Below, piece by piece: positions 1 through 64,000 of a stretch of DNA of 64,000 nt. Each line of letters starts with the position of its first letter. Positions within the stretch are counted from its first letter, which is position 1. The stretch is taken from assembly GCA_905178155.1 (NCBI GenBank), contig CAJINV010000014.1, forward strand, positions 186,001 to 250,000, written 5' to 3'. Both the position numbers and the translations under genes were made by a program. The stretch is from Amoebophrya sp. A120 (lineage: Eukaryota > Protista > Dinoflagellata). The notes under the pieces were generated by a model. The model saw only the letters and a list, made by a program, of their open reading frames with translations. It did no database searches and had not been told where the DNA came from.

Positions 1-239
1 GATGCTACCCTTCGACCATGCAAAAACCTGTATTGCAGGAGCAGCAAATTAATAAAGACACGGACATGCTTGCCACCCGGAGCAGGGCACTTCACATGCA
101 GGACAGGCATGGGCCAGCTTTATTTGGAAAAGCTGTGATGCTACTAAAGCTTGCATCACTTCACAGACATTGCAGCGGGTGGTCGTGTACAAGCTGCATG
201 AAAAGCTTCCAGACCAAGACTATATATTTGAATTTGATA
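1..239. mobile_element. Introner family A (partial, left end outside window)
   Basis: Degenerate right TIR TTCCAGACC...TTTGATA. Confidence 0.7.
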
Positions 240-3200
240 GCAGGTCACAGGCAATGGCTTTCTCGTCGCCGTTGCCGATAAATTTCCGACAGGGTGCCCC
301 GCCCGCGCCAGTTTCACCGAAGTTCGCGTCCGGTTATGAATTGCAAAAGTATCGTACTCGTATAAATCTAAATGCATGACAAATTCCCTCCGCATGAGAA
401 AAAAAAAATGTCATGCGGATTTACCTTGGGAAGAAAACTTGTAATGCATGATTGCAAATACCACGAGTACGATACTTTTGCACATGATACCGATTTCACG
501 CCGACAACAAGGTAGGCGTCGTCCACATTGTCCTCATAGGTTCCGTTCACTGCGCGGTCTTGCAGAGGATCCGTCACAATGGACAAATCCTGCTCCCCGT
601 CGGGAGCTGTATGGCCTTCTCAACTGTTACATTCTCAACTGTTACATGGATTTGTCATGCAAAAGCACCATTATCATCCTCACGATCAAGCTGCTCCGCA
701 TGACAAATCTGCGGAGGGCTAAATAGCACTATAATCCGTCCCAAATCTGTAATGCAAAAGGCGCAATCTTCCTCCTTTCACTATTGCCCTTCTTGCATTG
801 CAAATTCGTGTAATAGTTGAGAATGTATACATTTGAGAACGCCATAAGCTGCGCGGCAGGCGTTGAGGTCCGTCCAGGTGAACAGGGAGGCGACGCCGCA
901 TTTTTTATTGTGAGGAAAAATCTCCCCTCCCCATATTGAAAGCGCATCCTTCTGAAAATTTGCAATGCAGATTTGTGACCACAAATCCTGTCTGTCTTGC
1001 AAGAAGGCGAATCCTGAGAGTCCGCCGCATTATGCAGGCGGTTTGTGATGCTCTTGGGCTACTTAAAGCCTAGAGATTTGGCATGCTAGGTGCCCACGTC
1101 AAAGCCTCTGGGCAGCTCAGGCTTGGCATATGCCTGCAGTCCTCTACTGCAGCACAAATCTGATTTGTGTACGGAAATCCAGCAGCAGAAATTTCGTTCT
1201 GATATGTTGGGGAGGTGGGACTTTTCCTTTTGATACTTTTTGGGACTCAAGGTGAGGAGCTGCACCTCCACGACCACCATGGGAGAGCCCGTCAGTTCCA
1301 GCTGCCACCAAGCGCGGGGAAAGGCCGCACCAACCGCGGGCGCGCCGGAAAACATATGAGAGTGCACAACTCCACCCCCTCCCCCTCATTTGTCATGTAA
1401 AACCCCAAATCCAAGTGCTTCTCTGTGGCACTGTTTGCATGACAAATTCTGAAAGCCCAACCAGTACGACACTAGGCACATGAATTTGTCATGCACAGGC
1501 TCCACGTGTGGGTGTGCTGGTGTCTGTATTGCTGTTCATGCAATACAAATGAGGGGGAGGGGGGGTTGTGCATTTTCATAAAACAACGCGCCGGCGCTGA
1601 AGGGGTAGTTGGTGGAGAAATATCCCGAATTCACTTCCTCAATAATTTGCAATACCGTATTCCCAATCTTCTGAATGGTCGGCTGCGACTTTTGGTCCAT
1701 GCCCCTGTTTATGCATTGCAAACATGATACGACGTCCTGGGCCTGGAAGTAGAATGCGAGACTTCTTGTCATGCGAGTTGTCTAGCGCGACACTGAGCTC
1801 TGTCTTGCGTGGACAGCAAGAGCTTCTCTTGTCTGTCATGCGAGAACTACGCTGTTTGTCATGCGGAATACGCAACTACACGGAACCTCCACGAAAAAAT
1901 CTGTCATGCTTAGCGGCGCATGAGAGTATGCTTTTCATCACGACTGATATGCATCACAAGTTTCCAGACCCAACACCAGACATAAGTATTTGCAATGGAT
2001 ACTGTCCGCCGAGAAAACTGCGTTCAGACCCATGTCCACGTAAATTTTTTCCCGTACTACAGTTGCAACTGCGGTTTCTGCATCACAAAACTTGTCTCTC
2101 ATCCTAGTCTGCATCACACATAGCGTTTTACGCTTTAACTTTGCAGAATCTATTGTGATGCATTTTGTGCAACATGTTGTACGGGACCACTAAATTTGTC
2201 TTGCATAACCCACGCTCGAGACGTACGTTGACGGCAGATCATTGCTCTGCGTTGCGGTTCCGCTAAGCGGGGATATTGTGAGGAAAAATCCCCCCACCCC
2301 ATATCAAAACGAAGTTTGTAATGCTGGATTTGCGTACACAAATCAGCTTTCTCTTGCAGAAAGTACTTGGCGGCACTTCCTAAGCCTGTTCGGGTATGCA
2401 GAAGGCTAGCAATAACGCATGGAAGACGGGTTTGCAGTAGCCGAAAGCGCATGACAGATTGGCTTTGGAATGCGCCACATGGCTCCTATTGCCCTATAAG
2501 GAAGACAGAGATGATTTGTGACCACAAATCAGCATCACAAATGTTTATATTTGATATGGGGAGGGGGGATTTATTTTCATGTTGATAGGGGACTTCTTCT
2601 TCTTTTTCTTCCGGGACAGCAGGACTTTTTTCCGGAAGGCCGCAATTTCTTTCTCCGTTGCCTTTTTCCTATCGCTTGCCATCAGCTGCACGTGGTCAGA
2701 CCAGGCGGCAATCGCCTTGGCCCTCTTTGTTGATTCGTATCCAGGAAAAATAACACACCCATCCACATCCAATTTTTCATGAAAAACACGTATAATGCCC
2801 TGCGCCTGTCATGCAAAAAATGGATGGGGATGGGTTTTTTTCTCCGGATAATTCGTCCAATTCCGCTATGCGTTCCCGGAGCACATTCTCCGCTTTCTTT
2901 TTCTCTTCCGCCGTCAGGTGCTTCTCATTCTCCAAGGTCAACGCCACACGACCATCTTATCGCAGGAAAAAACTGTTTCACTGTGATGATTTTGCAAGAT
3001 CTGCATCACAAGTTTGTTACACATGGCACAGAAAATTTGTCATGCGCACTTCCCAAGGGAAAACGCCCTTAAAAATCAAATGTCTTGCATGTTTAGCAAG
3101 ACAAATAGTTTTGTGTTCCATTCCATGCATCACAAGTTCACAGTGAAACAGTTTTTTCGTGGGATACATCTTCCTGTGCCTTCATTTTCTTTTTGAGTTC

Positions 3201-6200
3201 CTCCGCTGCTTCTTCTTCTCTATGCCGTGCCTCGTCCTTATGGATTGCAAAAGTGTCTGGGTCTGAAAGATTGCAACTTGTCATGGTAAATCTGAAGCAT
3301 GAAAAAATCTGTGTTGCATGAGTGCCAAAAGCTGTCCACTTTTGACCAAGTTCGAAGGGAGTTTCTCACGCAGGACAGGCATGGCGGAGACCTCGCAGAG
3401 TCTGCCATGCTAAGTCCCGCATTCCAGACCTCATGGGTCATGGAAAATCTGCATCACAAGTCTACACTTTTCCAGACCCAGACACTTTTGCGCTTGATAG
3501 TCCTGCTCCTCGATCTTCTTTACCAGCTCCACGGCGTCCTCTTGCGCTATGGCGCTCTCAACTGTTACAATCTCAACTGTTACATGAATTCGTCATGCAA
3601 AAACAGCAATAGGGAAAGGGGTGAGCTTGCAAGTCTTGCATCACAAATCTGGCACAGATTTAGATGCTATCTAGCCCTTCGATAATTTGTCATGCTGAGC
3701 AGCTTGATTGTCTTGCGGCTTATGGTCATTTTGCATGACAAATCATGCAACAGTTGAGAATGTAACGTTTGAGAACGCCATATGCGCCTGCGCCAGCTCG
3801 GCCGCCTCTTCCCGAGCGTGCTTCGAGAACGTATCAACTGCAAAAGCGTCTGGGCCTGGAAACTTGTAATGCTAAGAATGAATGATAGACGCACTGCAAT
3901 ACGCAGCTAAGCATGACAATTTTTTTGGCTGCCATGTCTTACGTATTCCGCATGACAAACTGCGTTTCTGCATGACAGGTAAGAGGGCGTTTTCGTGCCT
4001 ATACAACACACATTCTCGAGTCATGCCAGACTAGCATGACAAATCTGGCATTCTTCCAGACCCAGACATTTTGGCATTTGATAGAACGACGCTTTTAACC
4101 AGTCCTCCCCCTCGCGCTCGCCACACAAAAAATCCATTTTGCACGCCGTCTCCGCCTCCTGCTTCTTTCGCTCGGGGGTTTTCTCTATCCTGTGCAAAAG
4201 TATCGCACTCGTATAAGTGCAAGTCTTCGTTCGTTGTGGATCGGCTCTGCCGACCGGGTAACCCAACGCCTTGCATATAAATGACCGACTTAGGCGAACC
4301 CCGTTGCGGGCATACAAATTGGCCGTACGGAAGGGCCCTAAGCGCTACATACATAGTTCACCCTAAGCGCCTACCACTTCGGTCTGGGACCTCGTCTACC
4401 TGATCCTGGGGGTCCACAGCGCACTAGCCCTTTGCTAGCATAAACAGACTGGGTTCTAAAAACTGACTTAACTCCCTCCATCCTTTCAACAGTAAGGCCA
4501 TCATAAAGGTGCGCTAAAAAAGGTTCGGGGCGCTCCGTACGGAAGGGAGCCTTTCGACGCGGCGTACACTCTCCTGGAGAGGTTTACGCGGAACACGGAT
4601 GGGCCGCGCACGCAACTCAGTCGAGGAGGACACACGCTATCCTCAATAACAGAGGCGGTAGTCCCTCACGGCGGCTGGCCTGTCTGAAGACTGTAAGCCC
4701 CACCTCCCATCTTCCCGGTTCGTCAATGACTCGGGCGAGCCATGTTACTTAGACTCCCCGCACATGCAAATATGGGACGGCTGGGGGGGTTTAAAAGGTG
4801 CTCGCGCCGTTCATGATCTACTATAAAAGAAGTCTTGCATTACAAATCTTTTTCTTATCGTAAATCCGCATGACAAATTTTATTTCTCATGCTGAGGAAA
4901 TTTGTAATGCATTTATACGAGTGCGATACTTTTGCAATGCATATTCTCGATGTTGAACTGGAGTTCCAGCTTGGAGGAAGCTCCTGCGGCTGAAGCAGAT
5001 GTTGACCTCGTCCCGCTCTGCCGCTTCATGGAGCTCGCAATGGTCGTGCTGTCCACAGCACCTCCAGTCGCATCTTTGCTGGTCCTCTTGGACCGCGACG
5101 TCTTGGTCGACGTCCCTGCCCCCGCACTTTGTTCACTTTCATCCTTCTGCGTAGAAGTTGTAGTGTCTGTTCTTGCACCAGCTGAAAAATTCTCCGAGAA
5201 GATCTTTTCTGCTACGCCCTTGAAAAAGCCGACAAACTCTCCCACTGCCGAATTCGTTTTCGTTTCATGTTGCGCGGAAGAAGAATGCGTGCCAGAAGTA
5301 GTTCCTCCTTCTTCTTGTAGCTCCTCGAGGACCTCCTGGTGCTCGCCCTGTTCTACTGCTTTCGCGGTGGAGATCATATTATCCGCATGATTTCTACTTC
5401 CTGTCGACGTTTCTTGCTGCACCACGTTCAGCTTCGCTGCAGGAAGTGCGACCTCTACCGATGGTCGACTTACTTTCGCTTTCGCAGGCACATCCAGCAC
5501 CCACTGTGAACTCCAACTGGCGGGATGAGCTTGCCCTACCCGTGGCAGTGCCTACAGTCAACATCTTCTCGTCATCTGTTGTTTTCTCATCCTGCTTTCG
5601 CTTCTCGCTTCGACTTGCTGTGGTCGAGCTTTCTTATCCTGCTCGTTGTCGTGCTTCGTATTTTTATCCGTAGATTTTTTACCTTTCCGGAAAGACTCGG
5701 TCAAAGTTGCAGTTGCACTTCTACCAGGAGCTTCATCTCCGGAGGTGGTGGAGGGCATTTTTGTGGCTTCAATTTCATCTGAAGACGCAGCTGCGGCTTT
5801 TTCTACTGAAGCGTCACTTGTCATTTTTGTGGCAGATGTTGAGGACGCCGCTTTTTCTTGGTCTTTATTCCGAGGCCCATCAACATCGAGGAGCTGAAAG
5901 CGCAGTTGCTGATTTGTGCCCGTGGTGGTCTTGATTATTTTCTTCTTTCTTCGCTGTTTCTTTGACCGAGGCAGAGGTCGTTCTTGGTCGTTTTCTGCTC
6001 TTTGCTGCGGTACTAACGGTTGTAGAGGTAATTCTTCTAATTCGCCTCTTGCCAAGTCTTGTTCGCGACGCTGCTGCTCCTCTGGTGCTGGTGCTGTAAG
6101 TCGTTTATCGGTGCTCTTTGACGTTCCTTCTTCAGCTGAGATCGCAACTTCGGATAGTTGTAACCGTGGAGCAGCAGTGTCACCAGTCGTGCCACTTTGT

Positions 6201-8500
6201 AATGTGCTCGCGCTCGTTTCTTTACCAGTTTTCGTCCCCTGCTCGGTTTTCCTCGTTGTCGCGCTTGCCCGCAATTTGCGCTCCCGTGTTAAAGATCGTC
6301 TTGTTCCCACGTCTCGCTTTATTGCCTTCAACGTCGGCAGTGTGGAGGTGGTTGCGGGAGAAAAAGCGGAGACGAAGAACACGGGTCCTCGTCCACCTCT
6401 GTAGTGATGTTTTTGTTCTTCCAGTGGAGCAGGGAATGATTGCTGCAGTAGCTCCTGCGTGGACGTCGACGCCGGGGTGCTACTTCTCTCTTCGTGAAAG
6501 AACAGACTGCTTGTACTTAAGCTTGATTGTTGAACCACAGAACTTAGTCCGTGTCCGTGAAGATGATCATGATCTTCAAATAAACCGGCGGGAAATAAAA
6601 GCTGCAGGTCCGAGAGGAACACGACCAGGATCAGCACGCAAGAACAACTCAGCGCAGCATGATACACGGTGGCCGCGGCAGCACAACAGGACCATCTGAC
6701 TTTTCGTTTGTTCCGAGAGAACATGCTGGAGCTGGCTCGGCTTGATGTTCGCGCTAGAGATCTCCTCGGAGTACTAGAGGTGGCAGGAGTGTAGTCCAAC
6801 ATATTGCTGTTGATCATCGAAAAGCGAGAAGAAGAAGAACTACAAGTTGATGAAAAGGATAAATGGCTCCTGGTGGAGCAGGCCAAGTGTTGCGCTCCCG
6901 CTCTTGGAATTGATGTTTCTCTCGACGCCGCTCCTGCTGCAGTGGGGTTATTCCTTCTTTTTGCTTTTCTTCCAATGCGGAGCACGGTGAAACTACCAGT
7001 ATTGCAGGAAGAACTCCTCCTGCGCGGTCCAACGACACTCGTCTTCACTGGGGGTGTTATTCCTGACACTCGCCCGTGTCGATCTCGTGCTCTTCGTCCC
7101 GGGTTTGCGTTTGGTGCTCGGCGTGCACGAGAGTTTCCACATGTTCTTGCGCTGTCCATGTTCTTTGTCTCTGATATTACATCTTGATCTTCACTTTGGC
7201 CCGCATGATATTTCCATCCGTCGCCGCATTCTGTTCTGCATTTTTTTCCCGAAGGCGAAGGTGCTGTTGGGTCGGCGCGTCGACTGTTTGTTTTTCTTAC
7301 GAGATCCGCATCGATCTTCAGATTTTGTTTTTTTCTTCCGCCCGATATTACAAGTTGCATTTGCACCCCATCATCTACTTCCGAACGCATACCACAGTAT
7401 GGAGTCGCATAGCAGCTCCTGCTGCGACCACCAGAATCTTCGCCTTCGGAAGAGCACGTCTTTGGTTCGCTGCAGCTGCTCCTATTCCTATTGCTTGCTG
7501 AAGGTCGTGGTCCCCGCCGCTGGAACAACTTCTTCGCTGCGCACAACGTCGCTGCGCGGGCTTGTTCTTTCAGGGGGTTCTTTGTCCTCTTCTGTGTCCA
7601 GCTGCGCGAGGGCTTCCGTGAGGACGGGGTCGGGGGGGAGAAGGTTGATAAAAGCAAGTTCGGTGTTGAGATGAAATTATCAAAACTAGTCGTCCTCGTC
7701 GTCGCCTTGGCCGGTCCTGCTCCCCGCGTACTACAAAAAGAAGTAGTACTAGTTGTAGTCGGCCCCTTGTAATAAAAACTACGGGGCGCCTCATCTACAA
7801 CTTCAGTGCGGCCTTCGTTGTCACTAGTTTCGTCCTCGCGTCTACTTCTACTTCTACTCAGCTCCGTACGTGAGTGCGTCGTTATTTTCTCAACAGCACC
7901 AGCCCCGTGCTCCTGCTCGCGTCGGACAGCTGTGTGACTCGTCAGCCCGGTTAGTAGAGCTCTCCTCGTGTTTTTTAGTATGCTATTTAACACCTCCACA
8001 TCTTCTCGTTGATCACCACGGGACGGGGGCGAATTAGAAGTAGTATTAAAACCAGTCTTTGTTCTTGGGACCTCCCGTCCGCAGACGCCGGCGCTGTTTG
8101 GTCGTCTCCACCTCGATGACATCGAACTTGGGGCGAAACTTGTTGAGGCCGCGCGTGCGGTTCTAGTACTCGGAGCACGATAAACGGGGAGGTGCTCCTC
8201 CTCGTCGGAAGCACAAGCAGGCCGTCCGGCTTCCTCTCCCGCCCACAAAGAACTGGACGTACTTGATGATGTTCGTCTACTTCCGGAGCAGGAAGTCGAA
8301 CTACGATCATAACAAAAATCAGATGAACTTCTAGAAGATGTTGCACTCCTGCAGCTTCTATTTCCTTTTTTCGGCCGTTTGTTTTGACCTTGGTCCTCGT
8401 CCCCACGGGTGCCGGCACCAGATCGAGCAAAGGATAACATCGCCGAGGAAGTAGAGCCTGCAGCCGGCCGTGAAGATGAAACACTGCGCGGCTGCAGCAT
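240..8500 (-). CDS. Large hypothetical multi-exon protein (3' end beyond window start); low-complexity N-terminus, one hydrophobic segment, coiled-coil region, weak F5/8-type/fucolectin-like motif
   Basis: ORFs 5558-8500 and 4913-5500, then small exons between introners join in frame after removing element plus one TSD (...FNIEKTPERKKQEAE...SFSKHAREEAAELAQAQEDAVELVKKIEEQDEARH...FPRAWWQLELTGSP...KAIACDL). The junction near 5500-5600 is unresolved. Confidence 0.7.
335..489. mobile_element. Introner family B
   Basis: TIR TAT..TGCAAAAGTATCGTACTCG; TSD CCGGT/CCGAT. Confidence 0.9.
610..846. mobile_element. Introner family C
   Basis: TIR TATGGC.TTCTCAA...ACATTCTCAACT; TSD AGCTG. Confidence 0.92.
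906..1235. mobile_element. Introner family D
   Basis: TIR TAT...AGGAAAA.TC.C.CCTCCCC; TSD TTTTT/CTTTT. Confidence 0.88.
1355..1580. mobile_element. Introner family I
   Basis: TIR TATGA.A.TGCACAAC...CCCCCTCATTTGT; TSD AAACA. Confidence 0.9.
1710..2001. mobile_element. Introner family H (A-related)
   Basis: TIR TAT.CATTGCAAA; TSD CTGTT/CTGTC. Confidence 0.85.
2033..2207. mobile_element. Introner family L
   Basis: TGT...ATA ends with AAATTT..TCCCGTAC inverted core; TSD ACCCA. Confidence 0.82.
2274..2587. mobile_element. Introner family D
   Basis: TIR core AAATCCCCC.CCCCATATCAAA; TSD GGGGA. Confidence 0.9.
2738..2850. mobile_element. Introner family E
   Basis: TIR TATCC.G.AAAAA..ACCCATCC.CATCCA; TSD ATTCG. 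Confidence 0.92.
2958..3166. mobile_element. Introner family J
   Basis: TIR TATC.CA.GAAAAAACTGTTTCACTGTGA; TSD CATCT. Confidence 0.92.
3239..3499. mobile_element. Introner family A
   Basis: TIR GCAAAAGTGTCTGGGTCTG; TSD GTCCT. Confidence 0.92.
3548..3782. mobile_element. Introner family C
   Basis: C-type TIR; TSD TGCGC. Confidence 0.92.
3832..4083. mobile_element. Introner family A
   Basis: A-type TIR; TSD GAACG. Confidence 0.92.
4186..4943. mobile_element. Introner family B carrying a nested 602-bp insertion
   Basis: B-type TIRs; TSD TTCTC. Confidence 0.9.
4228..4829. mobile_element. Unclassified nested insertion
   Basis: Flanked by AAGTCTT at 4221-4227 and 4830-4836; this site is single-copy in another B element (10547-10695, reverse orientation). 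No TIR seen. Confidence 0.8.
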
Positions 8501-9593
8501 AAATAATTCTCTTGTACTAACCGAAACCGTTGCAGTCTATCAGACGTTGATCATCGGGGCCGGATTTTTGCAAATCATGTCGGGGCGGAAGCGGATCAAA
8601 AGTTTTGCTCCGGCAGGGCGGCGCTCCGGTTGGGTGGGTTTGCGTGTTGTTCCCATATCTTCAAACACATACACTCCCTTGTATTGCTGCTGCAAAATGA
8701 GTAATTTCCTTATGAGAGACAGAAATTACGATACGGATGCCAACGAGGAACACCGCCATCGGTAGTTCTAGGTAGAGGTTGCGCATAGGTTATGTAATCC
8801 TACTCGCCTCTCTCTCTTTCTGTTTCTCTTTGGAACTTTTTTTTTGTTAGCCGCTTCACACTCGGTCCGGCAGTCGCAGTCTATTCCGACTCACAGCTGT
8901 AAATATTTTTTTCCTACTTCGAAACCTTCGTCCAAAAAGCCCTAACATCTCCCTGGCCCGCAACTTCACTCAGCACGCCCTGCCTCTGCCTCCCGTCCAA
9001 CGGCGGTCTTGCGGTTTTCGTTCTTTCTGTTCATCATCCAGACTAACAACTTGAACTTGAAGACGACGCACATTAGATCAACACCTGCACAGGAATCACT
9101 GGCTCTTTTTTGGTATGAGATTACTTCGATCCACTGCTCCGTGTGTCAGACAGAAATCTTAGCCACCGGCGGTGCTGACCGAGCCGAGATCCGACTCCTC
9201 CGTAGCACTAGACCACCAGAGCACGACATCTTCAATCGGACTATTGTTTGAAATTTGATTTCTCCTGTGCGAGGGCACGGGCTGCAAGTCACTTTTTTGC
9301 GAGTTTAAATATCGGATTCCGTTATTTTTGGGCTTCAGTGCATTGCACAATTTTGTGCACGTACTTATGATCATTACTTCCTGCTACCGTCCGTGTATTC
9401 ATCTGGGACTGTGTCGTGATTCAAATCCCTCATGTTGAAGAGGAAGAGGGGTTTAACTTTTTCTATTCTGTACTTACAGTAAAAGTAATGAAATTCATCT
9501 CCTTCATGTTCATGCCGATCCTAAGCCAAAATTCAAACCATATAATTTTTAAATTTGCCACGACGAGTCCAGCACACTCATCTGCCGGGCGTG

Positions 9594-12500
9594 TTACACA
9601 ATCGCATCGTCCGTGGTTTTTATTTTCATTTCTTGGTGGCCCCCGCTCCTTTCGGCGTTATTGATAGCGTCAAACGCTGCCGCTTCCTCAGCAAATAAAG
9701 AAGTATCGTAAGGAAAAATCCCCCTCCCCATATCGAAAGCGTACCCGTCTGAAAATTTGTGATGCGCATTTGCGACCTCAAATCCTGTCTGTCTTGCAAG
9801 AAGGCAAGTCCAGAAAGCGTTCCGCATTTTGCAGGCGGTTTGTGATGCTGTTTGGCTTAGAGCATACACGTTTGCCATGCTAGGCGCCTACGTCAAAACC
9901 TCTCGACTGAGGCTTGACATATGCCTGCATTCCTCTACTGCAAGACAAATCTGATTTGTGTATGGAAATCCAGCATCAGAAACTTCGTTTCGATATGGGG
10001 AGGGGGGATTTTTCCTCACAATAAGAAGCACTACTTATTCTATCACTGTTGTCGGTCTCCAAGAAAGCCGAAGCGTCCGCGGAATCTAGTACTCCAGCAC
10101 GGCTCCCGTCCTTTGCGGGTCTCGTGATTTTCAGCAGTGCCCGCAGCTCGGCAGGCGTGAGACTGCCGCTGCGCTCGTATCTGTCCTCACCCATGTGCTT
10201 CAGGCAGGTGTTTACCGTCTATGCGAATGCACAACTGCTCGTCCTCGTGCTCCCCCACCTCGTCGTCCCGCTCAACATTTGTATGTTGGCATGAACAGCA
10301 ACAGAAAACCAGCACAGACATATTAGCTTCTGCATGACAATAACTTTAGCGTAGCAGGCGCGGTGGACAACTGTAGTGCTGTCTGCAAGATTATGCATAG
10401 CTTGCCGAAGAACCAAGTTGTCAACGCGGGCAGTATTGCAATTTTGCAATACAAACAACGGCGGGCATCAGGGGCGGGAGTCGACGCGTTGTGGTCCCTC
10501 ATACCGTCGGGTGTTGATCCGACCGGTTTTGTGCGCCGGGGGTATCTATGAACTGCAAAAGTATCGTACTCGTATAAATGCATCACAAACTTCCTCAGCA
10601 TGAGAGATAAAATTTGTAATGCGGATTTACCTTAAAAGACAGATTTGTAATGCAAGACTTGCATTTATACGAATACGATACTTTTGCACAGGATAGTATC
10701 GAAGAGTACGCGATCGTACTGCAGACAGCCCTATCAACTGCAAAAGTGTCTGGGTCTGGAAGATTGCAACTTATCATGCTGTTTTTGGACTCTAAAAAAA
10801 TTTGTATTGCGTGACCAGCAAGAGGAGTACAGTTTGTGCTACACGGACAGGGCATTTCTCATGCGGGAGGTGCATCAGGAAGCCGTTTAAAGGTCTGCAA
10901 TGCTAGGTCATGCATTACAGACACCACGGGTCATGAGAAATATGCATGACAAGTCTTGCATTCTTCCAGACCCAGACATTTTTACATTTGATAAGCCCTC
11001 CTCTGAGAGTTTGGAGCAGCCGTAGTGAAACTCGTAGTACCCGTATCGAAGAAAAAAACGTTGTTAGTGTAACTTTGTGATGCGCCTCCTGCAAAATGAT
11101 TGCGGCTGTCAACATGCTGGGCATGCACTGCAATGTCCACTTCTCAAGCGCGTTTTTGCGTAGTTTACAGTCTGCGCATGACATAAACAGACTGTGCTAC
11201 TGCGGGCGGGACATTGTGTATCAGGTGAATTGATCAACCCGAAGACGCCGCCCCCCCGGGCCCTATGGACCTGGCACTCCCCACTATACTCCTCACACAA
11301 AACGCCACCAATACAACTATAGGACATAGCCAACCACCCCGGAGCACCAGCACCAGCAACGGGGACGGAAACGGCGCAGCCCACTTCCATGACAGGTTTT
11401 CGCTCTGACAGGTTTTCGCTCTCATGCCAGACGTAATGCTGTTCCTCCATCAAAAAAGTTCTTACATACACCTATCAATTTTTTTCCTGGATAACCCGGC
11501 CGCCTGGTGCGTGGGGCAGCAACAGTACTGCACGTAGCTGATGGCTCGGTCGACCGTTTTCCGATCGTCGGGCTCCAGTTGGTCTAGATTATGGGAGTGT
11601 CAGGATTGAAATCGACAAAGTTGAAATAGTTTGTCATGCATGAAACCGATACCAGTTGGAAGCCCAATTTCCAAGCGGCGCATGACAAATTTCGGCACCG
11701 TCTAAATCCAGTTTGTCATGCTGCTTAGGGACAGAGGGCGTCTTTTGTCATGCTACTTTAGCAGCTCAATCGCAGACCCCAAACAGGCTGACAGTCGGCC
11801 TCACTTGCCATTCCTGCAAGACAAGTCACTTCGCGCCTTGCATTTTATGCATGAGAAATCATTTCAACTTTGACGATTTCAATCCTGACACTTCCATATA
11901 GATTCAGTTTCCGGTACACGGTTTTGTAGCTGGGAAACAGATATCAAATGCAAAAGTGTCTGGGTCTGGAAGAATGAAACTTGTCATGCTGATTTTGGAT
12001 TCTAAAAAAATCTGTATTGCATGAGCAGCAAAGAGAGTCCAAATTTTGCAGCACGGGAAGGGCATTTGTCATGCAGAATAGGCATCAGGAAGCCCTCTAA
12101 AAATCTGTGATGCTAGGGCATGCATCACAGACTTGAGGAGTCATGCGAAAAGTGCATGACAAACCCGGAAATCTTCCAGACCCAGACATTTTTACATTTG
12201 ATAACAGAAACAGATTCTTGGCCACGTCGGCGTAAGCGTACCGGTGCATGGGCTCGCAAACCGCGTCCCGCTCAAACGCACCAAGCGAAGAAGGCTCCGT
12301 GAGCCGGCAGAGCTTCACTTGTTGCGCCATGATGTCGTCGCCGTCGTGCTCTTTCTCGGGGTCTATGTCTTTCAGGTGCTTCTGCGCCTGTCGCGACAGG
12401 GTGTCGTTGCCTTTCGGCGCCACGTCGACCAGGGTGATGGGCGTTCGCTTCTTGGTAATTTTCAGAACCTCCACGTCGTCGTAACAGCCGGAACAGGACA

Positions 12501-15500
12501 CCAGGTTCTGCAGGTCCGCGTAGTGTTATCAAGTGTAAAAATGTCTGGGTCTGGAGGATTGCAACTTGTCATGCTAAATCTGCAGCATGCAAAAATCTGT
12601 GCTGCATGATTACCAAAACTCGTCCAGTTTTGACCAAGTCGGGAGGTAGTTTCTCATGCAGGGTAGGCATTAGAAAGGTCTCGCAGAATCTGTCATGCTA
12701 GGTCCTGCATTCCAGACCTCACGGGTCCTGGAAAAGCAGCATGACAAATCGCGCACTCTTCCAGACCCAGACACTTTTACAGTTGATAAGTGTCGGTAGT
12801 GTGCGATTTTTCCTGTGTTCGCACTCTTCCGAGCCATGCAGATGCTGTCTGTCGCGTTTTTCATCGAGGCGCTCGTCGTTGTTTGCCCCGTTTCATTTTT
12901 GTCCTCCTGGTCGTGCACGACACTGCTGTTCATCGTCCTGCTGGCACTACTAGTAGATGAAGTAGCACTTCTACACTTGCCTGGTTTGCAGGGCTCTATC
13001 AGGTCTTCCGCGTCGCAGCAGCAACTCGCGAGTAAGGGGGACGGGACCCGCTGCACCCAGCCCTCGTCCTTATTGTAGAGCGTCTCGGTTAAATCCTTCG
13101 CAAACGCGTCAAACTCTTCTGACCCAACGTTCTGGAACACGTAGGGCGGCAGCGGCTTGTCCTGGTACAGGTCCCCGGCTTTGATCTTGGTCAGGTCGCG
13201 CATGTAGAACAGGGTAAACACCTATCCAGGAAAAAACACCCACCCCCATCCATTTTTTGCATGACAAACAAAGGAATTTATGCATGTTTTGCATGACAAA
13301 TTGGATGGGGACGGGTGTTTTTTCCTGGATAACACCTCGGAGTCCACCCGCAACGCGGTTTCCGTCTTCAGAACGTCATCCGCCGCCGCCCGGTGGGAGA
13401 CCTGCCTCTCCAGTCTCCGCTCGTCCCGTTTCACCTTCTTGAACGCCGCCAGCGTCGCCCGGCTCCACGGGAGGCCGCGGAACTGCAGCACCTTATCAAA
13501 TGCAAAAGTGTCTGGGTCTGGAAGATTCCAGGAGTTTGTCATGCATCTTCTGGATCACGCAACTGGTCTCTAATGCACCGAAAAGCATTACAGGTTTTGC
13601 GCAGGCCTCCTGATGTCTATCCCGCATGAGAAATTCCCTATTTGCGTAGCAAGAAATGGGAAGCTTTTGGTGCTTATGCAATACAAATTTTTGCCTATTC
13701 CAGAAATCGCATGACAAGTTCCAATTCTTCCAGACCCAGACATTTTTGCATTTGATACACCTGGACCGCAAACAACATGCCGAGGGCGATCACCTCGGCC
13801 GGAACTTTGCTCTTCTCTTTACCCGTTTCCGCGTCCGCAAATTCGTGCTGCTGGTTCTCGTCCGGGTTGGAATTGCTGCCCTCCGCTTGTTATGCATTGC
13901 AAATATGTCTGGGTCCTCTGGAGCAAGAATTCACACTTGCGATGCGCATTTTGCAATCCATGAAAATCTCTCATGCACAGGCAGCAAAAGCTGCCCACTT
14001 TCTGTCACCAGAGTGGGGCATTTGTGATGCGGATTCGGCATTGCGGAAGCTTCTCGGAACTTGTGATGCTAGAGCTTCCATGACAGGCCTTCTGTGTCAT
14101 GCAAAAGCAGCATGACTCTTCCAGACCCGCCAGACATATTTGCTGCAATCCATACTTGTTGTTCCGCAACGTCGTCCTTTTTCTCCTCCAAAACTGCGCG
14201 GCCCTTAGCGAGCATCTCCAGTGCCAGGTCCGCGGACTGCCGGTTTCCGATCGGGTGCCTATGGATGTGTCAGAGTTGAAATCGACAAAGTTGAAATGAT
14301 TTGTCATGCTAAACCGACCGAAACCACTACACAACCTGAAATGATTTGTCATGCATAAAATGCGACACAAAGACTGACTCTATTGCTGAAGGCGCAAGGG
14401 AGGCAAATTCTAGTGCTGCTAAGGGTCAAGCTCAAGCATTGGGCTGCTGACTAGCATGACAGGGAGCAGCCATCTTGCCCTGAACAGCATGACAGACTTG
14501 CTTCAGAGGCCAGGAAAATTTGTCATGCGCCGATTGGAAACTGTGGGTCCAACTGCTATAGATTTTATGCATCACAAATTATTTCAACTTTGTTAATTTC
14601 AACCCTGACAGTTCCATAGTGCCGGTGGGAAAAGTACCGCTGCCACGCGTTCTCCCCCACGGGGTCCTGAAAGTGCTTTTTCAGCCGATCGTAAAAAACC
14701 AGCCACGGGTTGCGCGGCTCGAAAATGGTCACATTCTGCTGGATATGCATTGCAAATATGTCTGGGTCTGGAAACATTGAACTTGTAATGCTAGTCCTAC
14801 ATTCCTGTAAAATCTGTATTGCATGACTAACGAAACGACGCCTCCTTTTGTGATATTTCTCATGCGGACTGCGCTTAAGAAAGTGTCCGGAAAACTTGTC
14901 ATGCTTGGCTGCATTGGGAAGTATTTCAGTCATGTACATTTCAGCATCACAAGTTTCCAGACCCAAACATATTTGCAGTTGGTACTGCAGATCGTAGTCC
15001 CATTCCTTCCGGAAAGCCTTGTACAGCATGTCCGTGATGAGTTTCAGCATCGGCGGAAATTTATAAATCGCAAAAGTATCGCACTCGTATAAATGCATTA
15101 CAAATTTCCTCAGCATGAGAAATAAGATTTGTAATGCTAATTTGCCTTAAGGACAGGATTTGTAATGCATGACTATAATACGAGTGCGATACTTCTGCAC
15201 AGGATAAAACTTCACGTCGTCTCGCGCCTCCATGCGGTGTAGATCTGCGCGGACGGCGGTTTGCAACCGCTTCACGTGCTATCCCGGGGAAAAACGTCTC
15301 CACCGACCCATAACCATACGTCAAGTTGGAACTACGTGTGGTGCACCACAAATCCGGAAGTTTTGGGAGCGCCACGCCTGTCAAGTTCTTGCAGTCTGTA
15401 GTGTAGTGCCGGTCGTTAGCAAGGACAGCTGCATTACAAATCCATTCGTCTATGCTGGTGTTTCCAGCGTCACAAATTCCAAATTGAAAATGCCTATCAT

Positions 15501-18500
15501 GGGGATGCGCATCACAAATGTTCCTGTCATTCTAAATCTGCATGACAACTCTGGGAGTGGGGACGTCGGCTTTGCTCAGGATACGCGCAGTGGGAGGTCT
15601 TCGTTCTGGATCTCACCATACTGGTCTTCTCGCAGTTCCAGGTCTTGTATGGAAGTGCACAAGTTCCCCTCATTTGTGTTCGCGTAGCATGAACAGCAAT
15701 ACAAACACCAGCACTCATGGAGTCTGAGCATCGCAAGTTCATGCGCCGACTGTAGTAGTGTTTTGGGCGTCCTGAGTTTGTCATGCAAATAGTGCTACAA
15801 GGCAGCAATTGGATTTGGGATTTTGCATGACCAATGAAGACGAAGAGGGGACGACAAGCGGAGTTATGCGTTCTCATACCTCGCTCCTTGTCCAGCGCGG
15901 GAAGGTCGCTTGCCTCGAACATATATCCACAATAAAATAACATTGTCCGCACACCTAGACCTACAGGTACAGACGCGCCGCGGTTTCTGATTCTGCATGA
16001 CAAAACTTGCATTCGATCCTACTAGTCAGAAAGGCAAGCGTTAATACACTCTAAAGTGGCGAAGTAGTTTGTCGTGATGCATTTTTTAGTATCTGTGCGG
16101 GAGATGATCAAGATTATTTGTGTTCTTGCGTAGCATGTTGATCTGGTCCACGAGACTGCGTTCCTCGTGCTGTATTTTTTCCAAGGTGGTCACGTCCTCC
16201 AAAACTTTGAGCAGCTGCACCCCGGTGGTCTCCCTGCGCCACGGCAAGTTCGCGAACATCTCGCACTGCGCCAAAAATTCAAGCACCAGCGCAATCAGGA
16301 CCGGCAGCGGAATTTCCTGGAAACGCTTCCGGAAGAGCATGGACGGCGTCATAATCAGGGGATCGTCAATGCCGTCGGTCTGGGCAGAAATGGGATCCGC
16401 GTTCGCGTCGCTATACGTGCGCCGAAAGTCTGTCCGCGGACTCAACACGTCGAGCTCTACGTACTTGGCCTTGTTTATCCCACAGAAAAAAGCTGGCAGG
16501 TCACATTTGTAATGCAAAAACAAATACACAAAAAAATCTGTATTGCGTATCCTAAACAGCACGCTATGAGGCCGCCCATGACAGATTTTTCTGTGTATTT
16601 ATTTTCGCATTACAGATATGACCTGCCAGCTTTTTTCTGTGTGATATTGTTGTCTTCCAGAAATTTTTGGAACCGCTCAGCTATGCATTGCAAAAGGATC
16701 GTATTTCAAGTTTTACGTTGAAAAAGAAAAATTCTCAAGCTGTAATGGTAGTTTACGTTTAAGTTAGGAGACAGATCTGTCACGCCAGACTGTGATGAAG
16801 ATTCGTACAAGTGCGATGCTTTTGTTGCAGCGCATATCACTCCAGTCCTCCTCCTGGTCGGGATCGTCTTCCGGGTCCCCCTCCTTTCGGCGCCGGAACA
16901 GGTCACTCTTGAGCATATCCAGGAAAAAACACCCATCCCCATCCATTTTTTGCATGACAAACACAGGACTTTATGCATGTTCTGCATCGCAAATTGGATG
17001 GGGATGGGTGTTTTTTCCTGGATAGAGCACCTCTTCCACCAGCGTGGCCAGTTCCAGGGCTAGCTGAACGGTGTTGTCGTCTATGGCTAGGTGCTTGTTG
17101 CGATCCAACAGGGGCAGCAGATAATCCGCGAGGAGAAATTGCGCAAAAAACAGCTCGCTATCCGGCACGACGGCGTTGCGGTCCGCTAAAGCATCTTGCT
17201 CCTTCTTCACAGCCTCTTGCAGCAGCTTATGGCGTAGTTCTCAAACGTTACTACTACGGTTTCAGCCCTTACACAAATTTGTGACGCTGCAGCAACCTCA
17301 TTTATATAGTGAAAGTGCCAGTGAGGCGACTTTGCGCGTTTTGTATTGCAAAATTGGCATTGTAGGTTCGAATGCTATGTATTTAGCGCGTCGAGAACTT
17401 GTGCTGCGAAAAAGCACTTGAATAGATCCGTGAAACAAGCGTGACAGTAATTGTTCTGCAAAACTACTCATGTATACAGAAACAGCTGGGGATGTAATTA
17501 CTTGAGAATTCCATACAGCTTCTCCTTGTGCATGTCCAGCACCTGGGTCGCGAGCCGATGGTCGTCGTGGTCCATCACCAGTCCTTGCAGTTCGCCATTT
17601 CTATCCTTCAAGCAGATGAAGTGCCGATCCAGGTCCTCTATCGAAGAAAAAAACTGTTTCAGTGTAACTTTCTTCATCTTGTTCGGCTGACAGCATCACA
17701 AATTCGCTCTGCATGATGAGTGGGTCCTGCGTGGCTTGTAAGCAGGGAAAACACGACACATGAGCAGAGGACTTTATGGTTGTCTGGCATGACAGGCGTA
17801 TGCGTAACTCGCCACGTCTGTTGGAACATGTTGTGCATTGATTACAGGGTTACACTTACACAGTTTTTTTCTTGCACATCCTCCGGAATGTGGTTAATCC
17901 AGTCGCTTCGGTGTTTGGCATCGGTTTCCGAGGGGGGCAGCTCCAGGACGTTGGCTAGCTCGGTCTTTTTCAGCAGGCTCACGCCCTCCGCGTAGCACTT
18001 TTCGTCCACCGGCCGGCACCGGAGCCCCGGCTCTCCGCGTACCGTGTTCACACGACAACAGCTCTTGTAAGGAAACATCCCCCCTCCCCATATTATTGCC
18101 AAACAAGCACGTTTTCGAAGATTTGTGTTGCTGATTTGTGACCACAATAAATCGTGCCTGTCTTGGAAGAAGGCAACTCCACAGGTGGCTCCGACGCATT
18201 GGCATTATGCAGGCGGTTTGTCAACATGCTGTTGGGTCTACAGCGCGGACGTTTTTCATGCTAAGCGCCTAGGCCCGAGCCTCTCTACTCAAGCTTGATA
18301 TGGGTCTGCAGTCCTCTACAGCAAGACAAATATCTGATTTGTGTACGCAAATCCGAATCGAAATCCAGCATCAGAAACTTCGTTTTGATATGGGGAAAGG
18401 GGATTTTTCCTTTTGATAACAGCACGAATCGGGTTTGTTCAGGCGGACGACGATGTCCTTCCCGTCCGGCGTGTCCTGGTACTTCGCATAAATGGCGGCG

Positions 18501-19043
18501 CAGATGTCGTTTTGCAAGAGCAGCTGGGGATCAATAGCCTTCGCGGCCTCCTGGGAAATATTATCCGGTAGTTTGCAGCTCGTGTCGTTGCTGTTTTGCG
18601 GTAGCAGGCAGTGCCTTCTGCCATTGCCCTCGATGCAGCAACAACCGGTGGCTTCCCACAAGTAATCGTGCTGCTTGTTCGCGATCACCCGCAATATCCA
18701 CTGCAAATATACATTTTTTCTTACCGGCCATCACGTACCAAAACTTTTGTTGGCATTCTTGCATGACAATAAACTTGGTACAACTGAAAGTGAAACAGAA
18801 ACGTGATTCAGAACAGCAACTTGTGGTCTGCTTCTGCGCACGTCCTCTCAGGTTGTAGTGCATAGTTGTGTGTCCGGTATTGTACTAGTAGGGAGGTACT
18901 AAAAAGCTCGTAAATTTGCATTGCATAGCCCCGCCTTCCTCATCGCTCCGCCTTCTGATTTTCTGCTGATGCTTATCTTCAAGCTGAAGAACAGTGTGAG
19001 CCTCAGTGGTTGTAGTTTTCGGGGATTGTATACGTGGCCTCAT
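9594..19043 (-). CDS. Large hypothetical protein with Cys-rich segments, interrupted by 24 introners
   Basis: Hand splicing gives a continuous frame from MRPRIQSP... through GCCCIEG, DSCCCRV, ASCCCDA, YVQYCCPTH to ...TTDDAIV*. One junction near 15924-16101 is only approximately resolved. No family recognised. Confidence 0.75.
9704..10023. mobile_element. Introner family D
   Basis: D-type TIR; TSD AGAAG. Confidence 0.92.
10220..10503. mobile_element. Introner, I-like (diverged)
   Basis: TATG...CACAAC inverted ends; TSD CCGTC. Confidence 0.82.
10547..10695. mobile_element. Introner family B
   Basis: B-type TIR; TSD GTATC. Confidence 0.92.
10732..10993. mobile_element. Introner family A
   Basis: A-type TIR; TSD AGCCC. 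Confidence 0.93.
11044..11493. mobile_element. Introner family J-like, enlarged (450 bp)
   Basis: TATC.A.GAAAAAAA inverted ends; TSD ACCCG. Confidence 0.85.
11590..11898. mobile_element. Introner family F
   Basis: TIR TATGG.AGTGTCAGGATTGAAATCG.CAAAGTTGAAAT; TSD TAGAT. Confidence 0.93.
11942..12203. mobile_element. Introner family A
   Basis: A-type TIR; TSD ACAGA. Confidence 0.93.
12527..12788. mobile_element. Introner family A
   Basis: A-type TIR; TSD AGTGT. Confidence 0.93.
13223..13331. mobile_element. Introner family E
   Basis: E-type TIR; TSD ACACC. Confidence 0.93.
13494..13757. mobile_element. Introner family A
   Basis: A-type TIR; TSD CACCT. Confidence 0.93.
13891..14154. mobile_element. 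Introner family H
   Basis: TIR TATG.ATTGCA..AATATGTCTGG; TSD CTTGT. Confidence 0.9.
14260..14618. mobile_element. Introner family F
   Basis: F-type TIR; TSD GTGCC. Confidence 0.92.
14744..14984. mobile_element. Introner family H
   Basis: TIR TGCAAATATGT.TGGGTCTGGAAAC; ends TAT/GTA; TSD CTGGA/CTGCA. Confidence 0.88.
15062..15206. mobile_element. Introner family B
   Basis: B-type TIR; TSD AAATT/AAACT. Confidence 0.9.
15280..15583. mobile_element. Introner family G
   Basis: TIR TATCC.G.G.AAA..ACGTC.CCAC; TSD CGTGC/CGCGC. Confidence 0.85.
15648..15878. mobile_element. Introner family I
   Basis: I-type ends; TSD TCTTG/CCTCG; reading frame restored on removal. Confidence 0.82.
15924..16101. 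mobile_element. Degenerate introner
   Basis: Left end TATCCACAATAAAA; internal GCATGACAA; right boundary approximate. Confidence 0.5.
16476..16646. mobile_element. Introner family K (almost entirely a foldback)
   Basis: Long TIR of about 70 bp, TATC.CACAGAAAAAAGCTGGCAGGTCA.AT.TGTAATGC...; TSD TTGTT. Confidence 0.93.
16682..16836. mobile_element. Introner family B (diverged)
   Basis: B-like ends; TSD TCAGC/TCACT; reading frame restored on removal. Confidence 0.8.
16916..17024. mobile_element. Introner family E
   Basis: Near-perfect TIR of about 30 bp; TSD GAGCA. Confidence 0.93.
17228..17515. mobile_element. Introner family C (diverged)
   Basis: TATGG..TTCTCAA ends; TSD CAGCT. Confidence 0.85.
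17639..17878. mobile_element. Introner family J
   Basis: AAGAAAAAAACTGT inverted ends, TAT...ACA; TSD TCCTC. Confidence 0.87.
18063..18418. mobile_element. Introner family D
   Basis: D-type TIR (left end TCT); TSD ACAGC. Confidence 0.87.
18695..18927. mobile_element. Diverged introner (H/B-like ends)
   Basis: TATCCACTGCAAAT / ATTTGCATTGCATA; TSD no longer matches, but removal of element plus 5 nt restores the frame. Confidence 0.65.
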
Positions 19044-20987
19044 GCGTAGGCGTAGTGCTAGTGCGTCCACGCATGGTATGCAATACCAAATATAGCCGCC
19101 GGGGCGGGGCGGGTAGTGAGGTCGTGGACGTTTTTTTGCCGGCCGCAGCCTTGGCCGCGGCTTTGCTTTTTATGGGCTCGCCATACCACCGCGAGTAACG
19201 TTATGCCGCACGGTATGGCGGCCACTTGGGAAACGTCGCAAATTTTGGCACATTTCCAAAATTCCTTTCCGAAAGCCAGCCCCGATGCTATGGGGCCGAT
19301 CCGGGTGCCACGGGGGGCGCCCAAAAAGCGAAGAAAAACCGGGCCCATAGCATGCGGATTGGCTTTGCGCGTGTGGGCCGCTTTTTCTTTTTCGCGTTTT
19401 TATTTTTCACGCCGGCGCTTTTTGCAAAGCTTCCCAGGCACTGCAACCGGCGAAAAGGCGGCCGCTTTCGCGGCCGCCCAAAATGCTCCGAAATCGCGGC
19501 CGTGCTATGCTGTTTCGCTGTTCTGATTTTGGGCGCGTTTTTTGCGCGCCCCTTTTTGGGAGCCCCAAATCGCCAGAAACTAAGGCGGTGGGCGCCTCAG
19601 AAGGGCGCCCCTTTTGCCGGCTCCCCTGCGTCGTTTTATCAAGTGCGAATCGATAGTTTTCGACCGGGCTTGTTTGATATCAAAGCCCCGGCCGCTTCAT
19701 AATTGAAAATTTTTTCTGTCAAAAAACACTTCCGCCCGCTTGAAAACTGACGGCCGTTTTTCAGGGTATATTATGGCAAAAAAACTCCCCGGTTAGAACC
19801 GTTCGGTGACCTCACTACATACAAACCTGTTTGCGTTTCCCTGCAACATTGACATTTAGCATGCACCTCAAGTCCGCAAAAAATACACAACCCCTTGAAG
19901 CTACACACTTTTCTGGTTGATAGTGCTGGTGTCGTCGGGCCGTGGCTGCAGCTGCGCCCGTATGGAACCAGGTATTTTCGTGGATCAGTACAACGCCTGG
20001 CAGGAAAGTGGAGATAGGCAAAACCAGCTGCCAAAGGAGAAACACAAACACAACGACCGAAGCTGAAGCACATTTACTTGTTGCTTCTACTTGGAAGCCG
20101 AAGCGATGTTGCCGGCCGACAGGAGCACATGGTCTTGACATTTTTGATGTCAACAACGCCTGACGCTGAGGCGGAGTCATCTTGCTCGTGGCCGTTTTGT
20201 CCCAACTTCTTGTGCGCCAGTTCATCTTTTTACCGCAAGCATTATGAGCAGGCGATCTTGAGCTAGGTAGTGTGCCTAGTAACGAGATGCTCCTGTAAAA
20301 CTCTTGTACTAAAAAGAACTCTGCGATGACACGACCATGGAGGAAAGATGAGATCACTCCAATACTTTACATATCACAAACCACGTTTTCTCCTAAATTC
20401 CGAAAAGAGCATCTTCACACGTTCTTGATCTTCTACGTTGATCTTCACTGTGACTTCTTCTGTCGTGCAAAAGACCTGGATGTGCATGATATTTCCCGCA
20501 TCTGCTGCCGCGGGGTATGTCGAGGCGGGACCACGGGGGCTACCCTTTGTTCCTTTCTGCGAAAAATTGCACTTTACGCAGCTGCGTCGTCAAGAACTGC
20601 ACCCGTGACTGTAAAAGAGTACTATGCCCAGGCTCAAGGTGTTGGTGTTGAAACTCCTGGCTGCATAGAAGAAATAAACACGCAGCATCGGCTTTGGCTC
20701 TGGATGCGCCCCCGCGGAAATCTATCAGATACGACTTGGTCAAAAGGCGGCACAGCAAGGAACAAAAAAGGAAACGATTTCATCTGTGGAGAAATATTTC
20801 GTGTGCGGGGGGTTGTTCTATGGCATTCATTTACTTTTTTTTTTTCATCTCGACTATTTACAAATTTTCTAGTCCTGCTTGTCCTTGTTCTGTCTTTCCA
20901 CTGGCATGATCCGAGTATGGTCGTGCTGCTGCCGAATGTTGTATATGAAACCCCAAAATATCAAAATCACCGCTCTCGTGGTCCCCA

Positions 20988-23900
20988 TCACATCTTCACA
21001 TCGATGCCCACCGCTTCTAGCACATTTTTAAAGCCGTCCCTTTCCAACAGGTCAGCCAACTCGCGCTTGATTTTTCCGACGAGCCCGGGCCCGTGGTAAA
21101 CCAAAGCTGTGTACAGCTGCACCACAGTGGCGCCGTTGCGGATGCGTTCGTACGCGTCTTGCCCGCTCGCGATTTATCCTGTGCAAAAGTATCGCACTCG
21201 TAGTAATCGCAGTCATGCATTACAAATGTCTATCCCAAGGCAAAACAGCATGACAAATTCCATTTGTCATGCTGAGCTAATTTGTATTGCAATTGCTACT
21301 TGTACGATACTTTTGCAGTTCATACGATTCCGCCCACACCGATGATCGGCAGCTGGCCCTTGGTAAACTTGTAGCAATTCCTGCAGCACTCGTTCGCTTT
21401 TTCCTTGATGGGCATTCCCGACAGGCCGCCCTTTTCGTGGAGTAGGTCTTTACTTGACTTCAGGTCGGTATGGAAGCGTCAGGTTTGAAATCGTCAAAGT
21501 TAATGCATAAAATGCAAGGCATAAAGTGCCTCTCTTGCAGGGATGGCAAGTGAAGCCGACTGCCAGCCTGTTTGGGGTCTGCGACAGAGATGCTAAAGCA
21601 GCATGACAAAAGACGCCTTCTGTCCCTAAACAGCATGACAAACTGGATTTACACGGTGCCGAAATTTGTCATGCACCGCTTAGAAATTGGGCTTCCAACT
21701 GGTATCGATTTTGTGCATTACAAGTTATTTCAACTTTGTCGATTTCAAACCTGACACATCCATAGTCGGGAAACGCGTCTTTTATCAAACCAAAAAGTTG
21801 TGTCGTGTTTCGTGGTGATTTTCATTTTTACGAATTGAATTCTATCTTGTTCGTGTGGAGGTGCTGTATTTGTTCTAGTCGGACAACAGAAAAAGAAAAA
21901 CGCACCGTTAACCTTGCATTCTACTACTTCTAGTGCGCAATACAAGGAAAGCTGCAGCCTGCTTAATCTGCTCTCATAGTGTTGCATGGTCAGCACGTGC
22001 AATAAGTAGTATCACAATTTTTGAGTAGTTGTATACAAATCGATTAAGTAACACATCTTTGCGCTTTGATACCTTCCCGTTTGCTGCTAGTGTTAGATAC
22101 GACCAGGCCATCCACTTTCGTTTCCATATGCACAAGAAATAACAACTTCTTACCCTGCACAATTTTTCGAAGTTGTGGTACGCATGACAACCCACTTGCA
22201 GACAAAAACCCACTGCTCTCTAACTCTATCTTCATATACCGCATGAGAAATGTGCATGTGCTTTTATTTATCTTCTCTTTATCTCAATTTCATCACGTAA
22301 ATTTGACGTGCTGGTGGTGCATTTCCTCTCTTTTCTTCTTGCGCGTGTTGTAGGGTAAGAATAAGAAATATAAATTTTTGTCACATTATCCAGGAAAAAA
22401 CACCCATCCACACCCAATTTGTCATGCAAAACATACATAAAATCCTGTGTTTGTCATGCAAAAAATGGATGTGGATGGGTTTTTTTTCTGTGGATACACA
22501 TGATATTTCATAGCGAGGTCGCACATCTGCCGCAGCTTCTCCTCTTCATAATCAGGTCCGATCTTAAGGAAGACCAAGGGCAGCTTTATCTTCGCAGTAG
22601 TAGAACTCTTTAGCTGCTTATGCTATGCAAATCTCCCGTACAACATCAACACGTTCACGTCCAAAGTACATCTACAAATTTTGAAGCTATTTTAGACTAC
22701 AACACTTGTCATGCTGACTCATTAGGACGGACTGCAAGTGTTCATCTTGTCATCATGCAGATGCCGCAATTGTACACGTACGAGAAATTTACTTTCCATA
22801 CTGGTTCCTCTCCTTCACGACAGTTTCGACCAATTCTTCGACGTCCTTTATAACCCGCTCAGGTGGCACAATCTCAAGCGTTAGGAATGGAATATGGAAA
22901 TCTGTGACGCAGGAGTGCATGATCTCGCCAAGTCTCATAGGATTGCGCTTGACAACTTCCGGAGCCCCGAACCCCACGACGAGCTGGCGAACTTTGTATT
23001 GCAAAAGGTGGAAAGCTGTGCGAGTCTGTCATACTCATCATGCAACACAAATTCCAGATTCTATATTTGAGATTGTAACGTTTGAGCAAGTCATATCCTT
23101 CGTCTGGAGCTTCTTGGTCCAGTCCACGTTCGGACACTATCAACTGTAAAAATGTCTGGGTCTGGAATCATGCTGATTTTGGATTCTAAAAAAATCTGTA
23201 TTGCATGTATGAACAGCAAAGAGATTCCAAGTTTTGCTACACAGAAAGAGCATTTGTCATGCGGTATAAGCATCAGGAAGCCCTCACAAAATCTGTGATG
23301 CTAGGGCATGCATCACAGACATCAGGAGTCATGCAAAATGTGCATGACAAGCCTGGCAATCTTCCAGACCCAGACATTTTTACACATGATAGACACGAGA
23401 CATTGACCACCAGAAAATCCACGACGGGCCCGAACGTCTGCACGCCGAGCGAGTAGTCATTCAGGGTTTGATATCCAACAAAAAAAAACCAGTGTCTAGT
23501 GTAGCGTTTTTGGAGGATGAGCTGGAGCTGCACTAATTTCAATTTGTGTTTTCGCATGACAGAAAAAAACCGGTCATGCGCCACCAGGACAACACGCAAT
23601 CCCTCATGATGGAAAGACCACGCTCTACTGGACTTTCCATGAGGGACATCCGACATGAAAAGTGCAAGTGCAACAAGTCGTGTCGCGCATTCATTCCGTC
23701 TTCACTCTTCAGAGAATTGTTATTGTACACTATACACAGTTTCTTCTTTTTGCATATTTGCTCTGGCGTGGTCGAGGTCGTGTTTTTCGCGAGGTTCAAT
23801 CCCAACGGCCTGTTGTATGATTGCCGGCTTGCCGCGCTTTGAATGTTTTCCAAAACCCGCTCTCGTCCCTTGCTGTTGAGACCGTAGCGGTTTATGATCG

Positions 23901-25107
23901 CTCCATCGTCCACCAGTCGAAAGCAGCGAGGCCGCGGATTCCCGTCCTGGGGCAAGGGTGTCACGCCGCCGACCTCCACGAACCCGAACCCCATATCGTG
24001 CAGAGCGGGAAAAACCTCTGCGTTTTTGTCGAAACCCGCCGCCATGCCGATAGGGTTGTCGAAAATCAGGCTAGTAGTGGATGTGTTTGTACTAGCACCT
24101 GCTGGTGCAGTTGCATCTTCTTTCATCTTGTCAGCGGCAGTGGTTGTCCCTGCGGAAAAAAACGAAAATCTTTTCTCCGTCGCTTGCTTCTTCTCGGTCT
24201 CAAGTAGATTTCTGGCAACGATTTCTGTACGGAGCGAGGGAGTTGGTGAAGATACAGGATTTTTCCCTTCGAAAGCCCCAAAGCTCTTGTCCTTCACGCC
24301 AAAATTGTTCTGCAATAACAGCAAGGTGAAGTTGTGCGCGTCCTCGGCGTCAAGCAACTGCTTCAACGCGGGGACGCCAATTTGGTCGACCAAAAAGACG
24401 TAGAAACTGGTACTGCGAATCTCGCCCAGGTCGTGTTGGATGGCGAACGTCGCGCCGGCGGTGCCGGCTGCGAGAAAAAGGAGGAAGCGGAGGAACGGAG
24501 AACCAGAGGTAGAGGACCCGGAGTTTTGGTTTTCTGTATTGATGTCTTCCGATCCCCCGGAAGTGGTGGCGCTCGTCGCTGCCGCCGCAAAATTTCGATG
24601 AGCAGGGTTGTTGAGCAGCAGATCACGAATGGTAGCTTGTTGGCAACTGCTCAGATTTTTATTGCCTTTTATGGTCTTCGTCGTGGTGAAACATGACGAC
24701 CTGCTGGACAAGAAGCTCTGCGAGTACGATAATTGCGAACACGAACATGGTATGAGTCCAGAAGATCCTCTGTCTGATATTTTTGGACGTCTTCCGTCCG
24801 TGGTGGAGCTCGGCCTCGCACAACTCGATGAAAGCACGGCAAGACGACCTGCTGTGGCTGATGTTGTGCGCCTCCCTTCATCCGACGGCCGGCGCGTTGT
24901 CGACGTAGCGACGCCGTGGACTGGATAAGGACCACTACCAAGCCGCTTTATTCCTGAACTGCAAACAAGTCGGCGACGCTGCAGGGCAAACAGGCTGAGA
25001 TCCCCACGACCACGACGATTCGACGCTGAGGTGGGGACGAGCAATCTACTGCTGCGTTGTAGTGCCAACCTCGAAATCGTGCTAGTGCTGACGTGTTGAT
25101 GCATCAT
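20988..25107 (-). CDS. DHODH: Dihydroorotate dehydrogenase, class 2 (mitochondrial, quinone-type), about 665 aa, 9 exons
   Basis: Exons 25107-23757, 23466-23392, 23132-23096, 22843-22801, 22613-22497, 22112-22072, 21777-21765, 21463-21325, 21169-20988 sum to 1998 nt. Motifs: [86 protein letters not shown]. Has an N-terminal presequence and TM anchor. Confidence 0.96.
21175..21324. mobile_element. Introner family B (in DHODH)
   Basis: TSD CGATT; removal restores VGGIASGQDA. Confidence 0.95.
21469..21764. mobile_element. Introner family F (in DHODH)
   Basis: F-type TIR; TSD GTCGG. Confidence 0.93.
21783..22071. mobile_element. Degenerate introner, readable as a GT-AG intron (in DHODH)
   Basis: TATCAAA/TTTGATA ends; TSD TCTTT/CCTTC. 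Confidence 0.75.
22387..22496. mobile_element. Introner family E at the edge of an older intron (in DHODH)
   Basis: E-type TIR; TSD CACAT. Confidence 0.9.
22619..22800. mobile_element. Introner family L (in DHODH)
   Basis: TATG..A.G.AAAT.TC.CGTAC ends; TSD CTGCT/CTGGT. Confidence 0.82.
22849..23095. mobile_element. Introner, C-like (in DHODH)
   Basis: GCTCA...ACAATCTCAA inverted ends; TSD TCCTT. Confidence 0.87.
23138..23391. mobile_element. Introner family A (in the DHODH catalytic loop)
   Basis: A-type TIR; TSD GACAC; removal restores NVSCPN. Confidence 0.95.
23472..23756. mobile_element. Introner, J-like (in DHODH)
   Basis: TAT.CAA.AA.AA.AAAC..GTGT.TAGTGTA inverted ends; TSD TTTGA/TTTGC. 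Confidence 0.85.
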
Positions 25108-26121
25108 TTTTATATATCGAAAAACTTTTTAAAACTAAAGCTAAACTTACAACGCGAAAAATTTCATACTAAATCAATTACCAGTCGTAACCGCAATCAA
25201 GTATGTTGTACGAGATGAAGTAAACTCTTCCGTTGAGATGAAGTGTAGATGCACACTTTTTTCCTTCTCTCTGGTGCCTCCCCGTCCTCACGACGCCGGG
25301 TTTTTATTTTTTGCTTCCAGTTGTGGTTCTGCTTATTACTTAGCCCCTAGTAGTACTTCTACAACAACCTGCGTGCGCAACTGTGTACGGAAAAGAGAAC
25401 AACCCTCTCAGAAGATTCGTGATCCAGGAAGCAGCAGTAAACTCTGTGGAAGCAGCTCCGAGAACCACGTGAGGCCACGGCCACGGGCTTCTAAGTCTAT
25501 CAGCTACATCAAGATTCATTTTCTCTTTATTCATGTGACAATAAAGTAGGAGCTCAATCAAAGGTGTACACTGTATTTTACGATGAAAAGGGTGGGAGGT
25601 GTCGTCATGTTCAGGATAGCAGACTAGTTGTTTGATGGGTAGACGTGCTTCACTTCGTTTCTGGTTTTGTCATAATTTTTTCCGTCGCTAATAGAAGGGT
25701 AGATGAGTGGTTTTGATTTGCTTTTCTTGAGTTGTAGTCATTGAGCAGGCTCTATGACTTTCAGTAGTCGTAGTCCAAGGCAGTATTGTACGGATTTTAT
25801 TCATTATGGAGGTGGTATGGCTGTGGCAGTTTTGCAACTCTTCACATGTTGCTGTGACTAAATGTACAGTTTTCGTTTCGATAGTGTTTTCTCAACATAG
25901 AGCGATGGGGTTGTACCCAACGAAAAATATTCGTATCATCGCTTCCGTCTCTGGTAAGTATGGATGATTTTTGCTCCGGGCCATACCCAGAGAAGATACT
26001 GCTAAAGCTACGTGTGCGTTCATTAAACAACTGAGAATCAATGAGGTTCTGGATTCGCTTCCTAGTTTGAAAATGAAAACCCCGGCGATCCCATTTATTT
26101 AAATTGCGAATTCCGACAATA

Positions 26122-29100
26122 TCAGACCTGATTCACCTCTCCCACGACCCCCAAATAAAGCAACTGCAGGACAAGACCCAGGAAAACGGTGAGGAAGTAG
26201 CCACTGTTCTGGAAAACCGAAGTTGCGTCGCTCATGACGATCTTGATCCTTGGCGGTCCGGGGTACGTGATGTTCAATTGCTCGAGCTCGCCCCACTCGG
26301 TTTCCAGGCTGGTAATCACGGGGAACATGCTGGTGGTCTGGTCCGAAAGCAGCCCATTCATCTCCGCTTCCGTCAGCGCCAGGTTCAACTTCGCGACAAA
26401 TGTGCTCGCCTGCGTCCGCTGGATGTCCGCCACGAGAGAACTGATAGATCGAGAAAGTTTATCATTTCACCGATGTGCAAAAAAAAGTACATTTTTGTAT
26501 GGATGAATGCTGCGCGAGAGGCTGCGCATACCAGCATCACATTCCGGAAATCTCATGTCGATGTCCGCATGACCATGACGAATTCGAATCCCAAAAAATA
26601 CAGAAGATTCTAGTAAAACTAAAGGGTGGATGTAATGCGTCATCATCGTAAGTAAGTACTTTGCTGCTTCCGTCGACTGCACCTGCACACTGTAGTCGAA
26701 GCGAACCAAGGCCGTTTGTCGCATCACTGGTGTTGAGGACGTTGTGCTGGTCAGTCTCCGCGCGAAAAGCTTCTGCCACCAGGGCTTTTTTCGCTGCGGC
26801 TGCGAGTAGGTGAGGAATTTCGGCCGCTTGTACACTTTGGCGCTGTCGTGAGTTGCCAGCTTTCGTCTACCTGCCGGAACAACGGAGTTTTTCGCACTTT
26901 TCTGGTCTTCCGCCGCCTTCTCAAGCTCCGGCCGCCGGATGATTTCGCGCAGGACTCTGGGCGTGTGTTGCTCCTGATTCCCTTGTTCTTGTTCTTGTTC
27001 TTTCGGATCTCCATGGTGATTTTTTGCGTTTCCTTTTGCTTGTTGTTGTCCGTAGTTTTGATTCGCAATTTCGTGCAGAGACCACAACAAATTCGGGTTT
27101 CGTGCCTGCTTCACGTCGGCCGTAGTTCTGCGAACCTCGACGATGTTGTTGACGACGTCACTTTGCGTCGACAGCACACTCATGCTGGACAACTTCACGT
27201 GGTTGCAATCGAGCGAGATTTGCCCGGGGTTCGACCGCAGCGCCGCACACGCCCCCTGCTCGTAGGCACTGACCAGCTGTAGATATTTTTCATTTTGGTA
27301 TCTTTTCATGCCCGTAAACTAGAATGGAGGACGTAGAGGTCAAGGTTTAGTATCTATGTATTAACAATTTAGCCACCAGCACTGTAGTGCCTGTGTGCCC
27401 AGCTGCTGCAACTACAGCTACTAACAATCTACAACTTTGAGAAAATACTAGATGTAGCACTTGTTACCTGTGCATCCTGCATGAAAATTGCGATGGTAGT
27501 CGCTGCTGGCGTGGACGCCGGGATGCGCAAGGTGACGTCGCACCCGAAATTTTGCCGCATGAAGGCCGTGTCGGCGTCGGTGCTGGTGGTCTCGTTCGCA
27601 GCCATATAGATTGTAAAAGTGTCTGGGTCTGGAAGTTTGCAACTTGTCATGCTGTTTTTGGACTCTAAAAAAATTTGTATTGCATGACCAGCAAGAGGGG
27701 TACAGTTTGTCCTACACGGACAGTGCATTTCTCATGCGGAAGGTGCATCAGGAAGCCCTCTACAAGTCTGTGATGCTAGGTCATGCGTTACAGGCATCAT
27801 GGATCATGAGAAATATGCATGACAAAGCTTGCATTCTTCCAGACCCAGACATTTTTGCATTTGATAAGCCACGGCGACCTGCACCGGGCCGCCCGCCTTC
27901 GGGGCCGGGGTGTTGCTCACTTGCGAGCTCCCTCCGTTCAAGTCCGCGGGTTTATCGGGGAGTGGGGCCGCGGGCTGCAGCGTGACAAAGTCCGAGGCCG
28001 TGTAGCCGCCCTCTTTAACCGTGGTGGTCGTGGTGGTGGTCGTGGCGGCGGCTTGGTTACTACTGCTTGCCGCATTCGGGTCGGCGGTGGCTGTCGTGTG
28101 TAGTGTTAGGTTGCTTGGTGAATAAAGTCATCAGATACATATGAACTTTCCTGGTGCCTGGAATCGAAAAAAAAAAAATGAATTATACATGTGTTCTTGT
28201 TATGAAGAACAACACACGACCTGCAAAAGCATGGAGTGATAGATCGTTGAGCTCCTTTTTTTATAACTAATTCTGAAGATCAACTACATGTTGCATCAAG
28301 ATCAACAACGCAGCTGATCGCCCAAAGAGATATGGAAGCGTCAGGTTTGAAATCGTCAAAGTTGAAATAATCTGTAATGCATAAAATGCATGGCCCGAGG
28401 TCCGTGTGTTGCAGAGCAGGCAAGTGAGGCCGATTGTAAGCCTGTTTGGGGTTACAGCTCGAGCTCCAATCGCTCTTCTTTGCCTAAATAGCATGACAAA
28501 CTGGATTTAGGGACCACCAAAATTTGTCATGCGCCACTTACAAACTGGGTTCCAACTGGCATCCATTTTATGCATGGCAAATTATTTGGTTAACAGACCA
28601 GAATCTCAACGTTCTTGTCTCAACGTTCATGAGGCCGACGGGCAATCGTCTCAACGATTGCCCGGCGGCCCCAAACAACGCTCGTCGGCAGCGGCGGAGA
28701 GGTACGCCCGCCGCCATTGACGCGAGGCGGGGTCGATGAGACACAAGGAGGGCAAGGACGCGGCAACACACACGGGCAGGGGCGCGGGTGTGGAACACAG
28801 CACAAGGAAAGGAGAGAGTCGTCGGCCAGGGCAGCCGCCGCCGGCCGGCCGGCCGGCGGCGGCTGCCCTGGCCGACGACCAGAACCCCAAACCCTAGACC
28901 CTAATCCCTAACCTAAACGGTGCCGAAGTTGAGGCGTCGGTGTCAACGTTGGGGCGTTTTGTCTCAACGTTGAGACAAATTGGCGTGGTTGAGATTTTGG
29001 TTTGTCAACCAAATTATTTCAACTTTGTCGACTTCAACTCTGACACATCCATAAGAAATACTCGTAGCGTAAGCTCCTCCCCAGAAGTCCACTGGCGGCT

Positions 29101-31008
29101 TCCAGGGCGCGGCTAGGGTCACAATGATGGTCGTGGTGGTCGTGGTTGTCGTGGTCGCGGGTATCTCGGTCGTCGTGGTCGTGGTAGTGGTTGTCGTGTT
29201 CTGCGCGAGCGCGCCGCCATTCGGGATGGTCAGGAACAGGTCCGCGTAGTCTAGGAAAATAGAAATAACAAGGGGAGTATCAACTGTAAAAATGTCTGGG
29301 TCTGGAAGAATTCATGTTTGTCATGCTTGTCTGGCATGGCTCTTAAATCTGTCATGCACGTTACCCAAGAGCTCCGCTTTTCTGTGATGCAGAAGCGCAG
29401 TTTGTCATGCAGAATAGGCAACACCTAGGAGCTCAGAAACCTGTCATGCTGAGCCAGCATTTGCAGCCTCATCATGAGACGCCACCCAGCATCACAAGTT
29501 TCCAGACCCAGACATTTTTACATTTGATAGGGAGCTTGTTGGTGACTTGATGTTGATTTTGGTTCCTGCAGGGGTTGATGCGATTTTTTGCCTTCTTGCG
29601 GCAAGAACTCTTCTTGCTGCACTGTGCGCCGATCGTCCAGCTGGAGGAGGTTTCTTGATATTCGGAAATAACCTTCATCCTCGCGGCTGGATGAAGATGC
29701 ATCATCCACAGCTGTGGTATTAGATGAAGTTGATCCTGCCAACAGCGGCATATTGTTCTCTGCAAGAAACAAGGAGTCCTCGTCGCTGAAGAAAGTGGAC
29801 TTCTGTCTGTCCCGGGTGGAAAGCAGGGCCAGAATCAGCCAAACAGGCTTCCAATTTTGCAGCCAGGAAGAGAGGTGGACGGTCGGCCTGGTTGTACTTG
29901 TTGGTTTCCCGGCGGGTGTCGTCGGTATCTTCGCCGTAGGAGAACGCTCGACGGGAAGATTTTTCCTGTTGCGTCTGCGACGCGGACGCGAGCCACTGTG
30001 CAGACTGCAAAAGTCCTCGGCGTGGTAGGTCGGATATCTTCGCAGCTCCTGTGGGTTTCCTCCAGTTGCCTTCCCCAGCGCACGTGGTGACAAGGACTCT
30101 AACCTTCTAGAGAATTGTTGAACAGTACCCCTGGTGTCCACGTGCTGCGTTCTGGATGTCCTCCACTCGTCTTGTTCATCTACGACGAGTTTTCGATTGG
30201 CAGACGGGAAGGTACTAGACGCACAACTGTTCTGCGAACCACTACTAGTGGCGCAGCTGCTCGTCCTGCGGGAAGTATTATTAGCAGGGGATGAAGATGA
30301 GCAGACGGCTTCTACTTCTACTCGCTTGCTGCCACGGGAAAAATGAAAATCTCGATCGTTTTCGTTCGCGTTCCTCATCAACTTTGTTCCTTTCTTTTTT
30401 TCCACCACATGAGAGGAAGTTGACGGTGTTCCCGTACTACAAGAAGGCACCGGTGCTCCTGGGGTAAAAACATTCTTGCAGGTGATCTCCCTTCTTGTTG
30501 TTCTTTCTGTTACGCTCTTATTTTGATCTTCGCCACCTCGAATGACGATGACCCTGCTGCTGCTTCTGGAGGTAGACCAAAAAGCGGTGGAACTAACGCT
30601 GGTGCAGCTGCTCAGGCTACCGCAGGAGCGAGTTGTCTCTCCTTCTGGGTTGCAGTGATACTGCTCGCCATCCGGCTGAGGAGGTGCAGGTGCGCTCCTA
30701 GTAGAAGAGCAACAGGACCGCGCAACTAGTTCTTCCCCTGCAACTGAATTTCGAAAAAACGAGGACCTTCGTCCTTGCACCGGCATATTTCTTTTCGTCT
30801 CCTGTTGCAGCTCTTCACGACCCACAGCGTTAACAGATCCATCGCACGCGGTCGCGGTCGCGGACGAGGTCGTTAATCTTGCTGCATCACTAGAGTTGGA
30901 TATACTAATTCGCCGCGCCAGGTGCGTGCGCTGGTCCTCCTTCGCCCGATCTTTTTCTTCGTCTCGCGGGTGTTGCGAGGACGAGGCTGAGGAGGCTTTG
31001 TATACCAT
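26122..31008 (-). CDS. Hypothetical multi-exon protein with Thr-rich mucin-like tract and hydrophobic C-terminus (possible surface protein)
   Basis: ORF 29518-31008 splices across introner 29278-29529 into a poly-Thr exon. Further ORFs are 26467-27309 and 26122-26433 (ends FLTVFLGLVLQLLYLGVV). Several junctions are unresolved, so this could be more than one gene. Confidence 0.5.
27605..27866. mobile_element. Introner family A
   Basis: A-type TIR; TSD AGCCA. Confidence 0.92.
28588..29010. mobile_element. Non-autonomous Mutator-like (MULE/MITE) element nested in an introner
   Basis: 23-bp imperfect TIR GGTT[AG]ACA[GA]ACCA[GA]AATCTCAAC; 9-bp TSD AAATTATTT at 28579-28587 and 29011-29019. Confidence 0.85.
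28818..28879. repeat. Perfect 62-bp GC-rich palindrome
   Basis: GTCGTCGGCCAGGGCAGCCGCCGCCGGCCGG followed directly by its reverse complement. Confidence 0.97.
29278..29529. mobile_element. Introner family A
   Basis: A-type TIR; TSD GGGAG. Confidence 0.93.
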
Positions 31009-32058
31009 CTTCTGGAGGAGCTAAGATAGAAGTCTACAAACTACACGAGCAGTGCACAAGAGATTTTTTTTCGCTTTCTTTATATCTTTGCCTTTAGCGT
31101 TTAGGGTTTAGCTTTAGTCTTTAATGTTTCAACCTGCATACAACAAGTAGTTGTGTCTGGCATCGACGCAGACACACTGGCGAAGTTGATCAGCGACAGT
31201 TGGAGATAAGTCAACAATTATAGGAGGTGGGGGTGAGACTGATTCGATTGAAAAATATAACCGAAACCGAGCCGCCAACATCAACATGCAAGGAAAAGAC
31301 AGACTCAAATTCTTCTCAGTAAAACTGCCGAAAAGTTTTCAATGGTCCGAGGATCGCAATCGAGGTTCAACAGGAACAAGTGACGATATTGGGGTCCTGC
31401 GAAAGTTTTTCGATAGAAACGATATCCGTCTTCAAAAGACACCCATCGATCCGCACGATGCCCTGCCCCACATGGAATGAAAATATATAATCATCAGGCG
31501 ACTCTGTACGAAATTTGCTAACTGATCACCCAGACCGACGTCTTATCCTGTTTTTCGAAAAAAGCTACACGACCCGGCAGCGACAGCGACAGGATACCTT
31601 GTTTGTTGATATGGCTACTGGCAAAAAAGCACATCTCGAGTGACCCTCTCGAGAGAAAGCACGTCTTTGGTGCTGCAATGACAATGGAGTGATTGGCGAG
31701 AACAATCAGGTAAATTCTTCTTGACTAGACGACAGGCATGCTCTTCATTCGTAGAGATGAACCGACTTTCTTGTACCTCGACTCTGTTAGAAACGCGAAC
31801 ACTCAAATAATAGTTTATTCCATAGCGCGTCCTATTGCTGGAACAGTGCTCCTATTTTTCCTTGCACGGAATTCTAGGAGGACAATTGTGGAGCCCTGAC
31901 GTAATAAATGCGAGTTGGAGTTCTGAGTCACCTTCTAGTTAACTTTCTTCATTTATACCTTTTATTTTTCACGTATGGTATTAAAGTCGCGAGGTCCATT
32001 TCATTCTGACACATCTTGCAACAGGTTCGGCTGCAGCTTGTGCTTTGCTGCTTCTTTG

Positions 32059-35000
32059 CTACGCAGCGAAAACCTGATCAATTGCTTCGACCGAATTCAC
32101 AATCGCTCCTCTTTCCCCCTCCTCTTCCCCAAACGGAGACGCATAGCGGGGCGGTAGCGGCTTCGGCCTTCTCAAGTTGTCATTTTGGTCAGCGTGGTAC
32201 TGGTCTACCTCGTCTTCTGTACCATTTTGCCCTAACCCTAGCGCCGCGACCTGCTGCGCTTCGAACTCTCGGTACTGGTTAAAGCTCCGGTTTGCGATGT
32301 AGTCAAAGTGCACCTGCTTCCAGTCGCGGTCCAAACTACCAAACCCGCCGGTACTACGATTTACAACTTTTCGGGTTGATGTAGTAGTGCTACCAGAATC
32401 TTCTTCCGCACCCCCAGCAGTATTATCTGGATGAACTTCTGCATTCCTCTCAGGTCGTGTACCTCCTGTCCTCGCTCCAAGCCCACTGCTGGTATTGTTG
32501 TCCAGGTTCAACTCCCTCGCAATGCTTTCCCCCAACCGCATGGCCTGCAGTAAATCCTTCCGGTGGTTCCGCAACCCGCCAGTCGCGGCTTGGTTATCGT
32601 AATGCGCGAAGTGATTCCGCCCAAACTCAAAACGCACATTCTTGAAGTCGCACTCCGTCCGGTTCAGAAAACGCCGGCTGTCGAGGGACTCGAGCTGGCT
32701 GCCGAAACTGCGGTCGGCATTCGCTAGGGCGGAAACAGGAACGCTCTTGCTTCTTGACGGCGCTTGCATATACAACTCGGATGCTGGGGGAAGGTCCTCA
32801 TCATGTGCACCAGTGCTGTTGTAGTACCCCCCGACGGCTGTACCAGCTCCGGGCGTTGTCAAATAAGCGGGTGAATCTTCAGTACTAAAATCGCCCCCGC
32901 CGCCCTCGTCCAGGAGCGCCGCACCGCCTGTCTGTTGCTGCTCCCAAACTGCACCGCTGTAGTGCCGCATGCGGCCCAGTAAGGCGTCCTTCATTATGGG
33001 ACTCTCAAATGTTACATTCTCAACTGTTACGCGATTTGTAATGCAGAACTGCCATCAGTATCTACTTACATGATCGAGCTGCGTCGCATGACAAATTCTC
33101 GAAGAGCCAAACAGGCCGAGAATCTGTGCCAAATCTGTCATGCAGGACGCGCTAGCTCTCCTCTTTCACGTTTATTGCCATTCTTGCATTACAAATTCAC
33201 GTAACAGTTGAGAATGTAACGTTTGACAACATCATATTCATGTCGGAGATCAGCTCCGTTTCGTTCAGGTAATGCTCCTATGCACTGCAAAAGTATCGTA
33301 CTAGTATAAATTGCATATACAAATTTTTCCAAGGACACAAATGCAATTTGTAATGCTATTTCAGGTAGAAAATTGGATTTGTCATGCATATCTGCAATTA
33401 GTACGAGTCCGATGCTTTTGCACAGGATAGCTCCTCCAGATCTCGGACATGCATCTCACCCTCCAAGGCGGAAGAAGCCGCTTCGCGGTTGTACTGCGTA
33501 TAAACAGCAAGAAAGATCATGTCTAGGCTCTTTGGGAAGGACGAATAAAGCGGGTTAGTTTATCATGCATATCTTTAGACGCTGACTGTTAAGGTCCGTC
33601 TGTCCTCGTGATGCAGCCACAATATGACAATATTGAAACGCAAACGATTACTTCACTGACAGCTCCTTTTTGTTAAAGGCGAGCGCTGTTGTTCATCTTC
33701 CGCAAGAGTCGTTCTGACGACCTCGACCCTGCATGGAATTTGCCTTGTCATTGCTGTGAAAGGCTCTATTCAATTCATGATTTGCTGTTCAAGCATGACA
33801 GGTTTTTTCTGCTCCGGATTCTTCTGGAGCATCACTTTCACTAGTTTATTCAGTCCACCTCACGACGTCCTTCCACCAGAACCCCAGACCAAATTTGCAT
33901 CACTTACCGGAGTTCGAACTCCAAGTTCGTCATTATGGAGTTCGCAAGTGTTACTGTTACATTCTCAACTGTTACATGAATTTGTAATGCAAGACTGGCA
34001 AAAGTGAAAGGAGGAAGATTGCGCCTTTTGCATTACAAGTTTGGCGCAGATTTAGATGCTATCTAGCCCTTCCGAAATTTGTCATGCGAAGCAGCTCGAT
34101 GATCTGCCGGCTTAAGGTGCTTTTGCGTGACAAATTCATGTAACAGCTGAGAATGTAACGTTTGAGAACGCCATAGTCATTTCTGCCAGCTGTTTTTTCA
34201 TCTGGTCCAGCTCTGCCGGGTGGTGCTGTCGTGCGTGCGTATTACCAGCGCTTTTGATCTCCTTTTCCAGCTCCAACCGGCTGGCTTCAAACGATTTCGG
34301 CAAGGACCACGGGTCGGGTCTGAACCCGGGGATTCGCCCCGGCTGTGGCGGAGGACTCGTGTTAGTGTTAGCAGAATTGGACTTCGATTTGCTTTTCGTT
34401 TTCAACCGCTGTGCATCTCCGACGTCAGCAGGAGCTCCTGGGGTCGCAGTGTCCACCGTCGACCGCCCAAACAGCGGCCCACGGCCCGAGGGCGAAGACA
34501 ACGCGTGTGCGGCGTGCATCATGGCCGCTGCTCCGTGTCGGAAGTTGTGCGACGGTGGCTTCATGATATTTTTTCCCCCTGCTCCGCCACCGCCGGAAGT
34601 GGAACTGCTACCCAGAATACGGTTGGGCGGCGGGTGATAGTGCTTGTCATTCGTCGTGTTTCGCGTTGCACTTTTTGCTGCTCCAAAAACTTTGTTCCGC
34701 AGGAGCTCGCCCCGCTTGTCGTTGATTTGCAAACGCCCGGCTGCATTGGGTAGATCGACAAACTGCGGACTATTTTCAACCGCCACATGATCTTCGCCAC
34801 GCTCGTCGTACTGTTCATCTTGATCATCGAAGTCCTCGATATTCTCCTGAGCGGCAGCTGCACTAGCACTTCCGGAGTTCACCAATTGTTGCCCCGTCAA
34901 ATTGATGTTGATCTGGATTGGCTTGTTTTTACTGTTGCTACGACTTTTCCTGCTTGCTGCAGCTACTCCCGACATTGATTCCTCATCTCTGTAGTTCTTG

Positions 35001-35578
35001 CCCGCTGCTGGATCGCCCTCAGCCCCGTCGCGCGGATGATCTTCTGAAAAAACATTACCAGGGTGCTGCAATCCCTTCGCGTGCCTCGTCAAGGTTTCCG
35101 ACATTGCTTCGACCCACTTCTGCCGCTGTTCTTCCTCCCTCTCACGCATCGCCTGGTCCATCTGGAGGAGCTTCTGTTCGAAAAAACTGCTCGTTGTATT
35201 TGCTTCTCCAGGAGCGTTTGATCTGATCGTCGCGGTGGTGGGTGTCATAGAAGTCCCTACTTCTTGTTCAACATCCACTGAGTCAGTGTTGTACTGTTCT
35301 TGCGCTTTCTTCTTGTTCATCTTCCCCTTGTTCTGTTTCATCAAGATTGCGCTCAGCGCCACGCTGTTCAGATTTGCTTCTCGATGGTGGTCGTCCTCGT
35401 TTTGTCTGATTTGATTCAGGTACTCCAGCACCTCCTCCTCGGCGCCCTGGAAAAAGTTGCTGACTTTGCTTTTCTTGGTTCTGGCTTGACGTTTCTCTGC
35501 TCCAGAAGCCGCGTTCTTTATCTGGTGTGCGGTTTGTTCTTCGAGTGGGCTTTCATCGTTCTCGTCGGCTACAGCCAA
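32059..35578 (-). CDS. Hypothetical multi-exon protein
   Basis: ORF 34136-35578, small exons (MTNLEFEL; EEHYLNETELISDMK) and ORF 32059-32994, linked across three introners. The 33500-33900 junction is unresolved. Confidence 0.65.
32995..33236. mobile_element. Introner family C
   Basis: C-type TIR; TSD TTCAT. Confidence 0.92.
33279..33429. mobile_element. Introner family B
   Basis: B-type TIR; TSD GCTCC. Confidence 0.92.
33934..34175. mobile_element. Introner family C
   Basis: C-type TIR; TSD GTCAT. Confidence 0.92.
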
Positions 35579-36014
35579 AGGGCCTTGTCTTGTTCGCTTA
35601 CGCTTGCCCGTGAGGAGAGGATTCGTTCCCAGAGAGAACGCCTGCTCCTCCTCTTCGTCAATGTCCTCTTCCTACTGTATCCTGGGAAAATCTTGAGTCA
35701 ACTGCACCAAACGGTCTGCATTAATAGAGCTTGAAGACGCAACACAACATAGTTCTGTAGAAAGTGGTGGCTTTCTTGTTCTTTAGCAACTGCTACGCAC
35801 CTTCTTTTATACCGCTTTGCGAAGAAAAAAACCGCATGCCCATGAGGCATTATCATTCATTGAGTGCGAGCAGGAGCTGTGCGTGTGCTCCGCTGACAAG
35901 TATGTTCCTTGACACAGGGTCTGTGTCTGTCTCTGTCACGATGCATTGATTGATTTTGCGCACACTCATACTTAAAAAAACACAGGGTCGTCGTGTGCCA
36001 CGTTTGTATTTGAC

Positions 36015-37427
36015 TCAAAATTTTATTGCAAGGATAACTTCCTCCTCCTCCTCCTCGTAGTCCCCCGCCTGTGCCGTCTCATCCACCACATTGCTGTTGA
36101 ATTTCACAGCACCCACATCGGTTCTGGTTTTTCCCGCTTTCGCCGCGACACTGGTCCCAAGCTGCTCTTGCTGTGCTCGGTCGTCACCTTTTTTACCAAG
36201 CACTTTTATTCGCGCGACATTTGCTTTTGCGTTCCCTTGTTTGCCTTTGCTGCTGGTGCTACGTGATCCAGCGGCTAGCAGTGGTGAAAAGCCGTCGTGT
36301 AAGGCGTGCTCGTCCAGGTCCTCCTCCTCTTCTTCCTCCTCATCGCCCACCTCCTCCTCAAAGCCTGCCACCGCCCGTCTGCGGATACCCGCAAGTGCCT
36401 GCTGTTCTTTCATGGCTAGTTCTGCTGATAATCTTTGGGGTTGGGCTGAAATGGATAATTGTTCTTCTCGCCCCCCGGAACTGTTTGGAGCTTTTTTCTT
36501 CTGTAAAATTTTCGTTGACGTCGACGCTGTCGTGGCAGTTGTGTTGTTCATCGTGACGACCCGCCCGGGACCGGGTTCAGCTACAATATCAACCGGTGTA
36601 CCATTGGGGCCGACCGGACGGGCAGTGGCCGACCACTGAGCGCTTTCATCTTGAGCTTGGGGCCCGTTGGCCTGTTGTTTTCCTTGTTCTTTTCCACCCG
36701 CACCAGCAAGCACAGCCCGCAGAGGACGCTTCAAGAGGTTCTTTCTTGTAGGCGACGAAACATCACCGAAATCCAGGTCGTTGTCGTCGTCGTCTTCCTC
36801 GCCATCCTCTGCGCCGGTCGTAAGTTGCTGCTTCTGGACGTCGAGAAGATCGCTTTGATTCATCATTTTTCCCCTCGTTGTTCCCGTCTCCGCAGCTTTG
36901 ACCCTCCGAACAGACCTTTCGTCGGTACCACCACTGGCCTGCCAGATTTGCAGTTTTCGTTTATTTCTACTTCCCGCGTCTTCATCATCGAGCCTAGCCA
37001 TAGCACCGGAAGATCCTGCTGGAGGTCCTGTCGTCCCAGGTGCTGACCGCGCGGCAGGGGTCGTGGAGATTGTTCCGCTGGGTGGCAGTCGAGATGACCG
37101 AGAGCGAGAGGTAGAGTCTACTACTACTCCCGCCGTCGCTACGTTATTCGATCGCTGCTGCTGTGCTGCGAGGCGGCCTGCTGCGGTGGTCCTATTCAGA
37201 GCATTTTTCATTCGCTCGTCCGGTTGTCCCTCCGCGACCTGAAGATCGTCATCCAAGCCATAAGAGCCCTCCTCCTGCTCCCGGTCCCTGGTGGTCCGTT
37301 GCTGCCGGCCCGCCGGACGCAGCAGTATGATAGCCAAAAAGTGTTTGCGCGTTCCCATTTTGTCCTCCATACTAGATCCGTGTATCCAAAATTGCAAGAA
37401 GATCATGCCTATTAGGTGCAACACCAT
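36015..37427 (-). CDS. Hypothetical acidic low-complexity protein or exon
   Basis: 470-aa ORF on the coding strand of the region; may be an exon of a neighbouring gene. Confidence 0.55.
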   Translation of the reverse strand: MVLHLIGMIFLQFWIHGSSMEDKMGTRKHFLAIILLRPAGRQQRTTRDREQEEGSYGLDDDLQVAEGQPDERMKNALNRTTAAGRLAAQQQRSNNVATAGVVVDSTSRSRSSRLPPSGTISTTPAARSAPGTTGPPAGSSGAMARLDDEDAGSRNKRKLQIWQASGGTDERSVRRVKAAETGTTRGKMMNQSDLLDVQKQQLTTGAEDGEEDDDDNDLDFGDVSSPTRKNLLKRPLRAVLAGAGGKEQGKQQANGPQAQDESAQWSATARPVGPNGTPVDIVAEPGPGRVVTMNNTTATTASTSTKILQKKKAPNSSGGREEQLSISAQPQRLSAELAMKEQQALAGIRRRAVAGFEEEVGDEEEEEEEDLDEHALHDGFSPLLAAGSRSTSSKGKQGNAKANVARIKVLGKKGDDRAQQEQLGTSVAAKAGKTRTDVGAVKFNSNVVDETAQAGDYEEEEEEVILAIKF

Positions 37428-37468
37428 ATAAGAAATTCTCCTGCAGTGGAAGTTTTCGTTTTTGATGC

Positions 37469-38776
37469 CTAGTGAAAAACAGCTTTACTATAAATATTCA
37501 TGTCGCCTTTTTGACGAAAAATGAGAAGGAGAACAGCGTCGACTTCGTCGTTCATATTATCTTCGTCGACGGTCCTCGTTTGCAGGTTCTGCTTCTGCAC
37601 AGCTTTTCGTCCAAGAGCCGTGACGTCAACCCCATGATCCTCTGCGTCTTCATCGTCTTCGTCAACAGCTTCTGCTATGTGTGCTGCATTGTTTTTTTCT
37701 TCATCTACTGATCGATTTGCACGAGGACCACCTCGACCTCCTGTGAGAACCACTTCTGCACCAACTCCCAGATTGTTTCTCGCTGCCAGCGCCTTGTCGA
37801 ACGCGGACTCGGTGTGTAGTCGTGCTGTCGAATCATTTATTTTCGCAAGAACTTTCTCTTTCCCATTCTCATCTCCTACCCGCCCAATCCTGCTTCTTTG
37901 CGCGGGGGCGGAGGCGGAAGATGCCGAAAGGCCAGTAGTTTGGGGTGGACTCCTCGCCACTGTCATAGGTCGGCGCAGTCCCGACGAGGGGTCCTGCGAC
38001 AACTTTGCCCCCTCCTCTACGGCAGCATCTACAACTCGTCTGCTCCCGTTGTACTTGCTCTGTGCGGAAGCAAGGCCTTCCCGACGGGAGGGAACAAAAG
38101 ATGAGGAAGATTGTGTTGATGGTGACAAGCCTTGCAACGTCTTCATCCCAGCAGTACCCGGCCGCACACGAGTTGGAGTTCGTCCGCTGATGTTTCTAGG
38201 AACCTGCTCCCCTTCTTGTTCCCCTCCGCCGCCCAGTTTCGCGATCGCCCCCTCCACCACTCGCAACGCCTGCCGGTCCGCTTGCCGCTGCGCCCGGGCG
38301 GTGTTCTCGAACACTTTCAAACGTTTTTTCCGCACAAAATTCCGCCCCACACACCCGCGCCACACCGCCTGGATACTGACCGCGGCGCCGTTGCGCTGCA
38401 GCTCGCGGAACTCGAGTAGTTGGATCTCCGTGCTTGCCAGGATTCGCTTCTCGGCAGTGGACAATTTCTTGCGCCGGATAGAAGAGCTTGCTGGGCCTCC
38501 GTGCGCAGCACCCTGTCTCGACGGCAGAATCAATCCACCGGAGCTGCTGCTATGACCACTTCCAAGATTTCCCGCTGGCGCTTTTGAAGACAATACCGGC
38601 GGACTTTTGCGACGCGCCGGCGGCAGTGCGCTGTTATACGCGTGCACGAGCGCGAGGATGTCCGGGTCATCGATGGAGGACTTCTGGTGAAGCGGCATGA
38701 AGTTACGAGTGTTGTTCAATTTATTCTCATTTACATCTTCTTCGTGAGAAATCGGCGAGTTTGGTCTTTCTGCCAA
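37469..38776 (-). CDS. IQ calmodulin-binding motif-containing protein
   Basis: 435-aa ORF containing AAVSIQAVWRGCVGRNFVRKK, matching IQxxxRGxxxR. Confidence 0.65.
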   Translation of the reverse strand: MAERPNSPISHEEDVNENKLNNTRNFMPLHQKSSIDDPDILALVHAYNSALPPARRKSPPVLSSKAPAGNLGSGHSSSSGGLILPSRQGAAHGGPASSSIRRKKLSTAEKRILASTEIQLLEFRELQRNGAAVSIQAVWRGCVGRNFVRKKRLKVFENTARAQRQADRQALRVVEGAIAKLGGGGEQEGEQVPRNISGRTPTRVRPGTAGMKTLQGLSPSTQSSSSFVPSRREGLASAQSKYNGSRRVVDAAVEEGAKLSQDPSSGLRRPMTVARSPPQTTGLSASSASAPAQRSRIGRVGDENGKEKVLAKINDSTARLHTESAFDKALAARNNLGVGAEVVLTGGRGGPRANRSVDEEKNNAAHIAEAVDEDDEDAEDHGVDVTALGRKAVQKQNLQTRTVDEDNMNDEVDAVLLLIFRQKGDMNIYSKAVFH

Positions 38777-39856
38777 CCCGTGTCACTGAGCTTTTTGCTA
38801 GATCACTCGGCAGGCCACAACCACCTGCAGGCCGACACATAAGAGTCAGAAGGCGTAGACAAAAAGATGAAAAGAGCGTTGATGCATGAACATAAACCTT
38901 GAAGTTGTTGCAGTCGTTAATCATGATCAAGCGAAGGCGAGTTCTTTCTGCAAGGACAACAGAACGAAAGCGATCGACGATTCCGAGATCGATGCTGATG
39001 CCAACGATTGGGAGGTAGTACCACGAGGATGGTTTATCGTTTACGATATCGATAGTACGAATTCGATCATTTAGGAAATACAACAACGATGGGCAACATG
39101 CATTTTTCGACGAGTCTACACATCATATATGTGACGAAAAAAATCATGCTAACAACGATGATAAGAGGACGCTGCAAAAACTTTCACCATTTTTTTTAAA
39201 ACCACATCATCTTCCAAACACTACTCTGCTCGCGACCACAGTGAACATCGTTTATACTAGTTTTTATCGTACACATTTGCACTTCTCGAAAGTACAAATA
39301 AAGCTTGTCCGCCAAAAAAAAGGTTAATTTGCGATTATGTTCAAGTAGAGAATCGCGTGTAAAAGTAGGTCCTCAAACGCTCTGAAATTGTCTACTGCGG
39401 CGCAGTTTTTTCATCTTCCAATGTCATTTTTTCATACAGGTCTTGATGATACACGTCAATCTCATGGGCCATCGCGAGCAGCAACAATCTTGGCAGGGAC
39501 AACAAACGAAAAAGCAAAATATGTCGGTCGAAAAATATCTAGCAGCACCTCAGAGAGATGTACACAAGTGTAAGTTCAAAAGAACGCTCATCGGTCGATA
39601 CATAAGTGTCTGCAAGGAAGTGCTGCCTACTATTCCATCTACACCCTCCTGCAAAAGCGACAGAAGAAATCGGCTGTGTACACATCCACATCCACATTTT
39701 TGCACTCACTTAGATAGAAGAATGCTTTCAAAGCAAGCTTTGTCTTCTCGACCTTCATCGAGGAAATGGAAATCGCTTCCGACCTCCATAATAACGTACT
39801 TAGCTTCCTCCTCCACCTCCTCTTCAAAGAAACCAAAACCTCCAGACGAAGTTTCC

Positions 39857-42800
39857 TCAGAAAGAGAATGCCTTATTTCCCGCCGCCGCGCCACCGTCTG
39901 CCGCCGTGTGGTTGGTGATTGCGATGGCGATCAAAGTTCCAACGATGCAAAACATCGCCGTCGCGTACATCGGGTGGTACCTGAACATTAGGAATTGATT
40001 TACTTAGGGTGCCGATGCGCTAACAATCATATTCGTTTCGAAAGCCTCGACGCAGAGCGAGTAACAACATTTCCGCTATGTATCGATATCGTACACTTCT
40101 GGTTCGCGATCATTTGTATGCCTGAAATGCGGCGACGTGGTAGTTGTACCTCTACGTATTTACATATTCTGGAGGACCACGAACACGATGCAAGAGTTGT
40201 ACTGAGTCTTGACCTAATCTTATTTTTGGTATATGTTTAGCGAACACTGCTACTACTACAAATACAAAAGCCACAAAATAACGCACCAAAGCACTGATAT
40301 AATACCAGAGCCACGCCATCGCCACAGTGAGCATCCACAGCATGACAGCAATACAAATCGCCGCGATCGTCACGATGACGTCCGCCAGACACTTGAAACA
40401 GCCCCCCACCAGCGGCACGTAGCTCATGAGGAAGGGGAACACGCTCAGCATCATTCGCGCCCCCACGAAGAACATGATCAGCCCCACCCAGCGCAGGCAG
40501 AGCGCAATCGTCTGCTGCTTGTCCTTCAAGTTGTTCAGCATTTGCTCGGCGCTGGTTTTGGACTGTTTCAGCTCGTAGATGTAAGCGCTCTTCTGGGCGA
40601 TGCACGCGAAGATGCAGTTGCAGCAGCAGCACAGGATGCTGCAGCAGCCGAGGTGGGCGGCAATCGACCTAGAAGTAGTACCATCTGCTCCGTCTTCTTC
40701 TTCATCGCCACGCAGGGTCGGATTGTAGAGCACCGGGTTCAGGATCCTGGACTCGCGTTTCGCTTGTGTCCTGAGTAAAAACGTACCCACACTAGTGCAG
40801 ATTTGCAAAGACAGGAAGACTTTTAATGCGCATCCGCATGAGAGCCATTTCCAGTCGTGTTTTGGAATTTGTGATGCTGTGAACAGGATGAGCAGATGAA
40901 TCTGTGATGCGGCTGCACTTGCTAACCTGCACTACACTGCAGAGTGCAACTTGTCATGCGTGACTCACAAAACTCCTAGGTTTGTGTTGCAAAATCCCCA
41001 TCCTGACTCTGTCTCTGGTGTGGGTAGGTTTTTACTCAGGATAGCTTGCCCGGTAAATTCATCCTTGTAGGGATTCGAGCTGCAACACCCGTCGGGAGAA
41101 TCGAGATCGACCACCGTTTCGACGATCCCGTTTACTTCGGATTTCCTGGTGTAGAACCCTGGGTATCCTGTGCAAAAGTATCGTACTCGTATTGCAATCA
41201 TGCACTACAAATCTTTTTCTTAAGGCAAATCCCCATTACAAATTTCATTTCTCATGCTGAGTAAATTTGTAATGCATTTATACGAGTACGATACTTTTGC
41301 AGTTCATACTGGGAGAAGAGGGACGAATCCGGCGGCGTCGGCGACGGCCATGATGGTGACCTCAGTGCAGGGACATTTCTCGAAAAAGACACGGAAATCA
41401 CCGGCGGCGGAGCCCGAGCCGCATGCGTAGTAGCTGCGGCCCTGCAGCAAGGGGTTCAGAGTGAAGGTTTTGCCGGCGACGGTAATTACAGGCTTGTTCG
41501 TTGGAAGGGAAAGAGCATTATCTTTATCCTCCATTTTATTTCCAATTCCACCCAAGTCGACTGCTTCCATTCTTCCCATCTGCTTCACGAGACCCTTCGG
41601 GAGAATGTAGCTTTTCCCAAAAAACACGGCCGCGTATTCGACGTTTTCCCCAGGAGGCAAGCCCTCGGGCCACGACGGGTTTAAATGATCCGCAGCACCC
41701 CGCTTCCCGGCGTTGTCCACCGTATTACAATGAAAAGCGCCCCCACGAATCCGGAAGATTGCCAAAAATTTCGATGCATAAGAACTCTCCGACTGGGAAC
41801 TTTTTGTCTTGCAGGCTTGGACGAAGACGGACCGTGACCCTGCTTCCGATTCGATTAAGTCGGTGCGCAAAGCAGCTTTTACTTGTGCTGGGCCTTTTTG
41901 CAACACAAATTTTTGCTATCTTGGTTACAAAATTATCATGCTGATCCATGCAAGGTGGCAAATGTTCGTTCCCTTGGAAATGGGAGGAAACTTTGCATCA
42001 TTTTTTCTGGGGCGCACAGACCTTTCCATGTAATACACCGGCTCGCTTCTCCACTCGAGATTCGCATGAACCGTCACTTCGTCCCGCCCCGTGTCGCGGT
42101 TTTGCACCGTCCGCTCGGTAATCACCCACTGCAACATCTGAATTTGCCTCTTCAGCATCGCGCAATTCGTCACCTCAACGCCAAAGAGATCGTCCTTCAA
42201 CACATCGTTGGTCGTAGTGTTCCCCTGCATGTGGACGAATTGCCGATCGCGTAAATGGATATCGTCGTCGGCGGAACAATTGCTGTGAAGGATGTTTTCC
42301 GCCCGGGAGAACAGCTCCCACATCTTGGCCTGCCGATGCTCGTTGGCGAAGAGCGTGGGGAACGCGAGGAAGAAAATGAAGAAACCGACCACCATGGCGA
42401 GCAACTGCTCGTGACAGGGGTTGGCTTTTTGCTCCTCGTAACTTGCGATCACACCGCCCTGAACGGGCTGGGACGTCGCGTGTTGTCCTCCGTTAAGAGC
42501 CTGGTGTTGGTCGACCGCCAACACGTGTCCGGCCTTCGCATAATTCATTTCTATTGCGTTCTTCTTTGCAACTTGTACTTGAGCTTTATGATGTCCGGAG
42601 TTCATCTGCTGGCCGTGGCTGTGTTGGTCGGTGGTTGACAACGTCATTTTAACGACCCTCGTGTGCGTGTCGTCCAGCTCGAGCAGCTGACTCGGTGAAG
42701 CTGTGACCCTGCTCACTGCTGACAACGTTTGAAACGATCGGCTATTTTTCGTGTAGAACCTTCCGTGTGACTGCAACATGCTGGGCTCTTGTTGGTTGAG

Positions 42801-43100
42801 CAGGAGGGCGGGCTGGGCCTGGGGTTGCTGCTTACTGTTCTCCCCAGGCATATCAAAATCTTCCTCCTCGTCGTTGTTGATGTTGATATAATCGTAGTCA
42901 ACATCATGGTCCAGAACAGGATGGCCGTCGGCGTCGATGCCGTCGCTCAGCTCCTGTGGTGTCTGAAGATCTGCCATCCTCGCCTTCGTCACGTCGACTA
43001 GCACGGCACCCCATGTAGTAACTAAACTCACTCCTGCGCCGAACAGCCGTCGTCGATGCCTGCCGCCTACTCCCGCCGGCCCTCGCCCCACCGCGACCAT
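39857..43100 (-). CDS. TMEM43: TMEM43/LUMA (DUF1625) family membrane protein
   Basis: TM helix + LFANE, FVHMQG, DDLFGV, LKRQIQMLQW, GDFRVFF, LRWVG, VPLVG, AWLWYHP. Exons come from ORFs 41925-43100, 41304-41906 and 40152-40808, plus a last exon 39980-39857. The intron near 41745-42035 is not precisely resolved. Confidence 0.85.
39981..40305 (-). other. Canonical GT-AG intron (TMEM43)
   Basis: CTCTG|GTATTA ... TTCAG|GTAC; removal restores AWLWYHP. Confidence 0.8.
40767..41043. mobile_element. Introner family G (in TMEM43)
   Basis: TIR T[GA]TCCTGAGTAAAAAC.TACCCACAC; TSD GCTTG. Confidence 0.92.
41164..41308. mobile_element. Introner family B (in TMEM43)
   Basis: B-type TIR; TSD CTGGG. Confidence 0.93.
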
Positions 43101-44459
43101 CTTGAAGACGAACAGACTTGGTTTGGATGCAGTGGTAGTAAGAAACTGGGCTGTTTTAGAGGCTGAGGCAGCTACAGTTTTACAACTACAAGTGCAACGT
43201 TCATTTCAACATCGACAGACTTCCGTGCCGGATGGGAACAGAGGCCGAGGACACGATGTTGGATGGAAGAAAAAACTGATTTTACTACCTCTAGTACCGA
43301 GGAGGCTACCGGTTAGCGGCATCGGCGACCTATCTCCTCCATCATGCAGAGTAAAAGAGAAGGGTGAAGGGGAAATTCCTCCAACCATACACATACAGCA
43401 CGAAGACCATGCTACTTATAAATATTTTTTCCACGAATATTAATTTTCAATATTGCGGCCACGTTTTCTTTTTGACGATGAAGTGCGAGTGCCACGATTT
43501 CTTACTGACGAAGTTCCACGAACGCACCATGGTAGCTCTTGTTGTAATGTCCCCGATGTACCAGACCGAAAATTGAAATTCATGCTTCATCGCGACGACG
43601 ATAATTTGAATTTCATTGGTCTTGAAAAAAGGTGCCAAGAAACGATGACCGCAATAACTGCAAGACAGGAGCCGAGGACACACGAGAAGATAGAGTGCTA
43701 GCGAAGGAAGTCTATACAATTCCAGCAATAGCGTTTTTAGCTCATGGTGCTACTATAACCGTAACCGACGACCAAAAACTCGCGGCCCCATCAACGAGGA
43801 CAACACGTCTTCACTTCATGTTCAACCTCCAAAACAAAGCTAAATCATATTCGAGAGCAAAATATAAATCTATCAACAGCTTCTTCTTCAGTTCCTGAAG
43901 AGAGTGAGTGACGCGTGACTCCTGAAGGAGCAGTGCACAACCACATCACGCTCTTTTTTCGTGCAGATTCTCAATAGGCAAATATATGAGAAAGATTGTC
44001 TCAGTTTTTGTTGTCCGTCGAAAAAGTTGATTTGCGATTAGGTCCAAGAGAACCGTGTATAGGTCCAGGTGCATTTAGTTCATCATAGCACGCTCTGCAG
44101 GTGTTTATTGCGCAGTTTTTTCATCTGGTGCAAAAACTATAAACTCTATCCGGTTTTTTTATGCGTAGGCGGTAGGCCTCCTGCTACCAGCTACTTTTAG
44201 AACCCACTAGCACTGCATTTCACTCTCAAGAGCACCATATTCGACGTCACATTTCGCACCGCACAAATACCTGCACCGAAGAGCCCAATTTGGTTGCTCC
44301 GCAGAATCTTTTTACGTTTTTTTTTTCAAAGTCTCCACCTCCGGGTTAAAGTCGGGGAGCTTCTATATACTTATCCCTGCGTGCAGCAGCTGTACGTAGC
44401 ATTTCTCACGAACAAGACCTCGGAGGCCGCGGCCTCATCAACTTCACCTACTGCGAAAT

Positions 44460-45599
44460 TCATTCCTCTCCCTCCCGCTGCTGCGCTTCAGCTAATTCCA
44501 TCTGGTGCCGAGGAGATGCAGACGAAGTACTAGTTGTCCCCTGATACAACAGCTGAGCCAGATCCGCTTCCGCTTCCAAGCGAGTTTGTCGCTTCAGCCT
44601 TTCGACCTCTTCGTGCATCGCCTGCATGTTCTTGTCATACGCCTGCTCGCCGTTCTTGTTCATCATGTTGTTGGGCGTGAACCACGACGACACAGCAGGC
44701 AGAGCTGCATCTTGTCCTCGAGTCCTTAGTCCTGCCTCACGAGGACCACGACCATTGCTCCTACCATTCTCAGCCTGGCTTTCGCCACACGCCGATGACG
44801 TCGCAGAGAGTAGAGCCAGACTCACCAGTGTGTGCTGTTCTGCTAAAAAGTCACTGCAGGTGGGAGCTCTCGGTGCTCTCAGCGGTTGTACCTCCCGGAG
44901 GTCCAGGCTTGTTTGTTGCTGCTGCCGCTGAACGTCGAGAAGGTCACCGTGATCTAGATCGTCCGCCGACGTCGACCCCGGCTCCTGGTGGTCCAGCTGC
45001 ACGCCGTGATCTATTTGTCGCGCCACGTTGTCTGCTTCCGCTTGTTGTTCCTCGACCAAACTTTGTCGCTTCAAAGCCTCCACTTCGTCATGCATCGCCT
45101 GCATGTCGTAGGTTCCCTGGTTGGGGGTGAAACAGTAAAACCAGGGCTGGTGGTGCTCTGAAACGTCGTGGTCCACCCGTCGTTTAGGAAGCAGGCGCTC
45201 GTTGATGTCGTGCTGCTGCTGATCATTTCTTTCGAGCTGCACTGGTGCTGGGGAGGTACTACACCACCGCGAGGTTGAACTTGATGCGGATGGTATGGTG
45301 CCAGGAGCTGTAGTAATGCGGTCCCGTTCGACTTCTTGATCCTTTCTCGACGTAGCCTTCGTCGAAAGTAGGGTTCCGACTTTATTCAGTTTCACGCCTT
45401 GTGCTGTCTGCAACTGAAAGAAGTCTTCAGATCCTGGTATCGTGGTGCACAAGGCTGCCAATGTGAGTAAACGGGAGGTTCCAGCTGCTTCATTTTTTGG
45501 AAAGCGTGCTGCCGAGGGGGAGGCCTTACGGGAAGTAGACCAGCCCGTTTTATCACGCAGAGGTGAGAATGATGACATTTTTTGTGTGCTGTGAACCAC
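44460..45599 (-). CDS. Hypothetical protein with internal duplicated motif
   Basis: 379-aa ORF; FTPNQGTYDMQAMHDEVEALKRQ recurs as FTPN...YDKNMQAMHEEVERLKRQ. Confidence 0.6.
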   Translation of the reverse strand: MVHSTQKMSSFSPLRDKTGWSTSRKASPSAARFPKNEAAGTSRLLTLAALCTTIPGSEDFFQLQTAQGVKLNKVGTLLSTKATSRKDQEVERDRITTAPGTIPSASSSTSRWCSTSPAPVQLERNDQQQHDINERLLPKRRVDHDVSEHHQPWFYCFTPNQGTYDMQAMHDEVEALKRQSLVEEQQAEADNVARQIDHGVQLDHQEPGSTSADDLDHGDLLDVQRQQQQTSLDLREVQPLRAPRAPTCSDFLAEQHTLVSLALLSATSSACGESQAENGRSNGRGPREAGLRTRGQDAALPAVSSWFTPNNMMNKNGEQAYDKNMQAMHEEVERLKRQTRLEAEADLAQLLYQGTTSTSSASPRHQMELAEAQQREGEE

Positions 45600-46554
45600 A
45601 CTTGTCGCAGCGACGGCTGTAGTCTAGCAACTTTGCAAAAATTGAGGGAAGCAAGATCGTCCTCTTTTGGAAACTTAAACTCTTACGCCTTACGGTTACG
45701 GTTTGCAGTTGCAAGAATCAAAACTGCGAGCCTAGGTGTAAAGAGTTGGAAAATTCGTTGTAAATCGCAGGTGCAAGAAGTTACAAACGGCAGATTACCA
45801 CGCTTAACGTAAAGATGTCACTTCGAACGGCTGCAAAGCGCAAGCGTTCTTGCGTCGAAAAGCTTTATTTCCTGTTGAATTATGACATGAAAATCAAGTG
45901 CATTCGTTGTCGCTTATTTGCACAGAAGACTAAACTAAAATGAGGTAGTGGTCGCTTTGACTTTGAGTCGGAAACTTCTCGACATGAAAATGAACACGAA
46001 TTATAAACACACACAGAAAATAAGCTGATCTGCCACTATCCAGGATTGTTCAAGAAAACAGCTTCAAGAACCGCTGCAGAAAATGAATAGATCTCGCAGC
46101 TCGTGCTCGTCGGTGCCAGAATGCCGAAAGAAAGATCGTGGTGCATCAACGAAAAAGTGGGATGGGGCTGCAGACAATTGCAAAATGCGAATGATGTGTG
46201 AGGAACATGTAATCAACAAGAGCGTCGCTCTTGGATTTCCTACCGTATCGAACAGCGCACGCCGGCGGTGATATCTCATTGCCGGCACAAGAAAAAAATA
46301 CTTTATCGGAATTCGTCACATTCTTTTTCTTTTTTTTACAACTTTGTCTACATCAGCTTTGTCATTGTCGCTGGGGAGCAGGGTGCGCAGCGTGATTCTG
46401 CGAATCGGCGATAGTACCGGTGGACATGTAACATAGAGCAGATGTCTACTTATCGTCCTGAGGCATTCGCATTCGCATTTGGAAAATCGGGAACAATAAT
46501 TTGCACCACAAGAAGTGGATAGACTTCTCTTCCTCATCTTTTTTTACTTTGATA

Positions 46555-48939
46555 TCATACGGGAAAGAACTCAGGGCGCTGCGCCCGTAACTCCGCGAGC
46601 ATGACACCGCTGCAGACTGCCACGTTGAAAGACTCGCACTTCCCCGCCACCGGATACCACACGTGTCTGTGCGCAAAGGCTCGCATTTCCGCCGAGATCC
46701 CACTCGACTCGGAACCGAGAACGAGGGCGATGCTCTTCTTGGGTTTGCTTTTGTGTCCTGGCCGGTTTGCTTTTGTGTCGCGGGTGGCGTAGTTGCTTGA
46801 TATCCTACTTGAAGGCAGTTTCTCACCGGTTCTTTGTCTTCGCACTTTAGCATCTGGTGGGGCAAAGCTACTGCTTACATCAGTTCTTTCACTGACTATA
46901 GTGTCAACTTCTACACCTGTAATCGCTTCAGCTTCCTCACTTCCGTTTTTACCTGGAAGTGGCTGCGGTTCTAGGTCGTCGTCGTGTTCTATTCCTTCTT
47001 CATCATCTCTTCGGCATGCAAAATCCGGCCTCATTCCGTGCCGACAAGAAGAACTCCGGGCAACTACGTCGTTGTCCTGCTCTCCAGAACTCGGCACCAC
47101 CGTGGCCCAGCATTCTCGCTTCTCCACTTCCATTCTTCTCGCAAACGTCGCGAACTCCGAAAACCGTCTGACCTCGACAAAGCTTTCCTTGGACACGCCG
47201 GCAGAGAGGTTGTTTTTATTACTTCCTCCGGAACAAGACGATTTTGAATTTGATTTATTCGTCCGATCATCGAAAGCGACGCTGTTTTTCTTCTCGATCG
47301 TGGTTATTTCCGACGTCAAAGATTGATAACCGGTAATATTATTCGAGTGGTTTTTGGCAGCGGCAGGTTTATTCTTGGAAATGGAGTCCACTCGCAGCTT
47401 TTGCACGCCGTGTTGCAGAATCCAGATCTTTTTCACGCCGAAGACCTCTGCCGTACGCTCGATCAGCTTGATGTTTTCGAAATTTCGTAAGTTTTCCAGG
47501 ACCAGAACCAAATCAGGAGGATTTTGGGTTTTTAATTCTTCGACGGAAGCGGACGCAGATCGTCCTCGCGGCTGCATACAAGTTGTAGGTGGACCTCGTG
47601 TCGTCCCAGTCCCACGACCACACGGCACCAATCCGTTCTTTTCATTTTCTTCCGCTGGTGCTGTCCTATCATCAATCTCAATACTAATGTCGCTTTCATG
47701 TTCCTCAGGAATGGCATCGCCCCCCTCAGGCGGCGAGCTGTAGGAGGGTCCTCGTGTGGCACGTAGCTTGTTCCTATGCGTAGAAGTTTTTCGATCTTCC
47801 TGCGCATGATCAAGTATTATGGGCGGGACGTCGTGGCTCTTTGCAAGATGAACCGGAGTTCTGTCACTCGTGTCGCCATGACAACTCTCCCGCCAGATAG
47901 ATGAAGACCCCACCGCCGAGGTCTTCTCCTGCGCAACAGCCGACGAGGGCGGAGACGGTGATCTTGTGTTTCCGGGGCTGTCAGCTGACGAACCCGATGT
48001 TGCGGGGGCCTCTGTGGTCGTCCTGCTAGACGAGGACCGCTCGCGCTCCGTCGCTTTTATTTTTCCCACAGAAGGACTGCAGGGGCACCATGGAGGAGGA
48101 GGCCGCGCCTCCTCTTGCTCGTTTGACCTACCTTTTCTGGGCGTTCCTGTTCTTGGCCCCGAAGATCCCAGGGCGGATGGTCGTCGCGCTGGTGTCGTGG
48201 TAGTACAGCTAGCAGGTGAGGAGCTAGGGGTTTTTGTGCTGGCCGGCTGTGCTATCATTGTCGTGGTCCTCTCGGAGGTCCTCGTCATGGCTTTTTTATT
48301 TTCGGTATCGACTTCACCCCGCCTTTGTAGTGGAGATCGCGCGCTAGTATCCGTATCCATTTCCACCTTGGGCCCCTCCCCCTCCGCCTCCTCGGCCTCT
48401 ACTTCTTCCAACAACCCACTTCGAATCAGTTCCGCCCACTGCCCCATCGTGCTCCGCTGCCTCCGCGTCCACACTTGTTTCTCCGCTGCCCGTCGCTCAA
48501 AAAACGGCAGGACGGCTTGCCGCAGCACCTTCTGCGGCAGCCGCAGGTCGCTCCGCATGATCGGCACCAGGTGACGCCAAAAAACCTCAAAAAACTCCCA
48601 GTACTGCTGCTTCAGTTGGACAAGATTGGCGGCGTTTTTTTTCGTGCCATATTCATCTTGATGATTCCCAAAATGATTCGGCTTGAAAATCGGCTGACCC
48701 GGGGAAAAAGCGGTAGTTCTTATGTGGTCTCCTATTTCTTCTTGTACAACTTGTGCCAGCACCTGCTCTGGTGCAGGGGTTGTCGTATTTTGCATGTCGC
48801 TCGGACATGACGTCGAATGTTCTACTGCCTCGTAGTTGATGACGGCGTCAGCGGCCGCGAGACGCGGCGGGGGCTGCTCAACGGGCATCGTCAACATGTC
48901 GATCAACGGAGAGCGTTGATGTCGTCCTGGTATCACCAA
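46555..48939 (-). CDS. SpoU/TrmH-family (SPOUT) RNA 2'-O-methyltransferase with long low-complexity extensions
   Basis: Motif 1 LVLVLENLRNFENIKLIERTAEVFGV; motif 2 IALVLGSESSGIS; motif 3 ESFNVAVCSGVMLAE. Single 794-aa ORF. Confidence 0.88.
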   Translation of the reverse strand: MVIPGRHQRSPLIDMLTMPVEQPPPRLAAADAVINYEAVEHSTSCPSDMQNTTTPAPEQVLAQVVQEEIGDHIRTTAFSPGQPIFKPNHFGNHQDEYGTKKNAANLVQLKQQYWEFFEVFWRHLVPIMRSDLRLPQKVLRQAVLPFFERRAAEKQVWTRRQRSTMGQWAELIRSGLLEEVEAEEAEGEGPKVEMDTDTSARSPLQRRGEVDTENKKAMTRTSERTTTMIAQPASTKTPSSSPASCTTTTPARRPSALGSSGPRTGTPRKGRSNEQEEARPPPPWCPCSPSVGKIKATERERSSSSRTTTEAPATSGSSADSPGNTRSPSPPSSAVAQEKTSAVGSSSIWRESCHGDTSDRTPVHLAKSHDVPPIILDHAQEDRKTSTHRNKLRATRGPSYSSPPEGGDAIPEEHESDISIEIDDRTAPAEENEKNGLVPCGRGTGTTRGPPTTCMQPRGRSASASVEELKTQNPPDLVLVLENLRNFENIKLIERTAEVFGVKKIWILQHGVQKLRVDSISKNKPAAAKNHSNNITGYQSLTSEITTIEKKNSVAFDDRTNKSNSKSSCSGGSNKNNLSAGVSKESFVEVRRFSEFATFARRMEVEKRECWATVVPSSGEQDNDVVARSSSCRHGMRPDFACRRDDEEGIEHDDDLEPQPLPGKNGSEEAEAITGVEVDTIVSERTDVSSSFAPPDAKVRRQRTGEKLPSSRISSNYATRDTKANRPGHKSKPKKSIALVLGSESSGISAEMRAFAHRHVWYPVAGKCESFNVAVCSGVMLAELRAQRPEFFPV

Positions 48940-50403
48940 TTTGAGGCCATCAACATGTTGTATATCATGTTCGTTGAAGTAGATACTAGGGGCATTGGTA
49001 CAGCGAACTTATTATATAAAAAAAACCGAGCAGGATGAATAAATTATACGTAAAAATCACAAATCACGCGAGGTGGCAAAGTAGAGCAGTAGGTGTGATT
49101 TTTATTATCAAAAAGCAAAGAAGACAATTGCGATCACGAAGCCCTGTTCGTTCGCGGGAAGAAGCAAATAAGGACAAATACAACTCGAGCGATAATGAAT
49201 GTAGCAAGCTCCACCACAAGTCAGCTTTCTACTTAACCTAGCCGGAAAATTTTCTTGCGATTTTCATTGCGGGTCACGGAGTCGACACGATCAATACGTG
49301 CAGCAGGTTTATTAATTTAGACAGTAAATATTAATGGGTGACAAAAATTAATTACCACAGCACAGAGGTTGAAGAGCGCCAGTTCATTTGTCACGATCGT
49401 CAGGGCACTAATGCACTACGTTTCTTTACGTCGCTAGTACCAAAAATGACAGATGAGGTAGATCTTCACGATTCGACACATTCCACGTGCTCGCTGTTGA
49501 GAACGGCCACATTTTGTTCATCTTTCGGCGATTCAGCATCAACTTTATTCTTATTTTTGGCGTACTATGGTACAAGTAGTTGTTTGCATGCTTTTTCTTT
49601 TGCGCGTTGGCATTCTCCATCTCGGCGTCGGCACCGACCACAGCCTAAAAGAATCATTGTCATCGTTCTTATTTAAACGAGTTTTTTCAGAAGAAGATGA
49701 AGATGCACAGTGCTCGTCAGTCTTGTTGTTTGATATCAACGTACGTCGGTTGAGATGAGGATCACTCTAAGTATGTAAAAAGTTATGCAAACCATGCATA
49801 AGTAAGAAAAGCATGCACGTCCTCTTGAATTGCAAGTGACTGTGAGGACAACAAGCAATGTACGTAAAAACTGTGAGTGACAGTGAGCTGCTCGCGTTGT
49901 GTTCTCTAGGTGATTTGATGACGTGAAAGAATAGAAAAATGCCCGTCGTGGTTATTTTGCAGTTCTTTTTATTTTACGAAGCATATCTTTAAACTGTATA
50001 CTCCAACTCTTTTATGCCATTTTCATTTTCATCATATGCACGAAGAGAGCGACAGATTAGCAAGAAGAGCAGGAGAGAGAGTAATGAGAGCTGCAGCTCC
50101 TGTGCCTGCCAATATGTTCCTGATCGGATCCTGCGTTAGTAAGTGAATCAGATATGAGTTCATGACGAGTAAAATCTGCAAACTTGTAACAATGGATATG
50201 TCGTCTGAAGTTTAGTTTTCAGCAGTTGTTCTTGACAAGGAAAAGGTACAAGAAAAAACAGTGTTTGTAGAACTACAAACTTGGTTTACCATCAAGACCA
50301 ACAGCCTCAGATGCAAGCTCGCAGTAGTTGTCGATTTTTACCGCCGCCTGCTCCGATGGATAGCCACAGCAACTCCGATATGATCCTGCGCCTCCTACCT
50401 ATG

Positions 50404-52047
50404 CTAGTTGCTATCCCCGGCCGCGGACGAAACCGCCACGGATCCCGGCCAGCTTCGCGGCTCAGGCTCGCACGACGGCGCGCCGCTGCTCGTGTCGCCC
50501 GGTGCAAGCGCGAGAGGTGCCGCATGCTGGTCCTCGTGGGCTGCAAGCAACATGCTTCCTGCCTCATGTTCTACCGGTCCTCCAGGCCCTCGTGTGCTGG
50601 GGGGCTGGTGCGCGGCATCGACTTCGGCCTGTCGTGCCACCGGCTTGTGCGGCGGAAGATCTTCAAACGGGGGTCTCGAGCAAGATGAATTTCTCCTCCG
50701 ATTAATTCGACTCGCGGGGGCTTCTTGCTGACCGCCGCTTGGAACAAAACCGCGGGCTCCTGCCGGCGAAGTAGCAGATAAACCCAAGCCCCAGGGGTTC
50801 ACGTGCAGCGGCAGCATTCCAGCGCCAGCAGGAACAAGTTCGTGGTACGAGGAAGATGCAGGCTGGTGGCCCCGGTGCTGCTGCGGCCCGGAAGATGTTG
50901 ATGATGGGACATTTTGCTCTGCTGGACCGGCGACGCTGAGGGCTGCGAGACTCGCGAGCGTGCTGTTCCAATTGGGTCCGGGCGTGGGCCGGCTGTCCTC
51001 GTGCGGGTAGTTCAGATCTACCTCGTGGCAACTGTAGTACTGCTGGGGCGAAAGTAGATGCACTTGGCCTCCAGCGCCTCCTGAGACACCATCACCTACA
51101 ACACCTCCCGGCGCACTTAATATAGAAGCACCTCCGGCGCCGACGAGGTGGTCTGGAGTCACAGCCCCCTGGTTTGCCGCGAGAAACTGGTCTACGGGGG
51201 CGGTGTAGGAGCCCTCGACGTGGTCGTCCGGCGAACTGCCGAACCCGTAGAGGTAGTTTGTGCCCGCAGACAGGCTTCTCAGCTCCCCCAGGTGAACGAT
51301 ACCGGGCCGGGGAACGGGCGCGATCAGGGGAAGGGCGCTTTCTTGCGGTTGCTGCAGGACTGAGTGGCTGCTCTCTGTCTCTTCTCGTTCCGGCGTCTCC
51401 TCCGGAGGACACGAAATTGCTTGTGTTTGTTGACGTGGTCGTCGTCCCATGCTGGGATCCCTAATCTGCAGCTCTGGAAGATAATGTTGCGCACGGTCAG
51501 TGCGGTCATCTCTGCGGAGCTTTCTTCGGCTGTCGAAGGTTAAAGACCGCTGTGGCGACGTGGTCCTTCTTCCTGTTCTTGCGAGAACATGATCATGATC
51601 TGTCGGCTCTGGTTCCCCACCATGGCCATGGGGGTGCGACGTCGCCCGCGGCGCGTTGTAACTGTTGTGGTCCTCCGCTTCTGCTCGAATTAATTCCAGT
51701 ATTCCTTGTTCCCACGACGCAGCTTGTTCCGCAGGCCCCGCAGTCGACGACGTACTGTGATCCTGATTTCCCGCGGCATCCAGGGGACTTGTGTTGCTGC
51801 GTCGCAACAGCCGGGTGCTGCCGCGCCGGTGGTCGGACGTAGTCCTCGTGGTTCCCCCACATGAAGATGAAGAACTGGCTGCCCCTATCAAAATGAAAAG
51901 TGCCCATATTACTCTTCCAGAGATGATTTTTGGCGTGTTTGATGTATGTGAAAAACTTTCATGATGAATGAGAATGTCCAAGAAATCCAAAAATTGCACT
52001 CCTATAAAAACCCTGGCTGCGGCGTTCTGAGAGTGGCGGGACGACAC
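50404..52047 (-). CDS. Hypothetical low-complexity protein or exon
   Basis: 547-aa ORF on the coding strand; no domain recognised. Confidence 0.5.
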   Translation of the reverse strand: MSSRHSQNAAARVFIGVQFLDFLDILIHHESFSHTSNTPKIISGRVIWALFILIGAASSSSSCGGTTRTTSDHRRGSTRLLRRSNTSPLDAAGNQDHSTSSTAGPAEQAASWEQGILELIRAEAEDHNSYNAPRATSHPHGHGGEPEPTDHDHVLARTGRRTTSPQRSLTFDSRRKLRRDDRTDRAQHYLPELQIRDPSMGRRPRQQTQAISCPPEETPEREETESSHSVLQQPQESALPLIAPVPRPGIVHLGELRSLSAGTNYLYGFGSSPDDHVEGSYTAPVDQFLAANQGAVTPDHLVGAGGASILSAPGGVVGDGVSGGAGGQVHLLSPQQYYSCHEVDLNYPHEDSRPTPGPNWNSTLASLAALSVAGPAEQNVPSSTSSGPQQHRGHQPASSSYHELVPAGAGMLPLHVNPWGLGLSATSPAGARGFVPSGGQQEAPASRINRRRNSSCSRPPFEDLPPHKPVARQAEVDAAHQPPSTRGPGGPVEHEAGSMLLAAHEDQHAAPLALAPGDTSSGAPSCEPEPRSWPGSVAVSSAAGDSN

Positions 52048-52618
52048 TTTTCATTTTGATAGCCCCAACCGCGCGGGGCGGGGTGGTGCTGCGGAACTTC
52101 TGGTAGGCCGCGCCAAGCTGATGCACGAGCGGGTGCGGTGCAGGTGGGGAACGTTGCAAGTGCTCCTCTACTTCTTGAGATCGCCGCCCACAGCGGTTCT
52201 TGCAATAAGACCTCCCTGTGGTCCCTGCTGGGGCGGGAGACTCTACTGTAGCGCCCGCCGCTCCTGGTCCTCGCCGGTCGAAATGATGATGCTCCGGGTT
52301 CTGGTCGTGGTCCAGGTGTTGAGCGAAATGGTGGTCTTTCGAGGCGGGAAGAACTCCTTCTGTGGCAAGATGGTCTACTCTCCTTGGACTGCCGCTCGCG
52401 CAGCTGCTCCCTTGCTTTTCGTCTTCACTAGCGACGTGTCGGCCGCGTGCGCCCGGGCTACTGCGCCGCCGGCTCTGCCGATGCTGTCTCGCGAAGGAGG
52501 AGCTCACGCCTATCGGCGTCGGCTGGAATCTATGCACCATTGCAAAAGTATTCATTGCGATACGTAGAAATTGGATGACAAAATCTTGCAAAATGAAGAG
52601 CGGAGCTTGCCATTCAGC

Positions 52619-54319
52619 TTAAGAAGGCTGATCCGCATATGCCGTAGAAGTGCGAGAATTACTACAAGTAGTACGAGACTTTTGATGCAGTGGATACACA
52701 CTGTTGCTCGCCCGGCTGGTCCCCATCCCCAGTATGGGAATGTCGCCCAGCGGGATGCCCAGGGTCGTATTGATGCACAGGGGAGGGAAGGATTGCCGCA
52801 GCGGTCCGTCGCGAGCGTAATTTTCATCCGGGAGTCGAGATGCATGATCGCTATGCTGCTCGTCTTCCCGCGTATGCTCGTCCTCGTCGTTCGAGTCGTT
52901 ACACGCCGGCTGCCGGGGAAAGTGGTCTATTAATTCTTCTCCTGATTCTCTATAAGCCGCTCCGAAAGTAGCAGCTGCGCCTCCACCTCCTCCGGCGGGC
53001 GCGGGGCTGATGCTGATTGCACAGCCACGGTCCATTTCGTCGTGGTCGTCCTGTTCTTGCGATTGCAACAGGTCTACCGGCTGCTCCAGCACTTCCAGCG
53101 TATGCGACCGAGAAAACTCCGAGGCAGGCGACTCCGCGCGTGTTCTTCGCGCAGAGATAATAATACGTTGCTTGTTTCCGTACTGTGAATGTGGTTGTGA
53201 TTCCAGTTGTGCTTGCGGCTCGTGAGAAGATAGTCGTCCACCTCGAGGTGCAGCAGGTAAAGCCCCGGCACCAGAATGTACCGTCGCACCCGCTGCGCCT
53301 TGCCTGGTCCCGCCCCCACGCTCACTACGTTGATTAAGACTGCTGAAGCTCGGTCTAGAACTGCTACTCGCACTACCTGCCTGTTGCTGACCTCCCGTAG
53401 TACTGCTGGCACTGTGTGCGCCGGCCGCACTGGCGCCGCCGGGCCTGCCATGCGGCCGCGACGTCGAAAAGGAGGGTCTATCGAGTACGACCCTACTAGA
53501 AGTACAACTACTTGCGTCACCTCCACCAGCTGCAGCACCGCCGCCGTCTAGAGTGGAAGATGAAGACGGAGGTGCGCCAAAGGAAGGAAAGTAGCCGCAG
53601 GGCTCCTTGGTTTTTATTTCTCTAGTACTGTTGAGGTCGTGAAGATTATGCTGTGCAGCAGGTCCAGCTCCCCGGGTAGTTCCAGGTCCACCACCACCGC
53701 CGCCGGCTTGCAACGCTACCGTGTGTCTGCTACCGGTCGTTGCCCCGCCGCCGGCGAAGTAGGTTCCCCGATGCGCCGGAAGACCTGCGGAAGCAGCAGC
53801 CTCACTACCTTCCCCCTCCGGGGCGGGAATGTGGTCGACGGGGTGTGGCGTCTGGCTGAGGTCTTCATACGGTGACGGCACCACCGGTGACTGTAACGCT
53901 GCCAGCCCGGCGGCGCCACGGCGGCCTGCAGTAGCCCCAGGAATCAAGTCTTCCGGCTGTATGCTGGCGTTGAGTCCCGGCACGGGCGTCAGTCGACAGG
54001 TCGTCGGCACGGAGGAGCTGTCCTCGGATGAAAGATGAGTTTGGTCTGTCGTGGTGGAAATCGGTATGGGCGGCACACAGACGAGATCCTGCCTGCCACC
54101 AGCAGCAGGAGGAGCAGCAGCACTTCGGTACTGCTGTGCTCCTACTGAAGATGTTGAAACATGAAACATGCTGTCGGCCGAGCTGCCGACCACCGCCTGC
54201 GAGCCTGCAGCCCCAACTGCTGTGCCCGGAACAAGGAGTTCCTGGTCCGGGTCCCGCAGCCGATCCAAAATCTCCGACCAAGCGTGGGCTTGCTGACTTA
54301 TGGAAGTTGTGGTGCACAA
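52619..54319 (-). CDS. Hypothetical Ser/Gly/Ala-rich protein or exon
   Basis: 566-aa ORF; no domain recognised. Confidence 0.5.
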   Translation of the reverse strand: MCTTTSISQQAHAWSEILDRLRDPDQELLVPGTAVGAAGSQAVVGSSADSMFHVSTSSVGAQQYRSAAAPPAAGGRQDLVCVPPIPISTTTDQTHLSSEDSSSVPTTCRLTPVPGLNASIQPEDLIPGATAGRRGAAGLAALQSPVVPSPYEDLSQTPHPVDHIPAPEGEGSEAAASAGLPAHRGTYFAGGGATTGSRHTVALQAGGGGGGPGTTRGAGPAAQHNLHDLNSTREIKTKEPCGYFPSFGAPPSSSSTLDGGGAAAGGGDASSCTSSRVVLDRPSFSTSRPHGRPGGASAAGAHSASSTTGGQQQAGSASSSSRPSFSSLNQRSERGGGTRQGAAGATVHSGAGALPAAPRGGRLSSHEPQAQLESQPHSQYGNKQRIIISARRTRAESPASEFSRSHTLEVLEQPVDLLQSQEQDDHDEMDRGCAISISPAPAGGGGGAAATFGAAYRESGEELIDHFPRQPACNDSNDEDEHTREDEQHSDHASRLPDENYARDGPLRQSFPPLCINTTLGIPLGDIPILGMGTSRASNSVYPLHQKSRTTCSNSRTSTAYADQPS

Positions 54320-54501
54320 CTACTACTAGTACCTACTACCCCTTGGATGTAGTTCTAGTTCCCTGAACATCTACATCTTGCCGACATCTTCTATAAGATG
54401 AACAGAAACACTAATACTGCACCTGCCACGTGCCAAATTTATTTTCCGCAGAGAGTGAGTACTTCTAGCACTGTAGTTTGGAGCAGTCGTCCCGGAACTT
54501 G

Positions 54502-55170
54502 TCATGCGAGCGGCGCTAAAGGAAAAGCATCCAGTAGCGAGTTTGGATTTGGTACTTTGCATGACGTGACCAGAATAGAGGGGCGGGAGGACGAGGAGTT
54601 GTGTACTCTCAACATCATATGACTGTGCGACGAGTCCCGCCCGCCGGGTCGCGAACAATGCTGCTCCTGCTCATGGTGGTGTTGTTGAGCGGCCGAATTG
54701 GCGGCCCCAGCCCCTCCGGCAACCACCCGGACTGAAGAGCCTCCGCCGCTGCCGCACGGTCCACCCACCCCCGGAGGCCCGCTACTTCCACCCACTGGGA
54801 TCATCATCCCAAATTCGCCCGACGTGACCGACCCCGGTGTGCTCCGCGCTGGGTTGCTCGCACTTACCTGTCGGGAGATGTGGTCCTGCAAAGTTGTAGA
54901 ACTGGGCTGCATGGCAGGCAGCGATTGCCCGGTGCTGGAACTAGTTCCGGCTGAAACTAGTACAGCAGCAGTGGCGCAGCTGCCCCCTCCGACCAGTACG
55001 GAGTTATTCACGACAAACAGCGCCGGTGGCGGGGTCGCCGTGCTAGACCGGGCGAGCTGCGTGGGCGTGTCCGGCGTCATGGTGCCGGAGGGCGGTGACC
55101 CGGTGGCACTCGTCGTCCCAAGGGTGAGGCTCCGACCTGGAACAAGCATGTTATTTCGGTTTACTTTCAT
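54502..55170 (-). CDS. Hypothetical low-complexity protein or exon
   Basis: 222-aa ORF. Confidence 0.4.
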   Translation of the reverse strand: MKVNRNNMLVPGRSLTLGTTSATGSPPSGTMTPDTPTQLARSSTATPPPALFVVNNSVLVGGGSCATAAVLVSAGTSSSTGQSLPAMQPSSTTLQDHISRQVSASNPARSTPGSVTSGEFGMMIPVGGSSGPPGVGGPCGSGGGSSVRVVAGGAGAANSAAQQHHHEQEQHCSRPGGRDSSHSHMMLRVHNSSSSRPSILVTSCKVPNPNSLLDAFPLAPLA

Positions 55171-55209
55171 TCTTGTCCGTCGATGAACATGAAAGCTACA
55201 AATCTACAT

Positions 55210-56348
55210 TCAAAAACAACAACACAGAAAATAAATGCTGCCTCGCTGGAAAAGTGGTAGAAATGGCTCAAGGTAGTACAAAGATGATGAAATAACTGCT
55301 ATACCAGCTGCGCTCAAGGTGGAGGAGATCATTCCGCGCTCCGCCAGAATACTAAGCCCCCGACTCCCTTGTCGCGCTTTCGGCCGGGTCTGCTGTGTTG
55401 TGCCTACAGTACTACCCGGCGGTGGAGGTGGTGGACCGCTCGCGCTCGCCGTGCTCGGCGGCGGCGCGTTCGTTTCAGCTGGTGCTCCCGGCAACATTGG
55501 TGGAGCAGGATTGTCGATGTTACTACCACTTCCACATCCACCGCCGGGATTGGAAGAGGCAGCGCCGGAAGCCGAACTGCTTGTGGTCGTTGGGGGCGGG
55601 CCACCATGATTACCACCTGCGGCCCGGTGCAGCTGTAAACTGATGCCATTTGTCGTGGTAGCGAGTTGTACTAGAAGCAGCAGTATCGAATGTAAAAGTG
55701 TCTGGGTCTGGAAGGTTGGAACTTGTGATGCTGTCTCTGGATTCTAAAAAAAATTTGCATTGCATGACCAGCAACAGAACTCCAGTTTGTGCTACCCGGA
55801 GAGGGCATTTCTCATCCATGCGGTAGAGGCATCACACAGGCCTCTAAAAATCTGTCATGCTAGAGCATGCATCACAGACATCATGAGTCTTTCAAAATAT
55901 GCATGACGAACCTTGCAAGCTTCCAGGCCCAGAAATTTTTACATTTGATAAGCAGCTGCACGAGAACAACCCCGGCAGAGGTCGTGGTGGTACAACACAG
56001 GGTGGATAGAAGGCAGCGTATGGATGTGTCAGAGTTGAAATCGACAAAGTTGAAATAGTAATTTGTCATGCATAAAATGCGACACAAAGACTGACTCTAT
56101 TGCTGAAGGCGCAAGGGAGGCAGATTCTAGTGCTGGTAAGGGTCAAGAATTGGGCTGCTGACTAGCATGACAGGGAGCAGCCATCTTGCCCTAAACAGCA
56201 TAACAGACTTGCTTCAGACGAGGCCAGGAAAATTTGTCATGCGCCACTTGGGAACTGGGTTCCAACTGGCATCCATTTTATGCGTGACAAATTATTTCAA
56301 CTTTGTCGATTTCAACTCTGACACATCCATACAGCGCATGCAGGCCAT
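55210..56348 (-). CDS. Hypothetical protein with signal-peptide-like N-terminus
   Basis: Removing introners 56019-56331 and 55684-55950 gives MACMRCLLSTLCCTTTTSAGVVLVQLLLVQLATT..., in frame with ORF 55210-55497. It may continue into downstream ORFs. Confidence 0.6.
55684..55950. mobile_element. Introner family A
   Basis: A-type TIR; TSD AGCAG. Confidence 0.92.
56019..56331. mobile_element. Introner family F
   Basis: Perfect TIR of about 39 bp; TSD CAGCG. Confidence 0.95.
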
Positions 56349-58089
56349 TTAGATCGGTTGTTCTTCTCCTGTAGTACGGGTGCGGGAAGTAGAGCCTCCC
56401 GACGTTGGTGCAGGAGCGCTGCTGGGGCGGCCTCTTTGCAGGATAGAAATTCTGCGACGGTATTAAAAAGCGCAACTCGCAGACTTCTTCCGGTCCCGGC
56501 GGTCGATGTCGCCTGCTGCGTCAAGAATTTTAGACGGGCAGTCTAGGCGATGAAACAGGCGTGACTACAACATATTTCTTTTTATATGCTTTTACTTTTT
56601 ATTTATCACTATCGGAAGAAGTAAAGGAGAGGCGATCTTCGACCAAATTTAGTACTAGCAGTGCCCCCCATGGAACAATGCTCTTTGGCATTATACCCTG
56701 GGCGGAAAGGAAGAACTCGTGGTGCCCGCTAAAAAATGAATTTGTTATTGTATTCGTGATGGAAAAAGATTTTGAAGACTAGAAAACGAAGAATGCACCT
56801 CGTCCAATGCATCAGAAAGATATAATTACTTAACTTCAGCCTTACGAAAAAAAAATTCTTGAGCAATGAGATTTGCAGTTGCAGCTAAGCGATTGAAATG
56901 GCTGTAGAAGAACCCTACTCTAAGAAGAAAACGCAAATTGATCGTCAGATTGGGTGGAAGCACCACTGCGAGGACGTCTGCGCTGAAAAAGAGCTGCAAT
57001 AAATAGAGGAGCAAAAGTGAGTCACACGACAGCCGCCAGCGAAAAAAAAAAATGAAAATTTGCAGACAAGAATATTACCGGCAGCACCATCATGTTCTTG
57101 GGAAGAAAACTTACTTCTACGACTAGGACTACGCGTACGTCCTCCAGACAATAGAGGTTTCAAGATCTTCAACGCGTCGGAACTACAAGTAGCGCAAGTC
57201 CTGTCGCCACCGATCTTTGAGAAACGAGAAACAGAGAAACGCATGAGGGGAGTAGATCCATCAATAACGATAGTCGGGCCGGTCTGGTTTCAGCCCGGCA
57301 GGCTGAGAAGGGCACAGACACAGGGGTCGAACCGGCAAAGAGCTCCACGGAGACCGTAGAAGACGCACCCCGCCGAGCCACGACGGCGGCCCCCACGCAT
57401 CCAGGCAAAGAACATGGGGGCAGTGGCAGAAGGTGCAGGGCAGTAGGGGAGGCGCCCTTAGCAGCACGGCAATGGCGAGCAGATGCACGCTCGCGCGCCC
57501 CCCTGGCGAACGCCCCACGACGCGAGGAAGGCCGGCGCGGCGGAAGCCAAGACGGCGGGCGCCTCCGAAAGTCCGGCCGCCAAGGCCCCTGCTCTCCCGG
57601 CTGGCTTGGCGGCCGTGGAGGCAGGTGCCGCACTGGCCAAAGCAAGGCGCCATGCACATACACCGCCGGGGGCGCGCCCCCCGGAGCGAGCTATGACGGC
57701 TTCCGACAAACATCCAGGCAAAGGGCGGCGGGGCCGCGGCAGAAGGGGCAGGGCGGCGGGGGAGTGGGGGGCGCCCGTGGTTGCACGCGCATTGCCGGGA
57801 GATTCGCGCCCGCCGCCACGGCGTACGCCGGCCCCGCGACCCCGCGGCGGCAAAGGCCCTGGGGACGAACATTGCCGAGCCGTCGCCAGGCCCGCCGTTT
57901 CGGCCCGTGCCCTGCAGGCGTGAAGGCCGCGAAGGCAGGGGCCGACTTAGCCGGAAGCGACGGCGAGGGGCATCCAGGCATGCCACGCCGGGCGGCCGCG
58001 CGCTGCAACACACTCCCGGTCCCAAGCATCAGGCGCGACGGTAATGCGAAGGAGGGCCCATGGAAGGGGCGCACCCCCCTGCCCTTGGG

Positions 58090-58960
58090 CCCGGTTTCCT
58101 TCCGCTTTCGGGCTTGGATTTTTTCTTTCGGGCTGGGGTTCCGCTTTCGAGCTGAGCTTCGCTTTCGGGCATGGCTCGCGCTTTTTGGCCGGGCTGATCT
58201 TTTCCGGCTTGGCCTCCACTTTCGGGCTTCGCTTTCGCTTTCGACCCTGCCTGGCTTTGTTTTGTTTTCGGGCCTGGCTTTGTTTCTTTCGCTTGCGGGC
58301 CCGGTTTCGCTTTCGGATCGGGTCCGGCTTTCGATTTCGGGCTCGGCTTCCGATTTCGGGCTCGGCTTCCGATTTCGGGCCCGGCTTTCCTTTAGCTTTC
58401 GGGCCCGGCTTTCGATTTCCTCTCGCTTTCGGCCCTGGCTCCCTTGTTAGTTTCGCTCTCGGGCTTGGTTTGCGCTCCCGGGCCCGTCTTATTTACGCTT
58501 CGGGGCCTTGTTTTTGCTTCCGGGCCTGGCCTTCGTTGTCGGCTCGGGCTTGGTCTTCGCTTTCGAGCCTGGCTTTCGTTTGCGGGCTTGGTTTCTTTCC
58601 GTTTCCGGGCTTGGCTTTCGCTTATTTTCGGGCGTGGCTTTCGCTTTCGGGCCTGGCTGGCTTCCGCTTACTTTCGGGCTTGGCTTTCGCTTTCGGGCTT
58701 GGCTTTCGCTTTCGGGCTTGGCTAGGCTTGGCGCCCTTCGCTTCCGGGCTTGGCTTCCGCTTTCGGGTTTGGCCTTCGCTTTGTTCGGGCTTGGTTTTCA
58801 CTAGCTTCCGGGCTCGTGTGGTTCTTGCTTCCTCGCCTGACTTTCTTTCCCGGGCCGGCTTGGTTGTCGCGTTCGGGCCTGGCTCTCTCTCACTTCCGAT
58901 CGCCTGGGCCTGGTTTTTGCTTTCGGGCTTGAGTTTCGGTCTCGGGACTGGATGGGTTTC
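58090..58960 (+). repeat. Degenerate minisatellite (TTTCGGGC[TC]TGGC / TTTCGC units)
   Basis: Dozens of imperfect copies; the + strand is almost devoid of A. Confidence 0.9.
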
Positions 58961-59109
58961 CCGAAAGAGGCCAAGAGCCCGAAAGAAGCTGCGAAGCTGG
59001 ACGCCTGCAATCTCAATGTCAAACCCGACTGAAAAAGATCTGAGACATGAAGGGGCGTCAGATCTGACGGCTCAGATCTGGCTTCTCATATTTGAAACGA
59101 ATTCGAGTC

Positions 59110-59290
59110 CCCAAATCTGAATCTCTCGAATCTGAATGCCCCGAGTCTGAATATTTCAAATCTGAATGTCTCGAGTCTGAATATCTCAAATCTGAATGTC
59201 TCGAGTCTGAAAATGATCTCAAATCTGAATATCTCAAATCTGAATATCTCAAATCTGAATGTCTCAAATCTGAGACCTCAAATCTGAAAT
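59110..59290 (+). repeat. 15-bp tandem repeat TCTCAAATCTGAAT[AG]
   Basis: About 11 imperfect copies. Confidence 0.92.
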
Positions 59291-59309
59291 ATCGCGAGAA
59301 TCGAGACTC

Positions 59310-59472
59310 GAGATTCCAGATTTGAGATTCCAGATCTGAGATTCCAGATCTGAGATTCCAGATTTGAGATTCCAGATTTGAGATTCCAGATTTGAGATTC
59401 CAGATTTGAGATTCCAGATTTGAGATTTGAGATTCCAGATCTGAGATTCCAGATTTGAGATTCCAGGTCTGA
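59310..59472 (+). repeat. 14-bp tandem repeat GAGATTCCAGAT[TC]T
   Basis: About 11 near-perfect copies; its core is the reverse complement of the preceding array's core. Confidence 0.95.
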
Positions 59473-60415
59473 TGTGTGAAATGTGAAATGTCCAAACCGG
59501 TTTGTCGTTTCTCAAATATCGGTTAATTTGAGGTTTGTTCAGCAACTAGAGTTATAGTAGCTAATATTTCATCTTGTTTTGATCTCTTACACATGAAAAA
59601 ACATGACCACAGCACCTTGCAATTGCTGCGAGCAAAGAACGCAGGTGCAACGCGTTTGCGACACTTCTTGCTCAGGAAGCAAAGTTGTTTTCCCGTGCGG
59701 CTCGTCCCGCTTCTTGGCAAACCTGTATTGTACTACAGGGCGAAGAAAGGAGATGAGCATCAGCAGCAATGTGTTCGTCCGCTCGATATTGCACTGACAA
59801 TGCAGTCACCTCTTGCTTGTTCCAGTGCTTCTGTAGTGGTGTACGTTTCACACACGGAAGAATGATCGACGCTCACTTTGTTTCAGAAGTTTAGTATTCT
59901 TGACTGAGCATGATCCTGGCCGCCAACACACTACTTTTTACACGACCTTCCTGATCTGATCGGCACCAGAAAATAAAGGTCAGCACGAATTCTTGAAGCA
60001 AGAAGTAGGTGGCGCCGCTCTTGACTTATTTCGGCGTAGGTACCACTACCACTTCTAAAACTTCTTGCCCTGCGCGAATTGCGAAAAGTGCGGCAGCTCC
60101 TCCACATGGTCCAGCTCGGCGGTATGCAAGGAAAAATCGAAACAAGATCGGAGAGTGGAAGTTCTGCTTGCGCCGTTTGTTCTTGTGGACAAAACTCCTT
60201 TTTGGCTTTCTTGATGTCAACATAGCGCAAAAGCTTGCTGAGTGGAACCTATCAAGTACAGCGAATTTTTGCTCAATAAAGACCAGTAGTCCGCTAGAAG
60301 AGTGATGGTGAAAGCAGCGCTACTAGGTCATCTAGAAGCAGTACCATCAACGGAAGGACGAGAGTCGATCCATTTCTTGAAGCTACAGAAAAAAGTGTCG
60401 TCTCCTCGCACATGT

Positions 60416-63400
60416 TCACACCTCCTCAATCTGTAAATCGTGACTTTCCCTTTCATACTCCGGTGCAGGTCGTTTGGATTTGGAGCTGCTTGGCGTGAGC
60501 TGAAACGCCTGGTCTGCTTGCAGATCCGTTGTTCCCCCGGCCCCGCTTTTCGAATTGGATGGACTCGAGCTGTGCAATTGCTTTGTCAGCACACCGTAGT
60601 GGGCTTGCAGTGCATCAGAAACGTCGCCGAAGTGGTTCGGGTTCTCGAGGTACCTGGAGATGCGGTTGTTTCAGGTTTATTTCTGTCCTGCTCGGGTAGT
60701 TGTTCTCGCTCTAGGTGACCAGGGGACTCATCTCATTCTGTTACTCATGTCGAAAAAGATCATCAAGTCTGTATGTTTTATATGCATGCCCCCAGCGACG
60801 TTGTTGCGTGCAAAGAAAAGAACGCCGCAGCTACAGTGCTACGAGTGATGAAGTTCTGTGCGATTGAAGAAATTACAACTCGTCCATACATCCTCTTTAA
60901 TCAGTATCAGCCCTAGAAGTTGCTGTCGCTGAGCTGTGCATGTGCTACTTCTACAACAACAGCCTAATCCTAAAAATCTACAAATCGTACCAGTCCACCG
61001 TTCTTTGCAGCCCCTCTTCCCACGTGGTGTTTACTTTCCAGCCCAGCGCTTCCAGCTTCACACTGGTGGTGAGGTAGCTCTTGTCGTTATCCTGAGTAAA
61101 AACGTCCCCACACCAGAGTCAGGATGGAGATTTTGCAACACGAGCCGAGGAGTTTTGTGAGTCACGCATGACAAGCTGCACTCCGCAGTGTAGTGCAGGT
61201 TAGCAAGTGCAGCCGCATCAAAGATTCATCTGCTCATCCTGTTCACAGCATCACAAATTCCAAAAGACAATTGGAAATGGCTCTCATGGGGCTGCGCATT
61301 ACAAGTCTTGCTGTCTTTGCAAATCTGCATTACAACTCTGGTGTGGGGACGGTTTTTACTCAGGATAGTCGTTGAAAGCCCGGTCTTTGACGTACTGAAA
61401 GTACCGCTTGTCTTATGACAGTGCACAACTCCACTCCCCCTCGTTTGTCATGCAAAATACCAAATCCAGTTCCAGGCTGTGCCTCTTGGCACTGCTTGCA
61501 TGACAAACTCCGGAAGGAGCCCAAACAGTACTACACTCCTGCGCAAAGTTCTCATGCAAAACCAGCATTCTTTCTGACGCTTGTACTGCCGTCCATGCTA
61601 TACAAATGAGGGGGGGAAGGAGTTGTGCACCGTCATATGTCTTGACTGTCAACGTTCGCGATGTCGCCCTGCTCCTTTCCGAGAGCGACCAGGACGCTTT
61701 TCAGCACTTCCAGGTTGCTATCAAGTCGAAAAATGTCTGGGTTTGGAAGACTCGTGCTGTTTTTGCATGACACAGAAGGTCTGGCATGGAAGCTCTAGCG
61801 TCACAGGTCTTGAGAAGCTTCTGCAATGCCGAATCCGCATGACAAATCCCCCACTTTGGTGAGAAATAGTGGGTAGCTTGAGCTTTTGCTACCTATGCAT
61901 GACAGATTTATCTGTGTTCTGAAATGCGCATCACAAGTGGTTCTTCTTCCGGACCCAGACATATTTGCAATCCATAGTTGCTTCGTTCCTGCGGTTGCGA
62001 GATGTTGTAGGTCTCGAACGTTGTGCCCTTGCGCATGATCACATCAAAAGCGGAGACAACGTCGTCGATGAACAGGAAGCTCCGCGTGTTCGTCCCATCC
62101 CCGTGGACTATGCACCGCAAAAGCAATTATCGGATTATATCCCACCAGAGCACAAAGTTTTTTTTTTTTAATGCCGTCCTTTTCCTCACTTTATCCCCCA
62201 GCTTGATGCTGACATATCTTATAAGCATAACCGCAATTATTTCTTCCATGGGCTACCACTAAGCATAAGCAACTTGCGGCAAATTTCATTTCTGTTGTGT
62301 ACAGAATTAGAATGCAAATGCAACGAACAGCAACGTTGGCGTTGCTATGATTCACACGATGTGGATAATCGCGATTTAGACTTTTGTATTGCATATGCAC
62401 CGGGAAAGGCATATTTCGGTTAAACAGCGCGATGGATTTTGGGATCAACTTTTCGGGCCACTGCCGAGGACCGAAAACATTGTTAGGCCTGATTCGGTTT
62501 GTTCCTTTTCAAATTTCAAGCATCGCCCTGCTCCATTCACGGTAAGAATGGGGCGGAAAAAACTCATCAGCGCCACAACATGATTGGAGCGACCTTCTGC
62601 CATTATATGCATTACTCATAATTGTGTCACCCCATAGTGGTTTATCAATTTGATAAAGAACAGTCATAAATTTCTAGTAGAGCCCCCGCAGGCAAATAAA
62701 ACTCAGTATACCTGACGACGATGCTGGGGAGGCGAAAGCTGAAACTGAACCCGCGCACCAGGCACTCTGCGGCGGCTTTGCTCGCCGAGTAGGGGTTGGT
62801 TGGGAGCATCTGGTCGTTCTCGCTCACCCGTCGGTTTTCCTCGAAGCTGAGGTCGCCATAGACCTCGTCAGTCGACACGTGAATGAACCTTTCCAGCGTC
62901 GGGCAGCGAATCGCGGCTTCCAGCAAGATATGCATTGCAAAAGTATCGTACTCGTAGTAATTGCTGTCGTGCATGACAAATCTCGCTTTTTAGGAAAAAT
63001 AGCATTACAAATTGCATTTTTCTTCTTGAAAAAATGCGTGATGCAATTTATACTAGTACGATACTTTTGCAATGCATACAAGACGTGGGTCCCATTCACG
63101 TTGGTCCGCACAAACTCGTCGGACGCCGTGAAAGATCGATCCACGTGGGACAGCGCGGCGAAGTGGAACACGCAGTCGAACCGGTGCTGCTCGAACAAGG
63201 AGCGGACCAGATTTCGGTCGCAAATGTCCCCGCGAACGAACCAGTAGTTCGCGCACTCGTCTGCTAGGTCCTTTATATTTTTCGGGTTTCCACAGTAGTC
63301 CAGCTTGTCCAGGTTGACAAATTTCGTGCGGGGGTACGTAGTCACGAGCCATCGCAGGACATTCGACCCGATGAACCCGCAGCCGCCCGTGAAAAGCACA

Positions 63401-63546
63401 CGCTTGGGGATGAAATCAGCCGCCCCACTGCTCGTGGCCCCATATTTCGCAACTGTTGTTCCGGTAGTCGATGTTGATGTCATAATTCCGTTTATTTCCA
63501 TTTCTCTCGCTGATGCAACTCCGTGGGTGTAGCGCAGGGAGGTCAT
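60416..63546 (-). CDS. dTDP/UDP-glucose 4,6-dehydratase (RmlB/RHM-type extended SDR), about 448 aa, 8 exons
   Basis: Exons 63546-63079, 62923-62712, 62488-62396, 62103-61977, 61713-61638, 61408-61368, 61082-60991, 60653-60416 sum to 1347 nt. Motifs: TGGCGFIGS, DKLDYCG, HFAALSHVDRSF, GTHVLLEA, HVSTDEVYG, NPYSASKA, NNVFGPRQWPEKLIP, HGDG, DRAFND, EEGLQRTVDWY. Confidence 0.96.
60654..60990 (-). other. Canonical GT-AG intron (dehydratase)
   Basis: GACTG|GTACGA ... TCCAG|GTACC; removal restores DWYLENPNHFGDVS. Confidence 0.85.
61088..61367. mobile_element. Introner family G (in dehydratase)
   Basis: G-type TIR; TSD GTCGT; removal restores DRAFNDKSY. Confidence 0.95.
61414..61637. mobile_element. 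Introner family I (in dehydratase)
   Basis: TIR TATGAC.GTGCACAACTCC; TSD TGTCT. Confidence 0.94.
61719..61976. mobile_element. Introner family H/A (in dehydratase)
   Basis: ATGTCTGGGT..GGAAGA inverted core; TSD GTTGC. Confidence 0.93.
62109..62395. mobile_element. Degenerate introner (in dehydratase)
   Basis: TATGCA...CAAAAG ends; TSD TGGAC/TGCAC; removal restores FPVHGDG. Confidence 0.85.
62489..62711 (-). other. Canonical GT-AG intron (dehydratase)
   Basis: GTCAG|GTATAC ... ATCAG|GCCT; removal restores VVRPNNVFGP. Confidence 0.9.
62929..63078. mobile_element. Introner family B (in dehydratase)
   Basis: B-type TIR; TSD CAAGA; removal restores GTHVLLEAA. Confidence 0.96.
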
Positions 63547-64000
63547 GATACAAGTGCTACTTAACGACAGCAGGAACCACGAAAGGAAGCGAGGACCGCA
63601 ACATCTACGAGGACCATGACCACCTACGAGGAACAAAGACACAAAACAAACGCGAAGATCAAACCAACGGAGGTAAGAAAGAGCAGAAGGCAATCGATTC
63701 TCCCTCGTCGCGAAATGCAATTTTTTAGTAAGTATTTTCCAATAGAAAGAGGTCCTCTATTTTGTATAAATAAATCAAAAGCAGCTTCGGAATGTCGCGC
63801 CTTCGACTTTATTTCTGCCTTTGTTTGATCATAAAATCGCCGGATGTTAAGGCAAGAGCGCAAATCTTCTAGTTGACCTAGGAACGAGACGAGGGCCGAC
63901 AACAAATCAAGCAGATAAGTACACTGGTGCTTTCTCAAAGAAGACTTGCTAAAAGAAAGCAAGGCTAGAAGGACAAGGATCTTCACAAAAAAATAAATGT

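What the first reader, a model, noticed from the sequence alone, without database searches (positions are those of the whole stretch)
1..63078. Multi-family system of TAT...ATA transposon-introns with 5-bp TSDs, excised precisely without GT-AG
Seen: about 61 elements in about 12 TIR families follow one rule, 5-bp TSD + TAT...ATA + 5-bp TSD, with no TSD consensus. Deleting the element plus exactly one TSD copy rebuilds intact DHODH (1998 nt) and dehydratase (1347 nt) reading frames, including catalytic motifs. For most copies no register within the TSD gives GT-AG (e.g. sense TSDs TCTTG, GCAAC, AGACA, ACGAC). Established: non-canonical introns with inverted and direct repeats have been reported in Amoebophrya genomes, and as far as I recall their excision mechanism is unresolved. 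Inference: the host has a general mechanism that removes these elements, either by structure-guided RNA splicing or by programmed DNA excision.
Basis: partly seen in the sequence, partly recalled or inferred. Interest (0 to 1): 0.92.

Follow-up and report, generated by a model that had tools for sequence, protein, structure and literature searches.

The report
Amoebophrya hairpin introns, one fixed cut
These are the already published transposon-derived introns of the marine parasite Amoebophrya A120, which are missing from its transcript-based gene models although most have no GT-AG signals; the added point is that they appear to be cut at one fixed offset from their hairpin ends, likely by a relaxed spliceosome, which makes the unsolved mechanism easier to test.

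Summary
The window has 66 TAT...ATA inverted-repeat elements, 48 with an exact 5-bp TSD; shuffles give none. It comes from Amoebophrya sp. A120, and these are the introners published by Farhat et al. 2021, so the class is known. All 33 introns of two public transcript-based gene models equal element + 5 nt. RNA-like contigs match 23 junctions by exact length, while DNA-like contigs keep the elements.

Not found in my literature searches: ten introns with mismatched TSDs all fit one cut, N|TAT...ATA-NNNN| (register 4 versus 3 rests on one intron). TSD identity is not needed, and an available GT-AG one register away is not used. U at intron position +2 is unchanged in 258 of 258. A nested element is removed before its host element.

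Best reading: RNA-level removal (about 0.87), most likely a relaxed U2 spliceosome positioned by the hairpin (0.5). Rivals: Euglena-like non-spliceosomal excision (0.3), DNA excision (0.05). Nothing here tests the chemistry. The scan earlier noted a similar element in Prorocentrum (e1-7693921, unchecked).

The parts
335..4943 (-). 13 elements in exons of an uncharacterised gene: 335-489, 610-846, 906-1235, 1355-1580, 1710-2001, 2033-2207, 2274-2587, 2738-2850, 2958-3166, 3239-3499, 3548-3782, 3832-4083, 4186-4943 (the last holds a nested insert)
   Evidence: removing all 13 (+5 each) gives 569 open codons from 5551 to 220
9597..20225 (-). Host gene of public A120 protein P0001 (1194 aa, no Pfam family), 25 introns, each element + 5 nt
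9704..14618 (-). 12 elements with exact TSD in the P0001 gene: 9704-10023, 10220-10503, 10547-10695, 10732-10993, 11044-11493, 11590-11898, 11942-12203, 12527-12788, 13223-13331, 13494-13757, 13891-14154, 14260-14618
   Evidence: joint over 12527-12788 skips exactly 267 = 262+5 in an RNA-like contig
14744..15206 (-). Elements 14744-14984 and 15062-15206, TSD mismatch at sense position 2 (synonymous, uninformative for register)
15280..15583 (-). Element with TSD mismatch at position 3: at least 3 upstream TSD bases are kept
15648..15878 (-). Element with TSD mismatches at 2 and 5; registers 2-4 allowed; GT-AG at register 4
15924..16132 (-). Element with TSD mismatches at 1 and 5; register at most 4
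   Evidence: RNA-like contig piece ends at 16134
16476..18418 (-). Elements 16476-16646, 16682-16836, 16916-17024, 17228-17515, 17639-17878, 18063-18418. At 16682-16836 a GT-AG exists at register 1 but the gene model excludes it (registers 2-5)
18695..18927 (-). Element whose TSD has decayed (1 of 5 bases match); the only cut compatible with the gene model is intron 18691-18928 = register 4
   Evidence: length confirmed in sum by RNA-like contig, 915 of 915 nt
18977..19922 (-). Large element with a nested high-copy repeat, decayed sense 3' end and decayed TSD (2 of 5 match); register 3-4. The end at 18977 was assigned after seeing the gene model (first guess 18974)
20991..25107 (-). DHODH gene, public A120 protein P0002 (665 aa, Pfam DHO_dh), 8 introns, each element + 5 nt
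21175..21764 (-). Elements 21175-21324 and 21469-21764 (exact TSD)
21783..22071 (-). Older element, TSD mismatches at 1 and 5, GT-AG at register 4; retained in a low-depth RNA-like contig
22127..22505 (-). Outer element of a nested pair (annotated intron 384 nt; register at least 3); found through the gene model
22387..22496 (-). Inner element inserted near the sense 5' end of the outer one; removed in RNA-like contigs that still hold the outer element
   Evidence: X6 record 20, X3 record 12; 272 of 272 nt
22619..23756 (-). Elements 22619-22800 (mismatch at 2: register at least 2), 22849-23095, 23138-23391, 23472-23756 (mismatch at 1: register at least 1)
27605..29529 (-). Elements 27605-27866, 28331-29053 (with a nested GG...CC inverted-repeat insert and 9-bp duplication), 29278-29529
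32995..34175 (-). Elements 32995-33236, 33279-33429, 33934-34175
40767..42035 (-). Elements 40767-41043, 41164-41308, 41723-42035; removal gives a 765-codon open frame
51886..56331 (-). Elements 51886-52061, 52531-52696, 54299-54619, 55684-55950, 56019-56331
60416..63546 (-). NAD-dependent sugar dehydratase gene, 448 aa: elements 61088-61367, 61414-61637, 61719-61976, 62109-62395, 62929-63078 plus GT-AG introns 62489-62711 and 60654-60990

Best explanation
These are the non-coding, inverted-repeat transposons of Amoebophrya sp. A120 that sit in coding exons with a 5-bp target duplication and are absent, together with exactly 5 extra bases, from transcript-based gene models and RNA-like contigs; they are likely removed from the pre-mRNA at one fixed register (one base before the leading UAU, four bases after the closing AUA), probably by a U2-type spliceosome that still reads U at +2 but lets the terminal hairpin place both ends instead of G+1 and AG. 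Shown: the structure, the 5-nt rule, the host, absence from processed sequence, presence in DNA-like contigs, compatibility of all ten informative introns with register 4. Inferred: that removal is at RNA level, that the register is the same genome-wide, that the hairpin sets it. Untested: that the spliceosome is the catalyst, and any branch point. Because the cut removes element + 5 nt in either orientation, any new insertion restores the exon exactly; afterwards the intronic TSD bases can drift.
For: Host and precision: window exons match A120 proteins at 99-100%; 33 of 33 annotated introns in two genes equal element + 5; those models were built by BLAT of assembled transcripts without a GT-AG rule (Farhat section 25). 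RNA-like contigs: one joint skips 267 = 262+5; exon sums 915 of 915 nt over 8 introns, 746 of 746 over 9, 272 of 272 over 5. Register: 10 of 10 informative introns allow register 4, 9 of 10 allow 3, 5 of 10 allow 5, 1 of 10 allows 0. RNA level: five DNA-like contigs at depth 40-47 run unbroken through whole elements; an RNA-like contig lacks five elements, including the inner nested one, yet keeps the outer. Spliceosome hint: in 258 oriented elements the U at intron +2 is never changed, against 8 and 9 changes at the other two terminal U positions; the first two bases of the sense 5' end are broken once, the mirror bases at the 3' end 13 times, p about 0.002, post hoc. The two elements with GT-AG at register 4 and a GT-AG dehydratase intron with the same 5-bp repeat geometry form a continuum with ordinary introns. 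Farhat found 83 of 89 spliceosomal proteins and U2, U4, U5, U6 but no U1 in A120, and A25 non-canonical introns also have T at +2 (Table S4). A U2 spliceosome removes transposon-derived non-canonical introns in Fritillaria (passages). Hairpin: ends predicted paired in 54 of 62 folded elements.
Against: Register 4 versus 3 rests on one intron (18695-18927) and on a gene model, not on reads that I saw. X3 and X6 are only guessed to be RNA and X1's kind is not on record; X1 may be the source sample, its joint table was saturated, and contigs drop rare variants. No enrichment of G at +1 or AG at the 3' end: GT-AG at register 4 in 7 of 192 and 2 of 66; position-5 mismatches put G upstream in only 2 of 5, where a spliceosome with residual preference might show more. 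The shared internal motif GCATNAC is no commoner near the sense 3' end than in mirror position (145 vs 158 of 258), so no branch point was found. Eight of 62 elements, including the outer nested one even after inner removal, have weak predicted terminal pairing. Part of the end asymmetry could be strand-biased mutation. Table S4 ends may reflect an aligner's tie-break towards GT-AG. Farhat's Fig. 3 legend calls the splice sites variable relative to the hairpin. The geometry resembles Euglena's non-conventional introns, thought to be non-spliceosomal.
Confidence: 0.5

Rival explanations
1. Same RNA-level fixed cut, but made by a non-spliceosomal machine (endonuclease plus ligase, or another hairpin-reading enzyme), convergent with Euglena non-conventional introns; the 1-nt and 4-nt overhangs would be a staggered cut on the hairpin.
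For: No G+1 or AG preference; both orientations are tolerated equally (40 vs 39 asymmetric elements); a GT-AG one register away is not used; U1 snRNA was not found in A120; Euglena introns have an offset hairpin, N3CDG...CHG N5-6, and one gene's introns were reported to leave as circles (passages of PMC12501133).
Against: Invariant U at +2 on the sense 5' end only is a spliceosomal trait (established knowledge); continuum with GT-AG introns of the same geometry; several introns lack a good predicted terminal hairpin; no candidate enzyme is in hand.
Confidence: 0.3
2. Spliceosomal removal guided mainly by a protein that binds the element ends or the shared internal motif (for example a domesticated transposase DNA/RNA-binding domain standing in for U1), with hairpin pairing secondary.
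For: One motif, GCATNAC or its reverse, occurs in 58 of 66 elements across families, 9.9 per kb against 0.43 per kb outside; some elements are removed despite weak predicted pairing; Farhat proposed a novel subunit.
Against: The motif is symmetric to the two ends and explained as a transposase site; no such protein was found (no long coding frame inside any paired element).
Confidence: 0.12
3. Programmed DNA excision: the elements are cut from the DNA of the transcribing stage and repaired to one TSD copy.
For: Transposon ends and precise restoration fit a domesticated-transposase route in principle; DNA of each life stage was not examined here.
Against: DNA-like contigs keep the elements at single-copy depth; elements with 1 of 5 or 2 of 5 TSD identity are removed at the same offset, which homology-guided repair would not give; the register depends on gene orientation (1 nt upstream, 4 nt downstream in the sense direction), which a DNA cut on a symmetric element would not know; part-processed nested form.
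Confidence: 0.05
4. Artefact: joined forms arise by reverse-transcriptase template switching across the hairpin at the direct repeats, and the genes are broken.
For: Hairpin plus short direct repeat is the known substrate for such switching (own knowledge).
Against: 25 elements in one gene and 8 in DHODH all restore frame; DHODH junction residues match outside homologues ([14 protein letters not shown] in P0002 and P0005); elements without a direct repeat are removed precisely.
Confidence: 0.03

Closest known systems
Introner elements / non-canonical introns of Amoebophrya sp. A120 (Farhat et al. 2021, PMC7789003; read: abstract, sections 10, 11, 12, 16, 25, supplement parts 2-3 as text; figures not visible)
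   Same: Same organism and loci; inverted repeats starting TAT + 7 nt + AAA; 5-bp direct repeats (Fig. S19 legend); about 240 nt; many families; RNA-seq supported; mechanism unresolved.
   Different: The paper gives direct repeats of 3-5 nt and calls the splice position variable or unknown (Fig. 3 legend); here the duplication is strictly 5 bp and one register fits all informative introns. The Fig. S23 legend ('1-5 nucleotides') may already show this offset; I could not see the figure.
Fritillaria borealis non-canonical introns (passages of PMC13326754 and PMC11282704; Henriet 2019 not read)
   Same: MITE-like origin with TIR and TSD, non-GT-AG ends, precise removal; U2 spliceosome reported necessary there.
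   Different: Fritillaria ends keep a consensus (AG-AC, AG-AT, YAY triplets) and U1 is conserved; here the first base and last four bases are free and U1 was not found.
Euglenid non-conventional introns (passages of PMC12501133, PMC11282704)
   Same: Terminal hairpin set back from both splice sites, longer 3' overhang, slidable direct repeats, suspected MITE origin, unknown machinery.
   Different: Signature N3CDG...CHG N5-6|R versus N-TAT...ATA-N4; unrelated lineage; circular excised RNA reported there, untested here.
IS3EU/GingerRoot DNA transposons (passages of PMC10045372)
   Same: TA..TA termini with occasional TG..CA, short TIRs.
   Different: TSD usually 6 bp there, 5 bp here (0 of 279 with 6); no transposase found in this study.
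Canonical introners (Micromonas, Aureococcus, Symbiodiniaceae; passages of PMC9860276, PMC12130899)
   Same: DNA transposons that become introns on insertion with no change in mRNA length.
   Different: Those carry or co-opt GY and AG from the element or TSD; these need neither.

Membership tests
Amoebophrya A120 introner elements (Farhat 2021) | Located in the A120 genome | tested here: met
   Exon translations hit A120 proteins at 99% and 100% identity
Amoebophrya A120 introner elements (Farhat 2021) | Inverted repeat starting TAT, seven looser bases, then at least three A | tested here: met
   59 of 66 with TAT...ATA; A at positions 11-13 in 85-95% of 192 related elements; definition
Amoebophrya A120 introner elements (Farhat 2021) | Direct repeat of 3-5 nt at the exon-intron borders | tested here: met
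   48 of 66 exact 5 bp; 211 of 279 in related loci
Amoebophrya A120 introner elements (Farhat 2021) | Removed from transcripts, non-canonical ends, repeated in families | tested here: met
   33 of 33 annotated introns; RNA-like contigs (RNA status guessed); 8 multi-copy families
U2-type spliceosomal intron | GT (or GC) at the 5' end | tested here: not met
   First base free, T at +2 fixed; GT in 62 of 192 at register 4, as background G predicts
U2-type spliceosomal intron | AG at the 3' end | tested here: not met
   AG in 20 of 192 at register 4; GT-AG in 2 of 66
U2-type spliceosomal intron | Branch-point adenosine and lariat | tested here: inconclusive
   Internal motif symmetric, 145 vs 158 of 258; A at -7 changed once in 258 is only a hint; no lariat reads examined
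U2-type spliceosomal intron | Dependence on U2/U5/U6 snRNPs | not testable with these tools
   Needs inhibition or knock-down
Euglenid non-conventional intron | N3CDG...CHG N5-6|R signature | tested here: not met
   Ends are N-TAT...ATA-N4; signature
Euglenid non-conventional intron | Terminal hairpin offset from both splice sites | tested here: met
   Predicted pairing of ends in 54 of 62; offsets 1 and 4
Euglenid non-conventional intron | Excised as full circle, no lariat | not testable with these tools
   Needs RNase R / debranching assays
IS3EU/GingerRoot transposons | TA..TA termini | tested here: met
   definition
IS3EU/GingerRoot transposons | 6-bp TSD | tested here: not met
   0 of 279 with 6 bp, 211 with 5 bp
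IS3EU/GingerRoot transposons | Cognate DDE transposase | tested here: inconclusive
   No autonomous copy among 8 long end-pairs listed in window and loci; whole genome not held
MITE (non-autonomous TIR transposon) | Short, non-coding, TIR, fixed TSD, many copies | tested here: met
   109-946 nt, mostly 145-360; (repeat depth)
Programmed DNA elimination (IES-like) | Element-free alleles in somatic or stage-specific DNA | tested here: inconclusive
   One DNA-like run keeps the elements in unbroken contigs; stage unknown, rare forms not visible

The most novel reading that the evidence does not exclude
A120 has a dedicated, non-spliceosomal RNA machine that measures from the paired UAU/AUA ends (one base 5', four bases 3') and so turns any insertion of this whole transposon group, in either orientation and at any sequence, into a perfect intron, resolving nested copies inside-out: a second, independent origin of Euglena-like hairpin-ruler splicing.
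Probability: 0.3. Interest if true: 0.88.

Novelty: already known. Interest (0 to 1): 0.5.

Why it matters
More than 60% of A120's introns are non-canonical and how they are removed has been open since 2021. The class itself is not new. A single register turns 'no splice signal' into a precise substrate: 5' end N-U-A-U, 3' end A-U-A-N-N-N-N. That says where to look for a branch point, which bases to mutate in a reporter and how to re-annotate tens of thousands of borders, and it separates spliceosomal from non-spliceosomal and DNA routes. It would also explain why these transposons can fill coding exons at little cost, and allows a direct comparison with Euglena and Fritillaria.

Tried and rejected
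No whole genome was held, so no genome-wide count, snRNA inspection or transposase search. Run X9 (raw RNA reads under the same species label) barely mapped (85 reads, nearly all partial): no evidence either way; no RNA holder was listed on record. A read-level view of the mismatched-TSD junctions at 14630-19960 was not obtained, so the register rests on gene models and contig piece ends. A prospective test of register 4 on locus L074, written down beforehand, was inconclusive: the only hit was an unspliced gene call on the same contig, so the relation of the metagenome loci to strain A120 is also unknown; none overlaps unique window sequence. No relative of the first gene was found. Rejected: drift of TSDs towards GT-AG (suggested by the window, not seen in loci); the internal motif as a branch point; register 1 with a YAN 3' end (fits 3 of 10); an autonomous element in L008 (the long frame looks like a host exon on the sense strand; not scanned against Pfam). 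Viral contigs: 0 matches to the end pattern. Rfam: 0 matches. In-frame stops by register in 49 mismatched locus elements: none at register 4, one at 3, one at 1, two at 0: weak. Searches's end counts held two coordinate slips corrected; one search's '273' holds a stray +1 (272). 87 of 279 locus elements were dropped from oriented counts for unclear strand.

Full report
OBSERVATION. A scan for N5-TAT...ATA-N5 with a terminal inverted-repeat score of 10 or more gave 42 hits in the window and 0 in each of five block shuffles. Adding copies with one changed end or TSD gives 66 elements, covering about 17.6 kb: 59 of 66 with perfect ends, 48 with an exact TSD, 44 with both. All lie in open frames of minus-strand genes, or inside another element. 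Removing each element plus five bases restores long frames, while plus four, six or none does not. GT-AG is available in any register for 5 of 66. Family number depends on threshold: 8 multi-copy families and 21 singletons.

IDENTITY. Two exons hit proteins of Amoebophrya sp. A120 at 99% and 100% identity. Farhat et al. 2021 (PMC7789003; abstract, sections 10, 11, 12, 16, 25 and supplement text read, figures not visible) describe in A120 non-canonical introns with inverted repeats starting with TAT, seven looser bases and three or more A, direct repeats of 3-5 nt (5 bp in the Fig. S19 legend), 29,850 repeated copies in 1954 families, RNA-seq support, no U1 snRNA found, and no mechanism. The finding is therefore this published class. 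Passages of later papers treat the mechanism as open or do not address it.

PRECISION OF REMOVAL. The public models, built from assembled transcripts without a GT-AG rule, have 25 and 8 introns here, and all 33 equal element + 5 nt; two element ends (18977, and the outer element 22127-22505) were fixed only after seeing the models. In the one read lay obtained (window 9600-24700), contigs of runs guessed to be RNA are joined: one joint skips 267 = 262+5, and the exon sums between shown pieces match prediction exactly, 915 of 915 nt over 8 introns, 746 of 746 over 9, 272 of 272 over 5. Run X1, kind not on record but even in depth over exons, elements and spacers, has contigs at depth 40-47 that run through whole elements with 0-3 differences; it may be the source sample, its joint list was saturated by repeats, and contigs hide rare variants. 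Run X9 barely mapped.

THE CUT POSITION. With identical TSDs six registers are equivalent; copies whose TSDs differ break the tie. Ten introns are informative at protein level, allowing registers (upstream TSD bases kept) 1-5, 2-5, 3-5, 1-4, 3-4, 4 only, 2-5, 0-4, 2-4 and 3-5. All ten allow 4, nine allow 3, five allow 5, three allow 1. Contig piece ends independently give 3-4 for 18977-19922, 1-4 for 15924-16132 and at least 1 for 23472-23756. So the intron reads N-TAT...ATA-NNNN; the choice of 4 over 3 rests on one intron, 18695-18927. Two consequences follow. The TSD does not guide the cut, because copies with 1 of 5 and 2 of 5 matching bases are cut at the same offset. A nearby GT-AG does not capture it: at 16682-16836 the GT-AG at register 1 is excluded by the model. 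Farhat's Table S4 lists nine predominant A120 end pairs, all with T second, as register 4 predicts, but an aligner's preference could contribute. Their Fig. 3 legend calls the border variable or unknown; the Fig. S23 legend ('1-5 nucleotides') may show the same offsets and I could not see it. Searches found no paper stating a fixed register; the library lacks most subscription journals, and Roy 2023 and Henriet 2019 were not read. A prospective test on locus L074 was inconclusive.

WIDER SAMPLE. One metagenome scan returned 148 stretches, 147 held, of about 460 estimated; their strain is unknown. Of 279 elements picked by inverted repeats alone, 211 have an exact 5-bp TSD, 1 a 4-bp, 0 a 6-bp one. 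A codon model (51 of 51 correct on the window, partly its training data) oriented 192 of them. TSD composition matches exon background; at register 4 GT occurs in 62, AG in 20, both in 7 of 192. Elements with unlike ends lie either way round, 40 versus 39. Over 258 oriented elements the three terminal bases change unevenly: sense 5' end 0, 1 and 8 changes; mirror positions at the 3' end 5, 9 and 1. U at intron +2 is thus never changed while the other two terminal U positions change 8 and 9 times; strand-biased mutation could explain part of the rest. This is post hoc and modest in size. A shared internal motif is 23-fold enriched in elements but symmetric, so it gives no branch-point evidence. 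Predicted end pairing is good in 54 of 62 elements and poor in 8.

NESTING. In DHODH a young element (22387-22496) sits near the 5' end of an older one (22127-22505). RNA-like contigs hold a form lacking the inner element and the four upstream elements but keeping the outer (depth 15 against 46-65 for the main contigs in X3; also in X6), and the DNA-like contig still has the inner element. This suggests stepwise, inside-out removal. The outer element has no predicted terminal hairpin even after inner removal, which may be why it lags, or may count against the hairpin model.

MECHANISM. Shown: structure, host, 5-nt rule, absence from processed sequence, compatibility with one register. Inferred: removal from RNA (about 0.87 summed over RNA-level models with the artefact and DNA readings set aside), because DNA-like contigs keep the elements, the cut is oriented by transcription and ignores TSD homology, and part-processed forms exist. 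For the catalyst I favour a U2-type spliceosome that keeps U+2 but has dropped G+1 and the 3' AG, the hairpin fixing the distance (0.5): the conserved +2 U, the continuum with GT-AG introns of the same geometry (15648-15878, 21783-22071, dehydratase 62489-62711), the near-complete spliceosome and the Fritillaria precedent point that way. That G+1 and the last G of an intron pair with each other during 3' site docking, so could be lost together, is recalled knowledge. A Euglena-like non-spliceosomal route (0.3) fits the offset hairpin and the lack of any GT or AG bias. A protein-guided spliceosomal variant (0.12), DNA excision (0.05) and a reverse-transcriptase artefact (0.03) follow. As DNA transposons the elements are MITE-like with IS3EU-type TA..TA ends but a 5-bp rather than 6-bp TSD; no transposase was found in the window or loci, and Gozashti 2025 report an A120 family with an integrase-related frame (passage).

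VERDICT. Real, not an artefact, and already known as a class. The added value is a testable geometry for an open question, based on ten introns in two genes. Earlier scan notes on a Prorocentrum element and a sea-urchin IS3EU-type element were seen late, not checked, and did not set the score. Interest 0.5.

Noticed in passing
window 28582-29010, inside element 28331-29053: A second kind of inverted-repeat insert with GG...CC ends and a 9-bp duplication, resembling Merlin or Mutator-type MITEs (labels recalled), nested in an introner.
   Followed up: partly
window about 4225-4830, inside element 4186-4943: About 600-bp insert flanked by a 7-bp direct repeat, no long frame; possibly a truncated retroelement.
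   Followed up: partly
window about 19060-19800, inside element 18977-19922: High-copy repeat (summed depth about 21,000 in run X1) nested in an intron that is still removed whole; 65 reads of run X9 share a loose end at 19700.
   Followed up: no
window 11044-11493: Element longer than its relatives, apparently with an internal insert; annotated as one 455-nt intron.
   Followed up: no
whole window: All 66 elements lie in coding exons or inside another element; none was found in the spacers between genes, and several long exons (5558-8536, 46555-49008) have none. Exon targeting or loss elsewhere was not tested.
   Followed up: no
all elements: Motif GCATNAC or its reverse in 58 of 66 elements of unrelated families, about 23-fold enriched; likely a shared transposase-binding site, implying one mobilising enzyme group.
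   Followed up: partly
window 58099-58782 and 59112-59466: Two degenerate tandem arrays (19-24-bp and 14-15-bp units) after a GC-rich stretch at 57300-58080, between genes.
   Followed up: no
whole window: Every gene examined is on the minus strand, fitting the unidirectional clusters reported for Amoebophrya (abstract).
   Followed up: no
window 46555-49008: 817-codon uninterrupted frame whose C-terminal part looks like a SpoU/TrmH RNA methyltransferase split by long low-complexity inserts (by eye, label recalled).
   Followed up: no
L001-L147: The same element families occur in contigs of one public assembly prefix (first 80 listed); no A120 gene model matched the one exon tested, so they may be another strain, useful for empty-site comparison.
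   Followed up: partly

What the first reader, a model, noticed from the sequence alone, without database searches (positions are those of the whole stretch)
610..61976. The same introner family is removed in either orientation
Seen: all host genes are on the minus strand, yet family members lie in opposite orientations: C 610-846 vs 33934-34175; G 40767-41043 vs 61088-61367; H 13891-14154 vs 61719-61976; F 11590-11898 vs 56019-56331. Inference: the excision signal must be symmetric (the TIR stem and TAT/ATA termini) rather than a directional donor/branch-point/acceptor set. Classical introners usually carry a directional splice site.
Basis: partly seen in the sequence, partly recalled or inferred. 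Interest (0 to 1): 0.82.

Follow-up and report, generated by a model that had tools for sequence, protein, structure and literature searches.

The report
Transposon introns spliced in both orientations
In the marine parasite Amoebophrya A120, small transposon-like insertions lie in genes in both directions and are missing from transcript-like assemblies either way, likely because the cell cuts the RNA at fixed distances from their mirror-image ends (one base before, four after) instead of at the usual GT-AG signals.

Summary
Observation confirmed. All four cited pairs are reverse complements, and 9 of 9 families with three or more copies hold both orientations (15 of 44 copies in the minority direction; 14.2 expected at 50:50). 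The window is Amoebophrya sp. A120, and the elements are its published introner elements: TAT…ATA inverted ends and a 5-nt target duplication. Contigs of probable RNA skip exactly element+5 nt at 12 of 12 listed element joints of one gene, including opposite-oriented copies of two families. The C and G pairs have no joint-level read evidence. Either-orientation introners are already described (Polarella, Aureococcus), and the cut is directional. At 10 sites where the two duplication copies differ, only one register fits all: N-TAT…ATA-NNNN in transcript sense. The 2021 genome paper left these borders 'unknown'. The geometry parallels Euglena's N3-CAG…CTG-N5 code, and it puts T and A at intron +2/+3, as in a normal donor. 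Most likely a relaxed spliceosome reads motifs that the inverted repeat supplies at both ends (0.5). A separate stem-measuring machinery is the main rival (0.33). Known elements; the splice rule was not found in print.

The parts
610..846 (.). Family C element; 5-nt target duplication; host gene on minus strand
   Evidence: inside a 579-aa ORF restored by removing 13 elements; no joint listed
3548..3782 (.). Family C element, opposite orientation to 610, same host ORF
   Evidence: (interior rc 128 vs 33)
33934..34175 (.). Family C element, opposite orientation to 610
   Evidence: at the 3' end of a 989-aa ORF; no read test
11590..11898 (.). Family F element; joint skips element+5 nt
   Evidence: junction present in P0001
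14260..14618 (.). Family F element, opposite orientation to 11590, same transcript; joint skips element+5 nt
   Evidence: (interior rc 141 vs 29)
56019..56331 (.). Family F element, opposite orientation to 11590; host strand least certain
13891..14154 (.). Family H element; joint skips element+5 nt
11942..12203 (.). H-group element, same direction as 13891; joint skips element+5 nt
13494..13757 (.). H-group element opposite to 11942; joint skips element+5 nt
   Evidence: (interior rc 107 vs 22 against 11942; only 47 vs 20 against 13891)
61719..61976 (.). Family H element, opposite to 13891, in the dTDP-glucose dehydratase gene
   Evidence: no read test
40767..41043 (.). Family G element in a TMEM43-domain gene
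   Evidence: Pfam PF07787 positions 64-151 upstream and 155-248 downstream in the restored frame; no read test
61088..61367 (.). Family G element, opposite to 40767
15280..15583 (.). Family G element opposite to 40767; imperfect duplication allows register k=3-5
   Evidence: contig-length arithmetic
18695..18927 (.). Old element with diverged duplication; only k=4 fits P0001
35678..36036 (.). Old element; k=0-3 creates an in-frame stop, k=4-5 keeps the frame open
15924..16132 (.). Degenerate element with weak stem; contig edge at 16134 gives k=1-4
9597..20366 (-). Host gene with 25 elements; 1240-codon ORF after removal (193 unspliced); matches A120 protein P0001
20988..25128 (-). Dihydroorotate dehydrogenase gene with 8 removed units (one nested); matches A120 protein P0003 at all 665 residues
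40155..43205 (-). TMEM43-domain gene with 3 elements; 767-codon ORF after removal
60981..63756 (-). dTDP-glucose 4,6-dehydratase-like gene with 5 elements and one predicted GT-AG intron (62489-62711)

Best explanation
These are Amoebophrya A120 introner elements with TAT...ATA inverted ends and a 5-nt flanking duplication that lie in both orientations and are skipped as element+5 nt in contigs of probable RNA, likely by a relaxed U2-type spliceosome that is predicted to cut 1 nt before TAT and 4 nt after ATA on the transcript. Steps: (1) Insertion in either direction with a 5-nt target duplication, as non-autonomous DNA transposons: duplication and both orientations shown, transposition inferred. 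(2) Removal of element plus one duplication copy, which restores the original coding sequence: shown at 12 listed joints. (3) Fixed register N-TAT...ATA-NNNN set by transcript direction: inferred from 10 sites. (4) Because each end is the reverse complement of the other, every copy offers N-U-A-U-(G/C)...AAAA at its 5' end and UUUU-N7-AUA-NNNN at its 3' end whichever way it lies: follows from the sequence. (5) The spliceosome would read U+2/A+3 and the 3' motif while ignoring terminal G+1 and AG, with end pairing as a helper: inferred, untested.
For: Identity: exon queries hit A120 proteins at 100%, and the ends match the published A120 motif TAT-N7-AAA (PMC7789003). Duplication: perfect 5-nt repeat in 43 of 53 elements picked by inverted ends alone and in 49 of 67 finally; perfect repeats of length 4, 6 or 7 in 0 of 67. 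Removal: 12 of 12 listed element joints are L+5, and contig lengths across unlisted joints fit to the base (747/747, 1509/1509, 1581/1581). Register: mismatches to P0001 (last 1090 aa) plus P0003 (665 aa) are 9, 7, 3, 1, 0, 4 for k=0..5. A stop codon excludes k<4 at 35678. A contig edge gives k=1-4 at 15924. Seven of 10 informative sites exclude the mirror register k=1, and none excludes k=4. Machinery: 83 of 89 spliceosomal proteins found, U1 snRNA not detected, and 15% of A120 canonical introns share the DR/IR layout (PMC7789003). k=4 places T at +2 in 65 of 65 and A at +3 in 64 of 65 (TAT-like ends were the selection criterion). No transcript-strand G-U excess, and a weak-stem copy is removed. 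A fritillarid spliceosome handles TIR-derived non-GT-AG introns.
Against: No lariat, circle or splicing intermediate was seen, so the machinery is pure inference. No GT/AG preference at all, whereas G+1 and the terminal AG are core spliceosome contacts (established knowledge). Position +5 is C in 33 and G in 29 of 65, a poor match to a donor beyond +3. k=4 against k=3 rests on two sites with badly diverged duplications (18695, 35678). One site (18974-19922) does not fit L+5 at my boundaries: P0001 has an extra Gln. The register comes mostly from gene-model proteins, not from reads. No single family has informative sites in both orientations. X1 and X2 are one sample, and RNA is the tool's guess. 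All host genes lie on one strand, so transcript direction cannot be separated from chromosome direction here.
Confidence: 0.5

Rival explanations
1. Same elements and same fixed register, but a separate, non-spliceosomal machinery measures 1 and 4 nt from the paired TAT/ATA motif, cuts and ligates, as proposed for Euglena nonconventional introns.
For: Euglena uses a palindromic CAG...CTG motif with fixed unequal spacers of 3 and 5 nt, shown by knock-ins, with a distinct machinery suggested (PMC12501133 passages). There is no terminal dinucleotide preference here. Both opposite-oriented F copies fold into a long terminal stem on the transcribed strand (z -9.8 and -7.0). U1 snRNA was not detected in A120.
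Against: No G-U over A-C excess on the transcribed strand (48 vs 52, p=0.76); sense duplex more stable in 38 of 65, p=0.32. Copies with end duplexes of -8 to -13 kcal/mol are still removed. The register lands T/A on +2/+3, which a stem-measuring enzyme would not need.
Confidence: 0.33
2. The cut slides or varies within the 5-nt duplication, as the 2021 paper's figure legend says, and the k=4 pattern is a product of gene-model building or of the small sample.
For: PMC7789003 Fig. 3 legend calls the sites variable and the border unknown. 49 of 67 duplications are perfect and carry no register information. Site 18974 is irregular. Only two sites separate k=4 from k=3.
Against: Ten of ten informative sites allow k=4 and no other value fits all. 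Models were built from transcript alignments, and an aligner cannot slide across a mismatch without creating one (inference). The contig edge at 16134 agrees.
Confidence: 0.12
3. The elements are removed from DNA (precise excision, or alleles without the insertions), so the joined contigs are not spliced RNA.
For: A perfect empty site looks the same as a spliced junction. X1/X2 are only guessed to be RNA, and no DNA run was laid as a control.
Against: The joined contigs show 0 other letters in the listed pieces of this gene, lack all 25 elements of different ages, and end near the gene limits (9297-9369 and about 20277-20293). Depth falls to 0.09-0.75 in the gap at 8672-9338. The polarised register is hard to get from a strand-symmetric DNA reaction. 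A120 non-canonical introns are RNA-seq supported.
Confidence: 0.05

Closest known systems
Amoebophrya A120 introner elements (Farhat et al. 2021, PMC7789003)
   Same: Same organism, TAT-N7-AAA inverted ends, 3-5-nt direct repeats, non-GT-AG borders, hairpin potential, many families.
   Different: Same elements. In the text I could read, the paper gives no count of orientations within families and calls the borders variable or unknown. Here: both orientations about 50:50, duplication always 5 nt, one register. Its figures 3, 4 and S19-S25 were not visible and may already show the 1/4 offsets.
Euglena nonconventional introns, N3-CAG...CTG-N5 then purine (PMC12501133)
   Same: Palindromic end motif, paired ends, no GT-AG, fixed unequal spacers (longer on the 3' side), MITE-like origin proposed; register found from non-slidable introns.
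   Different: Other motif (TAT/ATA), spacers 1 and 4, no purine preference at the next exon base (first downstream exon base A12 C15 G16 T16 of 59), unrelated lineage, recent repeat families with clear 5-nt duplications.
Either-orientation introner-like elements of Polarella glacialis and Aureococcus anophagefferens (10.1101/2020.10.14.339549; Aureococcus as cited there)
   Same: TIR elements with target duplications that make introns in both orientations and leave the mRNA unchanged.
   Different: Those use GT/GC/GA...AG sites from element or duplication, need particular target sequences and show an orientation bias. Here target sequence is free, no GT/AG is used, and no bias was detected in 44 copies.
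Fritillaria borealis non-canonical introns (via review PMC11282704 and abstract start of PMC13326754)
   Same: TIR/TSD-derived introns outside the GT-AG rule in a genome that keeps a spliceosome.
   Different: Fritillaria has preferred end dinucleotides (AG-AC, AG-AT); here the first base and the last four are free.

Membership tests
Amoebophrya A120 introner elements | Genome is Amoebophrya sp. A120 | tested here: met
   P0001 and P0003 are 100% identical to window exons and named A120 by their sources
Amoebophrya A120 introner elements | Inverted repeat starting TAT, seven variable bases, then at least three A | tested here: met
   T65/A64/T64 of 65 at positions 1-3 and A in 46-58 of 65 at 11-14, both ends
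Amoebophrya A120 introner elements | 3-5-nt direct repeat at the borders | tested here: met
   5 nt perfect in 49 of 67; 43 of 53 in the set picked without using the repeat
Amoebophrya A120 introner elements | Repeated families removed from transcripts at non-GT-AG borders | tested here: met
   9 families; 12 joints in contigs guessed to be RNA; no dinucleotide bias
Amoebophrya A120 introner elements | Splice sites variable relative to the hairpin (as the paper's legend states) | tested here: not met
   One register fits 10 of 10 informative sites; 1 further site irregular
Euglena nonconventional introns | CAG at +4..+6 and CTG at -8..-6 | tested here: not met
   Motif is TAT at +2..+4 and ATA at -7..-5
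Euglena nonconventional introns | Paired ends with fixed unequal spacers | tested here: met
   Stems fold; spacers 1 and 4 inferred
Euglena nonconventional introns | Excision as circular RNA | not testable with these tools
   Needs intron-product sequencing
Aureococcus/Polarella-type either-orientation introners | Introns made in both orientations | tested here: met
Aureococcus/Polarella-type either-orientation introners | GT/GC/GA-AG sites from element or duplication | tested here: not met
   Intron +1 is A11 C16 G17 T15 of 59 at k=4 and the last two bases show no AG preference
U2-type spliceosomal introns | Branch point and lariat intermediate | not testable with these tools
   No conserved branch motif was identified; needs lariat sequencing
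MITE / non-autonomous TIR DNA transposon | Cognate transposase with matching ends | not tested
   No whole genome was held for this window; no transposase search was run

The most novel reading that the evidence does not exclude
Amoebophrya A120 has a spliceosome, apparently without U1 snRNA, that defines introns by an internal palindromic code, N-UAU...AUA-NNNN, with no fixed first or last base. Any copy of its TAT...ATA transposons would then be a scarless intron at any target site and in either direction, which would explain some 30,000 insertions. It would be a second, independent origin of a Euglena-like 'palindrome plus fixed spacers' splice code.
Probability: 0.4. Interest if true: 0.85.

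Novelty: new variant of a known kind. Interest (0 to 1): 0.6.

Why it matters
How Amoebophrya removes tens of thousands of introns without GT-AG, and where their borders lie, was left open in the genome paper. A fixed register gives exact borders for re-annotation and says where to look for a branch point or a circle junction. It also gives a designable minigene and a direct comparison with the Euglena code. Orientation- and target-independent scarless removal would explain why these transposons could spread through coding exons at little cost. Orientation independence alone is not surprising for inverted-repeat introners. The register and the absence of any GT/AG carry the interest.

Tried and rejected
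No whole genome was held, so there are no genome-wide counts. Run search: no holder on record as RNA. One search listed 15 of 75 joints: 12 are element joints, 2 are element-to-element jumps from other copies, and 1 (523-872) is unexplained. Read-level evidence for the C and G pairs and a DNA control were not obtained. No annotated protein was found for the gene at 223-5551 (0 hits), which leaves sites 335, 906 and 1710 untested. Catalogue edits: 9 of 62 candidates were dropped by inspection as internal, chimeric or tandem-repeat picks, and 12 were added, partly by using the duplication. 9242-9542 was dropped because contigs run through it. 15924, 22127 and 2048 were added after frame or contig breaks pointed to them. 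21 of 65 elements had no family at the threshold used. Of 18 imperfect duplications, 10 were informative, 4 synonymous, 3 untested and 1 irregular. The test for RNA-strand selection on the stem was negative. Frame restoration alone cannot tell L+2, L+5 and L+8 apart in most genes; the joints do. A scan for further GT-AG introns between ORFs was too ambiguous to give a donor consensus. Table S4 of PMC7789003 has T at +2 in all 9 predominant A120 motifs. I do not count it as support, because 8 of 9 also have A at -2, a pattern that an aligner sliding towards GT-AG could produce (aligner behaviour recalled, not checked). Earlier-findings look-up returned nothing. Huff et al. 2016 was not held.
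Full report
Observation. The four cited pairs align far better as reverse complements than on the same strand (272 vs 89, 409 vs 54, 269 vs 48, 251 vs 82). This holds with the inverted ends stripped off (186 vs 26, 332 vs 17, 208 vs 22, 155 vs 31; shuffle maxima 23-27). The final catalogue has 67 elements (edits are listed under Tried and rejected). In the 65 clustered, 44 fell into nine families and every family held both orientations (8:2, 4:4, 1:4, 2:2, 3:1, 2:2, 2:1, 2:1, 2:1). The minority count of 15 matches 14.2 expected at 50:50. A perfect 5-nt direct repeat flanks 43 of 53 elements picked by inverted ends alone and 49 of 67 overall; no perfect repeat of 4, 6 or 7 nt abuts any.

Host genes. 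Removing each element with 5 nt joins minus-strand ORFs: 1240 codons across 25 elements (193 unspliced), 579 across 13, 672 across 8, 989 across 2, 767 across 3. Ten of the cited and related copies checked carry stops in all three frames, as does an eleventh, so retention would break the protein (11 of 11). Pfam places dihydroorotate dehydrogenase, TMEM43 and a GDP-mannose/dTDP-glucose dehydratase on the minus strand, with profile positions continuing across elements (205-249 then 251-291 across 21175; 1-107 then 110-181 across 62929; 64-151 then 155-248 across 41164 and 40767). The host of 56019 has only a 106-182-codon minus ORF and no Pfam hit. Two exon searches returned 100%-identical proteins named Amoebophrya sp. 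A120 (P0001; P0003).

Removal. Contigs of runs X1 and X2 (one sample; RNA is the tool's guess) each hold one record across the 25-element gene. Twelve of the 15 joints shown (of 75) are element joints, and all twelve skip element+5 nt. They include opposite-oriented F copies (11590, 14260) and opposite-oriented H-group copies (11942, 13494). Record coordinates across unlisted joints fit the prediction to the base (747, 1509, 1581), which covers G copy 15280. The records end near the gene limits and depth is near zero in the gap at 8672-9338, as RNA would give. P0001 and P0003 add a third family removed in both orientations in gene models (10547 and 15062 vs 21175). The models may derive from related data, so they are not independent of the contigs. 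The C pair and G copy 40767 have no read evidence, and no DNA control was laid. Splicing efficiency by orientation could not be measured.

Where the cut falls. With a perfect duplication the junction can sit at any of six registers (k = duplication bases kept from the upstream copy). Eighteen duplications are imperfect, and ten are informative: 15280 (k 3-5), 15648 (2-4), 15924 (0-4), 16682 (2-5), 18695 (4), from P0001; 21783 (1-4), 22127 (3-5), 22619 (2-5), 23472 (1-5), from P0003; and 35678 (4-5, by an in-frame stop). Only k=4 fits all. Total mismatches to the two proteins are 9, 7, 3, 1, 0, 4 for k=0..5 (the first 104 residues of P0001, holding site 18974, were left out of that count). The contig piece ending at 16134 with no other letters gives k=1-4 directly. 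The intron is therefore inferred to be N-TAT...ATA-NNNN in transcript sense. Seven sites exclude the mirror register. With a third to a half of copies in the minority orientation, that argues the register follows the transcript and not the element, although no one family has informative sites in both directions. Against this: k=3 is excluded by two sites only, and at 18974 P0001 has one extra residue, so my 3' boundary there does not fit.

What is read. The 5' end and the reverse complement of the 3' end have near-identical base counts over 20 positions, with TAT at 1-3 and A at 11-14 conserved across families. The flanking duplication has no base preference, so no GT or AG is used. Both opposite-oriented F copies fold into a long terminal stem. 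But the stems show no sign of selection on the transcribed strand (G-U 48, A-C 52), and a copy with a -8 kcal/mol end duplex is removed. At k=4, T and A fall on +2 and +3, where a normal donor has them; +5 is C about as often as G. One predicted GT-AG intron in the window (62489-62711) begins G-TAT and has the same five bases at both borders in this register. That is consistent but weak, since CAG-G borders are common.

Mechanism. Most likely (0.5) a relaxed spliceosome reads linear motifs that the inverted repeat supplies at both ends; A120 keeps 83 of 89 spliceosomal proteins and U1 snRNA was not detected. The main rival (0.33) is a separate machinery measuring from the paired motif, as proposed for Euglena. 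A sliding cut (0.12) and DNA-level removal (0.05) are less likely. Steps shown: both orientations, 5-nt duplication, L+5 skipping. Steps inferred: RNA nature of the contigs, register, machinery.

Literature. PMC7789003: abstract, passages, sections 10 and 25 in full, supplement text search and parts 3 and 5 of 5; figures not visible. It describes these elements, their TAT-N7-AAA ends and direct repeats, and calls the borders variable or unknown. 'Strand' occurs 0 times in its main text, and the uses of 'orientation' that I saw concern gene clusters. [quoted passage not shown] 10.1101/2020.10.14.339549 (passages) reports either-orientation introners in Polarella and cites the same for Aureococcus. 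PMC9860276 (passages) allowed opposite orientations in its method and names Amoebophrya only in a reference. PMC12130899 (passages) covers A120 but required 5'-to-5' alignment; its datasets were not read. PMC12501133 (passages) gives the Euglena code. PMC11282704, PMC13326754 and PMC11453091 were seen as passages. Seven searches found no paper giving orientation counts or a fixed register for A120; subscription journals are mostly outside this library.

Verdict. The feature is real. What is added is orientation independence without any GT/AG and a single asymmetric register, which makes the open question of the Amoebophrya splicing mechanism directly testable. Interest 0.6.

Noticed in passing
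window 22127-22505: A remnant outer element holds two younger elements (22140-22363, 22387-22496), one inserted inside the outer inverted repeat; about 35 nt of the outer element remain. P0003 and homolog P0006 fit removal of the whole unit. It may need stepwise removal, like a twintron.
   Followed up: partly
window 62489-62711, minus strand: Predicted GT-AG intron starting G-TAT with the same five bases at both borders in the k=4 register; possibly an old element whose target happened to supply AG-G.
   Followed up: partly
window 4186-4943, 18974-19922, 28331-29053: Unusually long elements (723-949 nt); the first and third look like family members with internal insertions. Raw reads of another sample matched part of the 18974 element at about 19700-19744.
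   Followed up: no
window 523-872: A joint at depth 48.5/22.6 with unknown letters between, not matching the 610 element borders; possibly a paralog or another locus.
   Followed up: no
window 59050-59470: Tandem array of a 14-nt unit with inverted copies nearby, not a TAT...ATA element.
   Followed up: no
18 imperfect duplications across the window: Mismatches by duplication position 1-5 number 7, 8, 4, 2, 7 (counted); position 4, next to the inferred cut, differs least. Too few to be significant.
   Followed up: partly
window 5561-8536 and 43300-51800: Long stretches with minus-strand ORFs (992, 387, 817 codons; one SpoU methylase) but no accepted elements, next to a gene with 25; insertion density is very uneven.
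   Followed up: no
PMC7789003 Table S4: A25's predominant motifs are all TT-NN and its inverted repeats start TTA-R-R, which would again put T and A at +2/+3 in the sister strain; aligner bias is not excluded.
   Followed up: no

What the first reader, a model, noticed from the sequence alone, without database searches (positions are those of the whole stretch)
335..63078. Shared internal motif TGT[CAG]ATGC / GCAT[GTC]ACA across families with unrelated TIRs
Seen: families with different TIRs and bodies all carry several copies of (T/C)TGT[C/A/G]ATGC in both orientations, every few tens of bp (e.g. 652-660, 11631-11639, 11981-11989, 12066-12074, 13536-13544, 56064-56071, 61445-61453). The motif is rare in exons and intergenic DNA and fades in degenerate copies. 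Inference: it is a common recognition code for one trans-acting factor (transposase, splicing/RNA-binding protein or chromatin protein), or a set of interchangeable RNA pairing modules that fold the intron.
Basis: partly seen in the sequence, partly recalled or inferred. Interest (0 to 1): 0.8.

Follow-up and report, generated by a model that had tools for sequence, protein, structure and literature searches.

The report
Spaced DNA code in Amoebophrya introners
In the marine parasite Amoebophrya, a dozen otherwise dissimilar families of intron-forming transposons all carry the same 8-base motif, typically repeated 31-33 bases apart; this is likely a binding code read on double-stranded DNA by one still-unidentified protein, probably the enzyme that moves these elements.

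Summary
The window is Amoebophrya sp. A120. TGT[CAG]ATGC occurs 156 times (7-10 expected); 147 sites lie in 60 TAT...ATA elements with 5-bp target duplications, the published A120 introners (Farhat 2021).

New here:
- The motif is as conserved as the TIRs within families (0.83 vs 0.85; spacers 0.61), while masked bodies do not align across families.
- Same-orientation sites sit 31-33 bp apart (33 of 114 pairs, 3.3 expected, 9 of 12 families).
- This repeats in 133 elements of a second Amoebophrya lineage (97 of 284 pairs, 10.8 expected).
- Sites keep at least 36 bp from the ends.

RNA-pairing and RNA-binding readings are disfavoured: no strand bias, 22 of 60 elements carry one orientation only, and folding and covariation show no excess. 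Best reading (0.55): subterminal-type DNA sites for one cross-mobilising transposase. No transposase was found. The motif stays constrained even between close sister copies, so a host DNA-binding factor remains possible (0.27). I found no description of the motif in the papers searched.

The parts
335..63078 (.). Array of 147 strict TGT[CAG]ATGC sites (74 +, 73 -) inside 60 introners; tandem sites 31-33 bp apart; nearest site usually 36-38 or 44-48 bp from an end
335..489 (.). Introner, family B (3 strict sites)
610..846 (.). Introner, family C (3)
906..1235 (.). Introner, family D (1)
1355..1580 (.). Introner, family E (2)
1710..2001 (.). Introner, A-like (5)
2033..2207 (.). Introner, group K (3)
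2274..2587 (.). Introner, family D (3)
2738..2850 (.). Introner, family F (1)
2958..3166 (.). Introner, family G (3)
3239..3499 (.). Introner, family A (1 strict, 8 profile sites)
3548..3782 (.). Introner, family C (3)
3832..4083 (.). Introner, family A (5)
4186..4943 (.). Introner, family B (3), with a nested motif-free ~600 bp insert
9704..10023 (.). Introner, family D (2)
10220..10503 (.). Introner, family E, diverged (1)
10547..10695 (.). Introner, family B (3)
10732..10993 (.). Introner, family A (2)
11044..11493 (.). Introner, family G, enlarged (2)
11590..11898 (.). Introner, family H (4)
11942..12203 (.). Introner, family A (5)
12527..12788 (.). Introner, family A (3)
13223..13331 (.). 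Introner, family F: two - strand sites 32 bp apart
13494..13757 (.). Introner, family A (3)
13891..14154 (.). Introner, family A (3)
14260..14618 (.). Introner, family H (6)
14744..14984 (.). Introner, family A (3)
15062..15206 (.). Introner, family B (3)
15280..15583 (.). Introner, family I (3)
16476..16646 (.). Introner, family J (2)
16682..16836 (.). Degenerate introner, B-like (0 strict)
16916..17024 (.). Introner, family F (1)
17228..17515 (.). Degenerate introner, C-like (0 strict)
17639..17878 (.). Introner, family G (2)
18063..18418 (.). Introner, family D (0 strict, 4 profile sites)
18695..18927 (.). Degenerate introner, group K (1)
21175..21324 (.). Introner, family B (3), in the DHODH gene
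21469..21764 (.). Introner, family H (4)
21783..22071 (.). Degenerate introner, group L (0 strict)
22387..22496 (.). Introner, family F: two + strand sites 32 bp apart; skipped in a transcript contig
22619..22800 (.). Degenerate introner, group K (1 site); skipped in a transcript contig
22849..23095 (.). Introner, family C, diverged (0 strict); skipped in a transcript contig
23138..23391 (.). Introner, family A (4); skipped in a transcript contig
23472..23756 (.). Degenerate introner, family G (1); skipped in a transcript contig
27605..27866 (.). Introner, family A (3)
28331..29053 (.). Introner, family H (3), with a nested motif-free TIR element at 28583-29015
29278..29529 (.). Introner, family A (6)
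32995..33236 (.). Introner, family C (4)
33279..33429 (.). Introner, family B (2)
33934..34175 (.). Introner, family C (3)
40767..41043 (.). Introner, family I (3), in the TMEM43-like gene
41164..41308 (.). Introner, family B (1)
51886..52061 (.). Motif-free TAT...ATA element with an exact target duplication; its removal joins a 677-aa frame (splicing predicted, not shown)
54299..54619 (.). Degenerate introner, family E (1)
55684..55950 (.). Introner, family A (4)
56019..56331 (.). Introner, family H (3)
61088..61367 (.). Introner, family I (4)
61414..61637 (.). Introner, family E (2)
61719..61976 (.). Introner, family A (4)
62109..62395 (.). Degenerate introner, group L (0 strict)
62929..63078 (.). 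Introner, family B (2, 31 bp apart), in an NAD-dependent sugar dehydratase-like gene

Best explanation
The motif is a conserved, regularly spaced element shared by about twelve Amoebophrya A120 introner families, and it is likely a set of binding sites on double-stranded DNA for one transposase (or its end-assembly partner) that would cross-mobilise them all. Shown: the elements have TAT...ATA ends, TIRs and 5-bp target duplications; they are removed from transcripts together with one duplication copy; the motif is constrained; tandem sites lie 31-33 bp apart; and sites avoid the terminal 36 bp. Inferred: 31-33 bp is three helical turns, which puts neighbouring sites on one face of the helix for cooperative loading. 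Inferred: the shared TAT[C/G]-N6-AAA tip would be the cleavage-proximal site, while the family-specific TIR middle and the spacers are free to drift. Inferred: splicing would rely on the TIR hairpin rather than on the motif.
For: Motif identity within families is 0.83 against 0.61 for spacers and 0.85 for TIRs. After masking motifs in the targets, no cross-family profile hit remains at E<=1e-3, while 52 of 53 within-family members still hit. Same-orientation pairs at 31-33 bp: 33 of 114 against a null of 3.3+-1.8, and 97 of 284 against 10.8+-3.4 in 133 non-seed elements of a second lineage. With profile sites the peak appears in 11 of 12 groups. Tandem partners are not duplicates of each other: flank identity is 0.30 against a control of 0.28. 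215 of 430 nearest-site distances fall at 36.5-38.5 or 44.5-47.5 bp from an end. Inward-facing sites are phased at about 10.4 bp from the ends (p=0.011-0.019, uncorrected). The TIR tip is the best profile match of 160 end positions and orientations. Constraint relaxes on terminal branches (0.37 vs 0.22 of the spacer rate). Decayed elements with 0-1 strict site are still skipped in a transcript contig. Other repeats in the window have 0 sites. Precedents: Ac/Ds1 subterminal hexamers bound cooperatively by transposase (PMC3260210) and arrays of subterminal sites in piggyBat (PMC11707139).
Against: No transposase was found: 0 of 130 and 0 of 37 ORFs matched a transposase or integrase Pfam family, and Farhat 2021 found none in A120 (PMC7789003). 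Between the closest sister copies (>=90% identity, 23 pairs) the motif still changes at only 0.46 of the spacer rate (TIR 0.69). Selection acting only at transposition would predict a ratio nearer 1, unless sisters are separated by unsampled jumps. Helical periodicity beyond the 31-33 peak is not significant (p=0.17-0.39), nor is it for outward-facing sites. The tip resemblance is partial, positive in 1 of 11 families. The sites fill the whole element rather than only its ends.
Confidence: 0.55

Rival explanations
1. The motif is bound on DNA by a host protein (a chromatin, transcription or domesticated-transposase factor). The protein would mark the inserted element so that it is tolerated and co-transcriptionally excised as a non-canonical intron, so selection continues after insertion.
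For: It explains the same DNA-level features. The motif remains constrained on terminal branches (0.37 of spacer) and between close sisters (0.46), more than the TIR does. Sharing across dissimilar TIR families is natural for a host factor. No transposase is known in A120, and U1 is reported missing (PMC7789003).
Against: Degenerate elements with 0-1 strict site are skipped precisely in a transcript contig. A motif-free element at 51886-52061 joins a 677-aa frame when removed (predicted only). Site density falls as elements decay. The fixed distances to the element ends fit end-processing better.
Confidence: 0.27
2. The motif is read on the pre-mRNA by an RNA-binding splicing factor that defines non-canonical introns.
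For: The motif sits almost only in these introns, and it contains GCAUG-like words of the kind some RNA-binding proteins read (recalled, not tested).
Against: There is no strand bias (74 vs 73). Family F has only same-direction sites yet occurs in both orientations in genes on the - strand. One orientation is skipped in a transcript contig and the other lies in restored frames. A 31-33 nt spacing has no reason on single-stranded RNA.
Confidence: 0.06
3. The + and - copies are interchangeable pairing modules that fold the intron RNA.
For: 54 of 126 sites with a possible partner pair in predicted folds. Elements fold about 11 kcal/mol more stably than their spacer-shuffled versions (mononucleotide shuffle).
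Against: Pairing is no higher than control (50 of 118 vs 190 of 370), and 22 of 60 elements cannot form such pairs. Opposite-orientation sites carry the identical variant in 0.37 of 121 pairs (null 0.29+-0.04), no more than same-orientation pairs do (0.35). The dominant rule concerns same-orientation pairs.
Confidence: 0.04
4. The motif is a remnant of one ancestral element or of tandem duplication, without a present function.
For: Families share the TAT[C/G]...AAA tips. Unmasked profiles cross-hit between families (C vs E, E=6e-12), so a deep common origin is not excluded.
Against: The motif is far more conserved than its flanks at every divergence level (0.33-0.46 of the spacer rate). The cross-hits vanish on masking. 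Tandem units share no flank similarity.
Confidence: 0.08

Closest known systems
Amoebophrya A120 introner elements (Farhat et al. 2021, PMC7789003; Gozashti et al. 2025, PMC12130899)
   Same: These are those elements: same strain, TAT...AAA TIR signature, short direct repeats, non-canonical introns, MITE-like with no transposase inside.
   Different: In the text and supplement parts I saw, only TIRs and direct repeats are described. No shared internal motif, spacing rule or end-distance rule is mentioned.
Maize Ac/Ds1 subterminal AAACGG repeats (PMC3260210)
   Same: Short non-autonomous elements share little with each other beyond the ends and a short repeated word that the transposase binds cooperatively. 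Ds1 can also be spliced (seen as reference titles only).
   Different: Ac/Ds is hAT, with 8-bp duplications and one 11-bp TIR sequence. Here the duplication is 5 bp, the TIRs diverge beyond the tip, and the spacing is fixed at 31-33 bp.
IS3EU/GingerRoot DNA transposons (PMC10045372, PMC6839031)
   Same: TA...TA termini and TIRs. Gozashti 2025 Dataset row fam38 labels one A120 family 'Ginger, 5-bp TSD, TA/TA termini', with integrase-like homology.
   Different: These usually make 6-bp duplications, and GingerRoot TIRs are 100-150 bp. No internal motif array appeared in the passages read. No transposase was available here to test.
piggyBat subterminal transposase-site arrays (PMC11707139)
   Same: Several repeated transposase sites lie inward of the tip.
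   Different: A different superfamily, and its sites are specific to one element family.

Membership tests
Amoebophrya A120 introner elements | Host is Amoebophrya A120 | tested here: met
   DHODH exon is 100% identical to an A120 protein
Amoebophrya A120 introner elements | TIR starting TAT, about 7 variable bases, then an A run | tested here: met
   family-balanced end profile
Amoebophrya A120 introner elements | 3-5 nt direct repeat at the boundaries | tested here: met
   47 of 60 exact 5-bp duplications
Amoebophrya A120 introner elements | Spliced out as non-canonical introns | tested here: met
   The 272-nt gap in transcript contig X4 record 16 equals the four exons predicted by removing five elements plus 5 nt. 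Removal restores frames across 15, 13, 7 and 5 junctions. Not shown by reads for the other elements.
MITE / non-autonomous TIR DNA transposon | Short, TIR, fixed-length target duplication, multicopy, no transposase | tested here: met
Subterminal transposase-binding repeats (Ac/Ds-like) | Short repeated word, both orientations, conserved, positioned relative to the ends | tested here: met
Subterminal transposase-binding repeats (Ac/Ds-like) | Bound by the cognate transposase and needed for excision | not testable with these tools
   no transposase identified; needs a binding or excision assay
IS3EU/GingerRoot | TA...TA termini | tested here: met
IS3EU/GingerRoot | 6-bp target duplication (usual) | tested here: not met
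   5 bp here
IS3EU/GingerRoot | Integrase-related DDE transposase in an autonomous partner | tested here: inconclusive
   none in 167 ORFs from the window and related loci; whole genome not available
Ginger1/Ginger2 | TGTNR termini | tested here: not met
   termini are TAT[C/G]; definition from PMC2836005
hAT (Ac/Ds) | 8-bp target duplication | tested here: not met
   5 bp
Structured RNA family | Rfam match, or motif-motif covariation | tested here: not met
   0 Rfam hits

The most novel reading that the evidence does not exclude
A DNA-bound factor reads a helically phased TGTVWTGC code on every introner and serves both to mobilise the element and to license its precise, U1-independent removal from the transcript. 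That would be a DNA-encoded intron-definition system that let non-canonical introns take over a genome.
Probability: 0.15. Interest if true: 0.9.

Novelty: new variant of a known kind. Interest (0 to 1): 0.62.

Why it matters
How Amoebophrya's tens of thousands of introners move and are spliced is an open question: Farhat 2021 found no A120 transposase and no family-specific logic, and most A120 families are still classed 'TIR DNA, unknown' in the 40 of 58 rows I read in Gozashti 2025. A single conserved motif with fixed geometry recasts the many families as clients of one system. It gives a concrete bait for identifying the missing protein and a sequence signature for finding autonomous partners and old, decayed introns.

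Tried and rejected
RNA pairing modules and covariation: no excess. Strand-specific G-U preference in TIRs: 34 vs 31, none. Tandem-duplication origin of the 31-33 unit: rejected. A 16-bp lattice over all sites: not significant (p=0.09). General 10.4-bp periodicity outside the main peak and for outward sites: not significant. Specific inverted spacings (15-17, 33-35, 44-51 bp): counts exceed the null but occur in only 3-4 families, p=0.13-0.28. Autonomous partner: the TSD-bounded elements over 500 bp proved to be nested insertions without a recognisable transposase; Pfam found none. Viral contigs: 18 pattern matches, none similar to the elements. Non-JACKZZ metagenome matches: none similar to the elements; several are tandem repeats. 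Rfam: no hit. A PDB search with a frame of the DHODH exon found nothing. The 2026 raw-read run X12 did not cover this strain. Earlier-findings look-ups gave nothing relevant. Strain A25 introners could not be examined for the motif. Read-level splice evidence for 51-64 kb remains open.
Full report
IDENTITY. A dihydroorotate dehydrogenase exon of the window is 100% identical to an Amoebophrya sp. A120 protein. A search for TAT...ATA ends with complementary arms and flanking 5-mers, plus manual curation, gave 60 elements of 109-758 bp; 47 of 60 have an exact 5-bp target duplication. I sorted them by TIR into nine families (A-I) and three small groups (J, K, L). They match the introners of Farhat et al. 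2021 (PMC7789003; I read the abstract, passages of the intron sections, section 34 whole, supplement part 2 of 5 and a term search of the supplement; figures are not visible). Deleting each element plus 5 nt in a script restores - strand frames across 15, 13, 7 and 5 junctions (713, 569, 498 and 585 aa). Deleting 0, 3, 4, 6 or 7 extra bases gives at most 8 junctions; this test fixes the length only modulo 3. In run X4, contig 16 joins 23757 to 22381 across 272 nt, exactly the four exons predicted by removing five elements plus 5 nt. The run is only guessed to be RNA, but it skips introns.

OBSERVATION. All seven quoted sites are present. There are 156 strict sites (77 +, 79 -) against 7-10 from Markov models of order 1-3. 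147 of 156 lie in the 60 elements, 9.5 vs 0.19 per kb. Four control repeats in the window (two nested inserts, 19.0-19.9 kb and 57.3-59.5 kb) have none. A profile refined on 215 elements gives R-Y-Y-T-G-T-V-W-T-G-C-D, with the final G and C at 99% and 98% and T almost never at the variable base.

CONSERVATION AND ANCESTRY. With the motif defined in one copy and scored in the others, identity is 0.83 at motif positions, 0.61 in spacers and 0.85 in TIRs, and the motif exceeds the spacer in 9 of 9 families. Masked bodies gave 3 short cross-family BLAST hits against 113 within-family hits. Unmasked profiles cross-hit, best C vs E at 6e-12, but none remained at E<=1e-3 after masking, while 52 of 53 own members still hit. 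The TIRs share TAT[C/G] and an A-run at 11-15, so they are not wholly unrelated.

GEOMETRY (the main new result). Of 114 same-orientation pairs within 130 bp, 33 are 31-33 bp apart, in 9 of 12 families; random placement gives 3.3+-1.8, maximum 11 in 2000. Of the 124 loci held, 58 come from assembly JACKZZ01, 55 of them similar to window elements; none of the other loci or the 18 viral loci was. One JACKZZ01 protein is 78% identical to its best A120 match, and another gave no A120 hit at 1e-100 in the length range searched, so this is likely a distinct but related lineage. In 39 of the 58 loci (the longer ones, 249 kb, some overlapping) I found 158 distinct elements of largely the same families (0 found in 12 shuffled loci). 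Leaving out the 25 elements that hold a seed-like pair, 97 of 284 same-orientation pairs are 31-33 bp apart against 10.8+-3.4. This replicates across copies and lineages, but the families are the same, so the independent units number about 11. With profile sites the peak appears in 11 of 12 groups, family C with one pair only. The partners are not duplicates of each other (flank identity 0.30 vs 0.28). Apart from 3 sites in the TIR tip, no site lies within 36 bp of an end, and 215 of 430 nearest-site distances fall at 36.5-38.5 or 44.5-47.5 bp (families A and B dominate the count). With one representative per family the best period was 10.25 bp for same-orientation pairs (p=0.002). Under a stricter null, phasing at 10.4 bp held for same-orientation pairs (p<=0.018) and inward-facing end distances (p=0.011-0.019). 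It did not hold once the 29-35 bp peak was removed (p=0.17-0.39), for outward sites, or in the window-only set (p about 0.055). The three-turn spacing is robust; wider phasing is only suggestive.

RNA OR DNA. Inside elements the strands are balanced (74 vs 73), and 22 of 60 elements have only one orientation. Family F carries two same-direction sites and sits both ways round in - strand genes. Predicted motif-motif pairing is 50 of 118 against 190 of 370 with shuffled spacers. Variant matching between opposite sites (0.37 of 121 pairs; null 0.29+-0.04) equals that between same-direction sites (43 of 124). TIR mismatches show no preference for G-U on the transcribed strand (31 vs 34). Against this, elements fold about 11 kcal/mol better than their shuffles, and TIRs pair in 48 of 57, so an RNA hairpin exists but is not built on the motif.

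WHICH PROTEIN. For the transposase reading: the fixed end distances; a partial motif likeness of the TIR tip (best of 160 position and orientation scores, -13.3 vs background -25.7, positive in only 1 of 11 families); relaxation on terminal branches (0.37 vs 0.22 of the spacer rate, Fisher p=1e-4; columns were classed from the same rows); lower density in elements with decayed duplications (p=0.039); and precise skipping of elements with 0-1 strict site. Against: the closest sister pairs still show 0.46 of the spacer rate with motif columns defined from other copies. This may reflect unsampled transposition rounds, since families have hundreds to thousands of copies (PMC12130899 dataset rows), or continuing host selection. 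No transposase was seen in 130 + 37 ORFs, and no whole genome was available. I put transposase or its partner at 0.55 and a host DNA-binding factor at 0.27.

COMPARISON. It works like the Ac/Ds1 subterminal repeats (PMC3260210, passages) and piggyBat site arrays (PMC11707139, passages), but is not hAT (5-bp duplication). TA...TA ends resemble IS3EU/GingerRoot (PMC10045372, PMC6839031, passages), which usually make 6-bp duplications; Ginger1/2 ends (TGTNR; PMC2836005, passages) are not met. Gozashti 2025 (PMC12130899; passages, and rows 1-40 of 58 A120 rows of supplement file 8; files 13-14 not searched) lists most families as unknown TIR DNA and one as Ginger-like with 5-bp duplication and TA/TA ends. 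Passages of PMC9860276, the Roy preprint 10.1101/2020.10.14.339549, PMC12005148 and PMC12768974 showed no such motif.

NOVELTY. The elements are known. The shared internal motif and its spacing were not found in searches for Amoebophrya with introner, transposase or splicing terms, for the word TGTCATGC (2 unrelated papers), or for introner with nucleosome or internal motif. 'Subterminal' and 'conserved motif' occur 0 times in the Farhat main text. The library lacks most subscription papers, including the journal version of Roy 2023, and supplementary figures were not visible, so prior mention cannot be excluded. Verdict: real feature, new variant of a known kind, interest 0.62.

Noticed in passing
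window 26441-26659 and 27277-27467: Canonical GT-AG introns (from transcript contig ends). The first keeps 2 strict motif sites; the second has TAT...ATA-like remnants at 27284-27447. They may be old introners converted to canonical introns.
   Followed up: partly
window 4228-4830; L035:632-1465; L058:6184-6998; L026:505-1608: Unrelated ~580-800 bp motif-free sequences are nested inside introners. Those in L035 and L058 border a (CAT)n run, which suggests another mobile class.
   Followed up: partly
window 28583-29015: A nested second TIR element of a different family, with telomere-like CCCTAA repeats inside and no motif.
   Followed up: no
window 19000-19920: High-copy GC-rich repeat (deep in DNA run X1), motif-free; 19700-19744 was also hit by reads of run X12.
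   Followed up: no
window 57250-59500: GC-rich stretch followed by degenerate GCTTTCGG-type and 14-bp TTTGAGATTCCAGA-type tandem arrays; no motif.
   Followed up: no
window 15640-16140, 22080-22250, 33500-33850, 52531-52700: Motif-bearing intron-like stretches whose ends are too decayed to define; they hold several of the sites counted as outside elements.
   Followed up: no
window 1-64000: All recognisable genes lie on the - strand (DHODH, TMEM43-like, SpoU methylase, NAD-dependent sugar dehydratase). Introners cluster in some genes, while long low-complexity exons have few.
   Followed up: partly
JACKZZ01 loci, e.g. L023-L098: A related Amoebophrya-like lineage (78% identity to an A120 protein) carries the same introner families; 5 of the 23 closest copy pairs are cross-lineage.
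   Followed up: partly
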